From contig JACRCM010000100.1 in assembly GCA_016219025.1 (NCBI GenBank), forward strand, positions 1 to 62,939: DNA of 62,939 nucleotides, read 5' to 3'. Positions within the stretch are counted from its first letter, which is position 1. Every line of letters starts with the position of its first letter. The position numbers were made by a program, and so were the translations under genes. The notes beneath the pieces were generated by a model. That model searched no databases. It saw nothing but the letters and a program-made list of their open reading frames with translations, and was not told the origin of the DNA. This stretch comes from Deltaproteobacteria bacterium. GTDB lineage: Bacteria > Desulfobacterota > GWC2-55-46. Positions 1-62,939 of this stretch are shown here, one piece after another.

Positions 1-140
1 CATGGAAGGACTCAACAACAAAATACGGGTAATACAACGACGGGCATATGGCATTAAGGATAAAGAATATCTACGCCTCAAATGCCTCACATCCTTTATC
101 CCTGACGCCTAAATTCACCCACAGAAAACCCGGAAGAACC
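1..140 (+). mobile_element. 3' end of an ISL3-family insertion sequence. The transposase C-terminal fragment is cut by the window edge (frame from nt 2, stop TAA at 110-112). Putative right terminal repeat runs to about 140.
   Basis: Translation of 2-112 is MEGLNNKIRVIQRRAYGIKDKEYLRLKCLTSFIPDA*. This matches the conserved ISL3 transposase C-terminus (EGxNNKIKxIKRxAYGxxD). The downstream ...CACCCACAGAAAACCCGGAAGAACC resembles GAAGAGCC-type ISL3 ends; that resemblance is recalled, not verified. Confidence 0.6.
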
Positions 141-147
141 ATATTAT

Positions 148-261
148 GGAACCTCTGATTTATTACATAGCCGTCATTGCGCAGCGAAGCGATTTACAAA
201 TAGAGCTACTTTGTAAATCGCGCTCCTCGCAATGACAAAAACAAAATAAATCGGAGCTTCC
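148..261. repeat. MITE-like inverted-repeat element, copy a (family with GGAACCTCTGATTTATT / AATAAATC(A/G)GAGCTTCC termini)
   Basis: Terminal inverted repeats are GGAACCTCTGATTTATT (148-164) and AATAAATCGGAGCTTCC (245-261). Internal nested palindromes are GTCATTGCG...CGCAATGAC and GATTTACAAA...TTTGTAAATC. Related copies lie at 36173-36313 and 62435-62610. Confidence 0.7.
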
Positions 262-413
262 TTATTTATCCTTCCCTCGCTCCAGCGTGGGTCCGCATAG
301 AACTACTTTGTAAATACCCGGACGCTCCGGCGTCCCGTATCAACCGCGCACCGGAGCCGGTTAGATTAGCCCTTCACAACCCAATCCGCCCCTGCCCCCG
401 CGCGAAAGCCCCC

Positions 414-896
414 CTACTCCGCCGCCTCTATCGTGAAATCCCTTGTGCCGGTTGTGTTGATGTAGGAGTAGGTGGACGCCTCTTTCATGTTGACGATGGT
501 GCCGGTGGAGGTGTCCTTGATGGTCACGGTTCCGGCGTCCCTCAACTCTTCGGGCTTCCATCTGAGGACTACGGGCTTGTTCTTTATTGCGGAGGTTATG
601 CGGACGTCCCACGACTTCGTCCCGCCGTGGAAGCCCTTTATGTCGCGCCAGAGGGTGTCGGAGCCCTCGGCGAAGTACGCCTGTATGTCGCCGCCCAGCA
701 TGGCGGGCACGTCGAGTCTGGCGTCAAGGCCGTCCCTGGCGTCGGCCCTCTGGCCGAATACGAGCTTGTTTTCGGCGGTCGAGATGGTTGCCGTCATGGA
801 CGCCTCCCATCCCGGCACGGCATGAGCGATGGACGCGCCGAACGCGGCGGCCAGCAGGCTTATCATAAGGCAGGCGTATATCTTATTCGTCCACAT
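414..896 (-). CDS. Small secreted protein of unknown function (160 aa), last gene of the surface-protein cluster
   Basis: ORF with signal-peptide-like N-terminus MWTNKIYACLMISLLAAAFGASIAHA. It is co-directional with, and 130 nt downstream of, the cohesin protein gene. No motif recognised. Confidence 0.6.
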   Translation of the reverse strand: MWTNKIYACLMISLLAAAFGASIAHAVPGWEASMTATISTAENKLVFGQRADARDGLDARLDVPAMLGGDIQAYFAEGSDTLWRDIKGFHGGTKSWDVRITSAIKNKPVVLRWKPEELRDAGTVTIKDTSTGTIVNMKEASTYSYINTTGTRDFTIEAAE

Positions 897-961
897 GGTT
901 GCACCTGTTTGAGGCGGTTGATTATCGCAGCCCCGGTTTTTATTCGGTGAACTGATAACCT

Positions 962-1012
962 GTTCGCAATGGCAGAAAATACCTCTTTTTCAGGGCTCTC
1001 ACTTTGTAAGTC
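962..1012. repeat. Fragment of a MITE module (reverse-complement homologue of 55569-55619)
   Basis: CGCAATGGCAGAAAATACCTCTTTTTCAGGGCTCTCACTTTGTAAGTCCCG aligns with the reverse complement of CGCGATTTACAAAGTGAGACCCCTGAAAAAGGGGTATTTTCCGTCATTGC at 55569-55619. Confidence 0.55.
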
Positions 1013-1026
1013 CCGGCAACTATAAA

Positions 1027-3279
1027 TCACGGCCTCGGCATTATGAGCGTATACGTGTCGTCGGCCTTGTTGAGATAGAGCCAGTATCCGAGCCACGGCG
1101 CGAGCGTGGCCTCGGGGTTGCCGCCCGCGGCCTCGAACGTGTAGGTGTTGCCCCAATCCGTGCCCCTGTAGTAGTAGATCGCGTTCACCACCCAGCCGCT
1201 GGCCGCGGCGTCGAGCCACGTGACCGGCGCGGCGGCGCCCTTCTGCACGGCCGCGTTGCGCAGCGTTACGTTCCCCGCATAGGGGTTGGCTATGAGGTTC
1301 CAACCGGCGCGCAGCGTCACCGCGTAATCGGCGGAGAGCACGTCGGCATACGCGCCGAGCTCCGGCACGGTCAGCTTGCCGACCGCCTTCCTCGTGTAGT
1401 AGCCATCCCCGGGGACTACCGGGTTGTTCGTGTCCACGAGCACGTAACTGCCCTTGTTGGCGTTATCGAGCGTGCCTGACGAGAGCCATTTATACGTCTG
1501 GGTCGAACCGAACGCGGCGACCCCGTCGAGACGCGCCGCGCTGATATCCCTTGGCACTGAGAGCAGGTTGTAGCCGTTGAGGAACTGGATGGACGGGCCT
1601 TTCTGGTCGCCCGTGGCCGGGTACCTGAGCACCGTGCCGTCCGCGAGCTTTACCTCGAAGTAATACTTATGGTACTGGGAAGGCCCAAGATGGGTCGGAT
1701 ATGAACAAGACGCCCCGGCGGCCCATGAGCCCGCGCAGTTGAGGTTGACGGCATAGTAGTCCGTTGTCTGAGGCGCGCCCCTGCCGGTCATGTAGAGCCT
1801 TGCATACTGCGGCTGCGCCCCTGCCGGGTCTTTCACTATCATGCCGAAGTTGAAGGCCAGATCGACCCTTGGCTTGCCGGTCGCGGTGTCGAGGTTGTCC
1901 GCGTCGCTCCCGCCGTCCTCGCGCATTATGCCCGGCGTCCCGGTGTCGTCCGACGCGACGGAGAGGCCGTTCGGCGCGGTCGGCGTCACGTAGACGGCGG
2001 TCGCGCCGATGGAGACGTTGCCAGCGTTGTCAAGCGCGCATACGCGGTAGGCGTAAGGCACGCCGTTCAATACGGACTTATGCACGAAGGACGAGCCTAT
2101 GCCGGTGTATAGCGCCGTCCCGGAGGCGCATGAGACCGGGGCCGCGCCCTCGGCGTAGACGAGTTTGAAGAGGTTGAGCCCGCTGCCCGCGTCGCTGAAT
2201 CCGTCCCACGCCAGGCTGTTTACGGCGTTCGCGGCCACGGCGCTGAGCGTCCCGTCAACCGGCGCTGTCGCGTCGAGGGCAATAGTGTCGCTTGCGGTCA
2301 GTGAGACGTTGAGGGCCGCGTCCCTGAACTGCGCGTATACGGTCTTTGCCCCGTCACCCGGGGCAAGCTGCCACGCGGCGGACGCATTATACGCCTGCCA
2401 CGCGGCCCACGCCGCGTTGTCGTTGCTGAACCTCATCTCGGCGACTGCCCTGTTGTCCGTGGCCGCGGGCGCAAGCGTCACCGTCGTCGAGTTGGCGTAT
2501 GCGCCGTTATTATTTATGACGACCGTGCCGGTGGGCGGAACCGCGTCGGGCACGTCGAAGTTCGCCGTGACCGCCGCATCAGCGGTCATGGCGGCGACGC
2601 ACGGCCCGGTGCCCGCGCATGACGGGACAGACCACCCGATGAACTGCATGCCCGCGTCGGCAACCGCGGTCAGCGTCACCTGCACGCCGTCGTAGAACTG
2701 CGCCGAGCACGTCGTGCCGCAGTCGATGCCAACCGGCGAAGACGTCACAACGCCCGTGCCCGCGCCGCTTGGAACGACGGTCAAGGTATATCTGGCCACG
2801 ACCCCGCCCACGACCGTGGCGTTGACGACGGCCGAGGGTATCTCGGTCCCTCCTACCATGCCGAGTATCACGCCGCTGAGCGTGATGTCTGAGATGCCCG
2901 CGGCCTTGACGTAGAAGTTGACGGTGGCGATGGTGAGCGGCGCGCCGCTAAGCGGCGGGTTGTTGAGGACGAACGCCGCGGCCTGACCCGCGCCGGTGGC
3001 GTTGTCGTAGACCGCCTTTATGGTCTGGTCGAAGCCCGCGTTGACGGTTATCGTCCGCACGTCGAGCACCGCCTGATTATAGTTGAACGCGAACTGGTAC
3101 CCGCCGAGGTTCGCCACGTTATCGACGACTATATCTACGCCGATGACGTCTCCGGGGTTAGCGGATGCCGCGGACGGCATAACCTGCACCTGCGCGGCAC
3201 CTGCGCCATTTGCAAAGGCGGCCACAAGGCCCATGAAGGCGATAACCGTTATTATGAAGAGTCTCTTAATCTGTCTCAT
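1027..3279 (-). CDS. Secreted cohesin-domain protein (750 aa). Order: N-terminal cohesin, InlB-B-repeat/Ig-like module, FN3/chitobiase-like modules, then two C-terminal G(W/Y)NL...GxGY(W/Y) modules.
   Basis: Signal-like MRQIKRLFIITVIAFMGLVAAFANGAGA. The cohesin-like stretch is VMPSAASANPGDVIGVDIVVDNVANLGGYQFAFNYNQAVLDV...ATVNFYVKAAGISDITLSGV. YTLTVVPSGAGTGVVTSSPVGIDCGTTCSAQFYDGVQVTLTAVADAGMQFIGWS is typical of InlB B-repeat-type modules. Confidence 0.8.
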   Translation of the reverse strand: MRQIKRLFIITVIAFMGLVAAFANGAGAAQVQVMPSAASANPGDVIGVDIVVDNVANLGGYQFAFNYNQAVLDVRTITVNAGFDQTIKAVYDNATGAGQAAAFVLNNPPLSGAPLTIATVNFYVKAAGISDITLSGVILGMVGGTEIPSAVVNATVVGGVVARYTLTVVPSGAGTGVVTSSPVGIDCGTTCSAQFYDGVQVTLTAVADAGMQFIGWSVPSCAGTGPCVAAMTADAAVTANFDVPDAVPPTGTVVINNNGAYANSTTVTLAPAATDNRAVAEMRFSNDNAAWAAWQAYNASAAWQLAPGDGAKTVYAQFRDAALNVSLTASDTIALDATAPVDGTLSAVAANAVNSLAWDGFSDAGSGLNLFKLVYAEGAAPVSCASGTALYTGIGSSFVHKSVLNGVPYAYRVCALDNAGNVSIGATAVYVTPTAPNGLSVASDDTGTPGIMREDGGSDADNLDTATGKPRVDLAFNFGMIVKDPAGAQPQYARLYMTGRGAPQTTDYYAVNLNCAGSWAAGASCSYPTHLGPSQYHKYYFEVKLADGTVLRYPATGDQKGPSIQFLNGYNLLSVPRDISAARLDGVAAFGSTQTYKWLSSGTLDNANKGSYVLVDTNNPVVPGDGYYTRKAVGKLTVPELGAYADVLSADYAVTLRAGWNLIANPYAGNVTLRNAAVQKGAAAPVTWLDAAASGWVVNAIYYYRGTDWGNTYTFEAAGGNPEATLAPWLGYWLYLNKADDTYTLIMPRP

Positions 3280-3440
3280 ATATTCCCCGATTCGCGGACA
3301 ACCTCGAATCTGCGCGCCGCCCCCGACCCCCCCGCGTTACGCCGCGTCCCATGCGGATGATAGGCACGGCCCACCCCGCGTTGCTGTCTCATACATTTCC
3401 CGATTATCAGTGGGCGCAACCCGCCTGCAATACTAACTCC

Positions 3441-3485
3441 CCCCCTTGTATAATATCCCTTACTAAGGGATATTATACAAGGGGG
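3441..3485. repeat. 45-nt near-perfect palindrome
   Basis: CCCCCTTGTATAATATCCCTTA-C-TAAGGGATATTATACAAGGGGG has two 22-nt arms that are exact reverse complements. Confidence 0.9.
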
Positions 3486-3541
3486 AATCCTTCCCATGCC
3501 CCCTTATCCCGCATATGGCCGCTGGCTGGAATAGTGTCTTT

Positions 3542-3599
3542 CCCCTCCCCTTTTTTAAGGTGAGGCGGCCTTTTGCCTCACCTTAAACAAGGGGAGGGG
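3542..3599. repeat. Nested inverted repeat (outer CCCCTCCCC/GGGGAGGGG, inner TTAAGGTGAGGC/GCCTCACCTTAA)
   Basis: Read directly: CCCCTCCCCTTTTTTAAGGTGAGGCGGCCTTTTGCCTCACCTTAAACAAGGGGAGGGG. No U-run follows on either strand, so it is not a classical terminator. Confidence 0.85.
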
Positions 3600-3730
3600 G
3601 GAGGAGTTATCCTTTTACAGTAAATACCGGTGGGCACAGCCCACCCTACGAAACTGCAAGACTCAGTCTACCTTATAATAACTCTACCAGAAATCTCCGG
3701 CCCGACGCTATTTTTAAAATATAGACACCA

Positions 3731-3769
3731 CTCCCCTCCCCCGCCCCTCCCCCTCCCCTCCCCTCCCCC
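3731..3769 (-). repeat. C-rich tract on the plus strand, giving seven G4-5 runs on the minus (transcribed) strand. Potential G-quadruplex / i-motif.
   Basis: CTCCCCTCCCCCGCCCCTCCCCCTCCCCTCCCCTCCCCC lies 50 nt downstream of the stop of the Gly-rich protein gene. Confidence 0.7.
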
Positions 3770-3818
3770 GTCTACAATCGACGGGAGAGAGGCCAGTGAG
3801 AGCATATCAGACTACGCC

Positions 3819-5384
3819 TCAGTTCACGCCCGTCTTTGCCGGGTATTCCTTGCCCGAGGCGGTTATATATGTGACCTTAGTTCCTTTCTTGCCCATCTCC
3901 GTCTCCACCCTGACCTTTGCCACGCGCTCGCCGTTGAAGGTCGGCAGGTTCATGGCGATGAGCTGGGTCACGGTGTATGTGGCCGAGGCGATGAGCACGT
4001 TGTTGCCGTCGCCCAACGTCACTGACGCCGTCGCGGTCGTCGCCGCATCCGACAAGCCGTCGAGCGCGGTGGTAAGCGTGGACGTAGCGTTGGCGCCCGA
4101 CGGGACCGTCCTTACCGTCACCGTCGTGCCCCTCGGTATGTTGACGCCGGCGACCTCGACGGTTACGGGCATCGCCGTGCCCTGCGGGAGCGTCACGTCA
4201 GCCGAGCCGGTCGGGTTGGCCGGGACCGCCACGCCCGCGACCTTCGATATTACGAGCGAAGGGGTATTCGGCACGGACAACGGCCCAGGAAGGCCGAAGG
4301 AATAACCCGGGTCCGTATAGCCCGACCAGTTGGTGTTGTTGGCCTCGATGCGTATCCAGCCGTACCCGCCGTATCCGCCGTTATTCCAGCCGTCCTGGTC
4401 GTTGTAGCCGCCGCCGCCGCGCCTTGCATAGAGTCTGGAGTCCATCCACCAGCCGCGTGTGTCCCACCAGTAGTTGCCGTCCCTCCAGACCGACTCTGAC
4501 ACCAGCCTTATGGAACCGGCTGCCCCGCCGCCGCCTGCGCCGCCGGCGCCTTGGCCATAATCATACCCGCCCCTGCCACCGTCGGCGTTTATATGCCCCT
4601 GCACGGTGATGGAGGTCGAGGAGGCGATGAGTACCGCTCCTCCTCCTCCTCCGCCGCCGCAGCCATTGAAGCTGGAGCCTGCCGTACCGCCGCCGCCGCC
4701 TGAGCCACCTACAAGGGGCAGAAGCGATGCCTGGCCATAAGAGACGCCGCCTGGTATGGCGTCAGCCCATGTGCAACCCCAGCCTGCGAACGCGCAAGAT
4801 CCGGCCTCCTGGGAGCCGCCGCCGCTGCCGCCGCCCGTTCTGCCATAGAGCGGCCATTGGTTGGACGGATATTGATAGCCGCCCTGTCCGCCGCCGGGCC
4901 CATGCCCCGGACTTCCGTGCGCGCCGTAGCTCCCGCCGAAGTTTGCGGACATGCCACCGAATCCGCCGTCAAACCCGCCGGGCCCGCCCTTGCCGGGCTG
5001 GCCGTCGTCCCCGAGCTTGCCGTCGCCGTACGTGCCGCAGTCTTTGGCGGCGTCGCCCAAGACGTCGAGATATCCCCTTATGGCCACGTCCCCGCTCGTC
5101 CTTATCACGACCGGCGTGTTGGCCGCGTTCTTCGTGAACGTCACAGTGACCTGCTGAGGCACAGTGAAGGTCGTATAGTCGAGTATCCCGTCCGGCGGCA
5201 GTTGAATGACCGTATCGACCGTCGGAGAGAACGCGCCGAGGCAAGTCGGCCCTGACGGGCAGACGCTGCCGCTGTCAAAGACCGCCTGCGCCTGTCCGGC
5301 GGACAATATCGTGGCCGCCGCTATCGCGGCCGCCGGGACCAACCCGGCCCGCCACGGCCTCCATCTTCCATTTATTATCTTCAT
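3819..5384 (-). CDS. Secreted glycine-rich (beta-solenoid-like) protein, 521 aa from the ATG at 5384
   Basis: The ORF track gives 3819-5453. I prefer the internal ATG at 5384, which is preceded by AAGGAGG and followed by MKIINGRWRPWRAGLVPAAAIAAATILSAGQAQA. The core has repeated GGSGGGGG / GGGGGGGAVLIAS..I.V.G.I.ADGG.GG units. The C-terminus is Ig-like (VTLPQGTAMPVTVEVAGVNIPRGTTVTVRT). Confidence 0.75.
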   Translation of the reverse strand: MKIINGRWRPWRAGLVPAAAIAAATILSAGQAQAVFDSGSVCPSGPTCLGAFSPTVDTVIQLPPDGILDYTTFTVPQQVTVTFTKNAANTPVVIRTSGDVAIRGYLDVLGDAAKDCGTYGDGKLGDDGQPGKGGPGGFDGGFGGMSANFGGSYGAHGSPGHGPGGGQGGYQYPSNQWPLYGRTGGGSGGGSQEAGSCAFAGWGCTWADAIPGGVSYGQASLLPLVGGSGGGGGTAGSSFNGCGGGGGGGAVLIASSTSITVQGHINADGGRGGYDYGQGAGGAGGGGAAGSIRLVSESVWRDGNYWWDTRGWWMDSRLYARRGGGGYNDQDGWNNGGYGGYGWIRIEANNTNWSGYTDPGYSFGLPGPLSVPNTPSLVISKVAGVAVPANPTGSADVTLPQGTAMPVTVEVAGVNIPRGTTVTVRTVPSGANATSTLTTALDGLSDAATTATASVTLGDGNNVLIASATYTVTQLIAMNLPTFNGERVAKVRVETEMGKKGTKVTYITASGKEYPAKTGVN

Positions 5385-5484
5385 CGAATCCTCCTTGGTA
5401 TTGCTCATTAAACAGGCGATGCCTCGCGGCCCTGCCGCCCTTATGAAGGGCACAGCCTAACCTGCGCCCTCTCCGCGGCCCCGG

Positions 5485-8400
5485 TCATGCCCAAAAATCA
5501 GGCGGCCCTCTGCGGAAGGCCGCGTTGCGCCATACGGATGTCTGGCCGGAGACGTAGAGCGGCTCATGCGTCATACGGTTGAAGACGCGCGGCGCATCAG
5601 TCGCCGTCAGACTGGTCAAGACCACGCCGCCGCCCCTCTTCCCGGAGTCTTTATAGCCGCTCCCGGACATGGCGGTAAGCGCCCGCTCGATGCCCCGCAT
5701 CGACCACGGGACTGACGGCAGGGGGCCTTTATCCGCGATAGACGCGGCGGCCATCATCACGTCCGGCGTGAGCCTGCCCGCATCCAGCGGGCATAAGGCG
5801 GCGTCAACGAGTTGAGCGGCCAGCGCCAGGGGCCCGGTGCCCATCAAACCTTCCGCCTTGTCCGCCCCATTGCCTGCGCCGGCCATTATCATGCCGTTGG
5901 ACGCGACCGGCCTGTAGACGGTAAAGGTATTCGCGGCGGAGGCGGCCGTATCGGAACGGCCGTAGATGGTCGATATGACAACCACCCTGTCGCCGCCGGT
6001 CGCAAAGCCGTCGATATGCACCTGCACGGCCGCCTGCGTGCCCGCCGCATTGACGGTTATGGTGGAACTTACGTTCATGCCGTCAGGCGGGATGAACGAG
6101 ACCGCCGTCGCGTCGTTGAGCGCCGTCCCGTTTATGGTCAGCGTGAAGGTGGAGCCAGCGGCGCTGATTATCGGCTGTACGGATATTATCGAAGGCGCGG
6201 GCCCGCCGTATATGACGTTGGCGAACGGCGCCGCCGGCACCCTGAACCCGCCCATCGGGATATTGACGCTGTAGGTCTGCGTATTCACGGCCTCAATGTT
6301 GCCGGCCGCGTCTACCGCGAAGTAGTTGAGCGTGGCGCTCGCCAATACGTTTATCGGCCCGGCATAGACCGCCGACGCGGGCGTGGGCGTTGAGCCGTCG
6401 GTCGTGTAGTATATCGTCGCGGGTTCGTCGGCAGTAAGCGCGACCCTCTGGGGCGCGGCGTATGCGCCGCCAGCCGGAGAGGCCGTTGTGACCGGCGGCG
6501 TCGTGTCAAGCACGACTCTCCTTATCCGCGCCTCATACTTCGACATGACGTCAAGGCCGCCCGCGCGCATGAACGTCGCCGGGCCGTCCCCATCGCCGCT
6601 ATAGAGCGCGGCCTGAACTGAACCGTCAACAACGTCCCTGCGTCCGTTGTCTGCGCTTGCAACTGCCCACGGCAGGGCGGCAAGGCCGATCGCATAAGTC
6701 TCGGTCTTGACCGTCTCGGCGTTACCAACTGCATCCACCGCATAGAACTTCAAAGTGGCGCTGGAGGCGATTGAAATCGGCGCGGAATAGACCGCCGTGG
6801 TGCCCGCGCCCGCGCAGGAAAGGGTTATGGTCTGCCCGGCGGCCTCAGCGGACGCGGTCGCTGTAAAGACCTGACCGGACGGAGAGCATGTCCACGCGGC
6901 GGCATAATCCTTCGCGCACCCGACGGCCGGGTCTCCGATTGAGCCGGTTGTAATATAATAACTGCACGTCGTCAATCCGTCGCAAGTGGAGGATAGATGC
7001 GGCGTTACGTTCCCCGTGCCCGTGCCGCAGTTGGCCCCGTACGTGCCGGACTGGACGGCGATCGTCCCATCCCCCGTGGTATTCGGCGTGCTGCCGTCCG
7101 TCGTGTAGTAAATCGCCGCCGGCTCGTTCGCCGTAAGCGTCACGGCCTGTGCCGCGCCGTAAGCCCCGCCGACCGGGGATGCAGTCGTCGTAGGCGGCGT
7201 TACGTCCACAACGAGCGCTATGCTGTGGTCTCCGCCCGCGCCCACGACGCCTCCGGCGGCGGTTATGCCGCTCACCTGCACGGCGCTCCACCTGTCGATG
7301 GTCGTCCCGTCGCCGAGTTCGCCGTCAGAGTTATAACCCCACGCCAGTATCGTGCCGTCGTTTTTGAGCGTAAGCGAATGGTCCCAGCCCATCGCCACGC
7401 TTATAATCCCTGAGACGCCAGCGGGTTGGACAGTCACCGGGCTGCCGGTATTGGTGCCGTTGCCAAGGTCGCCGTTCCATGACGCGCCCCATGTTCTGAC
7501 CGTGCCGTCGCCAAGGAGTGCGATGCTGTTCGGGTCGTCGCCGCTCGCAAGGGCCACAACGCCGGAGAGGTTGTTCACGACCACGGGCACGAGGCTGTTG
7601 GCATACGTGCCGTCGCCGAGTTGTCCGTTGTTATTACTGCCCCATGCCCTGACCGTGCCGTCGGACATGAGCGCGAGCGAGTGGTTCCACGACGCCGTGA
7701 CCCCGGCAACGCCGGAGAGGTTCGGCACGCGCACCGGCGCGTATCTGGTCGTATTCGTCCCGTCGCCGAGCTGGCCGTAGTTGTTATAGCCCCATGCCCA
7801 TACCGTGCCGTCGCCCCTGAGGGACATAGAATACTCCCAGCCGCCCGATATGGCAACCACGTTGGAGAGACCGAGCACCTGCACCGGCGCAGACCTGTTT
7901 ATATTTGTCCCGTCGCCCAGTTGGCCGTAGTTGTTATAGCCCCACGCCCAGACCGTGCCGTCGTTCCTGAGCGCGAGCGTATGATTGCCGCCCGTTGCAA
8001 CGGCTATCACTCCGGTAAGGCCGCTCGCCTGAACCGGCGTCAGACTGCTCGCCGTGGTCCCATTGCCAAGTTGACCGTATCCGTTATCCCCCCACGACCA
8101 GACCGTGCCGTCATTCCTCAAAACAGCCGTATGGTCGCTCCCGCCGTCAGCCTGCGTCGCGCCGGAGAACCCTATGTTAACCGGCGTGGACGCGCTATTG
8201 TAGGTGCCGTCCCCAAGCTGTCCGCTCCAGTTCGCGCCCCATGTCATAACCGACCTGCCGATAAAGGCGAGGTTCGTGGACTGCGCCGCGCTCGCGTTAC
8301 CAGCAAGATCAACGGCTATGAACCTGAGCGTGGCATCCGCCGCCACGTAGACAGGAACGCCCTGAACCACGGACAACGAGGAGGCCGAAGGCGCACTGGC

Positions 8401-11400
8401 GTCGAGCGTGTAGTATACGGCCGCAGGCTCGTCCGTAGTAAACGTCACCTTCCGCGGGCCGCCATAAGTCCCGCCTGAGGCGGAGGCCGTGACCGACGGC
8501 GGGGTGTTATCGACGACAAGCGCATAAACGTCCGTTGCAACCGCGCCCTGATTCCCGGCCGTGTCCACCGCAAAATATTTAAGCGTCGTATCGGCGCTGA
8601 TAACGACCGGCCCCGCGTAGACCGTCGAGGCCGTGGTCGGCGCCGTGCCGTCGGCAGTGTAGTAGATAACCGCGGGTTCATTGGCCCCAAGCGTGACAGA
8701 CTTTGTCCCGCCGGATGCGACCGCATAGCTTCCGCCAGCCGGGGACGCGCTCACGTAAGGCGCGAAGGTGTCAGCCGCCGCCGGGAAGACGATATCGTCT
8801 ATCCAGACCCTGTCCTGGCCGCTGGTGCAACATGAGTTCTTGCTGTACTCCCACCTGAAGGTGTGGCTCCCGGCGGAGACCGTGAACGCGGCCTGAGTCC
8901 ATGCGATGGTGCCTGACCAACTGCCCTGTATCGCCTCGTCTATATAGAAGTTGAGGTAGTCTCCGCCTGACTGCGAGTCAGTCGAGTACCAGAAGGTCAC
9001 GCTGCCAGCCGCCGTCTGCGTCGTTATCGCCATGGAGGCGGACTGGTTGTCGAGAAGGGCCGGGGACTGGGCGGCGTAGGTTCCATTATAGACCGCCCCG
9101 GACTGAACCGTCCACTGGCCGTCGCCGGAGGCGCCCCACGGCAGGGCGGCGAGGCCGCCGGACTCAAAGGACTCGGAGGCCGCGGCCACCGAGACGATAA
9201 CCTCATAGACCTGCGTCACGACCGGCCCCGCGTTGCCGAAGCCGTCAACCGCGAAGTACTTGAGGGTGGTCGTCCCGGCGATATAGAACGGGACGCCGCC
9301 ATACTGGGCCGAGGCCGTGGTCGGCTCCGTGCCGTCGGCCGTATAATATATGGTTGCCGCCTCGTTGGCGGACAACGTTACATGCTGCGGGGCTGTATAG
9401 ACCCCCGCCCCCACGGACGGGGTAACGACCGGCGGGGCCGCATCGACGACTATCGTGTAGACCAGCGTCTCAACGCCGCCCGCGTTGCCGGCCGCGTCCA
9501 CGGCGAAGTACTGGAGCGTCGTGGCGGCGTTCATGCTTATTACGCCTGAGTAGACCGCGGAGCCTGTGGTAGGCACAGTCCCGTCGGTCGTGTAGTAGAC
9601 CGTGGCCGGTTCATTGGCCGTAAGCGCAACGTCAACCGTGGCCGAAGGCCCGACGGTATAGGCGCCTGCCGCCTTGGACGCGGTCACAATCGGCGCGAAG
9701 GCGTCCGGCGCGAGCGCCATGCTGTGGTACCTGCCGCCGAATACGCCGGTCGCGCCGGTTATACCGGCCACCTGCCACGGCGAACCCCTGTGGGTAGTCG
9801 TGCCATCGCCCATCTCGCCGTCGCCGTTGTTGCCCCAGGCCCAGACCGCGCCGTTGTTATCGACCGCGATATAATGGTCTTCACCGGAGCCTATCATAGT
9901 GACGCCCGCAAGGCCGGGCACCTGACCCGGCGTATAACGGTTGTTATACGTCCCGTCCCCGAGGTCTCCATACCGGTTGTAACCCCACGTCCAGACCGTG
10001 CCGTCGGAGAGGAGGGCCGCCGAGGAGGTGAGTCCGGCCTTGACACTGACCGCGTTGGTTATCCCCGCGGCCGCCACCGGCGCATAGGACGTCGTGGTCG
10101 TCCCGTCGCCGAGCTGTCCGTACGGGTTGTACCCCCACCCCCTCACCTCGCCGGATGCAAGGACCGCGAGGGAGTGGTACCCGGACGTGCCTATGGAGAC
10201 CGCGCCGGTCACGGCCGACTTCACCGGCGCATACTTATACTTATTATAGGAGCCGCCTGAGCCGTCGCCCGCCTGCCCATAGTAGTTGTAGCCCCAGCCG
10301 TATACGTCGCCGTTGCCGGTAAGCGCGATGGTGTGGTAATGCCCCGCGGAGACGGCCGTGACGTTGCCGGGCCCGGACGCCTGCACCGGCACGTTCTGCG
10401 AGCCGGACCCGCCGTTGCCGAGTTGTCCGTAGTAGCCGTAACCCCAGCACCAGACCGTACCGTCGTTCCTGAGCGCCACCGAGTGGTATAACCCGGCCGA
10501 TATGGCAACGACGCCAGTAAGGTTGCTCACCTGCACGGGCGTGTAGGAAGCCGCGTATGTCCCGTCGCCGAGTTGTCCCTTGCTGTTATACCCCCACGCC
10601 CAGACCGTGCCGTCGTTCTTGAGGGCGAGCGTATGGTAAGAGCCGCCCGCCAGGGCCACCACGCCGGATATGCCGTACCCGCCCTGCTCCGGGGTGTGCC
10701 TGTCCGTGGTCGTCCCGTCCCCGAGCTGTCCGTACCAGTTCGCGCCCCAGGCAACGACGGCAGAGCCCGTTATGTTGAACGCCTCAGTCTGCACCGCCGA
10801 CGGGTTGTTCGCCGCGTCGACCGCGTAGTACTTGAGCGTCGTGTTCGTGGTTATGTCTATGGGCCGCGTATAGACGAGCGAGGCACTCGTCGGCGTGCCG
10901 CCGTCGAGCGTGTAGTATATCGTCGAAGGCTCATCCGCCGTGATAGTCACCTTCTGAGGCATGGCATAAGTCCCGCCGGTGGTATCCAACACGGCCATCG
11001 GCGGCGTTGTGTCGGCCCACATGGAGAACGGTATTATCGTCTTATACCCGGTCGGCATGGCCGCATCGGCCACGAGCGTCACCGTCGCGCTCCTGCCGTC
11101 GGGCGCGGCAGTCCAGTTGACGACGGTTATGCCGTCCGCCGGATAGACCTCGAACCTGCCGACGTTCTCAAGCCCATACCCCGTCAGCGTAAACGTAACC
11201 GTGGTCCCTGGGTTTATGTACGTCGGGCTTATGGACGCGACTATCGGCCCGACCGCGACCCCGGTCTCGCCGGTGACTATCGGGCCGTAGGCGTTGGATA
11301 CCGTCGTGGCCTGCGGAGGCGGCGGGGTGAGATAGACGCCCACCTCCGTTGATGCCGCCGGCCCATAAGTGTTCACAACGGCGCCCGGCGCGGGAGGCGT

Positions 11401-14400
11401 CACGTAGACCCCCACCTCAGCCGATACCTGCGGGGTATACGTCTCGCCGGGCGAGAGATAGAACGTATTGGCCGCCCCGGCAATGGCCGAGGTCGTGCCC
11501 CCGGGGGTCGTGAGCGTCACTACCCTCGTGGAGGTGGCGGCCCCGGCGTCGATGGAGACCGTGACCGTGGCAATGGTGCCCGCCGCGTTCACCGCCGGCG
11601 GGTTCTGGATAGAGACGCCCGTAGGCGGCGTGAACGCCACGGCGCTCGCGTAGTTGAAGTTGGCGCCTATGAGCGTGAGCGTAAACGTCGCGCCCTGCGC
11701 CTTTGATATCGGGTTCATGCCGGTAAGGACCGGCGGCGGCATGGAGACGAAGAAGAGGTTGGCCCCTGTCGCGCCCGGCAATACCGCGCCTGACGCCGTC
11801 GTCACAACCACCGTCCTCGTTCCGAGCGGGGCGTCTCCCGCGATGTCTATCTGGAAGTCCACGTAAGTCCCGTCAGCCGCAGGGACGATCGAACCCGGCG
11901 CGACGGTTATGCCGTCGGAGGGCATGAACGACACGCCGTTGACCGCGCCGAGGCCCGCGCCCGAGGCCCGCACCGCGTAAGCGGCCGAGTTGACCTCGCC
12001 GTGCGCCGGGCTAAGGCCGGTAAAGGCCGCGCCCACCGCTACCCCGACAGGCTGGGCGTCTATCGGCGTGTATGTGACCTGAGGCGCGCTCGGGGCCGGC
12101 GTCATCATGTAGACCCCGACCTCGCCGGATACGACCGGCGTATACGTCGTGCCCTGCGTTGCCCAGACGTTGAAGGTATTCGCAACCGAGGCAACGTCCG
12201 TGGACGTCCCGCCCATCGTCGTAATCCTGACCAGACGCGGCCCGGTGGCCGCGTCCGCCGCTATCACGATAGTGGAGACCGCCATGCTGCCGTCGGCGTT
12301 GATCGTCGGCGGGTTCTCCACGGTTATGCCGTCGGAAGGCGTGAACGATATCGAGAGCGCCTCCTTGAAGTTGCCGCCGTGCAGGTTAAGGTCGATGGTC
12401 GCGCCGTCAACTCCGTAGATCGGAATGACGGAGAGTATCTCAGGCAACGGCCACGTCACGTAGAACGAAGCCGCGCCTTTTATCGAGCCGCCCGGGGCAG
12501 AGATAGACACGGCGCGGACGCCGGTAGGCGCGTTCGCGTCTATGTTGACCGTCACCTCGGCGTAGCTCCCGTCGCCCGCCTTGACGAAAGACCCCGCAAC
12601 GACGGTTATGCCGTCGGCCGGGGCGAACGCAATGTCAGTAGCCGTCCCGAGCCCGATGCCGTTTACGCGGACCACGAGGCCCTGGGCGCCGATGATCCCG
12701 CGGTCAGGCGCGATGCCGGTCACGGCCGAGCCTAAGACGACCCCGACCGGCGCGCTGCCAACAGGGCCGTAGGCGCTGGCGGCCGCGGCCGGGGCCGGAG
12801 GCGTGAGCGTTACCCCGACCTCGGAGGACGTCACCGGGCCTATGGGTATCATCTCGACCGGTTTTACGGTTATCGCGCAACTGTCGCCCGTGGCGTAGCC
12901 TGAGACCGAGGCGGCGAGCGTCGTGGAGCCCGCGTTATACGTGGAGACGTTGAACTGCGCCCTTGTGGCCCCCACCGCTATAGTGACCGTGGCGGGATGG
13001 GAGATTATATTCGCAACCGTCGCGCCGAGCACGACCGTTACCCCGCCCGCCGGGGCCGGGTCGGTCAGCTCGACCGTGATGATGTTGACGTAGCCCACGC
13101 CCGTAAGGAGCGTAGTGGGTATGAGGTTGACCGTCGGCTGAGGCATGACCGTGACCGTGGCTATCGCGCCGGTCCAGTTGTTGGCGTTCGCGTGGACTTC
13201 GAGCGTCACGTTCCGCGTGTTGACCGTGGAGAGGGCCGTGAGCGTGACGTTCGCCGACTGCGTCCCCTCAGCGATTACAACGGAGGCCGGGGCGGTCAAG
13301 ACGGAGGTATTCGTCGAAGTGAGCATGACGGTCAGCCCGCCCGCCGGGGCCGGGTATGGTATCGAGACCGCTATGGACGCCGTCTCGCCCTGGCGCATGG
13401 CTACGGTGGACGGCGTAACGGTGAACTGCGGCAACGCCACCGGCACAACGAACGCGTTGGAGACGAGCGTGGCGCCCGATGTCCTCGGGTCGGGGTTCGC
13501 AACCTTAATCGCCTTCGTGCTCGACGTGACGGTCTGCAACGGTATGACCGCCTGTATCTCGGTCGGACTTACATAGGTGGAAGATATAGTGACGACGTCG
13601 TAGGTCACGACGGAAGACGGGCTGAAGTTCGCGCCGGTTATGGTGACGTTCGTGCCTGGCTGCCCCACGAGCGCCTGAGCGGGCGTAACGGACGTTATAT
13701 GCGGCATGGCCGGGGTAATCGTCACCGGGTTCGGCGAGGCTGCAACGCCTGCCGAGACCGCGACCGTGAACCCGGCTGTCCCGTAGGGCACGGCCCCGCC
13801 TACCGTAACCAGCACCGGTACGGAGGCGTCTGTCCCGCCCGGCAGAACTGATGCAGTTATCCCGGCGTCGGCGAACGTAACCTTTGAGAGACCGGCAAGC
13901 CTTGTGCCGGTTATCACGGCGTTGACCGCGGAGCCCTGCTCAAGATACGAGGGAGACATGCCCGTGACGCGCGGCGAGACGCCGACCGAGACCACGCCGG
14001 TCAGGTAATACGGGATGCCTTTCAAGTCCCACGCGCCGGAGGCGGTCATGTCGCCGGAGGCCACGGATATGGCGTCCACGCCGTTGTTCACCGCGCCGTT
14101 GCCGGCGCCGTGCGGGTAAGAGGCGAGGTCGATGGACATCACGTAGCCCGCGTTTGAATCGAAGACGCAATTATTGAACGTGGGAGAGGCGGCCTCCATC
14201 GTGAGGGTGGAGCCGTAGCGTATAATGGTATTGTTGAAGACGGTCGCGCCGTCGTTGGCATTGTCCATGAACGCGATGCCGTTCCAGCCGCCTGGCGCGG
14301 GAGAGCCTCCCGGCGCGTCGGCCCACGAGGTCAACGTCACCGGCGAGGCGGCAGTGCCCATCGCCCTTACCGCTCCATACTGCACCCGTATGAACGTCCC

Positions 14401-14622
14401 CGGGTTGAACCGCACGGTAACGCCCGCCTCTATCGTAAGGGTGGCGCTCGAATCGATGACCACGGAGTTCTGCACGACGTAGGGACTTCCCGCGGCCGTC
14501 CACGTGGCGTTGTTATACATGTTGCCGCCGACGAGCGTATCCGCGAACGCGCCCCGCGCGATAAGGAGCGTGGAGAGCGCCAGAAAGAGGAGGCAGATTA
14601 TTATGCGTTTTGCCTTTTCCAC
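5485..14622 (-). CDS. Giant secreted multidomain protein (3045 aa) with beta-helix, IPT/TIG arrays, 7 chitobiase-C-like modules, 2 RCC1 propellers, a jelly-roll domain and a Cys-rich lectin-like insert
   Basis: GTG start, with MEKAKRIIICLLFLALSTLLIARGAFA. The N-terminal region is parallel beta-helix-like. There are many IPT-like units (e.g. ITSVTPAQALVGQPGTNVTITGANF). Seven modules follow (T/A)(I/V)YYT(T/L/A)DG..P...LKY(F/Y)AVD..GN. Two blocks of about 7 RCC1 repeats (WG.N..GQLGDGT) lie at roughly 9715-10755 and 7215-8255. A single uninterrupted 9.1-kb ORF. Confidence 0.9.
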   Translation of the reverse strand: MEKAKRIIICLLFLALSTLLIARGAFADTLVGGNMYNNATWTAAGSPYVVQNSVVIDSSATLTIEAGVTVRFNPGTFIRVQYGAVRAMGTAASPVTLTSWADAPGGSPAPGGWNGIAFMDNANDGATVFNNTIIRYGSTLTMEAASPTFNNCVFDSNAGYVMSIDLASYPHGAGNGAVNNGVDAISVASGDMTASGAWDLKGIPYYLTGVVSVGVSPRVTGMSPSYLEQGSAVNAVITGTRLAGLSKVTFADAGITASVLPGGTDASVPVLVTVGGAVPYGTAGFTVAVSAGVAASPNPVTITPAMPHITSVTPAQALVGQPGTNVTITGANFSPSSVVTYDVVTISSTYVSPTEIQAVIPLQTVTSSTKAIKVANPDPRTSGATLVSNAFVVPVALPQFTVTPSTVAMRQGETASIAVSIPYPAPAGGLTVMLTSTNTSVLTAPASVVIAEGTQSANVTLTALSTVNTRNVTLEVHANANNWTGAIATVTVMPQPTVNLIPTTLLTGVGYVNIITVELTDPAPAGGVTVVLGATVANIISHPATVTIAVGATRAQFNVSTYNAGSTTLAASVSGYATGDSCAITVKPVEMIPIGPVTSSEVGVTLTPPAPAAAASAYGPVGSAPVGVVLGSAVTGIAPDRGIIGAQGLVVRVNGIGLGTATDIAFAPADGITVVAGSFVKAGDGSYAEVTVNIDANAPTGVRAVSISAPGGSIKGAASFYVTWPLPEILSVIPIYGVDGATIDLNLHGGNFKEALSISFTPSDGITVENPPTINADGSMAVSTIVIAADAATGPRLVRITTMGGTSTDVASVANTFNVWATQGTTYTPVVSGEVGVYMMTPAPSAPQVTYTPIDAQPVGVAVGAAFTGLSPAHGEVNSAAYAVRASGAGLGAVNGVSFMPSDGITVAPGSIVPAADGTYVDFQIDIAGDAPLGTRTVVVTTASGAVLPGATGANLFFVSMPPPVLTGMNPISKAQGATFTLTLIGANFNYASAVAFTPPTGVSIQNPPAVNAAGTIATVTVSIDAGAATSTRVVTLTTPGGTTSAIAGAANTFYLSPGETYTPQVSAEVGVYVTPPAPGAVVNTYGPAASTEVGVYLTPPPPQATTVSNAYGPIVTGETGVAVGPIVASISPTYINPGTTVTFTLTGYGLENVGRFEVYPADGITVVNWTAAPDGRSATVTLVADAAMPTGYKTIIPFSMWADTTPPMAVLDTTGGTYAMPQKVTITADEPSTIYYTLDGGTPTSASLVYTRPIDITTNTTLKYYAVDAANNPSAVQTEAFNITGSAVVAWGANWYGQLGDGTTTDRHTPEQGGYGISGVVALAGGSYHTLALKNDGTVWAWGYNSKGQLGDGTYAASYTPVQVSNLTGVVAISAGLYHSVALRNDGTVWCWGYGYYGQLGNGGSGSQNVPVQASGPGNVTAVSAGHYHTIALTGNGDVYGWGYNYYGQAGDGSGGSYNKYKYAPVKSAVTGAVSIGTSGYHSLAVLASGEVRGWGYNPYGQLGDGTTTTSYAPVAAAGITNAVSVKAGLTSSAALLSDGTVWTWGYNRYGDLGDGTYNNRYTPGQVPGLAGVTMIGSGEDHYIAVDNNGAVWAWGNNGDGEMGDGTTTHRGSPWQVAGITGATGVFGGRYHSMALAPDAFAPIVTASKAAGAYTVGPSATVDVALTANEPATVYYTTDGTVPTTGSAVYSGVISMNAATTLQYFAVDAAGNAGGVETLVYTIVVDAAPPVVTPSVGAGVYTAPQHVTLSANEAATIYYTADGTEPTTASAQYGGVPFYIAGTTTLKYFAVDGFGNAGPVVTQVYEVIVSVAAASESFESGGLAALPWGASGDGQWTVQSGAVYNGTYAAQSPALLDNQSASMAITTQTAAGSVTFWYSTDSQSGGDYLNFYIDEAIQGSWSGTIAWTQAAFTVSAGSHTFRWEYSKNSCCTSGQDRVWIDDIVFPAAADTFAPYVSASPAGGSYAVASGGTKSVTLGANEPAVIYYTADGTAPTTASTVYAGPVVISADTTLKYFAVDTAGNQGAVATDVYALVVDNTPPSVTASASGGTYGGPRKVTFTTDEPAAVYYTLDASAPSASSLSVVQGVPVYVAADATLRFIAVDLAGNASAAQSTNLAFIGRSVMTWGANWSGQLGDGTYNSASTPVNIGFSGATQADGGSDHTAVLRNDGTVWSWGDNGYGQLGNGTTASSLTPVQASGLTGVIAVATGGNHTLALRNDGTVWAWGYNNYGQLGDGTNINRSAPVQVLGLSNVVAISGGWEYSMSLRGDGTVWAWGYNNYGQLGDGTNTTRYAPVRVPNLSGVAGVTASWNHSLALMSDGTVRAWGSNNNGQLGDGTYANSLVPVVVNNLSGVVALASGDDPNSIALLGDGTVRTWGASWNGDLGNGTNTGSPVTVQPAGVSGIISVAMGWDHSLTLKNDGTILAWGYNSDGELGDGTTIDRWSAVQVSGITAAGGVVGAGGDHSIALVVDVTPPTTTASPVGGAYGAAQAVTLTANEPAAIYYTTDGSTPNTTGDGTIAVQSGTYGANCGTGTGNVTPHLSSTCDGLTTCSYYITTGSIGDPAVGCAKDYAAAWTCSPSGQVFTATASAEAAGQTITLSCAGAGTTAVYSAPISIASSATLKFYAVDAVGNAETVKTETYAIGLAALPWAVASADNGRRDVVDGSVQAALYSGDGDGPATFMRAGGLDVMSKYEARIRRVVLDTTPPVTTASPAGGAYAAPQRVALTADEPATIYYTTDGSTPTPASAVYAGPINVLASATLNYFAVDAAGNIEAVNTQTYSVNIPMGGFRVPAAPFANVIYGGPAPSIISVQPIISAAGSTFTLTINGTALNDATAVSFIPPDGMNVSSTITVNAAGTQAAVQVHIDGFATGGDRVVVISTIYGRSDTAASAANTFTVYRPVASNGMIMAGAGNGADKAEGLMGTGPLALAAQLVDAALCPLDAGRLTPDVMMAAASIADKGPLPSVPWSMRGIERALTAMSGSGYKDSGKRGGGVVLTSLTATDAPRVFNRMTHEPLYVSGQTSVWRNAAFRRGPPDFWA

Positions 14623-14747
14623 TCGAAAGTTCCCCTGCCCTGCTAAATGAAAAACGTGATGCGCGATGCGCTAAGTAAACCCTATCCGGCGGAACAACCT
14701 CGCGCATACAGGACGGAATTGCCCCAGTTTAGCGTACCGTCAGGGCC

Positions 14748-15067
14748 GGTCATTGCGCGGTCTGCCCATTCCACTTTAGATGCGCCGATGAATCGGCAAC
14801 TACGATAAACGCCACGGCCACTGCCGCGGTCATTGCACGGTCTGCCCATTCCACTTTAGATGCGCCGATGAATCGGCAACTACGATAAACGCCACAGCCG
14901 CTGCCGCGGTCATTGCGCGGTCTGCCCATTCCACTTTAGATGCGCCGATGAATCGGCAACTACGATAAACGCCACGGCCACTGCCGCGGTCATTGCACGG
15001 TCGGCCCATTCCACTTTAGATGCGCCGATGAATCGGCAACTACGATAAACGCCACAGCCGCTGCCGC
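14748..15067. repeat. Tandem array of 4 x 80 nt (alternating A/B variants, i.e. 2 x 160 nt), continuing into the 3' end of the rhodanese gene
   Basis: GGTCATTGC(G/A)CGGTC(T/G)GCCCATTCCACTTTAGATGCGCCGATGAATCGGCAACTACGATAAACGCCAC(G/A)GCC(A/G)CTGCCGC starts at 14748, 14828, 14908 and 14988. A fifth partial copy at 15068 is the real gene end (stop 15070-15072). Each unit holds the palindrome GCCGATGAATCGGC. Confidence 0.95.
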
Positions 15068-15069
15068 GG

Positions 15070-15792
15070 TCATTGCGCGGTCTGCCGCTTCCATTCGGGA
15101 AACCCGCCATACAGTATGCGGACCATCTTGAACCCGGCGCGGCGAAGCTCCTCTGCCGCCTTGCGGCCGGCGTTATCCGCGCCGTCGACCACGACGACCG
15201 GCTCGTCCTTTGCCCAGCCAGAAGAAGTCCTCAATACCCGCGCGGGCTTGACGTTCACGGCCCCGGGCACGTGTCCGGCCTTGAATCCCTGCGCTGGCCT
15301 TATATCCACTATCACCATGCCCGTTCCGTTCTGCGCCGCCCTGCTCAACTCGGGCGCTGTGATAAAGTCCACAAGGCCGCCAGGCACGACGCCCTGCGGC
15401 GCGGCTATGGCCGCGTCAGTCCCACTCTCCCAGTGTGCCATGCCGCCGTCCATTATAAAGACCGAGGCATACCCGGCGGAGTCGAGCTTGCCTGCGGCCT
15501 CGCCCGCCTCGACCGAGCCGATGCCGTCGTCATAGAGCACGATGACCGCGTCCTTGGGAAAACCCTTCTTATGCACGACGAACGCCGGGACGTTTATCGC
15601 GCCCTCTATGTGCTTTCTCCGATACGCGATAGCGGTCCTCGCGTCCACGAGCAGGAACCTCTCCGCGCCTTCCTGCATGGAGCGGACGTCCTCGGCGGAG
15701 ATGAACCCGTAGGCGTCCGCCTCGGACGGGTGGATGACGCCTAACGACGCGACGGAGAACGCGAACGCGAAGAAGAAAAACGTCTTTTTCAT
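15070..15792 (-). CDS. Secreted tandem rhodanese-homology-domain protein lacking any cysteine (240 aa from the ATG at 15792)
   Basis: The ORF track gives 15070-15849. The ATG at 15792 is preceded by GGAGGG and gives MKKTFFFFAFAFSVASLGVIHPSEADA. Two rhodanese-like halves are present (LLVDARTAIAYRRKHIEGAINVP; VIVDIRPAQGFKAGHVPGAVNV). The active-site loop positions read YDDGIGS and VDGADNAGRK. The mature protein contains no Cys. Confidence 0.8.
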   Translation of the reverse strand: MKKTFFFFAFAFSVASLGVIHPSEADAYGFISAEDVRSMQEGAERFLLVDARTAIAYRRKHIEGAINVPAFVVHKKGFPKDAVIVLYDDGIGSVEAGEAAGKLDSAGYASVFIMDGGMAHWESGTDAAIAAPQGVVPGGLVDFITAPELSRAAQNGTGMVIVDIRPAQGFKAGHVPGAVNVKPARVLRTSSGWAKDEPVVVVDGADNAGRKAAEELRRAGFKMVRILYGGFPEWKRQTAQ

Positions 15793-15836
15793 AATGCCCT
15801 CCGCCCCGTTGAGGTGGCCGGGTTTATCGTCATGCC

Positions 15837-18800
15837 TTATGGCGCCCAATTCAGGATACCCTCCGTGGCGTAGATTATGTACCCCTCGCCAGGCTCTATG
15901 GCGAAGTCGTCGCCCACCGTCGCCCCGTTCGCAACAGCCAGCGTGAGCATCTTCCCGGCAACGGCGTCGAACCTGGATATGCTCAATATCCGGCCCGCGC
16001 CCAGCGACCTTACAAGGTCAGAGGCCGTGTAGATGAAGTGCTCGTGGCTGCACGGATAAGTCACAAGGTTGAAGCCCGCCTTGAGGTTCAGGCCTCCGCA
16101 GCCCAGGCCGGTTATGGCCCCGCCGTCGAGGTCAGCGGCCTTGTCCGCGTATAGATAGACCGCCGTGTTCTCCGTTAGCGTGAAGTTGTTGCCGGCCGAT
16201 GCGCCCAGACCGTCGTAACCCGCGCCCAGCATCTGGCCGGAGGGGCCGTCGAACGAATATATCGAATTCACGGCCGCGCTCGGCTTCCATGCGTCGAGGA
16301 GGCCGAATGCGTTCGCGTAGGCGTCGGCCGTGGGCCTCGTCACCGCCATGACGTTGAGGCCCTGCTCGACCCTTACGTTCTCCTTCATGGCGAGCTCGGC
16401 GGAGTATATCTGCCACGTGCCTGAGCGGTTGTCCTGCCACACGAGCCTTCTGCCGGATATGGCCGGCTCCTCCTGAGAGTGCGGCTCGGTTACGAGCTTC
16501 GTCACCTGACGCGACGGCATGTGCATGAGAGAGAGGCCGGAGTCGGCCCAGCCAGCGTCGTAGTCGGTGTAGACGGCGTAACCGGATGCGGCCTTGGGCC
16601 CGGTCTCGTCGGTCAGAGTCGAGGTGAGGCGCTCCACCGCGCCGTTGGAGAGCCTGTAGGAGTAGAGTTCCCTGTTGCCGTCGCGCTGATCGACCCAGAC
16701 GGCCTTCCCGTCCGCGATGGAGGGGCGCGTCTGGTTATAGATGTCGTTCGTAAGGTTCTTTTCCGCCCCCGTGCCGATGTCATACATGTATATGTCGCCG
16801 AGGCCGTTCCTGTAGTCCTCCCAGACGACCTTGTTCAGATAGAGCGCAGGGTTTATCTGGTCGCGAACGCCGGTCGTGAGGCGCAAGGTCTGGCCCGTGG
16901 CGATGACGTAGACGTAGATGTCGCGGTTCGTCGCCGGGCCGCTCTGATACGCGACGTACCTGCCGTTGACGGCCGGCATCGCGTCGTCATAAGCGCTCGA
17001 CGTAATGACCGTCCTGCTGCCTGAGAGCATGTCGTATAGGACGACGTCCCAGTTGCCCGCGGTCCTGTCCTGCCATACCACGTAGTTGCCGTTGACGTTC
17101 GGCCGTATCTGGTCCGCGAGCGTGCCCGCGGTCAGGTTAGTCGTCGTCCCGTCGGTAAAGTCGTGCATGTAGACGTCCCACTTGTTGTCGCGGAAGTCCT
17201 GCCAGACCGCGCGCGGCCCGGATATCGACGGATACCTCTGGTCCCCAGCGCCGGCGGAGAGCGGATTGGCCTGTATCACGTCGGACACCGTCACCGTGGC
17301 GAATGACGCGGCCGAGTGCCCGAGTTTGTCAATGACCGTGAGCCTTATGGTGTATTCGCCTGGCGGGACGAGATAACCGCCGGAGGACTTGCCGTCCCAC
17401 GCGATATCGGCGGCGGCTCCGGGGGCAAGCGCGCCGGTCAGGGACGCAACCTTGGCCGGCAGATTTACGTCCGCCGGGCCGAACGCGCCAGGGTATACGT
17501 CGTAGACAGCGTCAAGCGACGGCATGGCGTCGGCCACGAGCGCAGTCGCCGTCGCGCTCCTTGCCAGACCAGACGCTATCGAGGCGCCCGGGGTGATTGT
17601 CTTGGGCAGGATGCCGTAAGAGCTCACAGAGGGCGCGTCGTCGTCAACGAAGACGCTGACGCCCTTGGGCGTCTCGGCGTTGCCCGCGCGGTCAACGCTG
17701 TAATACGTGATGGTATGCGGCCCGGCGTGCGTCCTGTCCGGCGGTATCGCATACTGGAGCGTGAACGGCAGGCCCGGCACGAAGCCCGTGCCGTCGATGT
17801 CGTATAGCATGGACTGGACGCCGCTTATGTCGTCCGCGGCCGTGAAGAGGAAGTTAGTCTGGGAGGTCACGTAGACCGGGTCGGCCCCGTATTTAACGTC
17901 GCCTATTACGATGGCCGTCACCGGCGGCGTCACGTCGACGGCCGGGGTCTCGTAGACGACCGTATACGAGCCGGTCGTGTCGAAGTCGATGATGTTGAGG
18001 TAGAAGACCGAAGGCTCCTGCTGGAGGCTGTTCGGCTTTATCTCGCTTATCCATGCGTTGTTCGCATTCAACGCCTTGCCGTCGGAGCGGGTGACGCTGC
18101 GAATCGGCAGGTTGCCGCTCGCCGGGTCGATGACCTTCGAGTATGTCCACGCCGGAAGCACGTCCGTGGTGATGATGGTCGTCGGGTCTGCGGGCGTGGG
18201 AGAACCGGCCGACGACGACGCCACCGTGTTGACCGCATACTCGACGCACTCAGAGGCGTATATCATTGTGGGAGACCTGTCCCCGAGCTGGTCGTCGTAG
18301 GAGAGGTAGTCGAGGACGTTGTCGCTGCCCGGCAGGTCGACCATCATCTCGTGCGTCAGGAAGTGCGTCTTGACCTCTTTCAGGAGGGACGTGAGCGTGC
18401 CGCCAAGCTCGCTCGCGTGGGTGAACGAGGCGGTGAACTCCGTGAACCTGCCTGAGAGGGTCGTGACCATCCGCCAACGCCCGGTCGCGCACCTCTTGGA
18501 GTCGATATTCCCGAAGTTCAGGGTGAGCGTCGGCGCGACCGGCTGGTCGTTGACCGAGCTTCCGAGTATCCTGAAGTCGATGAGCAAGCCCTGTTTGTTC
18601 TCGACGATCCTGGGCTGGCCAGACGTTATCGTGAGGTTGTACCCGGGGCCGAAGCCGAAATTCCTGACCCTTGCGCCGAGACTGAAGGGCTTTGGCGCCT
18701 CGACCGTGGCCGTGAACGGGTCGTCAGCCCAGACCTCGCGCGGCAAGAAATAATCGACTATAAGCTCCGGCTGGGGCTTCACGGTAATCCTGTCCGGCAT

Positions 18801-19244
18801 CATGGGTATGACCTGATCCGCTCCGTTCGCGGTAAACGTTATCTCTCCGCCTATGAAGTAATAGACGCCCTGCGGGGCCTGCCCGCCCGCGCCCGGCGAC
18901 GGGATGAAGAGCCAGTGCACCTCGGCCTGCCCCCCGGCCGGTATCGTGCCCGTTCCGTCCACGGCGCTTATATTCGTCATGGACTGTATCTTCGTGAAGA
19001 AGAGCGCGCCCGCATCGTCGCCGTTGGCGTCCTTGATGTAGAGAGAGACGTTGACGCCGTCTAGCGGCACGTCGGGCAGGTTGTTGGTGATGATGAGCCT
19101 GCCGTCGAAGGCGAGGCGCTCCAAGGCCAGCTCCTGTGGTATCTCTATCTTGACCTTCGCGCAGACCGCGGCATGGGCCGCCCCATAAAAGAGCACGGCC
19201 GCCAGAGCCAGCACGAACGTCAATATGTATTTGAATGGCTTCAT
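15837..19244 (-). CDS. Large secreted protein (1135 aa): unknown N-terminal domains, Ig-like modules, a 7-blade PD40/TolB-like beta-propeller, and a C-terminal GFNL...GEGY module
   Basis: Signal-like MKPFKYILTFVLALAAVLFYGAAHA. Seven repeats of about 45 aa (roughly 16390-17240) have the consensus P.(I/V).G..(V/A)VWQD.R.GNWD(I/V)Y.YD...G....LT. FlgD-Ig-like segment: GEYTIRLTVIDKLGHSAASFATVTV. C-terminal LNLKAGFNLVTYP...IEPGEGYIIYA. Confidence 0.85.
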   Translation of the reverse strand: MKPFKYILTFVLALAAVLFYGAAHAAVCAKVKIEIPQELALERLAFDGRLIITNNLPDVPLDGVNVSLYIKDANGDDAGALFFTKIQSMTNISAVDGTGTIPAGGQAEVHWLFIPSPGAGGQAPQGVYYFIGGEITFTANGADQVIPMMPDRITVKPQPELIVDYFLPREVWADDPFTATVEAPKPFSLGARVRNFGFGPGYNLTITSGQPRIVENKQGLLIDFRILGSSVNDQPVAPTLTLNFGNIDSKRCATGRWRMVTTLSGRFTEFTASFTHASELGGTLTSLLKEVKTHFLTHEMMVDLPGSDNVLDYLSYDDQLGDRSPTMIYASECVEYAVNTVASSSAGSPTPADPTTIITTDVLPAWTYSKVIDPASGNLPIRSVTRSDGKALNANNAWISEIKPNSLQQEPSVFYLNIIDFDTTGSYTVVYETPAVDVTPPVTAIVIGDVKYGADPVYVTSQTNFLFTAADDISGVQSMLYDIDGTGFVPGLPFTLQYAIPPDRTHAGPHTITYYSVDRAGNAETPKGVSVFVDDDAPSVSSYGILPKTITPGASIASGLARSATATALVADAMPSLDAVYDVYPGAFGPADVNLPAKVASLTGALAPGAAADIAWDGKSSGGYLVPPGEYTIRLTVIDKLGHSAASFATVTVSDVIQANPLSAGAGDQRYPSISGPRAVWQDFRDNKWDVYMHDFTDGTTTNLTAGTLADQIRPNVNGNYVVWQDRTAGNWDVVLYDMLSGSRTVITSSAYDDAMPAVNGRYVAYQSGPATNRDIYVYVIATGQTLRLTTGVRDQINPALYLNKVVWEDYRNGLGDIYMYDIGTGAEKNLTNDIYNQTRPSIADGKAVWVDQRDGNRELYSYRLSNGAVERLTSTLTDETGPKAASGYAVYTDYDAGWADSGLSLMHMPSRQVTKLVTEPHSQEEPAISGRRLVWQDNRSGTWQIYSAELAMKENVRVEQGLNVMAVTRPTADAYANAFGLLDAWKPSAAVNSIYSFDGPSGQMLGAGYDGLGASAGNNFTLTENTAVYLYADKAADLDGGAITGLGCGGLNLKAGFNLVTYPCSHEHFIYTASDLVRSLGAGRILSISRFDAVAGKMLTLAVANGATVGDDFAIEPGEGYIIYATEGILNWAP

Positions 19245-19245
19245 C

Positions 19246-19433
19246 TATATCCCTGCCGCAACGCGCCCTGTTATCCAACCCGGCGCATCCGGCCCTCGAA
19301 CCGCGGCCTATATCCCTGCCGCTTTCGTCCTGTTATCCAACCAGGCGCATCCGGCCCTTGAACCGCGGCCTACATCCCTGCCGCTTTCGTCCTGTTATCC
19401 AACCCGGCGCATCCGACCCTCGAACCGCGGCCT
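19246..19433. repeat. Tandem array of 3 x 62-63 nt that fills the whole intergenic gap between the 2172-aa and 1135-aa genes
   Basis: Units start at 19246, 19309 and 19371: TA(T/C)ATCCCTGCCGC(AACGCGC/TTTCGTC)CTGTTATCCAACC(C/A)GGCGCATCCG(G/A)CCCT(C/T)GAACCGCGGCC. The right end abuts the upstream stop (19432-19434). The left end supplies the RBS-like AGGGAT before the ATG at 19244. Confidence 0.95.
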
Positions 19434-22400
19434 ACTGGCAGCCGCCCCCAAACGTTATGCCGCCTCCGCCATATCCGCCTCCGCCGCCGCCTCCGCCGCC
19501 GCCGCCGCCTCCGCCGCCGGTATATCCGCCGCCGGTGTAGGTTATGGACGGCATGTTCTCAAAGATGCAGAGGAAGCAGTTGACGCCGTTTTGGATGGTA
19601 TCGAGGAGGCCGAGGCCGCCGAGACCTTCAACGCCCGCGGCCTCGCCCGCGGCCTTTATCGCGTTCAGTATGTCGGCGAGGGACGGCCCTGTTATTATTT
19701 TGCACGCGGCCCCGAACCTGTCGGCCGCGTCGCTCCCGATGGCGGCCTGGGTGACGGCCTTGCCGCACTCGCACACGTCCTTGTTCTTTATGCACTTGCA
19801 GGCCGCCGCCGCGAGGTTTGCCACCTTTTGAAGCCGCCCGGCGGACATGAGCCCGCCCGCGAACCCGAGGCAATCGCACCAGTCGCACTTAGAGTCGCAC
19901 AGCAGTCCCGTCGGGTCGTATTGCTTCTTGGGCACTATGGTCTTCTTCGACGGGGCCCTGGTCTGCGTCAGGACGCCGGCGGCACAGGTGTATTCGGCGG
20001 CCACGTCCACCTCGACCGGTATCTCGCTGCACGGGTCGACCGGCTCAGGCGACTTGTACGGGTTGACCGTAATCGTATACGGGATTATCACCGTCTCCTG
20101 CGCGTTCAGCCTCGGTATCTGGGTGATAAGCGTCTCCACCTTGACGCCCGGGCCTGCTGAGGCGTCGACCCTTACGTTGTCCGCGGCCACGAGGCCGTGG
20201 TTCGTCACCCTGTATTCGCCCGCGTATGTCGAGCCTATCTCGATTTCGAGCTTCTCATACGACGGCTCTATCGTGATGACCGGGGCCGGGACGTTCGTCT
20301 CGAAGGTCGCCTGAAGCGTTATCTCATACGGATCGCGTATCATAACCGGCGTGACAGTCCACTCGTAGGTAACGAAGACGTTGTTCATGAAGACGTCCAC
20401 GGCGGTCGTGATGTCGGGCGAGACCTCGAACGTGCCTATGACGTTCTCGTGCCCCGGCGCGCTTATCTTGTAGTTGTACATGCCGATGGGCAGGGTGTCG
20501 AAGGCTATCTCGCCGTTGGCGCCGGTCGCGCCAGTAAGCACTATGTCGCCGAGCACCTGATGCCCGAAGGTCAAGGACGCGCCCGGCACGCGCTGGTTCA
20601 AGGAGTCCGTAGCCTGGAAGTGCACCCCGCCCCTGTCGCTAGAAGTGACCGTCGCAAAGAGGTTGACCGTATACGGGACATGGTTGTCGGAGTGGATTAT
20701 TATCGCGTCCGAATGCACGCCCTGAGAGACGTCCGCCCCGGGGCGGAACGATACGCCCACGTCCACCGAGTCTCCAACCGCCACCGTGCCGAGCTGCAAC
20801 GGCGTAGTAACGCTCATCCACGGCGTCGTTGGCGCCTCCAGCCAGACGTTCTCAAGCGGCGCGTAACCGGCCACCCTCATCTTGAACGACGCGGTCTTTA
20901 TCGTATCCGTGGTCACGCCAAGCTCTATGAAGCCGGGGTCGGTGACTATCGTCGGGAGCGCCCTTATGAGCGAGAGGTTCACGTCCATCGTCCTCGTCAG
21001 CCCCTCGGCGGTCGTCGCCGTGATGGTCACGAACGAGGCGTCAGGCGCGTCTATGGCCGCGTCCATCGTGAGTGTGGCCGAGGTTGCCGCGCCACCGTCG
21101 ATGGCCGAGGCCGTATTTGCAGTATCGAGCGTTGCCGTTATGCCGGACCCATCGGCATGACTCAACTGCAAGCCAGTCAATGCCGTCTCGCCGAAGTTGC
21201 GTAGCGATACCGGCAGACTGAATTGCGCGTTCTTCGACATCCTGATGCTGGCGGACGATGGATCGAAGGCAAGGCCGTATATGACGAAACCGGACTGTAT
21301 GGGCTTATCGTAGACCGTCGGGTGCACGGCCCAGACGCTGTAGTTGCCCGCCTCGCCCGCAAGCGGCGTAAACGTCACGGAATACGCGCCATTGGCGTCG
21401 GTAAGGGCGTAGAGATACCGGTCGAAGCCCTTGACGCTTATCCCGACCTTGACTATCGCGTTCGGCGCTGGCGCATTCGTCGCCGAATCATAGGCAAAGC
21501 CTGAGAGGACGACGTTCTGGCCGGTGTCGTAGGCCGCTCTGTCGGACGCCACGGTCGCGTAGTACGTGGCATTGGTTACAGTCACCGCCGACTTGCCCGT
21601 AAGCGGCCCGCCCTGCACCTGATCGGCCCTGCGGTAATGGTAGTAGATATTATCCACGTGCGCCTCAAGATAGACCTTGTCAGGTATGGACGAAGGCACG
21701 AGGAAGGTCACGGGCACGGAGAGGAAGCTCCCGCCGGACGGCATCTGGGCCATCGAGTACGTGGCGTAGTTGATGCAGCCGACGCCCGTGTGTTTGAGGT
21801 TGCCGCCCGCGAGCACGTTGCCGTCGCCGTCTTTGAGATATACGTATACGTCCGGCGACGCCTGGCCGTTCGTGGCCGAGAGGAACTCCACCGGCACGGA
21901 GCCGTAGTTGTAGACCTTCAAGCGCACGCTCGCATACGCGCCCCTGACTATCGGGTCGTTGAATATTTCGATCTTCCTGCCGGGGTCGTAGGCGTTGTGC
22001 GTGAAGGCCGCGACCCTTTGCACGGTCACGTCGGCAGTGGAGAGCTGTGTCTGCGTGACGTTCAGGAGCCTGTAGTCCACTATGCCCGTGCCTACGGTGA
22101 ATATCTTATCGACGCTATACGCCGCGCCCGGCGCAATGCTGACCGCGGCAGGGTCCGCGAACTGCGCGACCGTGCCGAGCTGGTCTTTAAGCTCGTATGC
22201 CACGGGGCTTATGTTCACGTCCGAGGTATGCGCGTTCGTCATCTTGACGGAGACGCCCTCTATATACTGCTTGTTCAGCAGGTTGCCGCCGGACGGGGAC
22301 ATGCCGTACCTCTCAAGGGTCGCCGCCACCGGGTATACCGCGCCGTTGCGGGCGACGCCCTCGTGCCCCGCCGCGTCTACCGCGCTTACGCTGTAGGTCT

Positions 22401-25400
22401 GGACCGCGGAGCCGTCGAATGACGCGTCGGTATAGATGCTGCCGGACACCGGAGAGGCCGTGAGCTTGACGCCGTTCTTGTAGACGTTATAGCCGGTCAC
22501 GTCCGTGGCCGGAGAAGCGGTCCAGCCCAGATACGCATACGCCCCCTCGTAAGCCACGACCGCGAGCGAACCCATGACCGGAGGCGCGTCAACGGTGAAC
22601 GCGGCCGTAACCGTGACCGTCCGTCCCGCCTTGTCAACGGCCTGAACCGCGAGCGTCTTGGCCCCGTCCGCGTCGATGGCCGTCCCTGCCTGATAGAGGA
22701 GGCCGTTCAAGGTCATGGAGAAGTGGTCAAGGTTCGCGTCCGTGACGTTTATAACCGGGGTCACGGCGGAGCCATACAGGTCGCCGTTGGCAACGCCCTG
22801 TATGTCAATTGCCGGGTCTGTCAGGTCGATGGTGAACGCCGCGTCCTTCGTGGTGAGCCGCGCCGAGGTGTCCATCGCCTCTATGTGAAGGGCATGACGG
22901 CCTTCAGCGGCCACCGGAGTGCCGCTCGCATAAGGCGCGCCGTCAAGGCTCGCGGTGACGCTCAAGAGGGAGGCATCGTTTACGGTTATGACGGGCGTCA
23001 GGGCCGCCGGACTGAACTGGCCGTCCGTTACGCCCGTGACGATGACCTCGGGCGGCGCAAGGTCGTAGAGGAAAGCGGCGCCGGCGGAAGGCGCCCCCTC
23101 ATTGCCAGCCGCGTCAACGGCCGTAACCGCGTAGTAATAGGTCGCGTCGGCGGGAGGCGTATCGGACGCCGCGAGGGCGGCCATACCGGTGAATATGCGG
23201 GCCGCGTCCGCGAGACTGACTATCGGAGAGCGCGCCCTGTAGACGTTGTAGCCAGCAACGGCCTCTCCGGCCGGCGCAATCCACGCAAGGGAGACGGCGC
23301 TTCCGGCAAGGTTCGCCGTAAGTCCGCTGGCCTGCCCCGGAGGAGTTCTGTCGGAGACTCCGCTGGCCGGGCCGCTTGCAGCGCTCTCATTGCCCGCCGA
23401 ATCCACGGCGCTCACCGTATAGGCATATGTCCCATCGGCTGAGGGCAGGTCTGAATAAGCAAGGCCGGCAACGCCGGAGGCGGCAAGCGCGGCGCCGCGG
23501 TAGACGTTATACGAGGCCGCGTCAGTTGCACCCGGCCAAATGAGGTCTACATGCCCGGCGCTTGCAGTGGCCGCCGCAAGACTTGCCGGGACGCCCGGCG
23601 CGGTGGTGTCGAGCGTCATGAAAGCGCCGGAGGTTACCTCGGCGCCTATATTGCCGAGGCCGTCCCGCGCCTCCATTATAAAGAGCCACTGGCCGTCGGA
23701 CATGGCCTGCGTGACGTTGAGCGAACCTGACCACGCCGCACCCGCGCCGGCAAGAGGCACATCGGCAAGAACGCCGGTGGGCGATTGGAGTTTCAGGAGC
23801 GGGGTTGCGCCCGCCGTCTCGTCAAGGTTGAGCGTGACCGCATACGTCCCCGGCTTATAAAGGGCCTTTGACGGAGAGACGGTTATCGTCCCGGCCGGGC
23901 CGGCCGTGTCTATCTGAAGCACGCCGCCGGAGGTTATCTCCGTGCCCTTGTTGCCGAGCATGTCGCGGCCTGAGAAACCGAAGGCCGCCGACCCGGACGG
24001 CTGCAACGCGCCGACGGTATACGCGCCGGTCCATTGGTTCGTCCCGGCCTGGGTAAGCTCTATGCCGACGGGCAGGCCGCCGGGCGGGGTTATGCCAAGA
24101 TACGGCGTCCCGTTTATGGCCTCGGAGGTGGTAAGCGTTACCTGTACCGCGCCCGGCCCGACCGGGGACGCCGGAGTGGTCGTGACTACGGCCGTCGGCG
24201 GCAGGCTGTCGCGCGCGGCGGACAGGGTGCCGGAGAGGACACTCTCGTTGCCGGCCTGATCGAGCGCCGTTATACCGTAATAATAGACCCCTTCCACGGG
24301 CGGGTAATCGTCCATGGACGTGGCTGAAAGGCTCCTTATCAGCGTCGCGCCGGAGGCCGTTGTAAACGGCGACATCGAGCGGTAGACCCTGTATGCGGCA
24401 GGGACCTCGGTGGCCGGGGACGTCCACGCGAGCGCTATCCTGCCGCCGGAGAAGGCATCGGCGGCCACGAGCGCGGGAGGCGGAGGAGGCCCGGTGTCGA
24501 TGGTCAGCATGACGCCCTGCGACGGCTGGGACGTGCCTATGGCGTCGCCCGCCCTGGCCGTAAGGAGGTTCGAGCCGTCTATAAGGGTCGCGGACGCAAG
24601 ATAGAAGTTCCCCCAGACGTCGGCGTTGACCCTGCCTATATACGTGCCGTTGTCATAGACGGACACGAGGGTGTTCGGCTCGGACGTTCCTGAGACGTTT
24701 AGCGTGGCGACGCTGACGGCCCCTGCGATAGGCGATGTGATTGCGGGAGGCAGAGGAGGTGCCTTCGACAGGACGACCGTCCTTACGCCGACCGACGAGC
24801 GGCCCACGCCGTCGTAGGCCACGGCCTTTATCTCATAGCTCTTATCCGGCAGCTGGATGACGTTCCACCAATACGATATGGAGCCGCCCCATGCGGTCTG
24901 CGCCAGGACGCCGTCCACGTATAATTCCATCCGGGCGATGCCGGAAGAGTCGCTCGACGACGCGGCGATGGTCAATGGCCTCGTGACGGTCGAATCTGCC
25001 CCCGGGCTTGCGACGAGGAGCGCCGGGTCGGTGGTGTCGAGGAGCATCTGCGCGGACGCGGTCTGGGTGTTGCCGGTCGGGGACTTGAACTTCACGTAGA
25101 GGCTTTTATACCCGTCGCCGGTCGAGAGCGCGAACGGCGCAAGGCCGGAGAACGGCTGATACGACGCGCCGGTAAAACCCGCGTCCTCGCTGATCATGTA
25201 CTCGGAACAGGTAAGGCATAAAAGGGAGAGGACTATGTCCGGCGTGGTGGCCGCCGGCCCCGGAGAGGCGAACGACGCGCCGAGTATCGGCACGAGGCTC
25301 GACCACGGCGCGTAGACGACCCCGTCGCTAACCGGATTGCCGAGGCCGGAGGCGTTGACCAACCCGCCGGTTGCGGTATCGTCGGATGTGTCTTTTGGCC

Positions 25401-25950
25401 CGGTTGGGTGCCCCCACCAGTTGTTCGTGGCGGTTACCGGGTTTGATACGTCTTCGACCGTGACCGCCGTTGCATTGCCCTCGATGACGGAATTGGCGAT
25501 CGACGGATGCGCCCCGGCCTTCACCTCGACGCCGATGACGTTGCCCGATATGACGGAATTCGTGATGTTAGGAGAAGACGTCCCCTCGAGCCTTATGCCG
25601 GAGGAACTGTTCTTCACCGCGGCCACGTCGATGGCGGGAGAGGCGTTATACAGGCAGATGGCCGGGCCCCCGGACGCCCCGGCATACTCGACGGCCGTGC
25701 CGCGAAAACTCGTATAACTCGCCGAACCCCACACCTCAACGCCCTGCCACGGCGATACGGCCGAGCCGGTAAGGGTCGCACCGGCGGCCTGGAGCGTGTC
25801 GCGGACGATGAGCTTGCCCTCGGAAGCGGCCTTGACGGTGACGCCGTCGCCGATGACGAGGGTAGCCGCGTCCGCGGCCCCATGCCATAAGGCGGCGGAC
25901 GCCGCAACCAGCAATATCAGTATGAGTATCCGGGTTCGCATGATTATCAC
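19432..25950 (-). CDS. Giant secreted multidomain protein (2172 aa): NosD-like beta-helix, Ig/FN3 arrays, carboxypeptidase-regulatory-like domains, a C-terminal Cys-rich region and a poly-Gly tail
   Basis: Signal-like (M)IIMRTRILILILLVAASAALWHGAADA. Start is either GTG 25950, overlapping the upstream stop as GTGA, or ATG 25941. PbH1-like repeats: NSVISGNVIGVEVKAGAHPSIANSVIEGNATAVTV. Repeated FN3-like Y(R/N)VY(R/K) units. Ends ...TGGGYTGGGGGGGGGGGGGGGYGGGGITFGGGCQ. Confidence 0.9.
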   Translation of the reverse strand: MIIMRTRILILILLVAASAALWHGAADAATLVIGDGVTVKAASEGKLIVRDTLQAAGATLTGSAVSPWQGVEVWGSASYTSFRGTAVEYAGASGGPAICLYNASPAIDVAAVKNSSSGIRLEGTSSPNITNSVISGNVIGVEVKAGAHPSIANSVIEGNATAVTVEDVSNPVTATNNWWGHPTGPKDTSDDTATGGLVNASGLGNPVSDGVVYAPWSSLVPILGASFASPGPAATTPDIVLSLLCLTCSEYMISEDAGFTGASYQPFSGLAPFALSTGDGYKSLYVKFKSPTGNTQTASAQMLLDTTDPALLVASPGADSTVTRPLTIAASSSDSSGIARMELYVDGVLAQTAWGGSISYWWNVIQLPDKSYEIKAVAYDGVGRSSVGVRTVVLSKAPPLPPAITSPIAGAVSVATLNVSGTSEPNTLVSVYDNGTYIGRVNADVWGNFYLASATLIDGSNLLTARAGDAIGTSQPSQGVMLTIDTGPPPPPALVAADAFSGGRIALAWTSPATEVPAAYRVYRSMSPFTTASGATLIRSLSATSMDDYPPVEGVYYYGITALDQAGNESVLSGTLSAARDSLPPTAVVTTTPASPVGPGAVQVTLTTSEAINGTPYLGITPPGGLPVGIELTQAGTNQWTGAYTVGALQPSGSAAFGFSGRDMLGNKGTEITSGGVLQIDTAGPAGTITVSPSKALYKPGTYAVTLNLDETAGATPLLKLQSPTGVLADVPLAGAGAAWSGSLNVTQAMSDGQWLFIMEARDGLGNIGAEVTSGAFMTLDTTAPGVPASLAAATASAGHVDLIWPGATDAASYNVYRGAALAASGVAGLAYSDLPSADGTYAYTVSAVDSAGNESAASGPASGVSDRTPPGQASGLTANLAGSAVSLAWIAPAGEAVAGYNVYRARSPIVSLADAARIFTGMAALAASDTPPADATYYYAVTAVDAAGNEGAPSAGAAFLYDLAPPEVIVTGVTDGQFSPAALTPVITVNDASLLSVTASLDGAPYASGTPVAAEGRHALHIEAMDTSARLTTKDAAFTIDLTDPAIDIQGVANGDLYGSAVTPVINVTDANLDHFSMTLNGLLYQAGTAIDADGAKTLAVQAVDKAGRTVTVTAAFTVDAPPVMGSLAVVAYEGAYAYLGWTASPATDVTGYNVYKNGVKLTASPVSGSIYTDASFDGSAVQTYSVSAVDAAGHEGVARNGAVYPVAATLERYGMSPSGGNLLNKQYIEGVSVKMTNAHTSDVNISPVAYELKDQLGTVAQFADPAAVSIAPGAAYSVDKIFTVGTGIVDYRLLNVTQTQLSTADVTVQRVAAFTHNAYDPGRKIEIFNDPIVRGAYASVRLKVYNYGSVPVEFLSATNGQASPDVYVYLKDGDGNVLAGGNLKHTGVGCINYATYSMAQMPSGGSFLSVPVTFLVPSSIPDKVYLEAHVDNIYYHYRRADQVQGGPLTGKSAVTVTNATYYATVASDRAAYDTGQNVVLSGFAYDSATNAPAPNAIVKVGISVKGFDRYLYALTDANGAYSVTFTPLAGEAGNYSVWAVHPTVYDKPIQSGFVIYGLAFDPSSASIRMSKNAQFSLPVSLRNFGETALTGLQLSHADGSGITATLDTANTASAIDGGAATSATLTMDAAIDAPDASFVTITATTAEGLTRTMDVNLSLIRALPTIVTDPGFIELGVTTDTIKTASFKMRVAGYAPLENVWLEAPTTPWMSVTTPLQLGTVAVGDSVDVGVSFRPGADVSQGVHSDAIIIHSDNHVPYTVNLFATVTSSDRGGVHFQATDSLNQRVPGASLTFGHQVLGDIVLTGATGANGEIAFDTLPIGMYNYKISAPGHENVIGTFEVSPDITTAVDVFMNNVFVTYEWTVTPVMIRDPYEITLQATFETNVPAPVITIEPSYEKLEIEIGSTYAGEYRVTNHGLVAADNVRVDASAGPGVKVETLITQIPRLNAQETVIIPYTITVNPYKSPEPVDPCSEIPVEVDVAAEYTCAAGVLTQTRAPSKKTIVPKKQYDPTGLLCDSKCDWCDCLGFAGGLMSAGRLQKVANLAAAACKCIKNKDVCECGKAVTQAAIGSDAADRFGAACKIITGPSLADILNAIKAAGEAAGVEGLGGLGLLDTIQNGVNCFLCIFENMPSITYTGGGYTGGGGGGGGGGGGGGGYGGGGITFGGGCQ

Positions 25951-26888
25951 TTCATCCCGAAGCTGCCCGATACGTTGAATACGTCGGTCTGGTCAACGGA
26001 GCCGTCTCCGTTCATGTCGGAGTCGCCGTTGAAGCACGCGCCGCCCCGGGCCGTGGCGTTCCATTTCACCTCTCTTAGCACGTCGAGGATGTTGACCTCG
26101 CCGCTGCAGTCGAGGTCCTGCATGAGCGCGCAGGTCACGGGCGTCTGAACGTCTATCTTCTCGGCGTCGGGCACCAGCTTGTAGAAATGCTCGACGGCGC
26201 ACCCGTCAAGCCCGTGCGACTCGGCAAGCATGACCCGCTCGCCGCCGGTCAGGTTGAGGCTGTAACCGGTGGCCGGGTCGTATAGGTTGTTGAGGTTGAA
26301 GTACGCGGCCCCTGAGCCGCCGGAAGTCAGCGTCGAGAGCGGGTGCGACGCCTTGTTGTCAAGGACGGTCAACGTCACGGCTACGCCGTCAGTGGACGCA
26401 TTGGCGTCCTTCTGATAGACCGGCGGTACGGCGAGGAGACTATTGGCGAACGGCGTCGTCACCCCCGCCGTTGTGGTCATCTGGTATGCCGCCTTCTCCG
26501 TCGTCACCGTTGCCGGGGCCGCGGGGAGCAAGGCGGACTCGGACGTGGACTTCGAGGTAGTAACGGTCTGATAGCAATACAGGGTGTTTGGAGAGAGGTT
26601 GGAGACGGTAACGCGCAGGTTCCCGGTGGAGTCGCCGGAACGCGCCGAGGTGAACGCGCCGTATACCGGCGTTGCGCAATCCGCCATGAACATGGAGATG
26701 GACGGCGCGGACGGTTCGCTTGAGAGCCAGACAACGGTGAATGACGACGGGGTGACGTCGGTTACGGACAGGCCGGAGACCGCGGGCACGCCCGCCTCGG
26801 AGCCGATAGGCAGCACGAGGAGCGCCGACGCGGCCGCAACGGCGGCGAGGCTGATGACGAGTCTCTTGTGCAATGCAACCGCAGCCAT
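25947..26888 (-). CDS. Secreted FN3 + C-terminal dockerin protein (313 aa from the ATG at 26888), first gene of the cluster
   Basis: The ORF track gives 25947-27011. The ATG at 26888 is preceded by GGAGG and gives MAAVALHKRLVISLAAVAAASALLVLPIGSEA. FN3-like: SGLSVTDVTPSSFTVVWLSSEP...LSPNTLYCYQ. The C-terminus has two EF-hand-like dockerin segments, DLDCSGEVNILDV and DMNGDGSVDQTDV. Confidence 0.8.
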   Translation of the reverse strand: MAAVALHKRLVISLAAVAAASALLVLPIGSEAGVPAVSGLSVTDVTPSSFTVVWLSSEPSAPSISMFMADCATPVYGAFTSARSGDSTGNLRVTVSNLSPNTLYCYQTVTTSKSTSESALLPAAPATVTTEKAAYQMTTTAGVTTPFANSLLAVPPVYQKDANASTDGVAVTLTVLDNKASHPLSTLTSGGSGAAYFNLNNLYDPATGYSLNLTGGERVMLAESHGLDGCAVEHFYKLVPDAEKIDVQTPVTCALMQDLDCSGEVNILDVLREVKWNATARGGACFNGDSDMNGDGSVDQTDVFNVSGSFGMK

Positions 26889-27011
26889 CCGAGACCTCCG
26901 GGTATTAGCACAGGGGTGAAGCCGAGTCTTAAACCGCGCGTCAATAAAAAAGCGCCGCTGCCATTTGGCGGCAATCGTGGTTCGAGGCTTACATCGGGCA
27001 TTGCCGGGCAA

Positions 27012-27070
27012 GTATCTGGTTCATATATTAGATAGCATAACCGTTAAAAAAAAGCAACTTTTTTTTCGTT
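27012..27070 (-). promoter_or_regulatory. AT-rich putative terminator/promoter region upstream of the surface-protein cluster
   Basis: This is the only AT-rich stretch between the stop of the CCA-enzyme gene (27113) and the cluster. On the minus strand it reads AAAAAAAAGTTGCTTTTTTTT (an A8/T8 hairpin), followed by TTGCTT-17 nt-TATCTA. Weak, sequence-only call. Confidence 0.3.
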
Positions 27071-27112
27071 GTGTCCGCCTTCATATCAAGCCCATGCGCC
27101 GCGCCTTCCCGG

Positions 27113-29743
27113 TCAGTGTCCGGCGGCGCGGGGTTTGCGCGGCAGCCCCCTCCTCGCAACGGCCTCTTCCTCCCCCCGCGACGTTATCTCGCCGTCGCAC
27201 CGCCCCTTGAATATCGCGGCGAGCGCCTTACCTATCTTGGGGCCTTGCGAATATCCCATCTTCAAGAGGTCTGCCCCGGTAAGCTCGCCCCTTATATGGC
27301 GCGACCGCGACACATAGACCGATATGGCCTTGCGCGCGCCCTCCTTGCCGGCCCTGGCCATGAGATAGAGCGTCACCTCAAGAGGCAGGGGGCGGAGCAG
27401 TTCATATACGCCGCTATCCTTAGGGGCAAGCCCCGCGCTTATCATGCCGAGCGCTCGAATCCCGTCCCTGCGGCCGTCGATAACGGCGGCAACCTTCCCG
27501 CCGGAGAGTTTGAGCCTCTTTGCAAAAGCCGCAAGCCCCGTCTCGGTAAGCGTATCGGCAAGCGCGAGGAAGAGGACGAGCCACCCCTCGACCCTATCTT
27601 CAGTATAGAGGAGTTCGTGCCACGCAAGCGTCTCCCTGGCCCGCTCGAAGAACGCCTCGCGCTCGATGCCCCACGTCATGCCGCCGTGAATGAGGCCGAG
27701 GATGCCCAGGCCGTTGAGCGTCCTTATGGACGCAGAGGCGGCATCCTCCTCAAGCAGGTTTTTCAGCTCCTCGAATATCCTGACGCCCGACGTCTTCTTG
27801 AAGAGGTCGAGCTTGACGGAGTTCCTGATGAGGTTGAGCGTATGCTTGCCTATCCTGAAGCCGAACTTCTCCGAGAACCGCACGGCGCGGAGCATCCGCG
27901 TCGGGTCTTCCACGAAACTCAGGTTGTGGAGCACCCGGATGGTCTTCTCCTTTATGTCCTTCTGTCCCCCGAAAAAGTCTATCAGCTCCCCGAACCTGCC
28001 CGGGTTCAGGGCGCAGGCAAGGGTGTTTATGATAAAGTCCCTCCGGTAGAGGTCGAGCTTGAGCGACGACCTCTCGACCGTGGGGAGCGCCCCGGGCTTC
28101 TCGTAGTATTCAAGCCGGGCGGTAGCCACGTCGAGCTTGAAGCCGTCGGCGAAAACCACCACCGCCGTCTTGAACCTCTGGTGCGCCTTGACGCGCGCCC
28201 CGTGCCGCCTTGCAAGCTCCTCGGCGAACGCGATGCCGTCGGCCCCCGCGCCCTCTATGACGATGTCTATGTCGAGGTTGGCCCGGCGAAGGAGCAGGTC
28301 GCGCACGAACCCGCCCACCACGTACGCCTTGCACCCGAGGCCGTCGGCCACGGCCCCGGCCTCCTTGAGCATCTCCACCGCCCACTTCGGGAGCCGCTCC
28401 CTCATAAGCCTGCCGAGCATCCTGGGCCTGCGGCTCTGGGCCGCGCCCTCCCGCCGGAGTCCGTCCTGAAGGAGTTTCAAGAGGTCGGTCCGCGTTATGA
28501 CGCCCGCGACCGCGGTACCGGCCACGACGGGCAGAAGCCTTGCCCCGCGCGTTATGACCTTCTCGCGTATTTCGTCGACCGGGGTGGAGGGCGAGACCAC
28601 CTCGCATTCGGTGGTCATGTAATCGGCCGAGGCCGCGCCGCCGAGGCCGTGATACACGGCCTTGTCGGCCACCTGTCTCGTCAGGACGCCCAGAAGCCCG
28701 GCCTCGCCGACGACCGGCGCGGCGTTGATGTTATAGCGGCGCATCAGTTCCACCGCCTCTTTAATCGGCGTCTCCGGGCCGGCCGTTATCGCGGGCTGCG
28801 ACATGATGTCCGCGGCGGTCGCCCTGGGCTTTATGACGGCGCGGAGCGCCGCAAGGAGCCTCTCCTTGGCCTGTATAAGCGTTACGCCCTTGAGCGTGGC
28901 CGAGGCGGCATAAGCGTGGCCGCCGCCTCCGAGGGCGGCCATGACCGCCCCGGCGTCCACCTCGGGCAGGCGCGAACGCGCCACTATGTGCACCCTGTCC
29001 GGCGAATCCGCGAGCATGAAGAGGCTCCGCGCGCCTTCTATCTCGACTATCTTGTTCGCTATGGCAGAGACGTCCCCCGCGTACCGCTCCAGATACCCCT
29101 CGGCGATGAGCACCTCGGCCCCGCATATCGAGTATACGGCACCGGACTGGAGGAATCCGTTCAATAGAGAGACCTCCTCCGGCGTCAGTTCCTTGCGTAA
29201 AAACCCGGATACCACGGCGAGGTCGGCCCCGCGTGAGAAAAGATGCGCCGCGGCCTCGAAGTCCGCCAGGGTCGTGGACGGATAGGAGAGCGAGCCGGTG
29301 TCCTCGTATATCCCGGCCATCATCACCGTCGCCTCCTCCGGCGTTATCCCGACGCCCTTCTCCTTTAGCACGCGGACGAGCACGGTCGTCGTCGCGCCGA
29401 ACGGCTCGACGCGCTCGATGGTGCCGCGAACGTCCTCGTCAGTCGCCGGGTGGTGGTCGTAGACGAGCACCTCGACGCCCGGCCTTCCTATGAGCCGAGC
29501 GAAAGGTCCGATCCTCGACGCCTGACGGCAATCCACGAGGATGAGCGTCGTTACCCCGTCGATGTCAATGTCCCGGAGTCTTTCCACCTCGTAAGGCAGA
29601 CGCGCGCCAGAGATCGCGCCGCGCAGGCGCGCCTCCACCCCGCCGGAGAAGACGAGATGCGCCTCCGGGTAGAGTTTCTTGACCGCGACCATCGACGCAA
29701 AGGTGTCGAAGTCCGCGTTGGCATGAGACGTAACGACTATCAT
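27113..29743 (-). CDS. DHH/DHHA1 phosphoesterase - tandem CBS - poly(A) polymerase/tRNA nucleotidyltransferase (CCA-adding enzyme family) fusion protein, 876 aa
   Basis: N-terminal DHH motif (VVTSHANADFDTFASM ... YDHH). CBS pair (MSQPAITAGPETPIKEAVELMRRYNINAAPVV...). PolyA_pol head (YVVGGFVRDLLLRRANLDIDIVIEG ... RRDFIINTLA). This architecture is a known multidomain CCA/polyA polymerase family. Confidence 0.85.
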   Translation of the reverse strand: MIVVTSHANADFDTFASMVAVKKLYPEAHLVFSGGVEARLRGAISGARLPYEVERLRDIDIDGVTTLILVDCRQASRIGPFARLIGRPGVEVLVYDHHPATDEDVRGTIERVEPFGATTTVLVRVLKEKGVGITPEEATVMMAGIYEDTGSLSYPSTTLADFEAAAHLFSRGADLAVVSGFLRKELTPEEVSLLNGFLQSGAVYSICGAEVLIAEGYLERYAGDVSAIANKIVEIEGARSLFMLADSPDRVHIVARSRLPEVDAGAVMAALGGGGHAYAASATLKGVTLIQAKERLLAALRAVIKPRATAADIMSQPAITAGPETPIKEAVELMRRYNINAAPVVGEAGLLGVLTRQVADKAVYHGLGGAASADYMTTECEVVSPSTPVDEIREKVITRGARLLPVVAGTAVAGVITRTDLLKLLQDGLRREGAAQSRRPRMLGRLMRERLPKWAVEMLKEAGAVADGLGCKAYVVGGFVRDLLLRRANLDIDIVIEGAGADGIAFAEELARRHGARVKAHQRFKTAVVVFADGFKLDVATARLEYYEKPGALPTVERSSLKLDLYRRDFIINTLACALNPGRFGELIDFFGGQKDIKEKTIRVLHNLSFVEDPTRMLRAVRFSEKFGFRIGKHTLNLIRNSVKLDLFKKTSGVRIFEELKNLLEEDAASASIRTLNGLGILGLIHGGMTWGIEREAFFERARETLAWHELLYTEDRVEGWLVLFLALADTLTETGLAAFAKRLKLSGGKVAAVIDGRRDGIRALGMISAGLAPKDSGVYELLRPLPLEVTLYLMARAGKEGARKAISVYVSRSRHIRGELTGADLLKMGYSQGPKIGKALAAIFKGRCDGEITSRGEEEAVARRGLPRKPRAAGH

Positions 29744-29818
29744 GGCCTGATATTAGCACACAAACCCCGTCCTTACAAACCCTCGGTTTATCTTGAATTT
29801 TCGCGGCATTCGTGCGGC

Positions 29819-29846
29819 TTGACAGCCTTTGGTTAAGGGCTATACT
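29819..29846 (+). promoter_or_regulatory. Sigma70-type promoter (TTGACA - 16 nt - TATACT)
   Basis: TTGACA at 29819-29824 and TATACT at 29841-29846. RBS AGGGGGA follows, then ATG at 29863. Confidence 0.55.
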
Positions 29847-29862
29847 GAAAACAGGGGGAACG

Positions 29863-30261
29863 ATGACCATCACGCTGACTATCTATGAATTGAGCGTCTT
29901 TATCGCGGCGCTCGGATTGCTCATCCTCATCGTCACCCTTATACCCGCCATCTTTCAGATAAGAAGGACGGCAGCCGAGGTGGAGGCGCTGGCAATCGAG
30001 GGAAGACGGGCGATGGAGAATCTGAACGTAATATTGCGGATAACCGGGGAGCAGGCCAACGGCATTGTCGACATGGTGGAAAAACTCAAAGGCACGGGCC
30101 TCAAGGCGGCTGACCTCGCGGACGCGGTAGTGGAAAATGCAAGGGGCCCGGTATTGGCGATAGTTGGCCTGCTCTTCGGTATCGAGGCGTTTTTAAGGGT
30201 TCTCCTTTCCAATAAGGAAAAGGAGACTACGGGAGGTGCGAAAGATGACAACCACGACTAA
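29863..30261 (+). CDS. DUF948-like membrane-anchored protein (132 aa)
   Basis: MTITLTIYELSVFIAALGLLILIVTLIPAIFQIRRTAAEVEALAIEG... is an N-terminal TM segment plus coiled region, as in DUF948. The ORF track starts at 29812; I prefer ATG 29863 because it follows an RBS. Confidence 0.7.
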   Translation: MTITLTIYELSVFIAALGLLILIVTLIPAIFQIRRTAAEVEALAIEGRRAMENLNVILRITGEQANGIVDMVEKLKGTGLKAADLADAVVENARGPVLAIVGLLFGIEAFLRVLLSNKEKETTGGAKDDNHD

Positions 30262-30511
30262 AGTATTGACGGCATTTCTGGCCGGCGGCGCGATCGGCGC
30301 CGGCGCGGCGCTCCTCTTTGCGCCCTATTCGGGCGTGGAGACGAGGAAGAAGATAAAAGAGTCGGTGGACGAGGCGGGCAAACGGGCCGGAGAGAAGACC
30401 GCCGAGCTAAGGCGCTCGTTCACGGACAGGACCGAGGCCGTCAAGGCCGCTTACTCCGCTGGCAAGGACGCATACTGCAAGACAACGGAGCGCATGGCCG
30501 AAGAGGCCTGA
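30245..30511 (+). CDS. YtxH-domain protein (88 aa)
   Basis: TKVLTAFLAGGAIGAGAALLFAPYSGVETRKKIKESVDEAGKRAGEK is the YtxH signature (G..G....LLFAP.SG.E.R). GGGAGG lies 8 nt upstream of ATG 30245. DUF948/YtxH is a common gene pair. Confidence 0.75.
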   Translation: MTTTTKVLTAFLAGGAIGAGAALLFAPYSGVETRKKIKESVDEAGKRAGEKTAELRRSFTDRTEAVKAAYSAGKDAYCKTTERMAEEA

Positions 30512-30512
30512 G

Positions 30513-30580
30513 CCGGTTATCCGTGGACGGTTATCGGTTATCGGCAAACGGCTGTATGAGTCACGGATAACCGATAACCG
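30513..30580. repeat. GGTTATC-type inverted/direct repeat cluster (REP-like hairpin)
   Basis: CCGGTTATCCGTGGACGGTTATCGGTTATCGG...CACGGATAACCGATAACCG. The same GGTTATCGG/CCGATAACC words recur inside the element at 61132-61291. Confidence 0.7.
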
Positions 30581-30591
30581 TAAAGGGAGGA

Positions 30592-31701
30592 TTGCGAGTG
30601 GCGGAACAGAGACTTACGCTCTCCGTGATAACGGCGGACGTCGGCGGCATGGTGGGTCACGTGAGCGGACATCCGGACGTGCTCGACACGGCCAAGGAGA
30701 GGCTCTATCACGCCAAGGAAAAGGGCATGATAATCGACTCGCACGTCCTGCGTTGCGGAGATGACATGGCCCTCGTGATGACGCACGGCCAGGGGAAGGA
30801 AAGCCGGGAGGTGCATGAGTTGGCGTGGAAGACGCTCACAGCCTGCAGGGACGAGGCCGTGGCGCTTAAACTGCACGCGGCGAGCGCCGGACTCATTGAA
30901 AAGGTCTTCGCCGGGACGGTGCATGGCATGGGCCCCGGGGCGGCGGAGTTGGAGTTCATCGAGCGAGAGAGCGAGCCGGTCGTCGTGTGCATGATAAACA
31001 AGGCCGCAAGCGGCCCGTTCAACCTACCGCTATACCGGATATACGCCGACCCCTTCAACACTGCGGGACTCATACTCGACGCCGTGATGTGCGAGGGGTT
31101 TTCGTTCAAGGTGCTCGATCTCGCTACGGGGCGCGAGATAATCCTCTCCACGCCCAAGGAGTCTCACACGCTCCTCGCGCTCATAGGCTCGACCTCAAGA
31201 TACGTGGCATCGGAGGTCATAAGGAACACGGACTCAGAGGTATGCGCCGCGATATCCACGCAGAAGCTGACGACCGCCTCCGGAAGAATAATGTGGCAGA
31301 CGGAGCCGGGCGCGATACTGCGTTGCCAGTCGGGCTTTCCGTCCGTGGGCGAGGTAATGGAGGCGTTCGCGTTTCCGCACCTTGTGCGCGGATGGCTCCG
31401 GGGCGCGCACAACGGGCCGCTTATGCCTGTGCCGTTCTACGAGGCGAACCCTACGAGGTTCGACGGCCCGCCCAGAGCCATCGCCGCCGGATTTCAGGTG
31501 GCAAACGGCAGGCTCATAGGGCCGCACGACCTCTTCGACGACCCGTCGTTCGACGAGCCGAGGAGGCTTGCGAACCAGATAACCGATTACATCAGGCACC
31601 ACGGCCCGTTCGAACCGCACCGCCTGCCGGATGCCGACCTTGAGGAAACCAACCTGCCCTTCATCATCGACAGGATAAAGGACAGGTTCAAGAAGGAATA
31701 G
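30592..31701 (+). CDS. fbp: Fructose-1,6-bisphosphate aldolase/phosphatase (class V, archaeal-type FBPase)
   Basis: LTLSVITADVGGMVGHVSGHPDVL... and the overall ~365-aa length match the bifunctional FBP aldolase/phosphatase family. The likely true start is GTG 30598, 7 nt after AGGGAGG. Confidence 0.85.
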   Translation: MRVAEQRLTLSVITADVGGMVGHVSGHPDVLDTAKERLYHAKEKGMIIDSHVLRCGDDMALVMTHGQGKESREVHELAWKTLTACRDEAVALKLHAASAGLIEKVFAGTVHGMGPGAAELEFIERESEPVVVCMINKAASGPFNLPLYRIYADPFNTAGLILDAVMCEGFSFKVLDLATGREIILSTPKESHTLLALIGSTSRYVASEVIRNTDSEVCAAISTQKLTTASGRIMWQTEPGAILRCQSGFPSVGEVMEAFAFPHLVRGWLRGAHNGPLMPVPFYEANPTRFDGPPRAIAAGFQVANGRLIGPHDLFDDPSFDEPRRLANQITDYIRHHGPFEPHRLPDADLEETNLPFIIDRIKDRFKKE

Positions 31702-31724
31702 TTTCACAAAGGGGGTGCGTCTTA

Positions 31725-32216
31725 ATGAAAGGCCCGCGGATAGTAAAAAAGAAGGCGATAGACACGGCAAAGGACTCTTATCTCCTGGGCGCGGCCCCGC
31801 AGGAAGAGGCGGTATGCAAAGGGTGCGGGGCGGTATGGCGCGGCAAACGCTGGACAATGGAGGGCGAGGCAGCGCCCCCCGGCATAAAGGCCGAGACCGT
31901 ATGCCCGGCCTGCCGCAAGACGCGCGACAGATTCGCCGAGGGCTTCGTCACCATTCAGGGGGCATTTACAAAGAGCCATAAGGATGAGATACTCAAGCTC
32001 CTCCATAACAAGGGGGAACGCGCCCGGCGGATAAACCCCCTTGAGCGCATCATGGAGATAAAGGAGCGCAACGGCGCAATAGAGGTTTCCACCACCACCG
32101 ACAAGCTCGCCCAGCGCATAGGCAGGATGCTCCACAAGTCATTCAACGGCGAGGTGGAGTACAAGTGGAGTTCCGGCGTGAAACTCGCGCGCGTGGTCTG
32201 GACGCGCGAAGAATGA
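31725..32216 (+). CDS. Zinc-ribbon protein, NMD3-like / BCAM0308-like family (163 aa)
   Basis: Two CxxC pairs (CKGCGAVWRGKRW ... CPACRK) are followed by a conserved C-terminal domain. The family name is recalled from memory and unverified. Confidence 0.6.
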   Translation: MKGPRIVKKKAIDTAKDSYLLGAAPQEEAVCKGCGAVWRGKRWTMEGEAAPPGIKAETVCPACRKTRDRFAEGFVTIQGAFTKSHKDEILKLLHNKGERARRINPLERIMEIKERNGAIEVSTTTDKLAQRIGRMLHKSFNGEVEYKWSSGVKLARVVWTREE

Positions 32217-32397
32217 ATACCGGGGGGATGTAGAAAGAAAAATCTTGACGCGCGGCAGGGAAAACTCCCGACCGCGCGTCTTCAGGATGGGATGCGCGGC
32301 GCGGCGTCGGGAGAACTCCTGACGCCGCATGAAGGAAAGAGGTTTTTTTCACCTCCCGCCGCCCACACCCCCGCGACCATCGGCAAGGGGCGCTCAG

Positions 32398-33408
32398 ATG
32401 ATGGAGGCAAGACTTTCGAGACCGTCCGAAGGCGGCTGCGTTGACTGTTATCTGTGCGCCTTCCGATGCCACATAGCCGAGGGCAAGGCCGGGGTCTGCG
32501 GGGTGCGGGAGAACGACGCGGGCGCGCTCTAAACGCTCGTATACGGCAGGCTCATCGCCGAGCCCATAGACCCGGTCGAACAAAAACCCCTCTTCCACTT
32601 CCAGCCGGCGTCCACGTCCTATTCCATCGCCACGGTAGGATGCAACTTCAGGTGCCTGCACTGCCAGAACTCCGAGATATCCCAGATGCCGAGGGACCAG
32701 AAGCGCATCATCGGCGAGGAGGTCAGCCCGGAGGAGGTGGTGCACGAGGCGTATCATACGGGTTGCGCGTCCATATCATACACCTACACCGAGCCGACCA
32801 TATTCTTCGAGTTCGCCTATGACACCGGCGTGCTCGCCAAGACCAAGGGACTCAAGAACATTTTCGTCACGAACGGCTACATGACGCGCGAATGCCTGGA
32901 CGAGATGCGCGGGGTGCTCGACGCGGCGAACGTCGACATCAAGTCGTTCTCAGAGGGCTTCTACAAAAAGACCTGCGGGGCGACCCTCAAGCCCGTGCTC
33001 GAATCGATAGAGCACATGAAGAGGCTGGGCGTCTGGGTGGAGATAACCACGCTCATCATACCCGCGATGAACGACTCGGACGGCGAGCTCAGGAATATCG
33101 CCAAATGGATATGCTCCGTTGACAAGGCCATGCCCTGGCACGTAAGCGCCTTCCACCCGGCGTACAAGCTGATGAACGTCCCGGCGACGCCGCATGAGAC
33201 CGTCAAGCGCGCCCGCGAGATCGGCCTCTCCGAGGGGTTGCGCTACGTATACGCCGGCAACGTTCCGGGCGGCGGGGGCGAGACGACCTACTGCTACGGA
33301 TGCGCCGCGCCCCTTATCGAGCGGGCCGGGTTTACGGTCAAGAAAAACTCCGTAAAGGATTCAAGGTGTCCGGCCTGCGGCGCGGCCATAGACGGCGTGG
33401 ACATGTAA
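32398..33408 (+). pseudogene. amrS: AmmeMemoRadiSam-system-type radical SAM enzyme interrupted by a single in-frame TAA (32530-32532)
   Basis: ORFs 32329-32532 and 32686-33408 are in the same frame. Reading through the TAA gives ...CGVRENDAGAL*TLVYGRLIAEPIDPVEQKPLFHFQPASTSYSIATVGCNFRCLHCQNSEIS..., so the CxxxCxxC cluster sits between the two ORF-track pieces. Homologues, as I recall them, have L-Y-x-L-VYG here, which would make this TAY->TAA. Confidence 0.75.
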
Positions 33409-33433
33409 CAACCCAAACAAGGAGGCATCCAAA

Positions 33434-33742
33434 ATGCTCGTTGAGTTCAGCATAACCCCGGTAGGGGCGGGCGAATCCCTCGGAGACGCCATAACAAGCG
33501 TGATAAGGATAGTGGATGAGAGCAGGCTGCCCTACAAGGCCAACGCGATGGGCACGGTCATCGAGGGGGGCTGGGACGAGGTCATGGGCGTAATAAAGAA
33601 GTGCCACGAGGAGGTAATGAAGAAGGCCCCCCGGCTCGTCTCGCACATCTCCGTGGACCTGCGGCCCGGCAAACCCCAGGACCGTCTGACCGAGAAGCTC
33701 AAGGGCGTGGAAAAGCGGCTCGGAAAGAAGATAAAGACTTAG
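33434..33742 (+). CDS. MTH1187/YkoF-like thiamine-binding family protein (102 aa)
   Basis: MLVEFSITPVGAGESLGDAITSVIRIVDESRLPYKANAMGTVIEGGWDEVMGVIKKCHE matches the DUF77/MTH1187 pattern. Confidence 0.75.
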   Translation: MLVEFSITPVGAGESLGDAITSVIRIVDESRLPYKANAMGTVIEGGWDEVMGVIKKCHEEVMKKAPRLVSHISVDLRPGKPQDRLTEKLKGVEKRLGKKIKT

Positions 33743-33753
33743 CCCGGCGCCAA

Positions 33754-34347
33754 ATGGAATTCCTTACATCGTTCTCCCTCGCCTTCATCCCGCTCTTTGT
33801 GGCGATGGAGCCGGTGGGGGTCATACCGGTATACGTGACCCTGACGCAGCCACTTGCGCCCGATGAGAGGCGCAAGGTGCTCTTCTACTCGCTCGTCACG
33901 GCCACGGCCATAACCCTCGCCTTTCTCGTCGTGGGCAAGGCCGTATTCTACGCGCTGGGCATCACCATCGGAGACTTCCAGATAGCCGGCGGCCTCGTGC
34001 TCCTCTCCATAGCCATATTCGACATAGTCACGACCGCGCGGGGGCGCATCGAAATAAAACCGGCCTCCGGCGTGGGCATCGTCCCCATCGGCACGCCCCT
34101 CATAGCCGGGCCCGCCGCGCTTACGACCCTCCTCATGCTAAACGACCTCCACGGCTTCGGCGTGACGGCGGCGGCGCTCGGCGCCAACCTCCTCATAGTA
34201 TGGTTCGCGTTCCTGTGGTCCGAGAAGATAATGCTCATCCTTACGGAGAACGGCGCGCGCGGGGTCTCGAAGGTCATCTCGCTCCTTCTGGCCGCGATAG
34301 CGGTTATGATGATACGGAGGGGGGTTCAGGGGATATTCTGGCACTGA
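33754..34347 (+). CDS. MarC-family (UPF0056) integral membrane protein
   Basis: MEFLTSFSLAFIPLFVAMEPVGVIPVYVTLT...IVPIGTPLIAGPAALTTLL is the typical MarC signature. The ORF track starts at 33601; ATG 33754 removes a non-membrane leader that overlaps the upstream gene. Confidence 0.8.
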   Translation: MEFLTSFSLAFIPLFVAMEPVGVIPVYVTLTQPLAPDERRKVLFYSLVTATAITLAFLVVGKAVFYALGITIGDFQIAGGLVLLSIAIFDIVTTARGRIEIKPASGVGIVPIGTPLIAGPAALTTLLMLNDLHGFGVTAAALGANLLIVWFAFLWSEKIMLILTENGARGVSKVISLLLAAIAVMMIRRGVQGIFWH

Positions 34348-34482
34348 CCGGCCTGGCCGTCCGCCGAATCCTGATTTACATCATTGAAATATCCCTCCAT
34401 GATTCGATATACTTGGTCGTGACGGCATTAAGGCGGCGCTTGCGCGTCGCCATGCCGAATCACCAAAGGAGACCAGGGTTCC

Positions 34483-34956
34483 ATGTTGCTCAAGATCGCG
34501 CTCTTCTTTCATGTCATATCGGCGATATTCTGGGTCGGCGGGATGCTATTTCTCGTCTTCGTCGTGGCCCCGTACCTGATGACGCTTACCGACCCCGCGG
34601 AAAAGTCGAAGATATATCAGGTGGTCGGAAAGCAGTACAGGTTCTGGGGCTGGATAGCCATCATCCTGCTCCTCGTCACCGGGCCGATAGTCCTATACGC
34701 GCTCTACGGCGTCTCGCCCGGCGGCATCTTCGACCCCGCCTTTCACGCCACGCCTTTCGGCAGGACGCTCGCGGTGAAGCTGACCTTCGTGACGCTCATC
34801 GTCCTCTCAAGCCTGTTCCACGACTTCTACCTCGGCCCAAATGCGCGGACGTCGCCTAAGATATCCAGATGGGCGCGGGTATTTGGACGGACAAACCTGC
34901 TCCTTGCCCTCATCATAGTGATATTGGCCGTGATACTGAGAACGGGCGGGATATAG
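34483..34956 (+). CDS. Four-TM membrane protein, CopD/HemJ-like (family uncertain)
   Basis: FHVISAIFWVGGMLFLVFVVAP plus three further hydrophobic helices. Family assignment is tentative. Confidence 0.6.
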   Translation: MLLKIALFFHVISAIFWVGGMLFLVFVVAPYLMTLTDPAEKSKIYQVVGKQYRFWGWIAIILLLVTGPIVLYALYGVSPGGIFDPAFHATPFGRTLAVKLTFVTLIVLSSLFHDFYLGPNARTSPKISRWARVFGRTNLLLALIIVILAVILRTGGI

Positions 34957-34958
34957 AG

Positions 34959-35522
34959 ATGCACAAGTTCGACCCCAAACACGTTGACAGGCTCCTGCGC
35001 GAGGAGCGCGTGAAGGATATCGCGCCTGAGCGCGTGCTGCGCGAGGCCGGGCTCGGCGACGGCCACGTCTTCGCCGACGTCGGGTGCGGCCCTGGTTTTT
35101 TCACGCTCCCTGCGGCGAATATAGTCGGGCCAAATGGCCGGATCTACGCCATTGACACGCAGCCGGAGATGCTCGACGCCCTCAAAGGGCGCGGTCTCCC
35201 GGCGTGCGTGACTCCAGTTGAATGCGGCGAAGACCGCATCCCCCTGGACGACGGGATAGCCGACCTCGCGCTTGCGGCCTACGTGCTCCACGAGACCAGA
35301 GACACGGTCATATTCCTCAAGGAAGTAAGGCGGATAATCAAAAAAGGCGGGGCCCTGCTCGTAATTGACTGGAAGAAACAGCAGGAGGAGCACGGCCCGC
35401 CCATGGAAGAGCGCATAACCGAGGCCGAGGCCGCGAGACTCATAAAGGCGGCAGGGTTCGCCAACGCCGCCGTATCGTCGATGAACCAGTCCCACTACAG
35501 GATAGTCGCGGTAAAGGAGTAA
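34959..35522 (+). CDS. Class I SAM-dependent methyltransferase (187 aa)
   Basis: Motif I VFADVGCGPGFFTLPAA, followed by IYAIDTQPEML. ATG 34959 lies immediately after the upstream stop. Confidence 0.8.
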   Translation: MHKFDPKHVDRLLREERVKDIAPERVLREAGLGDGHVFADVGCGPGFFTLPAANIVGPNGRIYAIDTQPEMLDALKGRGLPACVTPVECGEDRIPLDDGIADLALAAYVLHETRDTVIFLKEVRRIIKKGGALLVIDWKKQQEEHGPPMEERITEAEAARLIKAAGFANAAVSSMNQSHYRIVAVKE

Positions 35523-35528
35523 ATTACC

Positions 35529-36059
35529 ATGCGGCTTGAGATAAACGGCTGCGCCATCGAGCTTATAAGAGGCGACATCACCCTTGAGGCCACCGGCGCC
35601 ATAGTCAACGCCGCGAACTCAAGGCTTGCCGGCGGAGGCGGCGTGGACGGCGCGATCCACAGGGTCGGCGGCCCGGCCATAATGGACGAGTGCCGCAAGA
35701 TCGGCGGCTGCCCCACCGGAAGCGCGGTCATAACAACCGGGGGCAACCTCAAGGCAGGATACGTCATACACACCGTCGGCCCGGTCTACAGGGACGGGGC
35801 GCACAACGAACCCACCCTCCTCGCAAACGCATACCGGGAAAGCCTATCCCTCGCCCTGTCAAAGGGCATAAAGACCATCTCCTTCCCGTCGATAAGCACC
35901 GGCACATACGGCTACCCGGCAAAGGCCGCGTCAGAGGTGGCCTTAAAGACCATCCTCGCGTTCGTCAAAGCCCATACCGGCCTCACGCTCGTCAGGTTCG
36001 TCCTGTTCTCTGACGCCGACCTGAAGACCTACTCCGGCACGCTCCTGCGCCTGGTGTAG
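35529..36059 (+). CDS. ymdB: Macro-domain protein, O-acetyl-ADP-ribose deacetylase (YmdB-like)
   Basis: GDITLEATGAIVNAANSRLAGGGGVDGAIHRVGGPAIMDECRKIGGCPTGSAVITTGGNLKAGYVIHTVGPVY is the canonical macro-domain motif set. Confidence 0.85.
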   Translation: MRLEINGCAIELIRGDITLEATGAIVNAANSRLAGGGGVDGAIHRVGGPAIMDECRKIGGCPTGSAVITTGGNLKAGYVIHTVGPVYRDGAHNEPTLLANAYRESLSLALSKGIKTISFPSISTGTYGYPAKAASEVALKTILAFVKAHTGLTLVRFVLFSDADLKTYSGTLLRLV

Positions 36060-36084
36060 CGCGCAAGAGGGGTCGCATAAAAAG

Positions 36085-36118
36085 AAATAGGCTCAAACCT
36101 ATTGGTTTGAGCCTATTT
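36085..36118 (+). terminator. Rho-independent-type terminator hairpin after ymdB
   Basis: AAATAGGCTCAAACC-TATT-GGTTTGAGCCTATTT has a perfect 15-bp stem ending in a T-run. Confidence 0.65.
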
Positions 36119-36172
36119 GAATCTGGTGGAGGCGGTGGGGGCTTCCTTAACTGCCTTTTCTAATCCTCTTAA

Positions 36173-36313
36173 GGAACCTCTGATTTATTCCATTGCGTGT
36201 CATTTCGAGGAGTGCTTTTGCGGCGAGAAATCTTGTAACTACCTGTATTGCCTAAGAACACGATTTCTCGCTGCGCTCGAAATGACAGGAAGAAGGAATA
36301 AATCAGAGTCTCC
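36173..36313. repeat. MITE-like element, copy b
   Basis: Termini are GGAACCTCTGATTTATT and GGAATAAATCAGAGTCTCC. Internal palindromes are GTCATTTCGAG...CTCGAAATGAC and GCGAGAAATC...GATTTCTCGC. Its right end supplies the last codons and the stop of the Mrr_N ORF. Confidence 0.7.
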
Positions 36314-36665
36314 GTAACAATCGGTCTTGCTTTACGACCGTTTGGATTATCTTTTTAGGGTCAAGAGATTTAATGTCAAGATCAGCCTTCGATAAATCCC
36401 AAATGCCGCGAGAAGAGTTCTCAAGCAACCCGTATTTTTTAAGGTACGTCCTGCTCCAGTGAAGCTGGTAGTCAACTTCACTTATTGCCTCGTCTGTGCC
36501 ATGAGGAATTTGCAAAAGGTCATCCTTGATTTGCGCAATCTCATAGACCTTGCTATTTATTTCTTCAATTGCCCCGGAACCGCCTAATGCTATCAGCGCT
36601 TGAAGCGTTGGGATAAGAAGTTCAACTTTGCTCGGCGATCCATTCTCTTGTCTTTTCCTTCCCAT
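36303..36665 (-). pseudogene. mrr: Mrr-family restriction protein, N-terminal winged-helix (Mrr_N) fragment only; truncated by the MITE insertion
   Basis: MGRKRQENGSPSKVELLIPTLQALIALGGSGAIEEINSKVYEIAQIKDDLLQIPHGTDEAISEVDYQLHWSRTYLKKYGLLENSSRGIWDLS is Mrr_N-like. There is no catalytic domain. The final residues RRL* are encoded inside the MITE terminus. GC is visibly lower than in the flanks. Confidence 0.6.
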
Positions 36666-36788
36666 CTACCATGCCCCTTTATTCGTTCATCTCCGTGGCC
36701 TCAGGAGTTTCCTCCTGACGCCCCTTCGCGTGCCGACGCGAAGGGGACTCCCGACGGCAAAATATCCGTCCACCGCGCATATCGCCTT

Positions 36789-37745
36789 TTACCCCTTCCC
36801 CGCCCTGCCCTTCTCTATCTCCTCGTAGATAGCCCTCACCTCGTCCATATTCTCTATCTGCTCGAAGATCAGGGGCTTGGGCATCTTGCCGTGGAACTCC
36901 ATCTTTAGGCCGAAGGGGATCATGCCGAGGGACCTTAAAAATCCGAGGGTCTTGAAGGTCATGGCGGCCTCGTCGAGCATCCCGACCCTCTTGACCGAAT
37001 TGGCCATTGACACGGCGTGCTTTGCCCCGTGGTTGTCGGTTATCCCTTCCTTTATCGCGGCGGCGCGCAGGAGCTCTATCGCCTTGAGCGGAGATACGTC
37101 CTTGGGGCAGCACTGGGTGCAGTGGACGCACCGGACGCAGTCCCACATCCCGTGCTCGTCCGAGAGTTTTTCGAGCCGCCGGTATTTTTTACCCTCCCTT
37201 ACGTCCCCGGCAAGCCGCCAAGCCTTGGCAAGGCCGGCCGGCCCGATAAAGTTGGCGTCTATCTCAAGGGCGTTGCACTCGGCGTTGCAACTCCCGCACA
37301 TGATGCACTTCTGGCTCCTGTCTATCACGGCCTGGTCTTCCGCCGTGACCGCCGGCATCTCGTCTTCGTCCTTTGGGGTGAGGTAGGGCTGGACCTTCGC
37401 CATCTTATTCCAGAACGGTGAGAAGTCCACCATCAGGTCTTTTACCGGCGCGTGGTTGGCGAGCGGCTCAAGCGTCATCTCGCCCGTCTTTTTGTACTCA
37501 GGCAGGATTTGCGTCTCGCACGCGAGGCGCGAAAACCCGTTCACGCTCACGGCGCAGGAGCCGCATATCGCGGAGCGGCAGGACTTTCTGAACGAGAGCG
37601 TCGGGTCCTGCTCGCCGCCGATCTTGAGGAGCGCCTCCAGCACGGTCATGCCCTCGGCGACGTCGACCGTATACGCCTGGAAGTAAGGCTTCGTCCCGTC
37701 CTTCTCGGAAGGGTTATAGCGGCGTATCTTGAATTTTATCTTCAT
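36789..37745 (-). CDS. Succinate dehydrogenase/fumarate reductase iron-sulfur subunit-like protein with a C-terminal extension (318 aa); no partner subunits adjacent
   Basis: From ATG 37745: MKIKFKIRRYNPSEKDGTKPYFQAYTVDVAEGMTVLEALLKI...SFRKSCRSAICGSCAVSVNG (2Fe-2S), CIMCGSCNAEC and CVRCVHCTQCCPK (4Fe-4S/3Fe-4S). The ORF-track N-terminal 57 aa is not supported. Confidence 0.8.
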   Translation of the reverse strand: MKIKFKIRRYNPSEKDGTKPYFQAYTVDVAEGMTVLEALLKIGGEQDPTLSFRKSCRSAICGSCAVSVNGFSRLACETQILPEYKKTGEMTLEPLANHAPVKDLMVDFSPFWNKMAKVQPYLTPKDEDEMPAVTAEDQAVIDRSQKCIMCGSCNAECNALEIDANFIGPAGLAKAWRLAGDVREGKKYRRLEKLSDEHGMWDCVRCVHCTQCCPKDVSPLKAIELLRAAAIKEGITDNHGAKHAVSMANSVKRVGMLDEAAMTFKTLGFLRSLGMIPFGLKMEFHGKMPKPLIFEQIENMDEVRAIYEEIEKGRAGKG

Positions 37746-37890
37746 ATAAGTCGTTGATTGCCTGCTGTTGGTTGCAGGGTGAGCTACGCCCGCCATGACG
37801 TTAAATAATCGCTCATGTGAAATGCCCGCCAAAAAATATAAACCGAAATGCCCCGCAAAATAAACAAGTAGACTGCCACAGTTGTTATAG

Positions 37891-38314
37891 TCAGAACCCA
37901 AAAGTAAGGTTGCCACAGTCGTATTGGTCAGCCCCTACTTTTGCCCTTTTTATCCTCAAAAGGGCTTCGGCAATAAAACCTGCGATTACGCCGACTGCGC
38001 CGTCTGTTATTATTACACCAGCGTATATAGTAGCGTATGAGCCTGCCACATTAACACGTAAGGACCTGAATAAGGTCTCAAACAGAAGTCCCCCCCCATA
38101 GACCTAACCCTGTTCCGTAAGTTGAAATGATACGAAGCGGTATCGGCAGCCGCATCCTGAGAGTTAACCAGCCAATCAAAAAAAGCGAACTCGAAAGCAT
38201 GGCGTATATGATTGCGCCTTTCTTCCAAAGCCTGAGTCCACGCCATTTTTGCCACATACAAAAATCTTGTCGCGTGGGCTGTATCCACCTTTTACATGAA
38301 TCATTCACCAGCAT
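37891..38314 (-). pseudogene. Possible small membrane-protein gene frameshifted at a C8/G8 homopolymer (38090-38097)
   Basis: The minus-strand frame ...AIIYAMLSSSLFLIGWLTLRMRLPIPLRIISTYGTGLGLWGG stops 3 codons after the G8 run. Removing one G continues it as LLFETLFRSLRVNVAGSYATIYAGVIITDGAVGVIAGFIAEALLRIKRAK... to the TGA at 37891-37893. Low-GC region, no family recognised. Confidence 0.3.
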
Positions 38315-38394
38315 TATGGTTGGCGCAGCCCGCCCTACGAAATCAGCAACCTTTTATCGTTCCCACGTCCCACGCCGGGGTGCATCCCTTTACC

Positions 38395-38883
38395 TCACCG
38401 CCCTCCGAACCGCTCCTTTAGCCTCTTGGCCACGTTGGGCGTTACGAAGGCGGTTGTTTCGCCGCCGAGGCGGGCTATTTCTTTTATGAACCTTGAGCTT
38501 ACCGGCGCAAAACTCTCGGCGGTCATCATGAAGACGGTCTCTATCTCCGGGTCGAGTTTTCTGTTTATGAGCGCCATCTGGAATTCATACTCGAAGTCCG
38601 ACACCACCCGGAGGCCGCGCAGGACCGTCCGCGCCCGCTTCTTCCTCATGTAATCGATGAGCAGGGAGGAGAACGCCTCGACCCGGACGTTCTTATGCCT
38701 CTTCGTCTCGCGGGCTATCATCTCCACGCGCTCCTCCACGCCGAAGAGCGGGGCCTTGCCCGCGCTGTCGGCCACGGCCACGACGAGTTCGTCGAAGAGG
38801 ACGAGGCCCCGCTCGATGATGTCCAGATGCCCCCTGGTTATCGGGTCGAACGTGCCGGGATAGACTCCTATGTGCTTGGGCAT
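38395..38883 (-). CDS. coaD: Phosphopantetheine adenylyltransferase
   Basis: MPKHIGVYPGTFDPITRGHLDIIERG...SSRFIKEIARLGG is the canonical CoaD sequence pattern. ATG 38883 is the internal start of ORF-track 38395-39204. Confidence 0.9.
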   Translation of the reverse strand: MPKHIGVYPGTFDPITRGHLDIIERGLVLFDELVVAVADSAGKAPLFGVEERVEMIARETKRHKNVRVEAFSSLLIDYMRKKRARTVLRGLRVVSDFEYEFQMALINRKLDPEIETVFMMTAESFAPVSSRFIKEIARLGGETTAFVTPNVAKRLKERFGGR

Positions 38884-38915
38884 GTTTTTATCCGGGTTTG
38901 ATATGCGTGCGCGCC

Positions 38916-39470
38916 TTAGCGCCGGAAGATGTATACAAGCGTGTCTCCGTACCTTCTCTCTTCCGCGAGCCTGAGCGTTGCAAGTTCCGACTGGAGGGGA
39001 TTTCTCTTGGAGGTCTCCGCCACGCATACGCCGTCTTCCGGGAGGAGACCGGATGAATCGAGCGCCCTGAGCGCCTCTGACGCGAGGCCGGAGGCATAAG
39101 GCGGGTCTATGAAGACGAGGCCGAACCGATCGCCTTTTTGAGAGAGTCTTGCTATGGTCTCCAGCGCGCCTCCGCGAAGGACGGCCGAACCGGATACGCC
39201 GCACAGGTCGAGGTTTTTGCGTATCACGGCGCAGGACGCCGGGTCGCTGTCAACGAAGACGGCCTCTTCGGCCCCCCTGCTTATCGCCTCGATGCCCATC
39301 GCGCCCGTTCCAGCGAAGAGGTCTAAGACCCGCTTATAGCCGAACCCTTCGCCCTGGTGCGCGAGGATAGTAAAGACGGCCTCCCTGACCTTGTCGCTGG
39401 TCGGCCTGATGGATTGGCCCTTGGGGCACGCGAGCCTTTTGCCCTTGAGGGCGCCGCTTACGACCCGCAT
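38916..39470 (-). CDS. rsmD: 16S rRNA (guanine966-N2)-methyltransferase
   Basis: MRVVSGALKGKRLACPKGQSIRPTSDKVREAVFTIL...VLDLFAGTGAMGIEAISRGA...VFIDPPY is the RsmD signature, and the rsmD-coaD gene order is conserved. Confidence 0.85.
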   Translation of the reverse strand: MRVVSGALKGKRLACPKGQSIRPTSDKVREAVFTILAHQGEGFGYKRVLDLFAGTGAMGIEAISRGAEEAVFVDSDPASCAVIRKNLDLCGVSGSAVLRGGALETIARLSQKGDRFGLVFIDPPYASGLASEALRALDSSGLLPEDGVCVAETSKRNPLQSELATLRLAEERRYGDTLVYIFRR

Positions 39471-39478
39471 TTTTAAGA

Positions 39479-39907
39479 CTACCGCCCCTCCGCCACGCCA
39501 AAGACCTTGACGGAGATCAGGCGGCTTCTCGGCCCGTCGAATTCGGAGAAGTGTATGGCCTGCCACTGGCCGAGCGCAAGCCTTCCCTTTGTGACCGGTA
39601 TGGTGACGCTGTTGCCGACGACGACGCTCTTCAAGTGCGCGTCGGCGTTTCTGCCGTAGTCGCCCTTGTTGTGCCGGTAGGTGGGTTTGTTGGCGACGAG
39701 TTCCGAAAGAAGGTCGTGAAAGTCGAGTTCGAGCTCGCGGTCGGCGTTGAGCATGTGCAGACCCGCCGTGGTATGTCCCGTGAATACGAGGGCCATGCCT
39801 TCGGTCACGCCGGACTCTCCGATGAGCGTCTCCACCTGGCCGGTGATATTGACCTCTTCAGTCTTGGCACTGGATTTTATCCTGACTGCGCCGGTAAAGA
39901 CCTTCAT
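39479..39907 (-). CDS. yjbQ: YjbQ-family secondary thiamine-phosphate synthase enzyme
   Basis: ITGQVETLIGESGVTEGMALVFTGHTTAGLHMLNADRELELDF...DAHLKSVVVGNSVTIPVTKGRLALGQWQAIHFSEFDGPRSR matches UPF0047/YjbQ. Confidence 0.85.
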   Translation of the reverse strand: MKVFTGAVRIKSSAKTEEVNITGQVETLIGESGVTEGMALVFTGHTTAGLHMLNADRELELDFHDLLSELVANKPTYRHNKGDYGRNADAHLKSVVVGNSVTIPVTKGRLALGQWQAIHFSEFDGPRSRLISVKVFGVAEGR

Positions 39908-40034
39908 CCGCTCCCGCCCTCCCTGAGCAAGCCATGCCGCGCGTCCGTGGCCGCGCAATGGCGTCTCTGTTTTTTTATAACATCCGTAACCTGACGGACG
40001 ATGCGCATCCGCGGCGCGTCCGGCGCCAACCGCG

Positions 40035-40289
40035 TCAAGCCTTGAACTTGCCCACCGCCGAGATGACGCCGCACCTGATGGCGTCGCTTATTATCCTCTT
40101 CGCGTCCTCGACCATGCCGTGCTCCACGGCGATCCTCATCTCCGCGTGTTCCCCGTTGCCGTGGGACGTTGCCGAGCAGTTTTTTATCCGGCAGCTTATG
40201 TGGGAGCCCGCCATGAGCGTCTCAAGCACGTCGGCGTCGAATGCGTTGTAAAATGCGTATAGGTCGATGAGGTTTATCTTGCTGGCCAT
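40035..40289 (-). CDS. Hypothetical small protein (84 aa)
   Basis: ORF with coding-like composition in a gap between annotated genes. No motif recognised. Confidence 0.4.
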   Translation of the reverse strand: MASKINLIDLYAFYNAFDADVLETLMAGSHISCRIKNCSATSHGNGEHAEMRIAVEHGMVEDAKRIISDAIRCGVISAVGKFKA

Positions 40290-40352
40290 GCCCTTTGAGT
40301 ATATTGAATACTCATGGATTTGTCAATTGTTTATGGGCGGGGGAGGAACTTT

Positions 40353-41546
40353 TCAATATGTCAAAATGGCGGATCCGGCGAGGCGCGAGGAGACTTCGTT
40401 CGCCACGGGTATCCCCTTCGCGCCGAGGCGGAGCGTCCCGGATGCCTCTTCAAGGAACCCGTCTTGCGCAAGGGCGGCCCAGGCGGAGAAGACCTCGGTG
40501 GGCGGCTTGTTGAAGCGTCTTTCAAAGGACAGCGCGTCCATGCCGGCCTCAAGGTCGCGCAGCCCCAGCATTATCGCCTCGTCGAGCGCCTCCGCCACGC
40601 CGAGCGGCTCAGAACCCGCAATGGCGTCCCTGCCGGATTCGATCCGCTGCATGTAATCGTCCGGGGAGGCCGCGTTCCACCAGCGTCTGCCCCATTGCGG
40701 ATACGAGAGATGCGAGTGCGCGCCCGCGCCCAGGCCGACGTAGTCCTTCCCGCGCCAGTAGGCGCGGTTGTGTCTTGCCTCATGGCCCGGACGCGAGAAG
40801 TTGGATATCTCGTAATGATGGAACCCGGCATCCTTGAGGAGGGCTATGGCCGAGACATACATGGCGAGTTCGTCTTCCTCAGGCGGCTTGCGGATGACGC
40901 CGTCCCGCTCCAGCCGCGCATAAGGCGTGGACTCCTCTATCGCAAGCCCGTAGACGGAGACGTGCTCCGGCCCAAGCGCGATGATGCTTCTTACGTCCTC
41001 CTCCCAGTCTTTTACGCCCTGCCCCGGAACGCCGAAGATGAGGTCTACCCCTGCGTTAGTGAATCCGGCCTCGCGGCCCTCATGGAACGCCTCCACCGCC
41101 CTCGTTGCCGAGTGGGGCCTGCCCAGCGTCGAGAGGAGCGCATCGCGCAGCGACTGCACTCCGATGGAGAGCCTGTTCATGCCGGCGTCTTTATAGCCCT
41201 TGAGTTTTGAGGCGCTTACGGTGTCCGGGTTGACCTCGATGGTGGCCTCTATCCGTCCGCGGAATCCGAAGGCCGAGCGGATGCCGCCGGTTATGGCGGC
41301 TATGGCCTCAGGCGAGAGGAGCGACGGCGTGCCGCCGCCGACGTAGATGGACGAAAGAGGCCGGACGAGAGCTTCCCTCTCAAGGGTCATGGCCAGCTCG
41401 GACAAGACCGTCTTGACGTATCTCTCCTCCGGCGGCCTCGCGGCGACGGAATTGAAGTCGCAGTACGGGCACTTGGACGCGCAGACCGGCACGTGGACAT
41501 AGACGCCTATAGGCCCTTCATCGATGGATATCCGCACTGTCTTCAA
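40353..41546 (-). CDS. hemW: Radical SAM heme chaperone HemW (coproporphyrinogen III oxidase-like)
   Basis: GVYVHVPVCASKCPYCDFNS (CxxxCxxC), GGGTPS, and a C-terminal HemN_C-like domain. Confidence 0.9.
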   Translation of the reverse strand: MKTVRISIDEGPIGVYVHVPVCASKCPYCDFNSVAARPPEERYVKTVLSELAMTLEREALVRPLSSIYVGGGTPSLLSPEAIAAITGGIRSAFGFRGRIEATIEVNPDTVSASKLKGYKDAGMNRLSIGVQSLRDALLSTLGRPHSATRAVEAFHEGREAGFTNAGVDLIFGVPGQGVKDWEEDVRSIIALGPEHVSVYGLAIEESTPYARLERDGVIRKPPEEDELAMYVSAIALLKDAGFHHYEISNFSRPGHEARHNRAYWRGKDYVGLGAGAHSHLSYPQWGRRWWNAASPDDYMQRIESGRDAIAGSEPLGVAEALDEAIMLGLRDLEAGMDALSFERRFNKPPTEVFSAWAALAQDGFLEEASGTLRLGAKGIPVANEVSSRLAGSAILTY

Positions 41547-41694
41547 TTAAGGTTTTTTATCGGTGATTATGCGCCGGCAAAGGCCCTTCGGCCTCGCCCG
41601 GCACTGGAACGCGCCTTCCTTGTATTCTACCACCTTGCGCCGGGGCAATAAATCTAAAAGTCTAAAAAATAATCTTCAGGCAAAAAGATATCTG

Positions 41695-41723
41695 TTGACG
41701 AATGGCCGAATGTGCAGTATATA
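41695..41723 (+). promoter_or_regulatory. Sigma70-type promoter (TTGACG - 17 nt - TATATA)
   Basis: TTGACG at 41695-41700 and TATATA at 41718-41723, in an AT-rich intergenic region 30 nt upstream of ATG 41754. Confidence 0.5.
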
Positions 41724-41753
41724 AGTTCTTAACTCCGTAGCGGCGGTGGTTGC

Positions 41754-42125
41754 ATGGAACGACGCAGGATACTCCCGGTCTTCGAGCACAGAAGCCAGTC
41801 CATAGTGCCCCTCGGCGTGTTCGTGACGCGCCTTTTGAGGAGCGCGGCCGTCGCCGCGCTTGTCGCGGCTGCAGCGCTCACAGCGGGGATGCTCGGATAT
41901 CATCTGACCGAGGGGTTGAGCTGGGTGGACTCGTTCCTCAACGCCTCGATGATACTCGGAGGCATGGGCCCGGTCAATGAGATACGCTCGAACGCAGGCA
42001 AGATATTCGCCGGATGCTACGCGCTGTTCTCAGGTCTCGTCTTCATCGTCACCGTCGGCATCCTTTTCGCCCCGGTGCTCCACCGGTTTTTGCACAGGTT
42101 TCATCTGGAAGGCGGGGGCAGGTAG
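41754..42125 (+). CDS. Small 2-TM membrane protein, ion-channel pore-like (123 aa)
   Basis: A TM-pore helix-TM layout (LSWVDSFLNASMILGGMGPV between two hydrophobic helices) resembles K+-channel pore domains but lacks TVGYG. Confidence 0.55.
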   Translation: MERRRILPVFEHRSQSIVPLGVFVTRLLRSAAVAALVAAAALTAGMLGYHLTEGLSWVDSFLNASMILGGMGPVNEIRSNAGKIFAGCYALFSGLVFIVTVGILFAPVLHRFLHRFHLEGGGR

Positions 42126-42166
42126 GAAGGTTCGCCCGCGTATTAAGACAACGGAGCAAGGCCGTC

Positions 42167-43684
42167 ATGGAAGAGGAGTTCAAGGCGGAAGAGGCCGTCT
42201 CAGAGGCCGAGAAGAGGTTTGAGCTATACCGCAGGACCGTGAGCCTGTTCCTCGGCCCGGCCGTCTTTCTCATATTATTCCTCACCCCCATGCCGCCGCT
42301 CACCGCGCAGTCGCACTCGCTCGCGGCGGTGCTGGGCCTCGTCCTTATATACTGGATAGGCGAACCCGTGCCCATACCGGTCACGGCGGTTCTTGGACCA
42401 GTCCTGTGCGTCATGCTCGGCGTCGCAAAGTCCTCCGTTGTCTTTGCCCCGTTCGCCCACCCGATAATCTTCCTCTTCATCGGGAGCTTCATGCTGGCCG
42501 AGGCCATGAAAGCGCACCGGCTCGACTACCGCATCTCGCTCGGCATCCTATCGCTCCCTTGGGTGGGCGGCTCGTACCTCGGCGTCTTCATCGCCATCGC
42601 CGCCATACCGGCGGCCATGTCCATGTGGATAAGCGACAGCGCCACGACCGCGATGATATACCCCATCACCGTCGGCATCGCGGGCGCGGTCAGCCGCCTC
42701 TCCTCCGGCGCGACTTCGAGGTTCTCGACCGGCCTCCTCCTCACGATAGCCTACGCCGCGCTCATAGGCGGCATCGGCACGCCGGTCGGCACGCCGCCGA
42801 ACCTCATCGGCATAGGCATGATCGACAAGCTCGCGGGCGTGAGGATAGACTTTTTCCAATGGATGCTCATGGCCGTCCCGATAATGATCGCTATGTTCAT
42901 CGCCATGCTCGTCTACATGTTCGCGGCGCACAGGCCGCCCGGAAAAGAGGTAAGCGGATTGAGCGCGTTCATCAACGAGAAACGCTCCGAACTCGGAGGC
43001 TGGACCAGGGGGCAGAAGAATACGCTCGCCGCCTTCTCAATCGCGGCAATCCTGTGGGTCACCCCGGGCGTGGCCCTGAGCCTCTTCGGCGAGACCTCTG
43101 GCATACACGGGTTCCTCGACGCCTACCTCCGCGAGGAGATAGTCTCGCTGATAGCCGCCATGATCCTCTTTTTTACGCCGGTCGATTGGAAGGAGCGGCG
43201 CTTTACCCTATCGTGGGCCGAGGCCGTTAGGATCGACTGGGGCACCATCCTATTATTCGGCGGCGGACTCTCCCTCGGCGGCCTCATGTTCTCCACCGGG
43301 CTTGCCGACGCCATAGGCACGGCGCTCATCCAGGCGACCGGCGTAAACACCCTCTGGGGGATAACGGCCATGGCCACCGGCCTTGCCATCGTGGCAACCG
43401 AGGTCACGTCCAACACCGCCACGGCCAACATGCTCGTGCCGCTTATGATATCCATCGCAAAGACCGCCGGGACAAGTCCCGTGCCCCCGGCCATAGGCGT
43501 GTGTCTTGGCGCGAGCATGGCCTTCATGCTTCCGGTCTCAACACCTTCCAACGCCATCGTCTACGGCTCAGGCCGCGTCCCCATAACGAGCATGATAAGG
43601 GCCGGGGCAGCGCTCGACGTAGTCAGCTTCTTCGTGATAATGGCCGGCCTCAGGATCATGTGTCCGCTTCTGGGGCTGGCGTAA
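42167..43684 (+). CDS. DASS/SLC13-family sodium-coupled anion symporter (505 aa)
   Basis: From ATG 42167: MEEEFK...LIYWIGEPVPIPVTAVLGPVL...SNTATANMLVPL...PVSTPSNAIVYGSG, the typical DASS hairpin motifs (SNT / STPSNA). Confidence 0.85.
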   Translation: MEEEFKAEEAVSEAEKRFELYRRTVSLFLGPAVFLILFLTPMPPLTAQSHSLAAVLGLVLIYWIGEPVPIPVTAVLGPVLCVMLGVAKSSVVFAPFAHPIIFLFIGSFMLAEAMKAHRLDYRISLGILSLPWVGGSYLGVFIAIAAIPAAMSMWISDSATTAMIYPITVGIAGAVSRLSSGATSRFSTGLLLTIAYAALIGGIGTPVGTPPNLIGIGMIDKLAGVRIDFFQWMLMAVPIMIAMFIAMLVYMFAAHRPPGKEVSGLSAFINEKRSELGGWTRGQKNTLAAFSIAAILWVTPGVALSLFGETSGIHGFLDAYLREEIVSLIAAMILFFTPVDWKERRFTLSWAEAVRIDWGTILLFGGGLSLGGLMFSTGLADAIGTALIQATGVNTLWGITAMATGLAIVATEVTSNTATANMLVPLMISIAKTAGTSPVPPAIGVCLGASMAFMLPVSTPSNAIVYGSGRVPITSMIRAGAALDVVSFFVIMAGLRIMCPLLGLA

Positions 43685-44123
43685 AGGCCGGGGGCTTTCG
43701 CGGCTTCTTTTGTGGCATGTCTTGAATATGTAAACAAGCATAGCAGAAATATCTATGCCTTGAGTTAGCTCTTATATAAAGAAGGTCGCGAAGGAATGAA
43801 CGGATTTTAAGGCAGAATTATTTTATATTCCCAGAAGCCATCTATTAGGGAACCTCTGAGTTATTCACGTTAAGACCAAGATATCTGTCCATGGCTCGTT
43901 CAATGAATGGGATTATTGCGTCGGTTGCCGGTCGGGGCGGCGGGTTTCGTCCGTTTTGCGCCGCCCTTTACGCCGTTCGGCACGCTCAGGGCGCGTTGCC
44001 GCTACGCCGCTTCCAACAGGCGTCTTCTCAGTATTCCGGGGACATCATACGTAATTATTTCCAACCCGCCCCTCTTTGGCATGAACGAGTCCTTCGGCGT
44101 AAGCGGGGATTATCTCCCCTCCG

Positions 44124-44930
44124 CTACCTCACCTGATCCGGCCTGTTGACCACTATCTCCGCGGCTCCGTTGTATTCCCTGACCCTGCCGGTAACGCTCA
44201 GGCGTTTGCCGGTGTAGGTCACGGGGTCTATGCCTGCCCTGGTGAACGCTTCGAGGCCGTCTCTGAAAACAACCGCCGTAAAAGAGCGTTTGCGGTATGG
44301 GCTGAAGTTTATGAACGCCACTTTGCCGGTCTTATGCACGTCCGCTACCACGCCCGTCACCGTCACGACCTCCCCTACGTGGCCCAGCGCCTCGGCGGGG
44401 GTTATCGTAACGGTCTTTCTGACCGCCATTTTGCCGACATCCCGAGCCCATAGCCCGGCGCGCCTGTTCATGGCCGAGGCAACGGCGTCCTTGAACTCAG
44501 CCGCCTTGGGAGTGCCGCACGGCGGTATGGTAAGCTGCCTTGCAAGCCCCTCCCGCAGGAGCGCCGCGCCCACGTCGGTCTTGTCCGCGTAGACGTATGC
44601 CAGGAGCCTGCCATACTTGTCGCGTTCTTGCTCCTTGCAGACCTCAAGCCTTATAACCTTCTTATCGACGAGCTCGGCGTTGCGCCTCGCCGCCTCTTCG
44701 TAGAAAGGCTCTCCCTTCTCCGGCGCGTCTATGCCGAGATACCTGACCTTGTCCCCGCCTTTTATGACGACGGTGTCGCCGTCTATGACGTAGACCACGG
44801 CGGCCAGGCGTTGCGAGCCATTACGGCCCCGCGCGGCGGCATGTGCAGGACATGGGGATAATAAGAAGATAATCAGCGGCAGGAAGGCCGCAAGGACAAC
44901 GCGGTTTATGCGATTGGCCGGGCTTACCAT
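44124..44930 (-). CDS. Secreted thermonuclease (SNase)-family nuclease with a C-terminal OB-fold-like domain
   Basis: From ATG 44930: MVSPANRINRVVLAAFLPLIIFLLSPCPAHA. SNase core: VIDGDTVVIKGGDKVRYLGIDAPEKGEPFYEEAARRN...RDKYGRLLAYVY. The C-terminal GEVVTVTGVVADVHKTGKVAFINF...VTGRVREYNGAAEIVV is OB-like. Confidence 0.8.
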   Translation of the reverse strand: MVSPANRINRVVLAAFLPLIIFLLSPCPAHAAARGRNGSQRLAAVVYVIDGDTVVIKGGDKVRYLGIDAPEKGEPFYEEAARRNAELVDKKVIRLEVCKEQERDKYGRLLAYVYADKTDVGAALLREGLARQLTIPPCGTPKAAEFKDAVASAMNRRAGLWARDVGKMAVRKTVTITPAEALGHVGEVVTVTGVVADVHKTGKVAFINFSPYRKRSFTAVVFRDGLEAFTRAGIDPVTYTGKRLSVTGRVREYNGAAEIVVNRPDQVR

Positions 44931-45466
44931 CTCTCCCTGAATTCGCGCATCTGCCTCTGGAGGTCGAGGAGTTCGGCCCTGAGCCTCTTGCAGTCGCACC
45001 CTTCCCTTGAGAGTTCGGAGGAGACCTCGTCGAGTTTCTTGGAGACGAGGCTGCTCATGGCGTTATAATCCTTGCTCATCTCCTCGAAGTTCGAGATGAA
45101 CCGGTTCGCGTGGCCGGCGAAGTTCCTGACGTGGAGGTCGTCTTTCGACCTGACCGTGATCCTACGCGAAAGCTCTCCGTCGGCTATGAGCTTCATTTGG
45201 TACTCTATGCGTTTGAACGGCCCAAGGAGCCTGTGAGTGAAAAAAATCGCGATGAGCATGACTATCACGACGTAGCCGACGACGAGAAATAGCCCCGTAA
45301 AAAACGTGTGCAGCCCGTAATGCGCGGTTACGGCCGAGGAGGCGGATTGGAGGAAGACCCCGGCGAGGAGCGCCACCACCGTGAGGAACGCGATGGTTAT
45401 CTGCACCTCGCGCGGGGCGAAGTGCCTCTGGATGATGGTATTTTTTTTCGCGGCGTCAGACGTCAT
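44924..45466 (-). CDS. HAMP-like membrane protein (180 aa), overlapping the nuclease gene by 7 nt
   Basis: From ATG 45466 (GGAGGA upstream): two TM helices, then THRLLGPFKRIEYQMKLIADGELSRRITVRSKDDLHVRNFAGHANRFI (HAMP-like) and a coiled C-terminus. Confidence 0.65.
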   Translation of the reverse strand: MTSDAAKKNTIIQRHFAPREVQITIAFLTVVALLAGVFLQSASSAVTAHYGLHTFFTGLFLVVGYVVIVMLIAIFFTHRLLGPFKRIEYQMKLIADGELSRRITVRSKDDLHVRNFAGHANRFISNFEEMSKDYNAMSSLVSKKLDEVSSELSREGCDCKRLRAELLDLQRQMREFRERW

Positions 45467-45571
45467 AACCTTTTTCCTCCTTGCGCAACCTGTGTCCGCG
45501 GCCCATGATTTTATGATATACGCCATGCCGAGCGTTTGTCAAGGACAAGACCCCACCGGGTCATTATTACC

Positions 45572-45600
45572 TTGACTCCACTTTACCGTAAACTTACTAT
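45572..45600 (+). promoter_or_regulatory. Sigma70-type promoter (TTGACT - 17 nt - TACTAT, with TATAAT 3 nt further)
   Basis: Read directly. AAGGAGG and ATG 45652 lie downstream. Confidence 0.5.
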
Positions 45601-45651
45601 ATAATAAAGAAGGGCATGTGGCAGGTATGACCTTTTACAAGGAGGTAGGCC

Positions 45652-45852
45652 ATGAAGACAAAGATCGTCCGCATGGATAAAGGCACGGAAGGCGTCGCGG
45701 TGCCGGATGAGTTTCTAAGGCAGCTTGAGCTCATACCCGGGGCGGAGGTTGAGGTCATGCTCGATAAGAAGCGCAAGTGGATAATCATCCGTCCCATGCA
45801 CGGCGAGGACTTTCTGGAGCACTTCCGCGGCACCATGGAGACGATGGCATGA
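45652..45852 (+). CDS. AbrB/MazE/SpoVT-family DNA-binding protein (66 aa)
   Basis: MKTKIVRMDKGTEGVAVPDEFLRQLELIPGAEVEVMLDKKRKWIIIRP is a SpoVT-AbrB swapped-hairpin pattern. ATGA overlap with the next gene. Confidence 0.7.
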   Translation: MKTKIVRMDKGTEGVAVPDEFLRQLELIPGAEVEVMLDKKRKWIIIRPMHGEDFLEHFRGTMETMA

Positions 45853-46292
45853 AGATATACAAGCTCCCGCTCCTTGCCGAGGCCCAGGACAACGGCGTCT
45901 ATCGTCTCGGAAGCGAAGAACTCCACACCGACGGCGTTGACCTCGCATACGGAAGGCTCCGGCCAAAGGAGGCCGCCCGTCCCGTCGCCATCGCCCCGGG
46001 CAGGGAAGGCGTCGTCTGCGTCATAAAAGGGCGCATAAGCGTCAAGTGCGGCCGGTCGGTCTTCGCCGTGTCAACGGGCGAGGCGTTCCATGCGGCCCCT
46101 GGCGCGTCCTTTACCTTCGAGAACCCCGGCGAAGCCGAGGCCGTCTATCTGATAGCGGGCGGACAGGCGGGCGCGAGGCGTCAGGAAGCCGCCGCCGCCT
46201 CGCCGCAAAAGACGGTTCAAGGCGAAACCACGGCGCCTTGCGAGGAGACCGTCTACGACATCACGAGGGACGATACGGACACGGTTGACTAA
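45849..46292 (+). CDS. Cupin-domain protein (147 aa)
   Basis: GVVCVIKGRISVKCGRSVFAVSTGEAFHAAPGASFTFENPGEAEAVYL is a cupin beta-barrel pattern. Translationally coupled to the AbrB-like gene. Confidence 0.65.
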   Translation: MKIYKLPLLAEAQDNGVYRLGSEELHTDGVDLAYGRLRPKEAARPVAIAPGREGVVCVIKGRISVKCGRSVFAVSTGEAFHAAPGASFTFENPGEAEAVYLIAGGQAGARRQEAAAASPQKTVQGETTAPCEETVYDITRDDTDTVD

Positions 46293-46487
46293 AACCTTCC
46301 ACGCGGCTATAATCTCACATAGGATGCGCATCAGGCCAGCCCGGAGGTAACGGGCGTGGAAGTAAAAAACCTTCCACGCGGCTATAATCTCACACAAGGT
46401 GCGCATCAGGCCAGCCCGGAGGTAACGGGCGTGGAAGTAAAAAACCTTCCACGCGGCTATAATCTCACATAGGATGCGCATCAGGCC
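46291..46487 (+). repeat. Tandem array of 2.6 x 75 nt, starting at the cupin stop codon. Each unit has a 9-bp hairpin, a perfect TATAAT and GGA motifs. Candidate regulatory or sRNA locus.
   Basis: CCTTCCACGCGGCTATAATCTCACA(T/C)A(G/A)G(A/G)TGCGCATCAGGCCAGCCCGGAGGTAACGGGCGTGGAAGTAAAAAA begins at 46295, 46370 and 46445 (the third is partial). GCGTGGAAG/CTTCCACGC pair across unit junctions. Confidence 0.9.
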
Positions 46488-46571
46488 ACACCCTCCACGG
46501 AAAATCATCACCCTGAATATATCGTCAACGGAACGTAGTTCATCGCGTCTTGTAAAGAACGGGATAACGCA

Positions 46572-47726
46572 TTGAACGAACCGGCAAAGGCGCGGCTCCT
46601 CGTGGCCGATGACGACGAGTTGAGTCTGCGCATAATAGGCGATCTGCTGACCGGATACGGCTACGCGCACGTGAGCGCGAGGGACGGCGCCGAGGCCGTG
46701 GAAAAGGCCAAGGAGATGCTCCCGGACCTAATATTCCTCGACATCGTCATGCCAGGCATGGACGGGTTCGAGGCGTGCAGGAGGCTGCGCGGTTATCCCC
46801 CGACCGCCCACACCCCCATCATCATCGTGACGACCCTTACGGACAAGGAGACGAGGCTCAAGGCGCTTGATCTCGGGGCCACCGACTTCCTCACCAAGCC
46901 CGTGGACCCGCTCGAGGTGATGGTCAGGACGAGGAACCTCCTTGAGCTTAAAAAATTCGGGGACTTTCTCAAGTCCCACAACGAGACGCTCGACGCCGAG
47001 GTCAAGAGACGCACCGCCCAGATCAAGCGCGCCCTCCTTGAGGTGACGAGCGCGAACGAGTCGCTCAAGGAATCGAGGAAGATAATCAAAGACAGCTACA
47101 TAGACACCGTGCACAAGCTGACCATCATAGCCGAGTACAGGGACAACGACACGGCGCTGCACCTCAAGAGGGTGGGCTATCTGTGCGCGCACCTCGCAAC
47201 CTCGCTCGGCTGGCCCGAAGACGAAATTGAGACGATATTTTACGCCTCTCCCATGCACGACATCGGCAAGGTGGCGATACCGTCCGACATACTCCTCAAG
47301 CCGGAGGGCCTCACAGCCGAGGAGTTCGCGCTGATGAAGACGCACACGGCCATCGGCGCGGACATACTCAAGGGGTCGGTATCGCGCATCCTCCACATGG
47401 CCGAGAGGATCGCGCTCGGCCACCACGAGAGGTGGGACGGCAAGGGATACCCGGCCGGGCTAAGGGGCGAGGATGTGCCGCTGGAGGCGAACGTGATGAA
47501 CATAGTGGACCAGTACGACGCGCTCAGGAGCCACAGGCCGTACAAGCTCGCCTACAGCCACCAGAAGGCGCTCGGGGTCATCACGAAGGGCGACGGCAGG
47601 ACCATGCCGTCGCACTTCAACCCCATCCTCCTCGAGGCGTTCAAGGACAACCACAGGGAGTTCGCGCGGATATACGACGAGCACGGCGAGCCGCCGGCCC
47701 AGGCAGACTTCTTGCCGAGGACGTAG
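46572..47726 (+). CDS. Response regulator receiver + HD-GYP domain protein (RpfG-type c-di-GMP phosphodiesterase), paralogue 1
   Basis: REC: LLVADDDELSLRII...DLIFLDIVMPGMDGFEAC...K. HD-GYP: YASPMHDIGKVAIP...HHERWDGKGYPAGL. Apparent TTG start. Confidence 0.85.
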   Translation: MNEPAKARLLVADDDELSLRIIGDLLTGYGYAHVSARDGAEAVEKAKEMLPDLIFLDIVMPGMDGFEACRRLRGYPPTAHTPIIIVTTLTDKETRLKALDLGATDFLTKPVDPLEVMVRTRNLLELKKFGDFLKSHNETLDAEVKRRTAQIKRALLEVTSANESLKESRKIIKDSYIDTVHKLTIIAEYRDNDTALHLKRVGYLCAHLATSLGWPEDEIETIFYASPMHDIGKVAIPSDILLKPEGLTAEEFALMKTHTAIGADILKGSVSRILHMAERIALGHHERWDGKGYPAGLRGEDVPLEANVMNIVDQYDALRSHRPYKLAYSHQKALGVITKGDGRTMPSHFNPILLEAFKDNHREFARIYDEHGEPPAQADFLPRT

Positions 47727-47760
47727 CCGGCCGGGCCGTCAAACCAAGGGGAGCAGGCAG

Positions 47761-48891
47761 ATGCCGCAAGCGTTCAGGGAAGAAAAAAAACCGAAAAAAA
47801 TCCTGGTCGTGGACGACCAGAAGATAGTCCGGCACTTCATGACGACGGTGCTGGAGCGGCACGGCTATCAATTCCAGACCGCGGACAACGGCATCGAGGG
47901 CATAGCAAGGGCCAAGGAACTGAAGCCCGACCTCATCTACCTCGACCTGATGATGCCCCTGATGGACGGCTTCGAGACGTGCCGGACGCTCAAGAAAGAC
48001 CCCCTCATGTGGCACATCCCCATCATCATGATAACCGCCTCCTCGGACAGGGACTCAAGACTCAAGGCGCTGGACTGCGGGGTGAACGACTTCCTCAACA
48101 AGCCCGTGGACCCGGTCGAGCTGATGCTCCGGACGAAGAACCTTCTCCGCGTCAAGGAGTTCGACGACTTCCTGCGGGAGTATACGGTTGTGCTGGACGC
48201 GGAGGTGAGGAAGAGGACCGAGTCGCTCAACTCCACCAACGCGGCGCTCTCCGACTCCAGACGCGAATTGAAACAGGGATACATAGACACCGTGCACAAG
48301 CTGACGATGATAGCCGAGCACAAGGACGTGGACACGGCCGCGCATATAAAGCGAGTCGGGTATCTCTCGGCCTTCCTTGCCGGGGTCATAGGCTGGGACC
48401 AGGACGGGGTCGAGACGATCTTCTACGCCTCCCCCATGCACGACATCGGCAAGGTGGCCATACCCGCGGACATACTATTAAAACCCGGCAAGCTCACCAG
48501 GGAGGAGTTCGTCCTGATGAAGACCCATGCGTCAGTCGGCGCGAGCATACTCAAAGGGTCGCAGTCCAGCATACTCAGGATGGCCGAGCGGATAGCCTTC
48601 ACCCACCACGAGAGGTGGGACGGCGGGGGCTATCCGTCCGGCGTAAAGGCGGCGGAGATACCCGTGGAAGGCTCGATAATGAACATCGTCGACCAGTACG
48701 ACGCCTTGCGGAGCCACAGGCCGTACAAACCCCCCTTTAGCCACGCCAAGGCCGTCGAGATAATCACCCAGGGCAACGGCAGAACCGAGCCGGCCCACTT
48801 CAACCCCGTCATAATGGCGGCGTTCAAGGACAACCACAAGGAATTCGCAAGGATCTACGACGAACACAGCGCGGGGGAGAGGACGGCGTGA
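47761..48891 (+). CDS. Response regulator receiver + HD-GYP domain protein, paralogue 2 (tandem duplicate)
   Basis: Same architecture, with long identical stretches shared with paralogue 1 (YIDTVHKLT.IAE, ETIFYASPMHDIGKVAIP, MNIVDQYDALRSHRPYK, FKDNH.EFARIYDEH). Confidence 0.85.
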   Translation: MPQAFREEKKPKKILVVDDQKIVRHFMTTVLERHGYQFQTADNGIEGIARAKELKPDLIYLDLMMPLMDGFETCRTLKKDPLMWHIPIIMITASSDRDSRLKALDCGVNDFLNKPVDPVELMLRTKNLLRVKEFDDFLREYTVVLDAEVRKRTESLNSTNAALSDSRRELKQGYIDTVHKLTMIAEHKDVDTAAHIKRVGYLSAFLAGVIGWDQDGVETIFYASPMHDIGKVAIPADILLKPGKLTREEFVLMKTHASVGASILKGSQSSILRMAERIAFTHHERWDGGGYPSGVKAAEIPVEGSIMNIVDQYDALRSHRPYKPPFSHAKAVEIITQGNGRTEPAHFNPVIMAAFKDNHKEFARIYDEHSAGERTA

Positions 48892-48972
48892 GAAGGTGAA
48901 TAAGGGACGGGCGTTTTAACGCCCTGCGTGATAATTGTTGCTATAAGGAGGCTGTCTGCGCTTCTTGCCGCA

Positions 48973-49602
48973 TCATCTTGCCAGCACCTCCCTTGAAACG
49001 GAGAAAAATTCATGGAGGGCGCCGTTTGCATCCGGCCTTAGATAGCAATCTCCGGCCCATTGCAGTATCTCGTCATCGGGCGCCTCGCCGAGCGTGCCAA
49101 TCAATCCCTGCGCATGACTATGCCGCCTGCCCTTGAGTAAAGGACAGTTCAGATTCAATAACTCAATCATATAATTGGCCTTAGCCTGTCCGTTGCCGTC
49201 AAGTCCATTGACAGGGATGACAGAGCCGTCAGACAAATATCGGAAGAGCCGTGCGGTCGCCGGGTCGTGGGGCGATGAGAATCGAGCGGCGTCATATCCG
49301 TTGCCTCTGTAATGCCCGCAGTGCCGATTAGCGTCCGCGCCTCCGTTGCAGGACACAGCCAAGTTCGAGTAATCGTATATCAACCGGGGTTTTATACTTC
49401 TCGGCACGAGGTGTTCGATGAGGCTCTTATCCTTGTCAATTTTCGAATCGCAGCAGCAACAGAGATATGCCTGTTCTTTCCGCAGGACCTCGCCAACTTG
49501 CCTATAACATGCGGATTGGTTTCTGTTAAAATCGTCCCAATCCTGACAGGCTGGTTGGTGATCGAGGCACAGCGGATGCTGATCCTTGATGATGGTTCTC
49601 AT
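48973..49602 (-). CDS. ptuB: HNH-type endonuclease, TIGR02646-like (Septu PtuB-like)
   Basis: CCCCDSKIDKDKSLIEHLVPRS...DYSNLAVSCNG...HCGHYRGN has the HNH-like spacing of Cys/His/Asn. ATGA overlap with the upstream ATPase gene. GC is visibly lower than in neighbours. Confidence 0.6.
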   Translation of the reverse strand: MRTIIKDQHPLCLDHQPACQDWDDFNRNQSACYRQVGEVLRKEQAYLCCCCDSKIDKDKSLIEHLVPRSIKPRLIYDYSNLAVSCNGGADANRHCGHYRGNGYDAARFSSPHDPATARLFRYLSDGSVIPVNGLDGNGQAKANYMIELLNLNCPLLKGRRHSHAQGLIGTLGEAPDDEILQWAGDCYLRPDANGALHEFFSVSREVLAR

Positions 49603-51029
49603 TGGCGGCGGCGTAAGACCTTCAATTGGCTGATTCGCATATCAGCGGTGATTAGGCCAGGGTCGTGCCTGCCCAAGGCATCTTCCAACTCGCGGCGGAG
49701 GGTTTGCCCCTCCTCGGACGCCTCTTGCTGATCCTCCACCAATGCGAGATACCGCCTCAGCTTGCCCGTCGTCTCAACGCCTTGCGGTCTGGAATCAACC
49801 CCGAATATCTCTTGGAGCACGCGGGGGCTTTCCGCGCCGTAGGTGCCTGCATCATCAGACAATTCCTCCACCGTGCCGTCGGCTGACAGCAGACGGATAT
49901 TCTCCTTACGGACAGTCGAGAGCACCTGCGGGCTGTGCGTCGTTACAATGAACTGTATCTGCGGGAACGCATTACGGAGCGGCGCGATAACCGTCTGCTG
50001 CCATTCGGGGTGCAGGTGCATGTCCACCTCGTCCATCAAGACGATGCCCGGCGTCTCTTTGGCGGCGTTCGCGCCGAGATGGGAATTCAGGCGGACGGCA
50101 CGGTGGGCGATGTCGGCGACTATGCCTATCATATTGCGGATGCCGTCGCTCAGTCAATCCACAGGCAACTGTCCGTACAGCGCATGTTCCGCGACGATGC
50201 CGTCCTTCGCGCTCTTGAACGCGATGCCATGCCAGCCGCTCGGCTCAAGCACGCTGTCCACCGCGCCCCGCACAGCAGATAGCCTTGCCAGTATCTCCGT
50301 GAGCGCCTTCGGGTTGAAGCGCTCCTCATACTCGGCCCTGCAGAGGCGCTCTAACCAATCGGCAAAGACCTTGTAGCGTGAGGCAGGATTCAGACAGTCC
50401 CTGTAACCCTCCGTCCGCGACGTCCTGCCGCTCGCCTTTTTGCCGGAGGTCAAACGTATTTCGCTCCACAAGCGCGCCGTGCCGTAATATAACACCAGAG
50501 GCAAAGTCGCATCAGATATTTTTCCTGTAGCGGCTTCCCTGACGTTCCTCTGAAGCTCCTCTGCATAAGCAATCAACGCAGAGGCTTTGGCGCAGGTCGC
50601 GTGAGAACCTTTGCTGTTCAATGCCCGCGACCATTCATTGTGCTGACCAGAAATCCAGCCCGTCATCTGCTGGCGCAACGGGTACTGCGGCTCGGATTCC
50701 TTCATGGCCTCATCTGGATTGGGTATCTGACGCACATCCGAGGGTTTAAAATGCGCGCCCTTGGCGACGTCGAACGCGCCGACGAACGGGCCTATGCCAA
50801 CGGCAACTGCATCCAGAACCGCGGTCTTACCACACCCGTTTTTAGCTACGATGACCGTTAGGCGCGGGTCAAACGCGATTTCTAGTTTAGAAAAACAGCG
50901 GTAGTTCTCCAGCGTCATGCCATCAATCCGCAGAAGAGACTGCGGCGCGCCGGTTTCCTTTGTCGGATTATTATCCGTCTCTTTATTCATATTATCCGCC
51001 ATGCTAACGCCTTCATGCCCCTCAGCCAC
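49599..51029 (-). pseudogene. ptuA: AAA_15/21-type ATPase (Septu PtuA-like) interrupted by one in-frame TGA (50154-50156)
   Basis: The N-terminal ORF (50154-51029) carries Walker A (LTVIVAKNGCGKTAVLDAV). The C-terminal ORF (49599-50132) carries Walker B/D-loop (IVLMDEVDMHLHPEWQ, VTTHSPQV). Both are in one frame: ...LYGQLPVD*LSDGIRNMIGIVADIAHR, so the ABC-signature-like LSDG follows the stop directly. Confidence 0.65.
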
Positions 51030-51037
51030 GCAACCCC

Positions 51038-51898
51038 CTACGCCCCTTCTATTATCCTCGCCACCCGCTCTTCAAGGCCGATGGCCATTATGTGGGCGCC
51101 GTGGCAGAACGTCTTGAGCTCGCGGAGCTGTCTTGAGGCTATCTTTATGCCTGCCTCGAGCTGGTCCTTCGAGGCTTCGAGTTCGTCTATCAACGCATGC
51201 GGGACGGTGACGCCGGGCACGTTGTCGTTAAGGTAACGCGCCATCTTGGCGGATTTGAGGAGCAGTATCCCTCCCAGGATCTTCACGCCCCGGCCCCCGG
51301 CCCCGTCGAAGAACCTCTTGAACCGCTCCATGTCGTATATGGCCTGGGTCTGGAAGAAACGCGCCCCGGCCATGACCTTCTTCTCGAACTTTATCTCCTC
51401 CGGCTCCCACGGCTCCGCCTCCGGGGCCACCACCGCGCCGACGTGAAAGTCCGTCCTGCCGCGAAGCTCCACGCCGTTGAGGTTCCTGCCGGAGTTGAGA
51501 GTGCTTATCAGACCGACGAGCTGGACGGAATCGAGGTCGAATACCGCCTTTGCCTCGCGGTGGTCTCCGGCGCAGACGTGGTCTCCGGTGAGCGCCAGTA
51601 TGTTGCGGACTCCCAACGCCCACGCGCCCATTATGTCGGACTGCAAGGCGATGCGGTTCCTGTCCCTGCACGTCATCTGAAAGACCGGCTCCACGCCTTC
51701 CTTGAGGAGGAGCACCGAGCAGGCGAGGGACGAAAGGCGCATCACCGCGCGCTGGTTGTCCGTGACGTTGGCCGCGGTTATCCTGCCCTTCAAAAGGCGC
51801 GCCTTCTCGATGAACGCGGAGGTGTCCGTGCCGCGGGGCGGGCATATCTCGGCGGTTATGACGAACCTGTTGGAGGCGAGTTCTTCTTTAAGGCTCAT
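51038..51898 (-). CDS. metF: Methylenetetrahydrofolate reductase
   Basis: FVITAEICPPRGTD...ANVTDNQRAVMRLSSLA...VFQMTCRDRNRIALQSDIMGAWALGVRNILALTGDH is the MTHFR family pattern. Confidence 0.85.
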   Translation of the reverse strand: MSLKEELASNRFVITAEICPPRGTDTSAFIEKARLLKGRITAANVTDNQRAVMRLSSLACSVLLLKEGVEPVFQMTCRDRNRIALQSDIMGAWALGVRNILALTGDHVCAGDHREAKAVFDLDSVQLVGLISTLNSGRNLNGVELRGRTDFHVGAVVAPEAEPWEPEEIKFEKKVMAGARFFQTQAIYDMERFKRFFDGAGGRGVKILGGILLLKSAKMARYLNDNVPGVTVPHALIDELEASKDQLEAGIKIASRQLRELKTFCHGAHIMAIGLEERVARIIEGA

Positions 51899-51903
51899 GT
51901 CCG

Positions 51904-52617
51904 TTATCCCGCAAACCCCTTTATTATCGACTCGAAGACCCCCCTGCCGCCGGTCATGCCGAGGACGTCCTCGCAGGCGCGTTCAGGGTGGGGCATGGTG
52001 CCCATGACGTTGCCGGTCTCGTTCACTATGGCCGCGATATTCGCGGCGGAACCGTTAGGGTTGGCCTCCGCGGCCGCCTGACCGCCGGGCGTGGAATAAC
52101 GGAAAACGACCCTGCCGGAGTCCTCAAGCCTCTTGACCGTGTCCGCGTCCGCGTAATAATTGCCGTCGGCGTGCGCGATGGGCAGCTTCAAGACCTGTCC
52201 CTGCTTATATGCGCTGGTGAAGGCGGTCTTGTTATTCTCGACGCAGAGGTTCGCCGCGGCGCAGATGAACTTCAGGTCTTTATTCCGCATGAGCACGCCG
52301 GGCAGCAGCCCCGCCTCTGCGAGTATCTGGAATCCGTTGCAGATGCCGAGCACGAGCCCGCCCTTCCCGGCGAAGGCTGTGACCTCGTTCATAACCGGCG
52401 AAAACCGCGCTATCGCGCCGGTGCGGAGGTAGTCTCCGTACGAAAATCCGCCGGGCAGTATGACGCAGTCGAAGCCTTTTAGCTCCGTTGCCTTGTGCCA
52501 GACGTATTCGGCCTCGCACCCGAATACGTGCTTTACCGCGTGGTAGCAGTCATGGTCGCAATTGGACCCTGGGAAGACGACTATTGCAAATTTCACGTTT
52601 GAATCCTCTGCGGACAA
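51904..52617 (-). CDS. purQ: Phosphoribosylformylglycinamidine synthase subunit PurQ (glutaminase)
   Basis: [19 protein letters not shown]...[13 protein letters not shown]...GICNGFQIL...HPER. Confidence 0.9.
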
Positions 52618-52638
52618 TAAAGGGCTGGCGGCGCGGCG

Positions 52639-52878
52639 CTACTCCATCTCTATCCTGTAATTCTCGATGACGGTGTTCGCGAGGAGCTTCTCGCACATCT
52701 CGCGGAGCCGCGCCTCGGCGGCCTCTTTCGAGGCCCCGTCAAGCTCAAGTTCCATGTACTTGCCGATGCGCAGGTCTTTGACCTCGCCGAACGCCATCGA
52801 GTGCAGGGCGCCGACAACGGCCTTGCCCTGCGGGTCGAGCACGCCTTTTTTAAGCGTTACGTAGATTCGTGCCTTCAT
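52639..52878 (-). CDS. purS: Phosphoribosylformylglycinamidine synthase subunit PurS
   Basis: MKARIYVTLKKGVLDPQGKAVVGALHSMAFGEVKDLRIGKYMELELD is the canonical PurS pattern. Confidence 0.9.
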   Translation of the reverse strand: MKARIYVTLKKGVLDPQGKAVVGALHSMAFGEVKDLRIGKYMELELDGASKEAAEARLREMCEKLLANTVIENYRIEME

Positions 52879-52905
52879 CTGGAGTCCTTATGCGGGTTTT
52901 ATATG

Positions 52906-53106
52906 CTACGCAGTCTCGAATTGCAGCATCTTCAACTGTTCAGGCGCCGCCCTTGCGCTGATATTCAGTAGTTCGATCCCCACCGCCTTGCCGGCGGCGT
53001 TGAAGTCCAGAATAACGCCTGGTTCGACCTCCTCGGACTCGGCTATTGCGGACTCGTCAAGCCGGAAATAAAGGGCGTCGCTTTCATTATCGACCTTCAA
53101 TCTCAT
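52906..53106 (-). CDS. DUF2283-domain protein (putative antitoxin-like)
   Basis: MRLKVDNESDALYFRLDESAIAESEEVEPGVILDFNAAGKAVGIELLN is the DUF2283 pattern (D.LY..l........gvi.D....G...GIE.l). Confidence 0.75.
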   Translation of the reverse strand: MRLKVDNESDALYFRLDESAIAESEEVEPGVILDFNAAGKAVGIELLNISARAAPEQLKMLQFETA

Positions 53107-53360
53107 ATTTGCCTCCCCGCTTTACGGTCAAAAAACACCGTGACAACTTTATGCGGCAACGCCCTCCTGTTTACGACCACATGCGGAACCCTTGACCCAT
53201 ATTCAGGAATGCGCTTATAGTAATGACTGTTATCATCTACCCCTTCCGCAACATGCTCATGTCCTCCGATGGCGCGCCATACCCATTCCTCAGGGATGCC
53301 CCTCTCCTTAATCATCTCGCCGGCATGTTTTGTAATGATGATATCGCTGCCTTTCGCCAA
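53103..53360 (-). CDS. DUF4258-domain protein (putative toxin-like)
   Basis: ITKHAGEMIKERGIPEEWVWRAI...VVVNRRALPHKVVTVF is the DUF4258 pattern. ATGA overlap with the DUF2283 gene. Confidence 0.7.
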   Translation of the reverse strand: MAKGSDIIITKHAGEMIKERGIPEEWVWRAIGGHEHVAEGVDDNSHYYKRIPEYGSRVPHVVVNRRALPHKVVTVFFDRKAGRQI

Positions 53361-53370
53361 GCGCCCCCCC

Positions 53371-54081
53371 CTACTCCATCACCTTCCTCAGAACCTCCTG
53401 ATACGCCTCCTCGACCTTGCCGAGGTCGCGCCTGAACCTGTCCTTGTCGAGCTTTTCGCGGGTCTCCCTGTCCCAGAGGCGGCAGCCGTTCGGGGTGACC
53501 TCGTCTCCGAGCAGCACCTCGCCCCTATGTATGCCGAACTCCAGCTTGAAATCGACCAGTATTATACCGCGTTCAACGAAGAATTCCGACAGGATTCTGT
53601 CGACCTTGAGCGCCGAGGTCTCCATCTGACGGAGTTCGCCCATCTCGGCCAGACCGAACGCCCTTATGTGATACTCGTTTATCATCGGGTCTCCGAGCGG
53701 GTCGCTCTTGTAGTAGAGCTCTATTATCGTCTCCTTTAGAGCCGTCCCCTCATCCACGCCCATCCTCTTGGAGAGGCTTCCGGCGGCGATGTTCCTCACC
53801 ACCACCTCTATGGGGATGATCCTGAGTTTCTTTACCAGCATCTCCCGGTCGCTCGGCATGTCGATGAAGTGGGTCTTGACGCCGCGCCCTTCGAGGTGCC
53901 TGAATATGCGCGAGGATATCTTGTTGTTGAGTATCCCCTTCTCCTTGATTATCCCCTTCTTCTTGCCGTCAAAGGCCGTGGCCTCGTCCTTGAAATACTG
54001 GATGAGCTGATCCGGGTTCCCGGTCGTATAGAGCGCCTTGGCCTTGCCCTCGTCTATCTTTTCGAGTCTCGTCATATCCAT
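53371..54081 (-). CDS. purC: Phosphoribosylaminoimidazole-succinocarboxamide synthase
   Basis: GKAKALYTTGNPDQLIQYFKDEATAFDGKKKG...IIPIEVVVRN.AAGS...LVDFKLEFG. Confidence 0.9.
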   Translation of the reverse strand: MDMTRLEKIDEGKAKALYTTGNPDQLIQYFKDEATAFDGKKKGIIKEKGILNNKISSRIFRHLEGRGVKTHFIDMPSDREMLVKKLRIIPIEVVVRNIAAGSLSKRMGVDEGTALKETIIELYYKSDPLGDPMINEYHIRAFGLAEMGELRQMETSALKVDRILSEFFVERGIILVDFKLEFGIHRGEVLLGDEVTPNGCRLWDRETREKLDKDRFRRDLGKVEEAYQEVLRKVME

Positions 54082-54086
54082 CTCCT

Positions 54087-55388
54087 TCAGTCTTTCTTCT
54101 TGAAAGTCCTCTTGAATATATAATCCACGTGCCTCAGGTACGGCCTTACGTCAAAACAGCGTTCGACCTCTTTCGCCGACATGTAGTTCATCACCTCGGC
54201 GTCGTCGAGCAAGCTGGAGTTGAAATCCCCAAGCCCTTCCCAGACCTGCATGGCGCACCTCTGAACCGCCGCGTAAGCCTGCTCGCGGGTAAGCCCCTTT
54301 GCCACGAGCGCGAGGAGCACCCGCTGGGAGTAGACAAGCCCCTTCAATTTTTCCATGTTGGCGAGCATGTTGTCCGGGTAGACGACGAGGCCGCGCGCGA
54401 GGCCGGTCATGCGCCCGAGCATAAAATCCAGCAGTATCGTAGCGTCGGGCGCTATGACCCGCTCGACCGACGAGTGGCTTATGTCGCGCTCGTGCCACAG
54501 GGCCACGTCCTCCATCGCGCTCACCGAATACCCGCGCACGAGGCGCGCAAGGCCGGTAAGGTTCTCCGAGAGTATCGGGTTCCTCTTGTGCGGCATGGCG
54601 GATGAGCCTTTCTGACCTGCGGTAAACGGCTCCTCGGCCTCAAGGACCTCAGTCCTTTGCAGGTGGCGTATCTCTACCGCGAACTTTTCAAGCGACGAGG
54701 CGACTATGGCGAGCGTCGAGAAGTACTCCGCGTGCCTATCCCTGTGCACTACCTGCGTTGCGACGGATTCGGGCTTGAGACCCAATATTTTGAGGGCGTA
54801 CTCCTCGACGAACGGCTCGACGCTTGAGAACGTCCCGACCGCGCCGGAGAGCTTGCCGTATGATATGACCTCCCTTGCGCGCCGCATCCGCTCAAGGTTC
54901 CTCTGCATCTCGTCGTGCCAAAGGGCCATCTTGAGGCCGAAGGTCGTCGGCTCCGCGTGGATGCCGTGGCTCCGCCCCATCATCACGGTCGTCTTATGCT
55001 CGTGCGCCTTGTCCTTGAGCACGGCGAGGAGGGCCTCGATGTCCTTGATGATTATCTCGGCGGCCTCGCGCAAAAGGAGCGCAAGCGAGGTATCGAGCAC
55101 GTCCGACGAGGTAAGCCCGATGTGTATGTAGCGCGAATCCGGCCCCACGAACTCGGCGACCGAGGTGAGGAACGCTATCACGTCGTGCTTTACGGTCTTC
55201 TCTATCTCGTCGATGCGGGCTATGTCGAACCGCGCGGTCTTCTTTATCCTGTCGAGGGATTTCTTGGGGATCCTGCCGAGCCTGCACCACGCCTCGCAAG
55301 CGGATAACTCGACCTCAAGCCACTTGTTGAACCGGTTCTCCGGCTCCCATATACGCGCCATCTCCGGCCTTGAATAACGGGGTATCAC
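54087..55388 (-). CDS. purB: Adenylosuccinate lyase
   Basis: MIPRYSRPEMARIWEPENRF...GLTSSDVLDT...GSSAMPHKRNP (fumarate lyase signature). Confidence 0.9.
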   Translation of the reverse strand: MIPRYSRPEMARIWEPENRFNKWLEVELSACEAWCRLGRIPKKSLDRIKKTARFDIARIDEIEKTVKHDVIAFLTSVAEFVGPDSRYIHIGLTSSDVLDTSLALLLREAAEIIIKDIEALLAVLKDKAHEHKTTVMMGRSHGIHAEPTTFGLKMALWHDEMQRNLERMRRAREVISYGKLSGAVGTFSSVEPFVEEYALKILGLKPESVATQVVHRDRHAEYFSTLAIVASSLEKFAVEIRHLQRTEVLEAEEPFTAGQKGSSAMPHKRNPILSENLTGLARLVRGYSVSAMEDVALWHERDISHSSVERVIAPDATILLDFMLGRMTGLARGLVVYPDNMLANMEKLKGLVYSQRVLLALVAKGLTREQAYAAVQRCAMQVWEGLGDFNSSLLDDAEVMNYMSAKEVERCFDVRPYLRHVDYIFKRTFKKKD

Positions 55389-55560
55389 CGCATCCCTCCT
55401 CGGCGTTGTAGAGGATTAGAATATACCAGAACCCATGCAAAAAACAAGGGCGTTTTGCGGCGAGTGAACGACGGGCGGCATAAAAAAACGGCCGCCAGCC
55501 CCATCTTTGCTGAAATGGGACGGACGGCCGTTGGATGGATATCAAAACCCCTTCCCCCTT

Positions 55561-55660
55561 GCGAGGAGCGCGATTTACAAAGTGAGACCCCTGAAAAAGG
55601 GGTATTTTCCGTCATTGCAAAGCGAAGCAATCCCGTGTCGTAGATAAATCAGCGAGTTCC
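55561..55660. repeat. Rearranged MITE-module element
   Basis: GCGAGGAGCGCGATTTACAAAG is the reverse complement of CTTTGTAAATCGCGCTCCTCGC found in copies a and c. GTCATTGCAAAGCGAAGCAATC is a hairpin. It ends with ATAAATCAGCGAGTTCC, a family terminus. Confidence 0.6.
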
Positions 55661-55833
55661 AAGTCTCTTTATAAGACTTATGCAAAGGTCTCTATGAGGT
55701 GGGGGGATGCTCCAACAGCCCCCATCCTAACCTTCCCCCCAGAAGCGGGGGGAAGGGATATTCGCTTGACAAACAAGCCAGTATCTACGGCTGGAGATGG
55801 AGACGAGAAAACAGCCGCCGAGTCCGCGCCCCC

Positions 55834-56634
55834 CTACCTCGCCTTTTCTATCTCCATGAGGGCGTTCCATGCCTCGGCGCTTACGAGTTCGTCGGGCCAG
55901 TCTTCGTAGGCGCGGACGTATTCCACGAACTGCTTAGTTCTCTTGCCGAGCGAGGCCGCGAGTTTCAGGAGCGCGACTATCGCGTCCTTGGCGTTGGCGT
56001 CCCCGGCCTCCATGAGCGCGTTCAATATCTTTGGCACGTCCGCGTCGGCTATCTGATACGGGTCTCTTGAGAGCACCTCGGCGACCGTCGCGGCGGCGTT
56101 GTGGTTGCCGAAGTTCAATATCGCCACGAGCGCGTCCACGCCCTTTTTGCCGCAGTTGGCGAGCACGTCGGCGGAGGTCATGCGGTAGTAGTGCTCGGCG
56201 TGGGCGAGGACGTGTTTTTTCAATATCTCCAAGCCCGAATCGCCGAAGACCTTGGCGATGATCGTGGCCGAGGACTTCCTGACGTGGTAGGCGTCGCTGT
56301 TCAAGTGTTCGGCGAGGACGAACTTGGCCTCCATCGCGAAGTATCTGGAGAGTTCCTCGCACGCAAATATAGAGACGTCCTCTCTCTTGTGGTCGAGGGC
56401 AGAGGTGAGCACGTCGAAGAAGAGGCGGCTCCGGGAGGCGGCCACGGTGTGGAATATGAGCTGCGCGGTGAGGTGCGCCGGGGTGTTGTGGATGAGGTCG
56501 TATAGCTCCTTTACGACCTCCTGCGGCTCTTTTTTGGCGAGGGAATTGATGAGCATCGTGCCCTCCGCCTCGGTCACGGTGCCCGCGCTCACCTTGCCGA
56601 ACATGTTCAGAAGCTGGTCTCTTACGGTGCTCAT
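55834..56634 (-). CDS. HEAT/ARM-like helical repeat protein (266 aa)
   Basis: All-helical repeat pattern (e.g. SDAYHVRKSSATIIAKVFGD, GNHNAAATVAEVLS, GDANAKDAIVALLKLA). Last gene of the kinase operon. Confidence 0.55.
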   Translation of the reverse strand: MSTVRDQLLNMFGKVSAGTVTEAEGTMLINSLAKKEPQEVVKELYDLIHNTPAHLTAQLIFHTVAASRSRLFFDVLTSALDHKREDVSIFACEELSRYFAMEAKFVLAEHLNSDAYHVRKSSATIIAKVFGDSGLEILKKHVLAHAEHYYRMTSADVLANCGKKGVDALVAILNFGNHNAAATVAEVLSRDPYQIADADVPKILNALMEAGDANAKDAIVALLKLAASLGKRTKQFVEYVRAYEDWPDELVSAEAWNALMEIEKAR

Positions 56635-56848
56635 GGGCCGCCTTTTACCGGGTATATCAGCGCTTGCGTCTATTCAACACTTATAACCTCTTGCGCCGTC
56701 TTTGTCAATCGGCAAGATGACATATAGCAGGGTGGACCGCGCCCGCCAGCATTCACTGGGGCGTGGAAGCGATCATAATAACCTGATTATCACGGACTGC
56801 GGAGGGGACGGGCTGTCTCGCCGCCGTTTAGAGGCCGGCCTCGCCGAT

Positions 56849-57715
56849 TTACAAAGCAGCTTTATGCAAGACCTCTGAGATAGCGCGCTTGATATCTCTG
56901 ATTGAGGCGGGTTTTTCAAGGTACCTGAGGTTGTTCTTCTCGAAGAAGGCGGCGTTATCCTCGCCGTAGTTGGTCAGGAAGATGAAGCGGTCTTTTATGC
57001 CCGGATACCTCTCGACCGCCTTTTTGTATAACTCCACCCCGTCCATGACCGGCATCCGCACGTCCGAGATTATCGCGGCATACCACTTGGCCTCTATCTT
57101 GCGAAGCGCCTCGTCGCCGTTGGACGCGCGATCCACGATGCCGTGATCGGCCAGGAGGGTGTTGAACGCCTCGGTCATGGCCTCCTCGTCGTCGACGACG
57201 AGGAGGTTTTCCCTGGCGGCCACGGGCAGGAGCGCGATCTTGCCGAGCACGGCGTGGAATTCAGGATGCGCCTTTACATAGCCTTCGATGCGGCCCTTGT
57301 GCTCGCGGAAGTCCAGGGCGTCCGTGATAAGCCCGGCGAGCCGCCCCTTCACCGAGTTGGCGGCATAGAGGAGAAAGTCATTATGCTCGGACATCTCCAG
57401 TTCGACAATAGCATGGAGGAGCTGCTCCTTCGTCATGCTGCCGGACTCGAGCCTGGCCTCGCTCTCGCGCAGCCTTGCCTCGGTCTTCGCCATGCTCTCG
57501 GTGTCGATGGAGTAGGATATCTCCAGACCCTTGAACTCCTCGGAGAGGGCGTATATGGCCTTTACTACGGCATAATGCCTCTTTTCGTCGGCCTCGAGGC
57601 GCTTGAGGGTCTCCCAGAGCTCCCTGTCGTCATAGAAGAGCTCGGCGGCCCGGCCGTAGAACCTCTGCGCCGCGTCCTCCACGTGCATCAGCCATCTGGT
57701 CTTTTCAACGATCAT
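56849..57715 (-). CDS. Response regulator with an N-terminal ferritin-like four-helix domain and a C-terminal receiver (288 aa)
   Basis: The C-terminal half is LLVVDDEEAMTEAFNTLL...AAIISDVRMPVMDGVELYK...FLTNY...LEKP (REC). The N-terminal half is ferritin/rubrerythrin-like (EDAAQRFY...LEADEKRHYAVV...VELEMSEHNDF). Confidence 0.75.
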   Translation of the reverse strand: MIVEKTRWLMHVEDAAQRFYGRAAELFYDDRELWETLKRLEADEKRHYAVVKAIYALSEEFKGLEISYSIDTESMAKTEARLRESEARLESGSMTKEQLLHAIVELEMSEHNDFLLYAANSVKGRLAGLITDALDFREHKGRIEGYVKAHPEFHAVLGKIALLPVAARENLLVVDDEEAMTEAFNTLLADHGIVDRASNGDEALRKIEAKWYAAIISDVRMPVMDGVELYKKAVERYPGIKDRFIFLTNYGEDNAAFFEKNNLRYLEKPASIRDIKRAISEVLHKAAL

Positions 57716-57787
57716 TGCGCCGCCACCCCGCCATATTCATATATTCAACTATACAATATAGCATAAAAACCGCCCTTAATGCAACCC

Positions 57788-60700
57788 TCAGACGGTCTTG
57801 GGGCGGTAGACCTCAAGCTTATTGCCGCCCTTGCCCCTCGCATCGGCGAGCGAGGCCCCGGCGTGCTGGATGATCTCCTCCATCGTGTCGGTCTTGAGTT
57901 CCGCCGCGCCTATGGAGATGGTCAAAGTGCCCGTGGGCAGGCAGTCCTCGTGGATGAACGGATAGTCGTGTATGGTATTGAGAAACCGCCTGGCTAGCAC
58001 GACCCCGGCGTCAGCGACCGTATTCGTGAGGATGAGGCTGAAGGCGCACCTGTCATACCTGACGAGCACGTCGGAGCCGCGTATGCCCTTCTTGAGTATC
58101 TCGGCGGTTTTTTTCAGGACGAGGTTCCCGTAGTACTCGCCCTTGGCCGCCGCGTAATGGTCGAAGTTGTCCAACTCAAGCATGAGAAGGACGAGCGGCA
58201 GGTTGTAGCGCAGAGACCGGCTTATCTCCTGAGAGAGGCGTATCTTCATATACCTGCGGTTGAAGACCGAGGTGACCTCGTCAACCAGCCCGGCCTTCTC
58301 CGGGTAGAGCACCTCGAGGCCCTTGAGGTGCGAGACGAGCTCCCCGCTTCCGAGCGTGTCCTTCTTGAGTATCCTCGACACGTGGCCGGTAAGCAGGTGT
58401 TTTTCAGCGGTGGAGATGTCCTGGGAGGTCAGAACGAAGAGCGGCGTCTCCATCAGGGAGACGTTGTGCTTGAGCCTCCTGATGACCCCGAACCCCTTTT
58501 CAGGGTCTTCCACGTCCACTATTATCGCGTTGGGCTTCATGGCGACGGCGAGATCGACCCCGCCCTCCTCGTCGAGCGCGTGGTGAAGGACGACCTCGCC
58601 GCCCTGAAGCGTCCTGGAGACGTAGTCGCGCGTGCCATGGTCGCCGCTTACAAGGAGCACGCTCAGGGAGCGGCCTTTTTTCCTCTCCCGCGCTATGTTG
58701 GTGAGCTTGTCTATGAGCGTGGAGTGGTCGAGCGGTTTTACGATATAATCCGTCGCCCCGAGCGCGAAGGCGAGCTCGGTATTTTCTATTATGGAGTGGA
58801 TGATGACCGGGATGTCCCGCGTCTCATGGCTGGACTTGAGGGCCTGGAGCACCTCCCAGCCGTCCTTCTTGGGAAGCATTATGTCGAGCGTTATGACGAA
58901 CGGCTTAATCTCCCGCGCCTTGCGTATGGCCTCTTCCCCGTCATAGGCGTGCGCCACCTTGTACCCGGCCTGCGTGAGGTGTATGGTGATAAGCTCCACG
59001 GTCGGCAGGTCGTCCTCCACCACGAGCACCGTGGCGCCGTCCTCGGTCATGGCCGGGGTGTGAAATTCAGGAGAGGGCGCGCTGGGCTGCTGCTGGGCCG
59101 TGATGGCCTCCTGCGCCGAGACTATAGGCAGATATACGTCGAAGACCGCGCCCTGCCCTCCGCCCACGGTTATGTGCCCGCCGTGTATCTCTATCAGCTT
59201 CTTCGTGAGTGAAAGCCCGAGCCCCGTGCCCTCGGTGTTCTTCGAGGAGTCGAGCTGTTCGAACTCGTCGAATATGCGCTCCCTGTCCTCCGGCTTTATG
59301 CCCGGGCCCGTGTCCTCGACGGAGAACTTGAGGAACTCCTGCCACTTCCCGGCCCAGGGCAGGGCGCCGTCGTTCAATATCCTGGCCGCCCTTATCGTCA
59401 CGCGGCCGGACTCAGGCGTGAACTTTATGGCGTTGCTGACGAGGTTGTAGAGCACCTGCTTGAACTTGACCTTGTCCGCCACGAACTCGGCAGCCGCCGG
59501 ATCGATGAACTTCTCCACCGTTATGAGCTTGCGGTCGGCGAGCGGGGCAACGACCATCACCACCTCGTCTATGGTCGTCTTCATCTGGAACTTCTCATAC
59601 TGGAGCTGCGCCTTGCCCGCCTCTATCTTGGCGAGGTCGAGGATGTTGTTGACGAGGTGCAGGAGGTGCTTGCCGGAGGTGAATATGGTGGAGAGGAATT
59701 TTTCCTGCTTCTCGTTGAGCGGCCCGAAGGACTTCTGCACGAGTATCTCGGAGAAGCCGATGATCGAATGGAGCGGGGTGCGGAGCTCATGGGAGGCGTT
59801 GGCGATGAAGCGGCCCTTGAGCTCGTTCGCCTTCTTGAGCTCCTTGTTCGCCCGCTCAAGGTCGCGGGTGCGCTCCATGACCTTCTCCTCGAGGTTGCGG
59901 TTCAGCTCCTCAAGCTCCCTCCTGAGCCTCCTCTCGACGGTAACGTCCTTGCTGACGCCAACCGTGCCTATGACCGCGCCGGCCTTGTCCTTGAGTTCCG
60001 ATATGGTGAGGCTTATGTCGACGGGCGAGCCGTCCTTTTTTACAAGTATGGCCTCGTAGTTGTAGACCGCCCCGCGCTCCTTCATGAGCCTTATGACCTT
60101 GGCGCGCTCGGCCTTGTCGTAGTAGAACTCGTCGACGTATTTGCCTCGCGCCTCGGCCTCGGTGTAACCGAGCACGCGCTCTCCGCCCTTCGAGAACCTG
60201 ACTATGCGGCCCTCGACGTCGGCGGCGATGATCATGTCCTGCGAGTCGTCGAAGACGCCCTCGAGGGAGGTCAGGGACTCCTCCAGCTTGTGCATGAGCT
60301 TGAACTTTTCTATGGCATGCGCGGCCTGGGACGAAAAGAGCTTTATGAGGCCCTTGTCCCTGCCGGTGAACTCGCGTCCCTTCCAATCGATGATGTAGAG
60401 TATGCCGAGGAGGTCTCCGTTTATCCTGAGCGCGCAGGCGAGCGCGGCCTTGGCGCCGGAGGCGGAGAGGATGGAGTCCTTGCGCGCGTTGTCTTTCGGC
60501 GCGCCGCTCCACTCAACGGGTTCGGCGCCGGCGACGACAATCGACGCGAGACTGTCTTCGGAGGTCTTGAACCCGGCGGGCCTCGAGCTTGCGGCCTCCA
60601 TGCCGAGAGACGCGGCCAAGCGCATCTCGCCGCGCCCGGCGCCCTCTGCCAACGCTATGCACCCGGCCTGGGTGCCGGTAAGCTCAAGGGCGCTCTCAAG

Positions 60701-61105
60701 CACCGCGTCGAGAACGTCTTTTAGATCCTTGGATTTGGACAGGACGAGCCCGGTCTGGTAGAGGACGCCGAGGTCGGTTTTGGCCTGCCTCTGCGTGTCC
60801 ACGAGGTCCCACAGGAGACGCGCCCCGCGGCCCTCTATGACCTCGACGTAGTAGGGAAAATCATCCTTTATGGTCTTGCTTACGGCCGGGTCCCCGGTGG
60901 CGTTTATGACCATGTCCGGGTTTGCGTCGAAAAATTCGTTTATCGCGGCGGCCACCGGCACGCCGAGCCTCCTTGCGGCCGTCAGGCCGGGCGAGTCGCG
61001 GAACCGGTCGGTTATGCCTACGACCTTTACCTCATCGCTCGAATGAAAGAGTTCCAGAAGCGCCGCGCCGCCCCTGCCCGCGCCCACGATGGCGATCTTT
61101 ATCAT
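57788..61105 (-). CDS. Hybrid sensor: Rossmann-like N-domain - GAF - PAS - HisKA/HATPase - REC - pseudo-REC - degenerate GGDEF (1105 aa)
   Basis: MKIAIVGAGRGGAALLELF (GxGxxG). H-box ANASHELRTPLHSI. G-boxes EDTGPGI...GTGLGLSL. REC: VLVVEDD...ITLDIMLPKKDGWEV. The C-terminal GGDEF fold has VLVRYDRCAFSLIL in place of R.GGDEF. Confidence 0.85.
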   Translation of the reverse strand: MIKIAIVGAGRGGAALLELFHSSDEVKVVGITDRFRDSPGLTAARRLGVPVAAAINEFFDANPDMVINATGDPAVSKTIKDDFPYYVEVIEGRGARLLWDLVDTQRQAKTDLGVLYQTGLVLSKSKDLKDVLDAVLESALELTGTQAGCIALAEGAGRGEMRLAASLGMEAASSRPAGFKTSEDSLASIVVAGAEPVEWSGAPKDNARKDSILSASGAKAALACALRINGDLLGILYIIDWKGREFTGRDKGLIKLFSSQAAHAIEKFKLMHKLEESLTSLEGVFDDSQDMIIAADVEGRIVRFSKGGERVLGYTEAEARGKYVDEFYYDKAERAKVIRLMKERGAVYNYEAILVKKDGSPVDISLTISELKDKAGAVIGTVGVSKDVTVERRLRRELEELNRNLEEKVMERTRDLERANKELKKANELKGRFIANASHELRTPLHSIIGFSEILVQKSFGPLNEKQEKFLSTIFTSGKHLLHLVNNILDLAKIEAGKAQLQYEKFQMKTTIDEVVMVVAPLADRKLITVEKFIDPAAAEFVADKVKFKQVLYNLVSNAIKFTPESGRVTIRAARILNDGALPWAGKWQEFLKFSVEDTGPGIKPEDRERIFDEFEQLDSSKNTEGTGLGLSLTKKLIEIHGGHITVGGGQGAVFDVYLPIVSAQEAITAQQQPSAPSPEFHTPAMTEDGATVLVVEDDLPTVELITIHLTQAGYKVAHAYDGEEAIRKAREIKPFVITLDIMLPKKDGWEVLQALKSSHETRDIPVIIHSIIENTELAFALGATDYIVKPLDHSTLIDKLTNIARERKKGRSLSVLLVSGDHGTRDYVSRTLQGGEVVLHHALDEEGGVDLAVAMKPNAIIVDVEDPEKGFGVIRRLKHNVSLMETPLFVLTSQDISTAEKHLLTGHVSRILKKDTLGSGELVSHLKGLEVLYPEKAGLVDEVTSVFNRRYMKIRLSQEISRSLRYNLPLVLLMLELDNFDHYAAAKGEYYGNLVLKKTAEILKKGIRGSDVLVRYDRCAFSLILTNTVADAGVVLARRFLNTIHDYPFIHEDCLPTGTLTISIGAAELKTDTMEEIIQHAGASLADARGKGGNKLEVYRPKTV

Positions 61106-61131
61106 CTTGAAGGGTCCTCCCGGTGTGTTAG

Positions 61132-61291
61132 CAGGTTGCTGAAAAACTCAAAATGCCGTCATTGCTAACAGGTTATCGGTTGTCGGTGGCCGGTTATCAG
61201 TGGATGGTAAAAAACATGTCTTTATGCTTCGCCGATAACCGGTAACGTCTTACTCCTCGCAATGACGGAAAAAGGGTTTTTCAGCAACCTG
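61132..61291. repeat. 160-nt MITE-like element in the leader of the hybrid kinase gene
   Basis: Termini are CAGGTTGCTGAAAAAC...GTTTTTCAGCAACCTG. Sub-terminal CCGTCATTGC...GCAATGACGG. The interior is rich in GGTTATCGG/CCGATAACC words shared with 30513-30580. Confidence 0.75.
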
Positions 61292-61363
61292 TCAGAAAAC
61301 AGGACGTGGTAGGCGTGGGCTAAGGATTGCTTTTCCTGCCTCCTGTATCCAGCATCCCGCCGC

Positions 61364-62398
61364 CTACTTATGCCCATACAGCACGCGTATCGCTTCCGAA
61401 CCGCTGTTTACGGTCTCCATGAACCTGTCCACGATGAACGGGTCCCACTGTCCCGCGGTCTTCTCGTCCATTATGACGCGCAGGGCCTCGTCAACGGAGA
61501 GGCCGTTCCTGTACGGACGGATAGAGACCATCGCGTCGAAGGAGTCCACTATGCTTATTATCCTGCCCATGAGCGGGATGCATTCTCCACGGAGCCCGTC
61601 CGGGAACCCATGGCCGTCCCACCTTTCGTGATGATGCCTTATGGCCGGGAGTATCTGGTGGAGCGTGCGCAGGGGCTTGCATATTTCGGTGCCGGTCGCG
61701 GGATGTCTCCTTATTATTTCAAGCTCGTCCTTCGAGAGGGCCTCTTTCTTGTGCAGTATGTCCTCGTGCACGCCTATCTTTCCGATGTCGTGAAGTATGC
61801 CGCCCTTCCTTATGTTGGTGATCTCCTTCTCCGGCAGGCCCAGCCTCTCGGCCACCCGCGCCGAGAGGACGCTCACCCTCTCGGAGTGCCCCCTCGTGTA
61901 GTTGTCCTTGGCCTCGACGGCCATGGCGAGCGTGAATATCATGTCCTCGGTGTGGTCGAGCTCGTCCTGGAGCATCTTGAGCTTGAGGAGCGACCTTATC
62001 TTGGCGACTATCTCCTTCGGGTTGAACGGTTTGCTGAAAAAATCATCCGCGCCCGCCTCGAGGCCGGTCAGTTTATCCTCAAGCTGGGCGAGCCCCGTTA
62101 CGAGGATGACCGGAAAATACCTCTTCCCGTAGTGCCCCTTGAGACGCTTGCACAGTTCATATCCGCTCATGGCCGGCATCATTACGTCAAGCACGGCAAG
62201 GTCCGGCGAAAACCCGCCGGCCTTGAGACCCTTCAATACCTCGTTGGCGTCAGACGAGGCCATGACCCTGTACCCCTCGCCTTCGAGTATCGCAGTCATG
62301 AGTTCGAGATGAGCCTCGAAGTCGTCAACGAGGAGGATCGACTGAAGGTCGTCTTTCTGCTCTGAGGAGGCAGGGGTTATATAGACGTTCGCGTACAT
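61364..62398 (-). CDS. Response regulator receiver + HD-GYP domain protein, third copy (344 aa)
   Basis: REC: ILLVDDFEAHLELMTAIL...LAVLDVMMPAMSGYELC. HD-GYP: GGILHDIGKIGV...HHHERWDGHGFPDGL. Confidence 0.85.
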   Translation of the reverse strand: MYANVYITPASSEQKDDLQSILLVDDFEAHLELMTAILEGEGYRVMASSDANEVLKGLKAGGFSPDLAVLDVMMPAMSGYELCKRLKGHYGKRYFPVILVTGLAQLEDKLTGLEAGADDFFSKPFNPKEIVAKIRSLLKLKMLQDELDHTEDMIFTLAMAVEAKDNYTRGHSERVSVLSARVAERLGLPEKEITNIRKGGILHDIGKIGVHEDILHKKEALSKDELEIIRRHPATGTEICKPLRTLHQILPAIRHHHERWDGHGFPDGLRGECIPLMGRIISIVDSFDAMVSIRPYRNGLSVDEALRVIMDEKTAGQWDPFIVDRFMETVNSGSEAIRVLYGHK

Positions 62399-62434
62399 TT
62401 CTAATATTATCGGCGGTTTTCCTGATAACTTTAG

Positions 62435-62610
62435 GGAACTCTGATTTATTCTTTTTTCCCGTCATTTCGAGCGTAGCGGGAAATCTCGTTCATTTGGCAA
62501 TTCAAGAGGTTATAGGATTTACAAAGCAGCTCTATTTCTCGTCGCAAATAGAGCTGCTTTGTAAATCGCGCTCCTCGAAATAACAGGCGCCGTAATAAAT
62601 CAGAGCTTCC
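62435..62610. repeat. MITE-like element, copy c
   Basis: Termini are GGAACTCTGATTTATT and AATAAATCAGAGCTTCC. The interior has GTCATTTCGAG plus the palindrome GATTTACAAAGCAGCTCTATTT...AAATAGAGCTGCTTTGTAAATC. Confidence 0.75.
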
Positions 62611-62792
62611 ATAGATGTATCCGCAACACATTGAAAATCAAGACAAAATTCGAGTGCGCCGATGCAGGAACCCGGCGTCTGAGACTGACGCTCCCGTGAA
62701 AAAGGTGTATAATATATAATGTAGGGTATAAGTATATGGGATTCCGGCCTGAATGCAAGCCGGAGGGTTGGGCGAAGAGCAGGAGGTGGAGT

Positions 62793-62909
62793 ATGGGCGT
62801 CATGTTCAGTTGGACGGACAAGGAGATCAGACACGCGGACGAGGCGTACATCGCCATATCGGTGGTATTGACGCTTGCGATGCTGATCGGCGCGCTCTTC
62901 CTATTCTGA
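62793..62909 (+). CDS. Possible 38-aa single-TM small protein
   Basis: AGGAGGTGGAGT-ATG, then MGVMFSWTDKEIRHADEAYIAISVVLTLAMLIGALFLF*. It has a strong SD and a hydrophobic C-terminal helix. It is too short for the ORF track and has no homology evidence. Confidence 0.35.
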   Translation: MGVMFSWTDKEIRHADEAYIAISVVLTLAMLIGALFLF

Positions 62910-62939
62910 GAAACTATTGACGTGAAGACGCAAACCGAC

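Follow-up and report, generated by a model that had tools for sequence, protein, structure and literature searches.

The locus considered here raises the question of what is built, and where, by eight consecutive genes whose products all appear to be exported. The genes, g1 to g8, occupy positions 414-27011 of the window, that is, of the whole stretch of DNA analysed, a 62,939-bp sequence that is an entire contig. With a probability of roughly one half, g1-g7 are a copy of a widespread, unnamed neighbourhood of environmental Gram-negative bacteria, encoding a Sec-exported, non-enzymatic multi-protein assembly at the cell envelope, organised around giant fibre-like proteins. The host of the window is probably diderm.

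All eight ORFs are co-directional on the minus strand and lie where a preliminary description of this DNA had placed them; its account of eight minus-strand genes with signal peptides and binding or structural domains was confirmed by ORF, Pfam/NCBIfam and signal-peptide checks. Judged by a home-made heuristic, each of the eight products carries a Sec-type signal peptide with a positive n-region, a 12-aa hydrophobic core (mean Kyte-Doolittle hydrophobicity 2.1-3.1) and an AXA-like site, and a second TM-like segment was found in none of them. Pfam and NCBIfam searches returned only binding and structural domain types for the cluster, with no catalytic family at curated cut-off; models of known C-terminal sorting signals matched none of the eight. 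Secretion machinery was not found within the window, so that the reported lack of catalytic motifs, secretion machinery and sorting signals is borne out. An outer-membrane conduit or anchor was detected neither in the window nor consistently in the related loci. The unit and its hallmark proteins are nameless in Pfam, NCBIfam, the source annotations and the literature searched, in keeping with the earlier suggestion of a candidate undescribed system.

Upstream of g1, between it and the stop of a DHH-CBS-PolyA_pol gene (27113), lies an AT-rich minus-strand spacer (27012-27070) reading A8-GTTGC-T8 followed by TTGCTT...TATCTA-like hexamers, a possible promoter for the cluster. The stop of g1 and the start of g2 overlap as GTGA, and starting g2 instead at an ATG 9 nt downstream would make its signal peptide more typical (MRTRILIL...). 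Two spacers contain tandem repeats with no strand assigned. The g2-g3 spacer is filled by three copies of a 62-nt unit (19245-19434; TRF, 91% matches; find_repeats family D13), and the g4-g5 spacer holds 4.3 copies of an 80-nt unit (14747-15093; TRF, 94% matches) that overlap the final 24 nt of g4. On the coding strand, every 80-nt unit has a GC hairpin that carries a T-rich tail, with terminator-like matches at 14812-14829, 14892-14909, 14972-14989 and 15052-15069.

Evidence for a functional unit comes from relatives. Uncultured bacteria with names from at least five phyla share the g1-g7 neighbourhood, the carriers including MAGs named Nitrospirota, Thermodesulfobacteriota and Myxococcota, one unclassified MAG and 80 metagenome contigs. 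The recurring order is giant-g3-g4, followed either by g1-g7 or by g5-g6-g1-g7, and homologues of g1-g7 occur together in two loci. The order g2-g3-g4-g5-g6-g1-g7 is seen in L009 and L013, g2-g3-g4-g5-g6 in L005 (Nitrospirota), cohesin-g1-g2-g3-g4-g5 in L010, giant-PBP4-g3-g4-g1-g7 in L011 (Thermodesulfobacteriota) and RHS giant-transglutaminase-g3-g4 in L012 (Myxococcota). The 80-locus metagenome survey, which was anchored on g3 and says nothing on the frequency of g2-, g5- or g6-type genes without g3, found g4 followed by g1 in 13 loci and by a g5-type gene in five. The unit is composed of two linkable modules, each also found without the other: a g2-core giant followed by g3 and g4, usually also with g1 (dockerin) beside g7 (cohesin), and the beta-helix/TIG giant g5 followed by the Gly-rich g6. 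Homologues are thus not scattered but keep their gene order in related MAGs bearing the names of several phyla, which speaks clearly for the conserved functional unit that had been proposed and against a chance grouping.

The hallmark of the first module is g3 (15837-19244, 1135 aa), which combines a signal peptide, a tandem Ig-like N-terminal region of about 420 aa, OmpL47-type and FlgD-Ig domains, a PD40/TIGR04275 beta-propeller and a C-terminal domain; the protein has four Ig-like domains, and its TIGR04275 propeller repeats number six (NCBIfam). Neither Pfam and NCBIfam models nor solved structures gave its N-terminal region a convincing match. An AF2 model of residues 1-460 (pLDDT 86.8) is all-beta and found only generic Ig, pilin and integrin matches in the PDB with Foldseek, so this region models as Ig-like sandwiches only. 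At least 510 homologues exist, none with a functional name, and 447 metagenome matches were confirmed. Its partner g4 (15070-15792, 240 aa) is a secreted tandem rhodanese-homology protein (two Pfam Rhodanese stretches, 5.8e-32) in which Asp replaces the catalytic Cys of both domains and Cys is absent from the whole protein. The catalytic position is non-Cys in nearly all orthologues as well, and on these residues g4 is predicted to be catalytically inactive. It lies directly 3' of g3 in 28 of the 49 metagenome loci with room for it, and also in L005 and L009-L012.

Recurrent neighbours in relatives include genes for peptidoglycan-acting or peptidoglycan-binding proteins. Peptidase_S13 (PBP4-like) is present in 14 related loci, standing directly upstream of g3 in all five in which the upstream gene was read (L011, L021, L023, L025 and L027); L027 also encodes a YkuD L,D-transpeptidase, the cohesins of L023, L025 and L027 have a PASTA domain after them, and a transglutaminase-like family appears in 25 related loci. 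The PASTA, PBP4-like and YkuD neighbours make a periplasmic or wall-anchored location possible, in which the proteins would lie between the membranes or be tied to the wall as an envelope-spanning or wall-associated scaffold instead of being extracellular. Sec signals only, no outer-membrane translocator in the window and a TolB-like g3 propeller would agree with such a placement. However, the propeller scores 54.6 bits against a TolB cut-off of 343 (NCBIfam), the peptidoglycan-related neighbours are absent from the window's own cluster, and giants that reach 2000-3000 aa and bear adhesin-type Ig arrays normally act outside their producer, as do RHS toxins like those of relatives. A location confined to periplasm or wall is therefore unlikely, though by a small margin the likeliest of the alternatives. 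Of the extracellular fibre, coat or attachment device proposed earlier, the device itself may be kept as a conjecture, while outer-membrane passage is not supported and the peptidoglycan-related neighbours of relatives suit a periplasmic or wall-bound structure no less than a surface one.

Cohesin and dockerin come together in g7 and g1. The secreted FN3 protein g1 (25947-26888; 313 aa from ATG, 354 aa from an upstream TTG) is purple-acid-phosphatase-N-like (Pfam fn3/Pur_ac_phosph_N) and ends in a dockerin that scores 18.3 bits for Dockerin_1, under the 22.9 cut-off, with both Ca-loop motifs present (DLDCSGEVNILD and DSDMNGDGSVD); a neighbour in L036 reaches 28.1 bits. The g1 family was found in 23 related loci, and a g7-type cohesin gene directly follows 17 of the 21 complete related copies. 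In the window, g7 (1027-3279, 750 aa) is a scaffold-like secreted protein with an N-terminal cohesin (Pfam, 31.5 bits versus a 24.1 cut-off), InlB-B-repeat/Ig domains and a lineage-specific C-terminal part. Pfam re-found the cohesin in six of eight g7-type proteins of other loci, three above cut-off, and the cohesin-bearing N-terminus occurs in 16 related loci. Past residue 430, one comparison gave no match in any related locus; residues 241-750 match L021 and L013 alone at E<1e-10.

The second giant, g5 (5485-14622, 3045 aa), is secreted and has an N-terminal beta-helix and a TIG/Ig core common to orthologues of about 1400 aa; Pfam reports a weak Beta_helix along with TIG, a pair of RCC1-like propellers, and CHB_HEX_C and Fn3_assoc with eight stretches apiece. 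Orthologues from L005, L009 and L013 (1411-1441 aa) align to residues 1-1200 and about 2790-2905, and a MAFFT alignment with these three places residues 1199-1868 and 1877-2795 in the window only. This window-specific insertion (residues 1199-2795; 6238-11028, minus strand) holds the two propellers and the CHB_HEX_C/Fn3_assoc array, and its right-hand junction was confirmed by the independent Logan contig L001. The protein carries a conserved C-terminal ..FRRGPPD motif, and an [FY]R[GA]PP ending is shared by all seven Nitrospirota- or Geobacter-type copies, the window included. Next to it, g6 (3819-5384, 521 aa) is a secreted protein with 20.7% Gly, comprising an N-terminal beta domain, a Gly-rich core and a C-terminal Ig-like domain. 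It matches no Pfam or NCBIfam model, and its more than 1447 homologues are all annotated 'hypothetical'; Gly accounts for most of the 62 invariant columns of alignment A1. Its AF2 model (pLDDT 79.8) has no convincing PDB match in sequence or fold, and the fold matches obtained lead to Gly-rich proteins of giant viruses and phages, themselves uncharacterised (E 3e-11 to 1e-5, TM only about 0.3). Among the 13 related loci carrying g6, it adjoins a giant in 12, following a g5-type giant in nine and preceding such a giant in L006; in L023 and L031 it follows a g7-type protein. In tabulating the g5-g6 arrangement, only L006, which counts among the 13, and L001, the duplicate of the window, were set aside.

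Right-handed beta-helices frequently bear glycan-active sites, and carbohydrate-active enzymes might have gone undetected in the NosD-type helices of g2 and g5. The cluster might thus encode a cellulosome-like extracellular complex for glycan binding or processing, with the helices as lyases, hydrolases or epimerases, CHB_HEX_C, Fn3_assoc, RGI_lyase-sheet and CarboxypepD_reg binding polysaccharide and the cohesin-dockerin pair assembling the parts. Carbohydrate-active surface proteins typically have such a set of domains, and a cohesin and a dockerin do occur within one locus. Yet glycoside hydrolase, lyase and esterase families all remained under threshold (Pfam, NCBIfam), the scaffold has a single cohesin, and the sole dockerin is on a non-enzymatic FN3 protein. 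Sugar transporters and glycan-use genes were not found nearby, and RHS-toxin versions of the neighbourhood do not suit a nutritional role, leaving this explanation improbable.

These toxin versions centre on g2 (19432-25950, 2172 aa), a secreted giant with an N-terminal right-handed beta-helix, an Ig-like array and a conserved core of about 835 aa (residues 1126-1961); its Pfam/NCBIfam domains are Beta_helix/NosD, Big_7, Big_13 and CarboxypepD_reg. Full-length orthologues in L010, L013 and L035 share 37-48% identity, and the core aligns as a single block in 20 loci (25-53% identity), RHS-bearing giants among them. In many relatives, the giant with this block ends in an RHS cage: the L027 giant bears RHS and a toxin, a barnase-type RNase, with a Barstar immunity gene coming next, that of L019 has RHS and a PLA2-like end, and those of L012, L022 and L091 have RHS/YD shells. 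This polymorphic-toxin form is the most informative link obtained, and was absent from the preliminary description. It invites the view that the window, too, is a toxin locus, with the C-terminus of g2 or part of g5 as an unrecognised effector and g3, g4, g1 and g7 as delivery or immunity-related accessories, since relatives with the same core and g3-g4 pair carry cage and toxin, and the last ~100 residues of g2, of no known family, are conserved in non-RHS orthologues. Against this, Pfam and NCBIfam searches of the eight window proteins brought up no RHS_repeat, RHS or toxin family, and no small immunity-type ORF follows g2 or g5, the g2-g3 spacer being 62-nt repeats. Moreover, close orthologues retain the Cys-rich, poly-Gly tail of g2, ending in GGGCQ, whereas a polymorphic toxin would vary at its tip. 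We regard a toxin function of the window copy as quite improbable.

Under the preferred reading of a non-enzymatic assembly at the envelope, g1 would, after Sec export, dock on g7 through the dockerin-cohesin pair. Gene adjacency suggests that g3 and g4 could bind or hold the g2-type giant instead of acting as enzymes, and that g6 might bind g5, perhaps at its conserved [FY]R[GA]PP tail. The complex would keep the giants at the envelope or cell surface, in contact with other cells or particles, and in toxin-bearing relatives it would serve contact-dependent antagonism. Because the window giants lack RHS and toxin domains and g5 has extra binding modules, adhesion or capture is the likeliest output of the window copy.

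That unrelated adhesin genes lie together by chance, or that repeats misled the assembly, is very improbable: assemblers could be deceived by the repeated domains and by the tandem repeats between genes, and g8 has no conserved linkage, but the order recurs in many independent assemblies from MAGs bearing the names of several phyla, and the g5-g6 junction is reproduced exactly by an independent Logan contig. This contig (SRR12113407, the window's duplicate L001) contains g5 residues 2219-3045 and g6 at 100% identity, and exact g3 and g8 sequences are also present in Logan assemblies, making chimeric assembly unlikely for these parts.

The eight-gene unit of the preliminary description holds for g1-g7, whose order recurs, but not for g8 (414-896), a co-directional, secreted 160-aa protein without a Pfam or NCBIfam family. 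Its homologue was found in none of the 91 related loci, family HMM search included; elsewhere, there are 267 representative homologues at E<=1e-3, most of about 160 aa and some present as tandem copies inside proteins of 1-2.5 kaa. Nor does the left border delimit a discrete unit, as had been suggested, since it is the contig end: the 'ISL3 remnant' (1-110) is the 3' end of a transposase cut by the contig start, and the cluster may therefore extend past g8. A palindromic element lies at 145-264, with a second copy of its core at 62554-62584.

Judged by sequence comparison, g1-g7, seven of the eight minus-strand secreted-protein genes at 414-27011 (numbered from the right end leftward), are a conserved unit and not a chance cluster. 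The gene set is conserved, Sec-signal-bearing and non-enzymatic, comprises two modules (A, with the g2-type giant, g3, g4 and usually g1/g7; B, with g5 and g6), includes a predicted cohesin-dockerin pair, and exists in toxin-tipped versions in relatives. We rate it as a giant Sec-dependent surface-protein or toxin-type locus that brings a new accessory set and two families lacking a model. Because the payload in the window consists of binding modules and not of a toxin, adhesion or capture is our preferred reading of its output, to which we assign a probability of about 0.5.

The cluster starts with g1 (25947-26888; 313 aa), in which an FN3 domain accompanies a sub-threshold dockerin with both calcium loops, and which overlaps g2 (19432-25950; 2172 aa; Beta_helix/NosD and Ig-like arrays by Pfam and NCBIfam) at a GTGA junction. 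These genes are followed by g3 (15837-19244; 1135 aa; six TIGR04275 propeller repeats), g4 (15070-15792; 240 aa; two rhodanese domains), and g5 (5485-14622; 3045 aa), which shows a weak Beta_helix match, TIG domains, two RCC1-like propellers, and eight matched stretches each of CHB_HEX_C and Fn3_assoc. Both g6 (3819-5384; 521 aa) and g8 (414-896; 160 aa) fall into no family, while g7 (1027-3279; 750 aa) contains a cohesin above cut-off. The preliminary description had observed these eight genes and listed their domains; the reading frames are indeed present, and Pfam and NCBIfam recovered the same domains. By our own heuristic, every N-terminus consists of a basic n-region, a hydrophobic core, and an AXA-type site, with no other membrane-like segment and no hydrophobic stretch past aa 40. 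No catalytic family reached its Pfam or NCBIfam cut-off in g1-g8, nor did NCBIfam return any of the C-terminal sorting models T9SS CTD, PEP-CTERM, LPXTG, GlyGly-CTERM, or MYXO-CTERM; the sole sorting-related match was a partial one of g7 to the MXAN_2561 family (24.6 bits; cut-off 150). All-against-all BLASTP found no paralogy among the eight proteins, and a kinship between the C-terminal domains of g3 and g7 was unconfirmed (HMM E = 0.059).

Homologues of these genes are numerous and unnamed. More than 1447 g6 homologues, of about 500 aa and all annotated as 'hypothetical', occur in Geobacteraceae, Nitrospirota, Gallionella, Sulfuricellaceae, Chitiniphilus, and others, and at least 510 g3 homologues, none with a functional name, come from MAGs labelled Nitrospirota, Polarisedimenticolia, Verrucomicrobiae, Thermodesulfobacteriota, Myxococcota, and Gammaproteobacteria. 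Gene order in relatives, a check that the preliminary description had itself named, speaks for the unit: the order of the window recurs in the neighbourhoods of g6 and g3 homologues. The series g2-g3-g4-g5-g6-g1-g7 is found in a JGI metagenome locus (L009) and on a 585-kb contig from Hainich groundwater (L013), g2-g3-g4-g5-g6 in a Nitrospirota MAG (L005), and cohesin protein-g1-g2-g3-g4-g5 in an unclassified MAG (L010). A Thermodesulfobacteriota locus (L011) reads giant-PBP4-like-g3-g4-g1-g7 and a Myxococcota locus (L012) reads RHS giant-transglutaminase-g3-g4. Betaproteobacterial loci L004 and L008 have g5-g6-giant, the giant being g2-type in L004, and in the Geobacter-type loci L002 and L007 a single giant of 5.7-5.9 kaa, g5-like in its C-terminal half, precedes g6. 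The defining arrangement, namely a giant with the g2 core, a protein with the N-terminal region of g3 (g3N), and a tandem inactive rhodanese in co-directional order, is present in the window as g2-g3-g4 and also in L005, L009-L013, and many metagenome loci.

The metagenome loci were collected with a g3-anchored scan, in which at least 447 stretches were confirmed among the 600 candidates listed and 80 loci were returned; their ORFs were called and then searched with iterated segment HMMs. Here g4 directly follows g3 in 28 of the 49 loci with room for it and directly precedes it in two more, and after g4, 13 loci continue with g1 and five with a g5-type beta-helix gene. A genome-contig profile search with the g6 alignment used poly-Gly patterns and contained one true locus (Dokdonella, L006) among 600 stretches. 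The locus comparison covered 91 loci (L001-L092, without L003, a duplicate Logan contig), of which the metagenome ones were g3-anchored. The window has g1, a g2-core giant (2172 aa), g3-g4, g5-g6, the g7 cohesin, and g8, with no RHS or toxin; L009 and L013 have all of these genes except g8. In L005, the g2-core giant, g3-g4, and g5-g6 are present and g8 is absent, g1/g7 lying outside the stretch covered, while L010 has g1, the g2-core giant, g3-g4, and a g5-type gene only, lacks g8, and has its g7 cohesin upstream, with a faint Pfam cohesin on record. A third group (L011, L017-L023, L025-L027, L030, L031, and L033) combines g1, g3-g4, and the g7 cohesin without g8; within it, the g2-core giant occurs in L011, L020, L022, L026, and L027 only, and a g6-type gene only in L023 and L031. 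L012 has a g2-core giant with RHS plus g3-g4 and no g5-g6, g7, or g8, its g1 HMM match being a 473-aa ORF after g4 without a dockerin motif. Finally, L002, L004, L007, and L008 have g5-g6 and no g1, g3-g4, g7, or g8, with a g2-core giant in L004 only. No paper found, among open-access papers only, describes the g3-g4 neighbourhood. The earlier proposal of an undescribed extracellular assembly system of eight genes is thus partly supported: the unit is real, widespread, and unnamed; neither the membership of g8 nor the word 'extracellular' is established, and the left boundary is a contig end.

Module A includes the g3-g4 pair. An AlphaFold2 model of g3 aa 1-460, built with 16 aligned homologues, is all-beta, a chain of sandwich domains with a pLDDT of 86.8. 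Foldseek assigned g3N no specific fold, with only generic Ig, pilin, chaperone, and integrin-leg matches in the PDB at TM ≤0.2. Residue C28 of g3, located where the mature protein starts, is invariant, as are many other positions. An identity with TolB was rejected: on TIGR02800, where the cut-off is 343, g3 reaches 54.6 bits, and the propeller repeats alone are in common. In g4, Asp occupies the active-site loop position of both rhodanese domains, no Cys occurs anywhere, and almost all orthologues likewise have a residue other than Cys at the catalytic site; lacking the Cys of an active rhodanese, g4 is presumably a module for binding, not for sulfur transfer.

Unbiased clustering of all other genes in the related loci revealed recurrent neighbours. 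A transglutaminase-like protein occurs in 25 loci and a PBP4-like Peptidase_S13 in 14, the latter directly upstream of g3 in each of the five loci for which that position was read; isolated examples are a YkuD L,D-transpeptidase, a DsbA-like protein, and a TPR protein with a weak beta-barrel-porin match. A PASTA domain follows the cohesin in the g7-type proteins of L023, L025, and L027. Together, PASTA and the PBP4-like Peptidase_S13 in toxin-type relatives hint at a peptidoglycan connection, which would suit a periplasmic or wall-anchored structure; for the window this reading is unlikely, and none of the extras (transglutaminase, PBP4-like, YkuD, DsbA-like, TPR, PASTA) is encoded there.

The apparent co-inheritance of a cohesin with a dockerin is the strongest mechanistic clue. 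Residues 32-138 of g7 score 31.5 bits on the cohesin family PF00963 (cut-off 24.1); a cohesin above cut-off is also present in the g7 orthologues of L013, L021, and L031, and the Pfam cohesin was re-found in six of eight g7-type proteins tested. The Dockerin_1 match of g1 stays below cut-off (18.3 bits; 22.9), with both Ca-loop motifs present; at least one dockerin-type Ca-loop motif lies at the C-terminal end in 17 of 21 related complete g1-family proteins, and a neighbouring dockerin protein in L036 reaches 28.1 bits. Likewise, a gene with a g7-type N-terminus directly follows g1 in 17 of 21 related complete copies; in the window, g1 and g7 lie at opposite cluster ends. According to Peer et al. 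2009, as cited in PMC9012536, cohesin-dockerin pairs exist outside cellulose degraders, with unclear roles. A glycan-processing, cellulosome-like complex would account for a secreted cohesin scaffold (g7) and a putative dockerin partner (g1) being encoded in one locus, and adjacently in most relatives. Unlike cellulosomes, however, the cluster offers one cohesin and one dockerin protein with no multi-cohesin scaffoldin, that sole dockerin protein is FN3-type without an enzyme domain, no SLH or sortase anchor is present, the host is a Gram-negative Thermodesulfobacteriota-like MAG, and the pair belongs to a larger conserved unit that also includes giants, a propeller protein, and an inactive rhodanese. 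We consider such a complex distinctly unlikely.

Among known systems, Sec-dependent RHS polymorphic toxins come closest. In many relatives, the g2 core is retained in the giant that precedes g3-g4 and is followed by DUF6531, an RHS/YD shell, and a toxin. In L027 (936-5927), RHS with a barnase-family RNase precedes a Barstar gene; L019 (3581-5755) encodes an RHS fragment with a PLA2-like C-terminus, and L012, L022, and L091 have RHS shells. No RHS was found in L020, which was scanned, among the Pfam families on record for L005, L009, and L010 genes, or on record for the covered part of the L011 giant. The giants of L002, L004, L007, and L008 likewise have no RHS on record, and in L008 an RHS_repeat lies on a 978-aa gene upstream of g6. 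The likeness to Sec/T2SS-dependent RHS toxin loci extends to giant signal-peptide proteins with Ig-like or filament regions, to the toxin ends of g2-type giants in relatives, and to transglutaminase-like modules associated in relatives, N-terminal inactive transglutaminase anchors having been reported for Sec-dependent toxins (PMC3482391). The differences are a constant g3-g4 pair beside the giant, frequently joined by g1 and g7, whereas Table 1 of the same paper (Zhang et al. 2012) gives no signature neighbourhood genes for Sec-dependent polymorphic toxins, and a window g2 and g5 without RHS, toxin, or immunity gene, because of which the window falls outside the toxin systems. Pfam and NCBIfam returned no match to RHS_repeat, RHS, or TEN_YD-shell in g1-g8 and no toxin family at the C-termini of g2 and g5, and the g2-g3 and g5-g6 gaps contain no small, immunity-type ORF. 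An unrecognised toxin in g2, to which the toxin-tipped relatives would lend plausibility, is accordingly improbable, and the g2 tail is conserved, not polymorphic, among close orthologues. A chance cluster or an assembly artefact is very unlikely, as the gene order recurs in relatives and a junction within g5 is reproduced in an independent Logan contig.

That junction is the right-hand one of an insertion of 1600 aa in g5 (aa 1199-2795; 6238-11028), which contains both RCC1 propellers and the CHB_HEX_C/Fn3_assoc array and is absent from the three closest orthologues; g5 orthologues measure about 1400 aa. The g2 core, about 835 aa long (aa 1126-1961), aligns as a single piece in 20 loci at 25-53% identity. 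Against PDB sequences, the g2 and g5 cores gave as sole match a weak X-module-like Ig (E = 0.005). Both proteins have conserved endings: the g2 C-terminus (19432-19750) combines a Cys-rich segment, a poly-Gly run, and ..GC[QRK], common to close orthologues, and [FY]R[GA]PP after a variable linker ends seven Nitrospirota-/Geobacter-type g5 copies, including that of the window (5485-5520). These endings are possibly docking or sorting signals. The loci concerned are L004, L005, L009, L013, L035, and L042.

The g6 model (pLDDT 79.8) consists of an N-terminal beta domain, a Gly-rich core that is confidently modelled with sparse regular secondary structure, and a C-terminal Ig-like domain. Sequence-profile comparison with solved structures gave nothing meaningful and Foldseek against the PDB yielded none of 737 matches at E ≤0.001, so that an ALK-GRD-like or gp38-like polyglycine-II domain is unsupported; significant, low-TM matches were to uncharacterised Gly-rich proteins of prasinoviruses, Orpheovirus, Pandoravirus, and uncultured phages. 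In phages T2 and S16, gp37 and gp38 form a long tail fibre with a Gly-rich tip adhesin. The g5-g6 pair resembles this arrangement in that a long fibre-type protein gene is immediately followed by a Gly-rich protein gene, and in the likeness of the predicted g6 fold to uncharacterised Gly-rich phage and giant-virus proteins. It differs in that no gp38-type structure is among the best 50 of the 737 PDB matches for g6, TM-scores between g6 and the viral models are only about 0.3, and g6 has its own signal peptide. As for g8, phmmer and a family HMM found no counterpart in the 91 related loci, which leaves its membership of the unit unsupported. Its family, for which neither Pfam nor NCBIfam has a model, comprises 267 representative proteins elsewhere, mostly secreted, of ~160 aa and with a WEANLT...FGQ..DATDG motif; within proteins of 1100-2500 aa, the domain is also repeated 5-9 times in tandem.

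Two other systems were compared. Two-partner secretion and CDI (FhaB/CdiA with TpsB/CdiB) share giant fibre-like exoproteins with a beta-helical N-terminus after the signal peptide, and toxin tips with immunity genes in some family members. However, no TpsB/CdiB-type transporter was found in the scanned window ORFs, the related-locus genes read with Pfam, or the recurrent neighbour families, and the cluster is therefore not of this type; moreover, the N-termini of g2 and g5 match Beta_helix/NosD, with no TPS/haemagglutination family listed by Pfam. The giants of Omnitrophota exceed 10,000 aa, and their loci are associated with PilZ genes and a conserved T2SS/pilus-like locus (bioRxiv 10.1101/2023.11.21.568195). 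They are extracellular proteins of uncultured bacteria that share dockerin-like and beta-propeller content with the cluster, whereas the window cluster is devoid of a T2SS/pilus-like locus, PilZ genes, and proteins above 10,000 aa; with none of these hallmark features here, an identity with the Omnitrophota locus was rejected.

Under the adhesion or capture reading, the products would assemble after Sec export. g3 and g4 would hold or guide the g2-type giant, g1 would dock on g7 via the predicted dockerin-cohesin pair, and g6 may cap or bind g5. The resulting complex would retain the giant fibres at the envelope or surface, where they could touch other cells or particles. A bolder proposition, which we regard as doubtful, is that g3-g4 with g1/g7 (in other lineages, with the PBP4-like and transglutaminase-like proteins) might be a new dedicated pathway for moving, anchoring, or presenting Sec-dependent giants, including RHS toxins, at the Gram-negative envelope, in effect a secretion or display system, and that g6 might represent a new Gly-rich tip or cap class for beta-helix fibres. 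Sec-dependent giant adhesins and RHS toxins are common in Gram-negative genomes, and their surface delivery and retention are largely unexplained. The accessory set, which accompanies such giants in MAGs whose names span at least five phyla, provides concrete candidates for testing. Furthermore, g3N and g6 are hallmark families without a domain model or convincing structural relative, and their description would annotate many 'hypothetical' proteins of sediment, groundwater, and soil metagenomes. Experiments are feasible, since part of the system is carried by the cultured Chitiniphilus purpureus, Geobacter argillaceus, Geotalea toluenoxydans, and Dokdonella immobilis. The C. purpureus sequence CP106753.1 has g5-g6-g2 at about 3.94-3.96 Mb, and VLLN01000003.1 of G. 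argillaceus has g6 with a g5-type giant.

Several spacers of the cluster contain repeats. The g2-g3 spacer (19245-19434) has a 62-nt tandem repeat (3 copies, 91% matches) that reaches the g2 stop codon and whose unit is a copy of the sequence immediately 5' of the g3 start. In the g4-g5 spacer (14747-15093), an 80-nt tandem repeat (4.3 copies, 94% matches) covers the last 24 nt of g4; its unit forms, on the coding strand, a GC hairpin followed by a T-rich tail, giving four terminator-like scores. Such terminator-like repeats are unusual within an apparent operon. The 540-nt g6-g7 spacer has a near-perfect hairpin at 3542-3599 (25-nt arms, 96% complementary, 8-nt loop). Promoter and terminator scans gave counts no higher than the shuffled expectation, and the window yielded no Rfam family or tRNA.

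The host, an uncultured Thermodesulfobacteriota ('Deltaproteobacteria') MAG, is by this taxonomy presumably diderm, and its PurB is at most 84% identical to any database entry. Bases 1-110 belong to an ISL3 transposase gene, of which the contig start leaves only the 3' end; since the window is the whole contig and begins inside this gene, the left cluster boundary is not fixed. A nested palindromic element (145-264) follows the ISL3 end, and it looks REP/MITE-type because its core recurs near the opposite contig end (62554-62584; 3 mismatches in 31 nt). Outside the cluster, the contig carries housekeeping and signalling genes, with no secretion system among them. Its right half includes one hybrid histidine kinase-GGDEF gene and three genes of the response-regulator/HD-GYP type (HD_5), located at 46572-48891, 57788-61105, and 61364-62398, and a PAS-GAF-HD_5 gene lies just upstream of the cluster in L013, its closest full relative; these neighbours may point to a c-di-GMP signalling link. 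At 27071-29167 (+), a 698-aa ORF without a Pfam match, antisense to a DHH-CBS-PolyA_pol gene, is most likely a spurious high-GC ORF. The G+C content is about 0.60-0.66 (mean about 0.64) in the cluster region (1-28000) and about 0.54-0.64 (mean about 0.59) in the remainder (28000-62939), and the higher value of the cluster could reflect its Gly/Ala/Val-rich proteins or a foreign origin.

What the first reader, a model, noticed from the sequence alone, without database searches (positions are those of the whole stretch)
25947..26120. Dockerin on the first cluster protein and a cohesin on the seventh: a matched pair in a non-cellulosomal context
**Seen in sequence**
- The C-terminal ~55 aa of the 313-aa protein contain two Ca-binding-loop-like segments, DLDCSGEVNILDV and DMNGDGSVDQTDV, with dockerin spacing.
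- The 750-aa protein (about nt 2829-3198) starts with a cohesin-like module: PGDVIGVDIVVDNVANLGGYQFAFNYNQAVLDV...VNFYVKAAG.

**Established knowledge**
- Cohesin-dockerin pairs mediate high-affinity extracellular protein assembly and occur outside cellulosomes.

**Inference**
- The two proteins dock to each other. This gives the cluster an intrinsic assembly logic, with the FN3-dockerin protein recruited to the cohesin scaffold.
Basis: partly seen in the sequence, partly recalled or inferred. Interest (0 to 1): 0.7.

Follow-up and report, generated by a model that had tools for sequence, protein, structure and literature searches.

The report
Cohesin-dockerin pair joining two surface proteins
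Two secreted proteins in this bacterial gene cluster carry a matching "plug" (dockerin) and "socket" (cohesin), and related genomes almost always encode them side by side or fused into one protein, so they very probably snap together outside the cell. It is a new example of a known assembly trick outside cellulose degradation.

Summary
The 313-aa protein p1 (25947-26888, minus strand) ends in a dockerin with two canonical 12-residue Ca2+ loops. Alone it falls below Pfam's cut-off (18.3 vs 22.9 bits), but the family profile matches solved type-II dockerins (E 2e-8) and a 66-sequence AlphaFold model is confident there (pLDDT 95-98). The 750-aa protein p7 (1027-3279, minus) starts with a cohesin (Pfam 31.5 bits, above cut-off; profile E 3.5e-13 to solved type-II cohesins).

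The docking interpretation is supported by comparative genomics, though binding was not measured.
- In 16 of 16 distinct related loci, the dockerin gene is immediately followed by a gene whose product starts with this cohesin.
- Neither module occurs without the other.
- In one relative both modules are missing and the two proteins form a single chain.
- Dockerin and cohesin divergence correlate (r 0.91).

- p7 has one cohesin, so it is a 1:1 partner rather than a scaffold.
- The window is the only locus where the two genes are apart (22.7 kb).

The pair is an accessory of a wider uncharacterised surface-protein cluster. This is a new member of the known non-cellulosomal cohesin-dockerin class and is moderately interesting.

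The parts
25947..26888 (-). p1: secreted 313-aa protein made of signal peptide, FN3, second beta-sandwich ('X-like') and dockerin
   Evidence: ORF and translation. It is identical to database protein P0001. AlphaFold2 with 66 sequences gives pLDDT 94 and pTM 0.87. The signal peptide (residues 1-32, cleavage after SEA) is inferred from the sequence.
26499..26786 (-). FN3 domain of p1 (residues ~35-130)
   Evidence: Pfam Pur_ac_phosph_N (E 1.7e-6) and fn3 (E 2e-4), both just under their cut-offs. The model shows seven beta-strands at pLDDT 95-99.
26133..26498 (-). Second beta-sandwich of p1 (residues ~131-252), sitting where the X module sits in type-II X-dockerins
   Evidence: Beta-strands at pLDDT 87-98. 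Foldseek aligns the model to Coh9-X-DocII (4fl4, 3kcp) and to X-Doc dyads (2b59_B, 4u3s_B, 5m0y_B, 5g5d_B, 5k39_B) at probability 0.99-1.00, but with low TM scores.
25950..26132 (-). Dockerin module of p1 (residues ~253-313). Ca loops lie at 26082-26117 (D258-D269) and 25983-26018 (D291-D302).
   Evidence: Helices at 267-275 and 300-307; pLDDT 95-98.
1027..3279 (-). p7: secreted 750-aa protein made of signal peptide, one cohesin, an InlB B-repeat, Ig/FN3-like domains and a C-terminal region of unknown fold
   Evidence: No full-length homologue was found; database hits cover only residues ~150-450.
2800..3192 (-). Cohesin module of p7 (residues ~30-160)
   Evidence: Pfam PF00963 at 31.5 bits, above the 24.1 cut-off. 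It aligns with the N-termini of the proteins encoded directly after the dockerin gene in L001-L006. The profile matches solved type-II cohesins at E 3.5e-13.
3819..5453 (-). p6: conserved glycine-rich ~520-aa secreted protein. In other loci it directly precedes the dockerin gene.
   Evidence: 46-53% identity to the 514-548-aa proteins of L001-L004 and L006; alignment A5. No Pfam, NCBIfam or PDB match.
5485..14622 (-). p5: 3045-aa giant surface protein (beta-helix, TIG, two RCC1 propellers, eight CHB_HEX_C/Fn3_assoc units). Its N-terminal ~1200 aa are orthologous to the 1230-1430-aa protein upstream of p6 in other loci.
15070..15849 (-). p4: tandem rhodanese protein with a signal-peptide-like N-terminus
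   Evidence: Pfam Rhodanese E 5.8e-32. The L003 orthologue is 46% identical.
15837..19244 (-). p3: 1135-aa beta-propeller and Ig-like surface protein
   Evidence: NCBIfam beta_prop_Msarc repeats, E 2e-59. 52% identity over its full length to the first gene of L003.
19432..25950 (-). p2: 2172-aa beta-helix/Ig-like protein with no counterpart in the seven related loci compared (L001-L007). Its start overlaps the p1 stop, the position the cohesin gene holds elsewhere.
   Evidence: No BLAST hit to proteins of the related loci. No cohesin by HMM.

Best explanation
**Proposed mechanism.** p1 and p7 are two halves of one extracellular, adhesin-like protein, held together non-covalently by a cohesin-dockerin bond.
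- p1 is secreted and carries an FN3 domain plus a second beta-sandwich 'head', followed by a C-terminal Ca2+-binding dockerin that most resembles type-II X-dockerins.
- p7 is secreted and carries a single N-terminal cohesin, followed by InlB-repeat, Ig and FN3-like 'stalk' domains.
- Binding of the p1 dockerin to the p7 cohesin places the p1 head at the N-terminal tip of p7. This is the same topology as relatives in which head and stalk are one polypeptide.
- The two dockerin repeats differ at the usual contact positions (I267-L268 versus Q300-T301), which suggests one binding orientation, as in type-II pairs.
- The pair is an optional add-on to a conserved surface-protein cluster (giant p5-like protein plus glycine-rich p6) found in Geobacteraceae, Nitrospirota and many other phyla.

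**Shown here:** module identities, strict co-occurrence and adjacency, the natural fusion, and correlated divergence.

**Inferred:** the physical binding, its Ca2+ dependence, 1:1 stoichiometry, extracellular location, and the adhesive role.
For: **Module identity:**

**One of each.** There is exactly one dockerin and one cohesin in the 62.9-kb window and in each related locus.

**Adjacency in related loci**
- 6 of 6 loci seeded by p1 homologues.
- All 6 loci in the p6-seeded genome scan that carry the FN3-X module (L010-L013, L015, L031).
- 4 further distinct loci seeded by the cohesin (L087-L090; L091 duplicates L003).
- In every case the order is p6, FN3-X-dockerin, cohesin protein, and the cohesin module begins within about -15 to +170 nt of the end of the dockerin module.
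- Neither module ever appears without the other.

**Fusion.** P0132 in L007 (1382 aa) has FN3-X residues 1-258, 66% identical to P0006. This is joined directly to InlB-repeat, Ig and FN3-like domains homologous to those that follow the cohesin in p7 and the L001/L002/L004 proteins. It has no dockerin or cohesin and sits in the same [giant][p6] context. Another 24 of the top 149 family representatives are long proteins with FN3-X and no dockerin.

**Correlated divergence over 17 pairs**
- Dockerin vs cohesin: r 0.91.
- Dockerin vs its own FN3-X: r 0.85.
- Partial correlation of dockerin and cohesin given FN3-X: 0.66.

**Other.** Both proteins have signal-peptide-like N-termini. The Ca-ligand residues D258, D260, D269, D291 and D302 are invariant in the family and intact in the window.
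Against: - No interaction was predicted or measured.
- In the window the two genes are 22.7 kb apart with five genes between them. A hairpin-rich 540-nt gap precedes p7, so they are probably in different transcripts.
- The gene translationally coupled to p1 here is p2, not the cohesin gene.
- The rest of the source genome is unseen, so other cohesins or dockerins may exist.
- The window's own dockerin is below Pfam's cut-off.
- The distance correlation is inflated by shared ancestry and is only suggestive.
- Foldseek TM scores to X-Doc structures are low (0.19-0.34).
Confidence: 0.78

Rival explanations
1. Both modules are real but belong to a wider, promiscuous network. The p1 dockerin and the p7 cohesin mainly bind other partners encoded elsewhere in the genome, or partners on other cells, and gene proximity is incidental.
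For: Only 62.9 kb of the genome is visible. In the window the two genes are uncoupled. Metagenomes hold many multi-cohesin and Coh-Doc-Coh proteins of more distant cohesin families (L092-L124). [quoted passage not shown]
Against: Strict 1:1 co-occurrence and adjacency in 16 of 16 related loci. The fused L007 variant. The highest distance correlation is between dockerin and cohesin.
Confidence: 0.1
2. The C-terminal segment of p1 is only a Ca2+-binding, EF-hand-like stabilising or clasp module that packs on the preceding beta-sandwich. It does not engage a cohesin. The p7 cohesin-like module serves as a plain Ig-like spacer or binds a non-protein ligand.
For: The Pfam dockerin score is sub-threshold. 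pTM 0.87 indicates the dockerin packs rigidly on the rest of p1. The profile also picks up EF-hand proteins weakly. The second Ca loop has lost canonical ligands in L003, L006 and L010 (DxMGH[DN]).
Against: This does not explain why the two modules are always gained, kept and lost together, or why both vanish in the fused protein. The best matches are dockerins over both repeats at E 2e-8, well ahead of EF-hands at E above 1e-3.
Confidence: 0.07
3. In this particular genome the pair has been uncoupled. After p1 moved to the head of the cluster it now works with p2, whose gene overlaps the p1 stop, and the p7 cohesin is an orphan.
For: The p2 start overlaps the p1 stop, the position the cohesin gene holds in all other loci. 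p2 has no counterpart among the proteins of L001-L006.
Against: p2 has no cohesin by Pfam (E up to 0.1) or by the family HMM. Both modules are intact, with all family-invariant residues. Both genes remain in one same-strand cluster.
Confidence: 0.05

Closest known systems
Type-II cohesin / X-dockerin complexes of cellulosomes (C. thermocellum CipA XDocII-SdbA, PDB 2B59; A. cellulolyticus ScaA XDoc-ScaB Coh, 4U3S)
   Same: The best sequence matches for both modules are type II. The dockerin is preceded by a beta-sandwich, as the X module is. Foldseek's top hits are Coh9-X-DocII and X-Doc chains. The two dockerin repeats are asymmetric. The pairing is 1:1 and attaches one protein to another rather than loading enzymes.
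   Different: - No cellulosome context, no glycoside hydrolases and no SLH anchor.
- The host looks like a Gram-negative anaerobe (Geobacteraceae or Nitrospirota relatives).
- The partner has one N-terminal cohesin.
- The two genes form a conserved bicistronic dyad.
- The dockerin carries family-conserved cysteines (C249, C261, C286).
- Domain orientation differs from solved X-Docs (rmsd 8-9 A).
Non-cellulosomal cohesin- and dockerin-like modules surveyed by Peer et al. 2009 (FEMS Microbiol Lett 291:1, cited in PMC9012536), including the Archaeoglobus fulgidus pair
   Same: Cohesin and dockerin modules occur in organisms that do not degrade cellulose, usually one or a few per genome and without multi-cohesin scaffoldins.
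   Different: That survey could not be read here. From memory, it did not describe this FN3-X-dockerin | cohesin gene dyad or its fused variants.
Clostridium perfringens toxin complexes (NagH/NagJ FIVAR-dockerin with cohesin, PDB 2OZN/2JNK)
   Same: A non-cellulosomal pair links two secreted multidomain proteins, with an accessory module next to the dockerin. 2jnk_A is a weak hit of the dockerin profile (E 0.003).
   Different: Those proteins are glycoside hydrolase toxins of a Gram-positive pathogen, and the genes are not an adjacent dyad. Here no catalytic domain is detected in either partner.
Cohesin/dockerin 'adhesins' noted in ANME archaea and their syntrophic sulfate-reducing partners (Chadwick 2022, PMC9012536; Murali 2023, PMC10553843)
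   Same: Environmental anaerobes, including Desulfobacterota, have adhesin-like proteins with Ig or FN3 domains and adjacent cohesin/dockerin domains, proposed to act in cell-cell or matrix attachment.
   Different: Those reports rest on domain annotation, with no analysis of pairing. Whether they include this family was not tested.

Membership tests
Cohesin (Pfam PF00963) | Sequence matches the family HMM above the curated cut-off | tested here: met
   31.5 bits against a 24.1 cut-off, E 2.3e-7, residues 32-138 of p7.
Cohesin (Pfam PF00963) | Homology to experimentally solved cohesins | tested here: met
   A profile of 7 orthologous modules matches A. cellulolyticus ScaB cohesins 3l8q_A at E 3.5e-13 and 1qzn_A at E 7e-7.
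Cohesin (Pfam PF00963) | Nine-stranded beta-sandwich (jelly-roll) fold | not tested
The orthologue alignment of the cohesin could not be submitted (one search rule), and the homologue search with the module alone returned nothing.
Dockerin (Pfam PF00404) | Sequence matches the family HMM above the curated cut-off | tested here: inconclusive
   The window protein scores 18.3 bits against a 22.9 cut-off. 7 of 9 family members match, best E 1.3e-6. The family profile matches solved dockerins at E 2.1e-8.
Dockerin (Pfam PF00404) | Two duplicated segments, each a 12-residue EF-hand-like Ca2+ loop with Asp/Asn at positions 1, 3, 5, 9 and 12, followed by a helix | tested here: met
   Loop 1 (D258-D269) reads D,D,S,N,D and loop 2 (D291-D302) reads D,N,D,D,D. 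Helices at 267-275 and 300-307 with pLDDT 95-98.
Dockerin (Pfam PF00404) | Ca2+-dependent binding to a cohesin | not testable with these tools
   Needs ITC or pull-down with and without EDTA, or multimer modelling.
Type-II cohesin / X-dockerin | Closest relatives of both modules are type II | tested here: met
   The top dockerin hits are 2b59_B, 3kcp_A, 5g5d_B, 5k39_B and 4u3s_B. The top cohesin hits are the ScaB type-II cohesins.
Type-II cohesin / X-dockerin | Ig-like X module directly N-terminal to the dockerin, packed against it | tested here: inconclusive
   A beta-sandwich (131-252) precedes the dockerin, pTM is 0.87, and Foldseek aligns 174-182 columns to X-Doc dyads at probability 0.99-1.00. 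However, TM is 0.19-0.34 and rmsd 8-9 A. No sequence homology to X modules was shown.
Type-II cohesin / X-dockerin | Partner cohesin sits on a cell-wall anchoring protein (SLH or sortase) | tested here: not met
   p7 has no SLH or sortase signal in Pfam or NCBIfam. Its C-terminal 300 aa match nothing.
Cellulosome | Scaffoldin with multiple cohesins | tested here: not met
   One cohesin in p7 and one in the whole window.
Cellulosome | Dockerins borne by carbohydrate-active enzymes | tested here: not met
   p1 has only an FN3 domain and a beta-sandwich. No glycoside hydrolase, lyase or esterase catalytic domain was found in the cluster, only accessory beta-sandwich domains.

The most novel reading that the evidence does not exclude
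The cohesin-dockerin dyad may be a detachable tip adaptor of a previously undescribed extracellular structure, built by the widespread giant-protein plus glycine-rich p6 cluster. That cluster occurs in Geobacteraceae, Nitrospirota, Burkholderiales, Gammaproteobacteria, Acidobacteriota, Rokubacteria and Myxococcota. Splitting head from stalk would let cells exchange or regulate the FN3-X head, for example for partner or surface recognition in anaerobic aggregates. The pair would also be an orthogonal, cysteine-stapled type-II-like cohesin-dockerin specificity from Gram-negative bacteria.
Probability: 0.15. Interest if true: 0.7.

Novelty: new member of a known kind. Interest (0 to 1): 0.45.

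Why it matters
- It gives a clean, testable case of what cohesin-dockerin pairs do outside cellulosomes. Here one pair appears to replace a peptide bond between the head and stalk of a surface protein, with natural fused and split versions available for comparison.
- It supplies a set of about 17 diverged orthologous pairs from Gram-negative anaerobes. These could serve as new orthogonal protein-assembly tags.
- It flags an uncharacterised, phylogenetically widespread surface-protein cluster (giant protein plus p6) for study.

Tried and rejected
1. **Complex modelling.** I built cohesin-(GGGGS)6-p1 fusions for 7 paired loci (A4).
2. **Homologue search with the cohesin module alone.** Nothing at E <= 1e-3, so no admissible alignment existed for a cohesin structure model.
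3. **Locus scans with A1 and A2.** Both were rejected for lack of a conserved 7-10-column stretch. They were replaced by A5 (p6) and A7.
4. **A second cohesin or dockerin in the window, especially in p2.** None found.
5. **A relic of the p1 gene in the 540-nt gap between p6 and p7, where p1 sits in other loci.** No FX or DOC HMM hit; only hairpins and a G-rich tract.
6. **P0142 as a second fusion to a p7-like C-terminal domain.** Only motif-level similarity ('AGWNL'; single-comparison E 0.001). Not used as evidence. The p3 and p7 C-terminal similarity was likewise not significant.
7. **First AlphaFold run with 9 sequences.** It left the dockerin at pLDDT 43-60, and Foldseek returned only generic Ig/FN3 hits. 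The 66-sequence run superseded it.
8. **PDB sequence searches for p6 and for p7 residues 164-750.** Nothing.
9. **Rfam and tRNA scans of the window.** Nothing.
10. **Peer et al. 2009.** Not held in the library.
Full report
**1. What is at the coordinates**

The window (62,939 bp, 61% G+C) carries seven same-strand (minus) ORFs:

| Gene | Coordinates | Size |
|---|---|---|
| p1 | 25947-26888 | 313 aa |
| p2 | 19432-25950 | 2172 aa |
| p3 | 15837-19244 | 1135 aa |
| p4 | 15070-15849 | 259 aa |
| p5 | 5485-14622 | 3045 aa |
| p6 | 3819-5453 | 544 aa |
| p7 | 1027-3279 | 750 aa |

- The finding's range 25947-26120 is the last 57 codons plus the stop codon of p1.
- The range 'nt 2829-3198' is residues 28-150 of p7.
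- Both quoted peptides are present.

**2. Are the modules real?**

*Cohesin.*
- Pfam PF00963 scores 31.5 bits, above the 24.1 cut-off (residues 32-138, E 2.3e-7).
- A profile of the seven orthologous modules (A2) matches solved type-II cohesins of A. cellulolyticus ScaB at E 3.5e-13 and 7e-7.

*Dockerin.*
- The window's own sequence scores 18.3 bits (E 0.0026), below the 22.9 cut-off.
- The anatomy is canonical. There are two 12-residue loops, D258-L-D-C-S-G-E-V-N-I-L-D269 and D291-M-N-G-D-G-S-V-D-Q-T-D302, starting 33 residues apart.
- 7 of 9 family members hit Dockerin_1, best E 1.3e-6.
- The family profile A3 aligns over both repeats to the C. thermocellum CipA type-II dockerin (2b59_B) at E 2.1e-8. 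Further type-II X-dockerins follow, well ahead of EF-hand proteins.
- AlphaFold2 with nine sequences left the dockerin uncertain (pLDDT 43-60).
- With a 66-sequence alignment (A6) the whole protein reached pLDDT 94 and pTM 0.87. The dockerin reached 95-98, with helices at 267-275 and 300-307.
- Foldseek then ranked the Coh9-X-DocII chains 4fl4/3kcp first (E 8e-7). It aligned six X-dockerin dyads at probability 0.99-1.00, though TM scores were low (0.19-0.34).

*Not chance.*
- A six-frame motif scan found only this double-loop site in the window.
- Family HMMs found exactly one dockerin and one cohesin.

**3. Do they belong together?**

p1 has eight database homologues at 33-49% identity.

*Loci seeded by the dockerin protein (L001-L006).*
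- The order is [1230-1430-aa protein][~520-aa protein][FN3-X-dockerin][large protein].
- In four of the six, the last gene overlaps the dockerin gene's stop by 14 nt.
- The N-terminal ~165 aa of that downstream protein is, in all six, homologous to the p7 cohesin.
- Pfam Cohesin is significant in L001 and L006 and weak in L005.

*Orthology.* BLAST shows the window's p3, p4, p5 (N-terminal 1200 aa), p6, p1 and p7 (cohesin) are orthologues of this set. L003 shows the order p3-p4-p5-p6-p1-p7.

*Scan seeded by p6, which is blind to cohesin and dockerin.*
- It returned 79 genome loci.
- FN3-X, dockerin and cohesin were present in six of them: L010 (Nitrospiria), L011-L013 and L015 (Geobacteraceae MAGs), and L031.
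- They were always together and always adjacent in the same order. All other loci had none of the three.

*Scan seeded by the cohesin in metagenomes.* It gave five close relatives, all with p6, FN3-X, dockerin and cohesin adjacent. One duplicates L003.

*Totals.*
- 16 of 16 distinct loci have the dockerin gene directly upstream of the cohesin gene.
- No locus has one module without the other.
- The window is the only case where the two genes are separated, by 22.7 kb and five genes.

**4. A natural fusion**

A profile search of 1.84 billion representative proteins found 78 family clusters at E <= 1e-30. Of the top 149:
- 57 are short FN3-X-dockerin proteins.
- 24 are long proteins with FN3-X but no dockerin.

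One of the long proteins is P0132 (1382 aa):
- It is 66% identical to P0006 over residues 1-258.
- It then continues directly into InlB-repeat, CHB_HEX_C, Glucodextran_B and FN3-like domains.
- These are homologous to the domains that follow the cohesin in p7 and in the L001, L002 and L004 proteins.
- It has no dockerin or cohesin.
- Its locus L007 has the same [1230 aa][517 aa p6] context and no separate cohesin gene.

So dockerin plus signal peptide plus cohesin is interchangeable with a peptide bond. This is the expected signature if the two modules join the two chains. The geometry also fits: a C-terminal dockerin binding an N-terminal cohesin gives the head-on-stalk order of the fused form.

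P0200 carries a cohesin and FN3-X in one chain.

**5. Correlated divergence**

Pairwise distances were compared over 17 pairs:

| Comparison | r |
|---|---|
| Dockerin vs cohesin | 0.91 |
| Cohesin vs FN3-X | 0.86 |
| Dockerin vs its own FN3-X | 0.85 |
| Dockerin vs cohesin, given FN3-X (partial) | 0.66 |
| FN3-X vs cohesin, given dockerin (partial) | 0.41 |

Shared ancestry inflates all of these values, so I treat this as suggestive only.

**6. Mechanism proposed**

- p1 and p7 both have signal-peptide-like N-termini (inferred).
- I propose that the p1 dockerin binds the single p7 cohesin outside the cell in a Ca2+-dependent way. This mounts the FN3-X head on the p7 stalk.
- The repeats are asymmetric at the usual contact positions (I267-L268 versus Q300-T301), like type-II dockerins. 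This suggests a single binding mode (inference).
- Family-conserved cysteines (C249, C261, C286) may form a disulfide staple (inference).
- p7 is not a scaffold, since it has one cohesin.
- The pair does not organise the whole cluster. The core (p5-like giant plus p6) occurs across many phyla without it. For example, in Geobacter argillaceus the giant and p6 genes are followed by a HAD hydrolase.

**7. Weak points**

- Binding was neither modelled nor measured.
- In this window the genes are uncoupled. A 540-nt hairpin-rich gap precedes p7.
- The gene overlapping the p1 stop is p2. It has no counterpart in L001-L007, the loci compared, and has no cohesin.
- The rest of the genome is unseen.

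**8. Comparison with known systems and novelty**

- Non-cellulosomal cohesin and dockerin modules are a recognised class. Examples are Peer et al. 2009, the A. fulgidus pair and the C. perfringens toxin complexes, cited through PMC9012536 and from my own knowledge.
- Adjacent cohesin/dockerin 'adhesins' have been noted in syntrophic sulfate reducers (PMC10553843).
- Literature searches found no description of this FN3-X-dockerin | cohesin dyad.
- It is not a cellulosome. There is no multi-cohesin scaffoldin, no CAZyme-borne dockerin and no SLH anchor.
- I file it as a new member of the non-cellulosomal cohesin-dockerin class, with type-II-like features.

**9. Context**

The rest of the window is chromosomal housekeeping and signalling:
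- FBPase class V and MTHFR.
- Adenylosuccinate lyase and radical-SAM enzymes.
- Three response regulators with HD-type domains and a hybrid kinase-GGDEF protein.

The closest p6 relatives are Geotalea and Geobacter at 54% identity. This hints at, but does not establish, a Geobacterales-like source.

Noticed in passing
window 3280-3818 (between p6 and p7): The 540-nt intergenic gap is unusually structured. It has a G-rich GGGGA-type tract (~3731-3769), two long near-perfect palindromic hairpins (~3541-3606 and ~3439-3490), and the only two exact copies in the window of GGTGGGCYGTGCC (3363-3375 and 3633-3645; one forms a terminator-like hairpin). This is the position the dockerin gene occupies in all other loci.
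   Followed up: partly
window 3819-5453 (p6); loci L008-L086: The p6 family (~520 aa, signal peptide, conserved N-terminal domain, long glycine-rich region) has no Pfam, NCBIfam or PDB match. It occurs in Geobacteraceae, Nitrospirota, Beta- and Gammaproteobacteria, Acidobacteriota, Rokubacteria, Myxococcota and Verrucomicrobiota. It follows a giant surface protein in every locus whose upstream gene was examined (window, L001-L004, L006, L007, L009) and is sometimes present in tandem copies. This looks like an uncharacterised, widespread surface system.
   Followed up: partly
window 19432-25950 (p2), C-terminus near 19432-19600: p2 has no counterpart in the related loci compared (L001-L007). 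It ends in a cysteine-rich segment followed by a run of about 15 glycines (…YTGGGYTGGGGGGGGGGGGGGGYGGGGITFGGGCQ). Its start overlaps the p1 stop, the slot the cohesin gene holds elsewhere.
   Followed up: partly
window 5485-14622 (p5): p5 is 3045 aa, against 1230-1430 aa for its orthologues. The extra ~1600 aa (roughly residues 1200-2790) hold two RCC1 beta-propellers and eight CHB_HEX_C/Fn3_assoc units, apparently an insertion into the conserved giant protein.
   Followed up: partly
window 15070-15849 (p4); L003 3320-4033: A tandem-rhodanese protein with a signal-peptide-like N-terminus is conserved inside this surface-protein cluster. That is an unexpected companion for adhesin-like proteins.
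   Followed up: no
P0200 (859 aa): One chain carries a cohesin of this family (77-220), two repeats, the FN3-X module (439-631) and a T9SS/FlgD-Ig-like C-terminal domain, but no dockerin. This is a different fusion order from L007.
   Followed up: partly
L003, L006, L010 dockerins: The second Ca2+ loop has lost canonical ligands (D-x-M-G-H-[DN]…), while the first loop and the adjacent cohesin are kept. These may be one-calcium dockerins.
   Followed up: no
L092-L124 (metagenome loci): More distant cohesins (HMM scores below 70 bits) occur as tandem arrays of 3-4 cohesins and as Coh-Doc-Coh proteins. These are scaffoldin-like architectures in environmental metagenomes, unrelated to the dyad studied here.
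   Followed up: no
window 414-896 (minus strand): A 160-aa ORF with a signal peptide lies directly downstream of p7 on the same strand. It may be an eighth cluster gene and was not analysed.
   Followed up: no
window 46572-48891, 57788-61105, 61364-62398: Three response regulators with HD_5/HD domains and a hybrid GAF-PAS histidine kinase-receiver-GGDEF protein lie 20-35 kb from the cluster. This is cyclic-di-GMP-type signalling that could regulate surface or biofilm functions. No link was tested.
   Followed up: no
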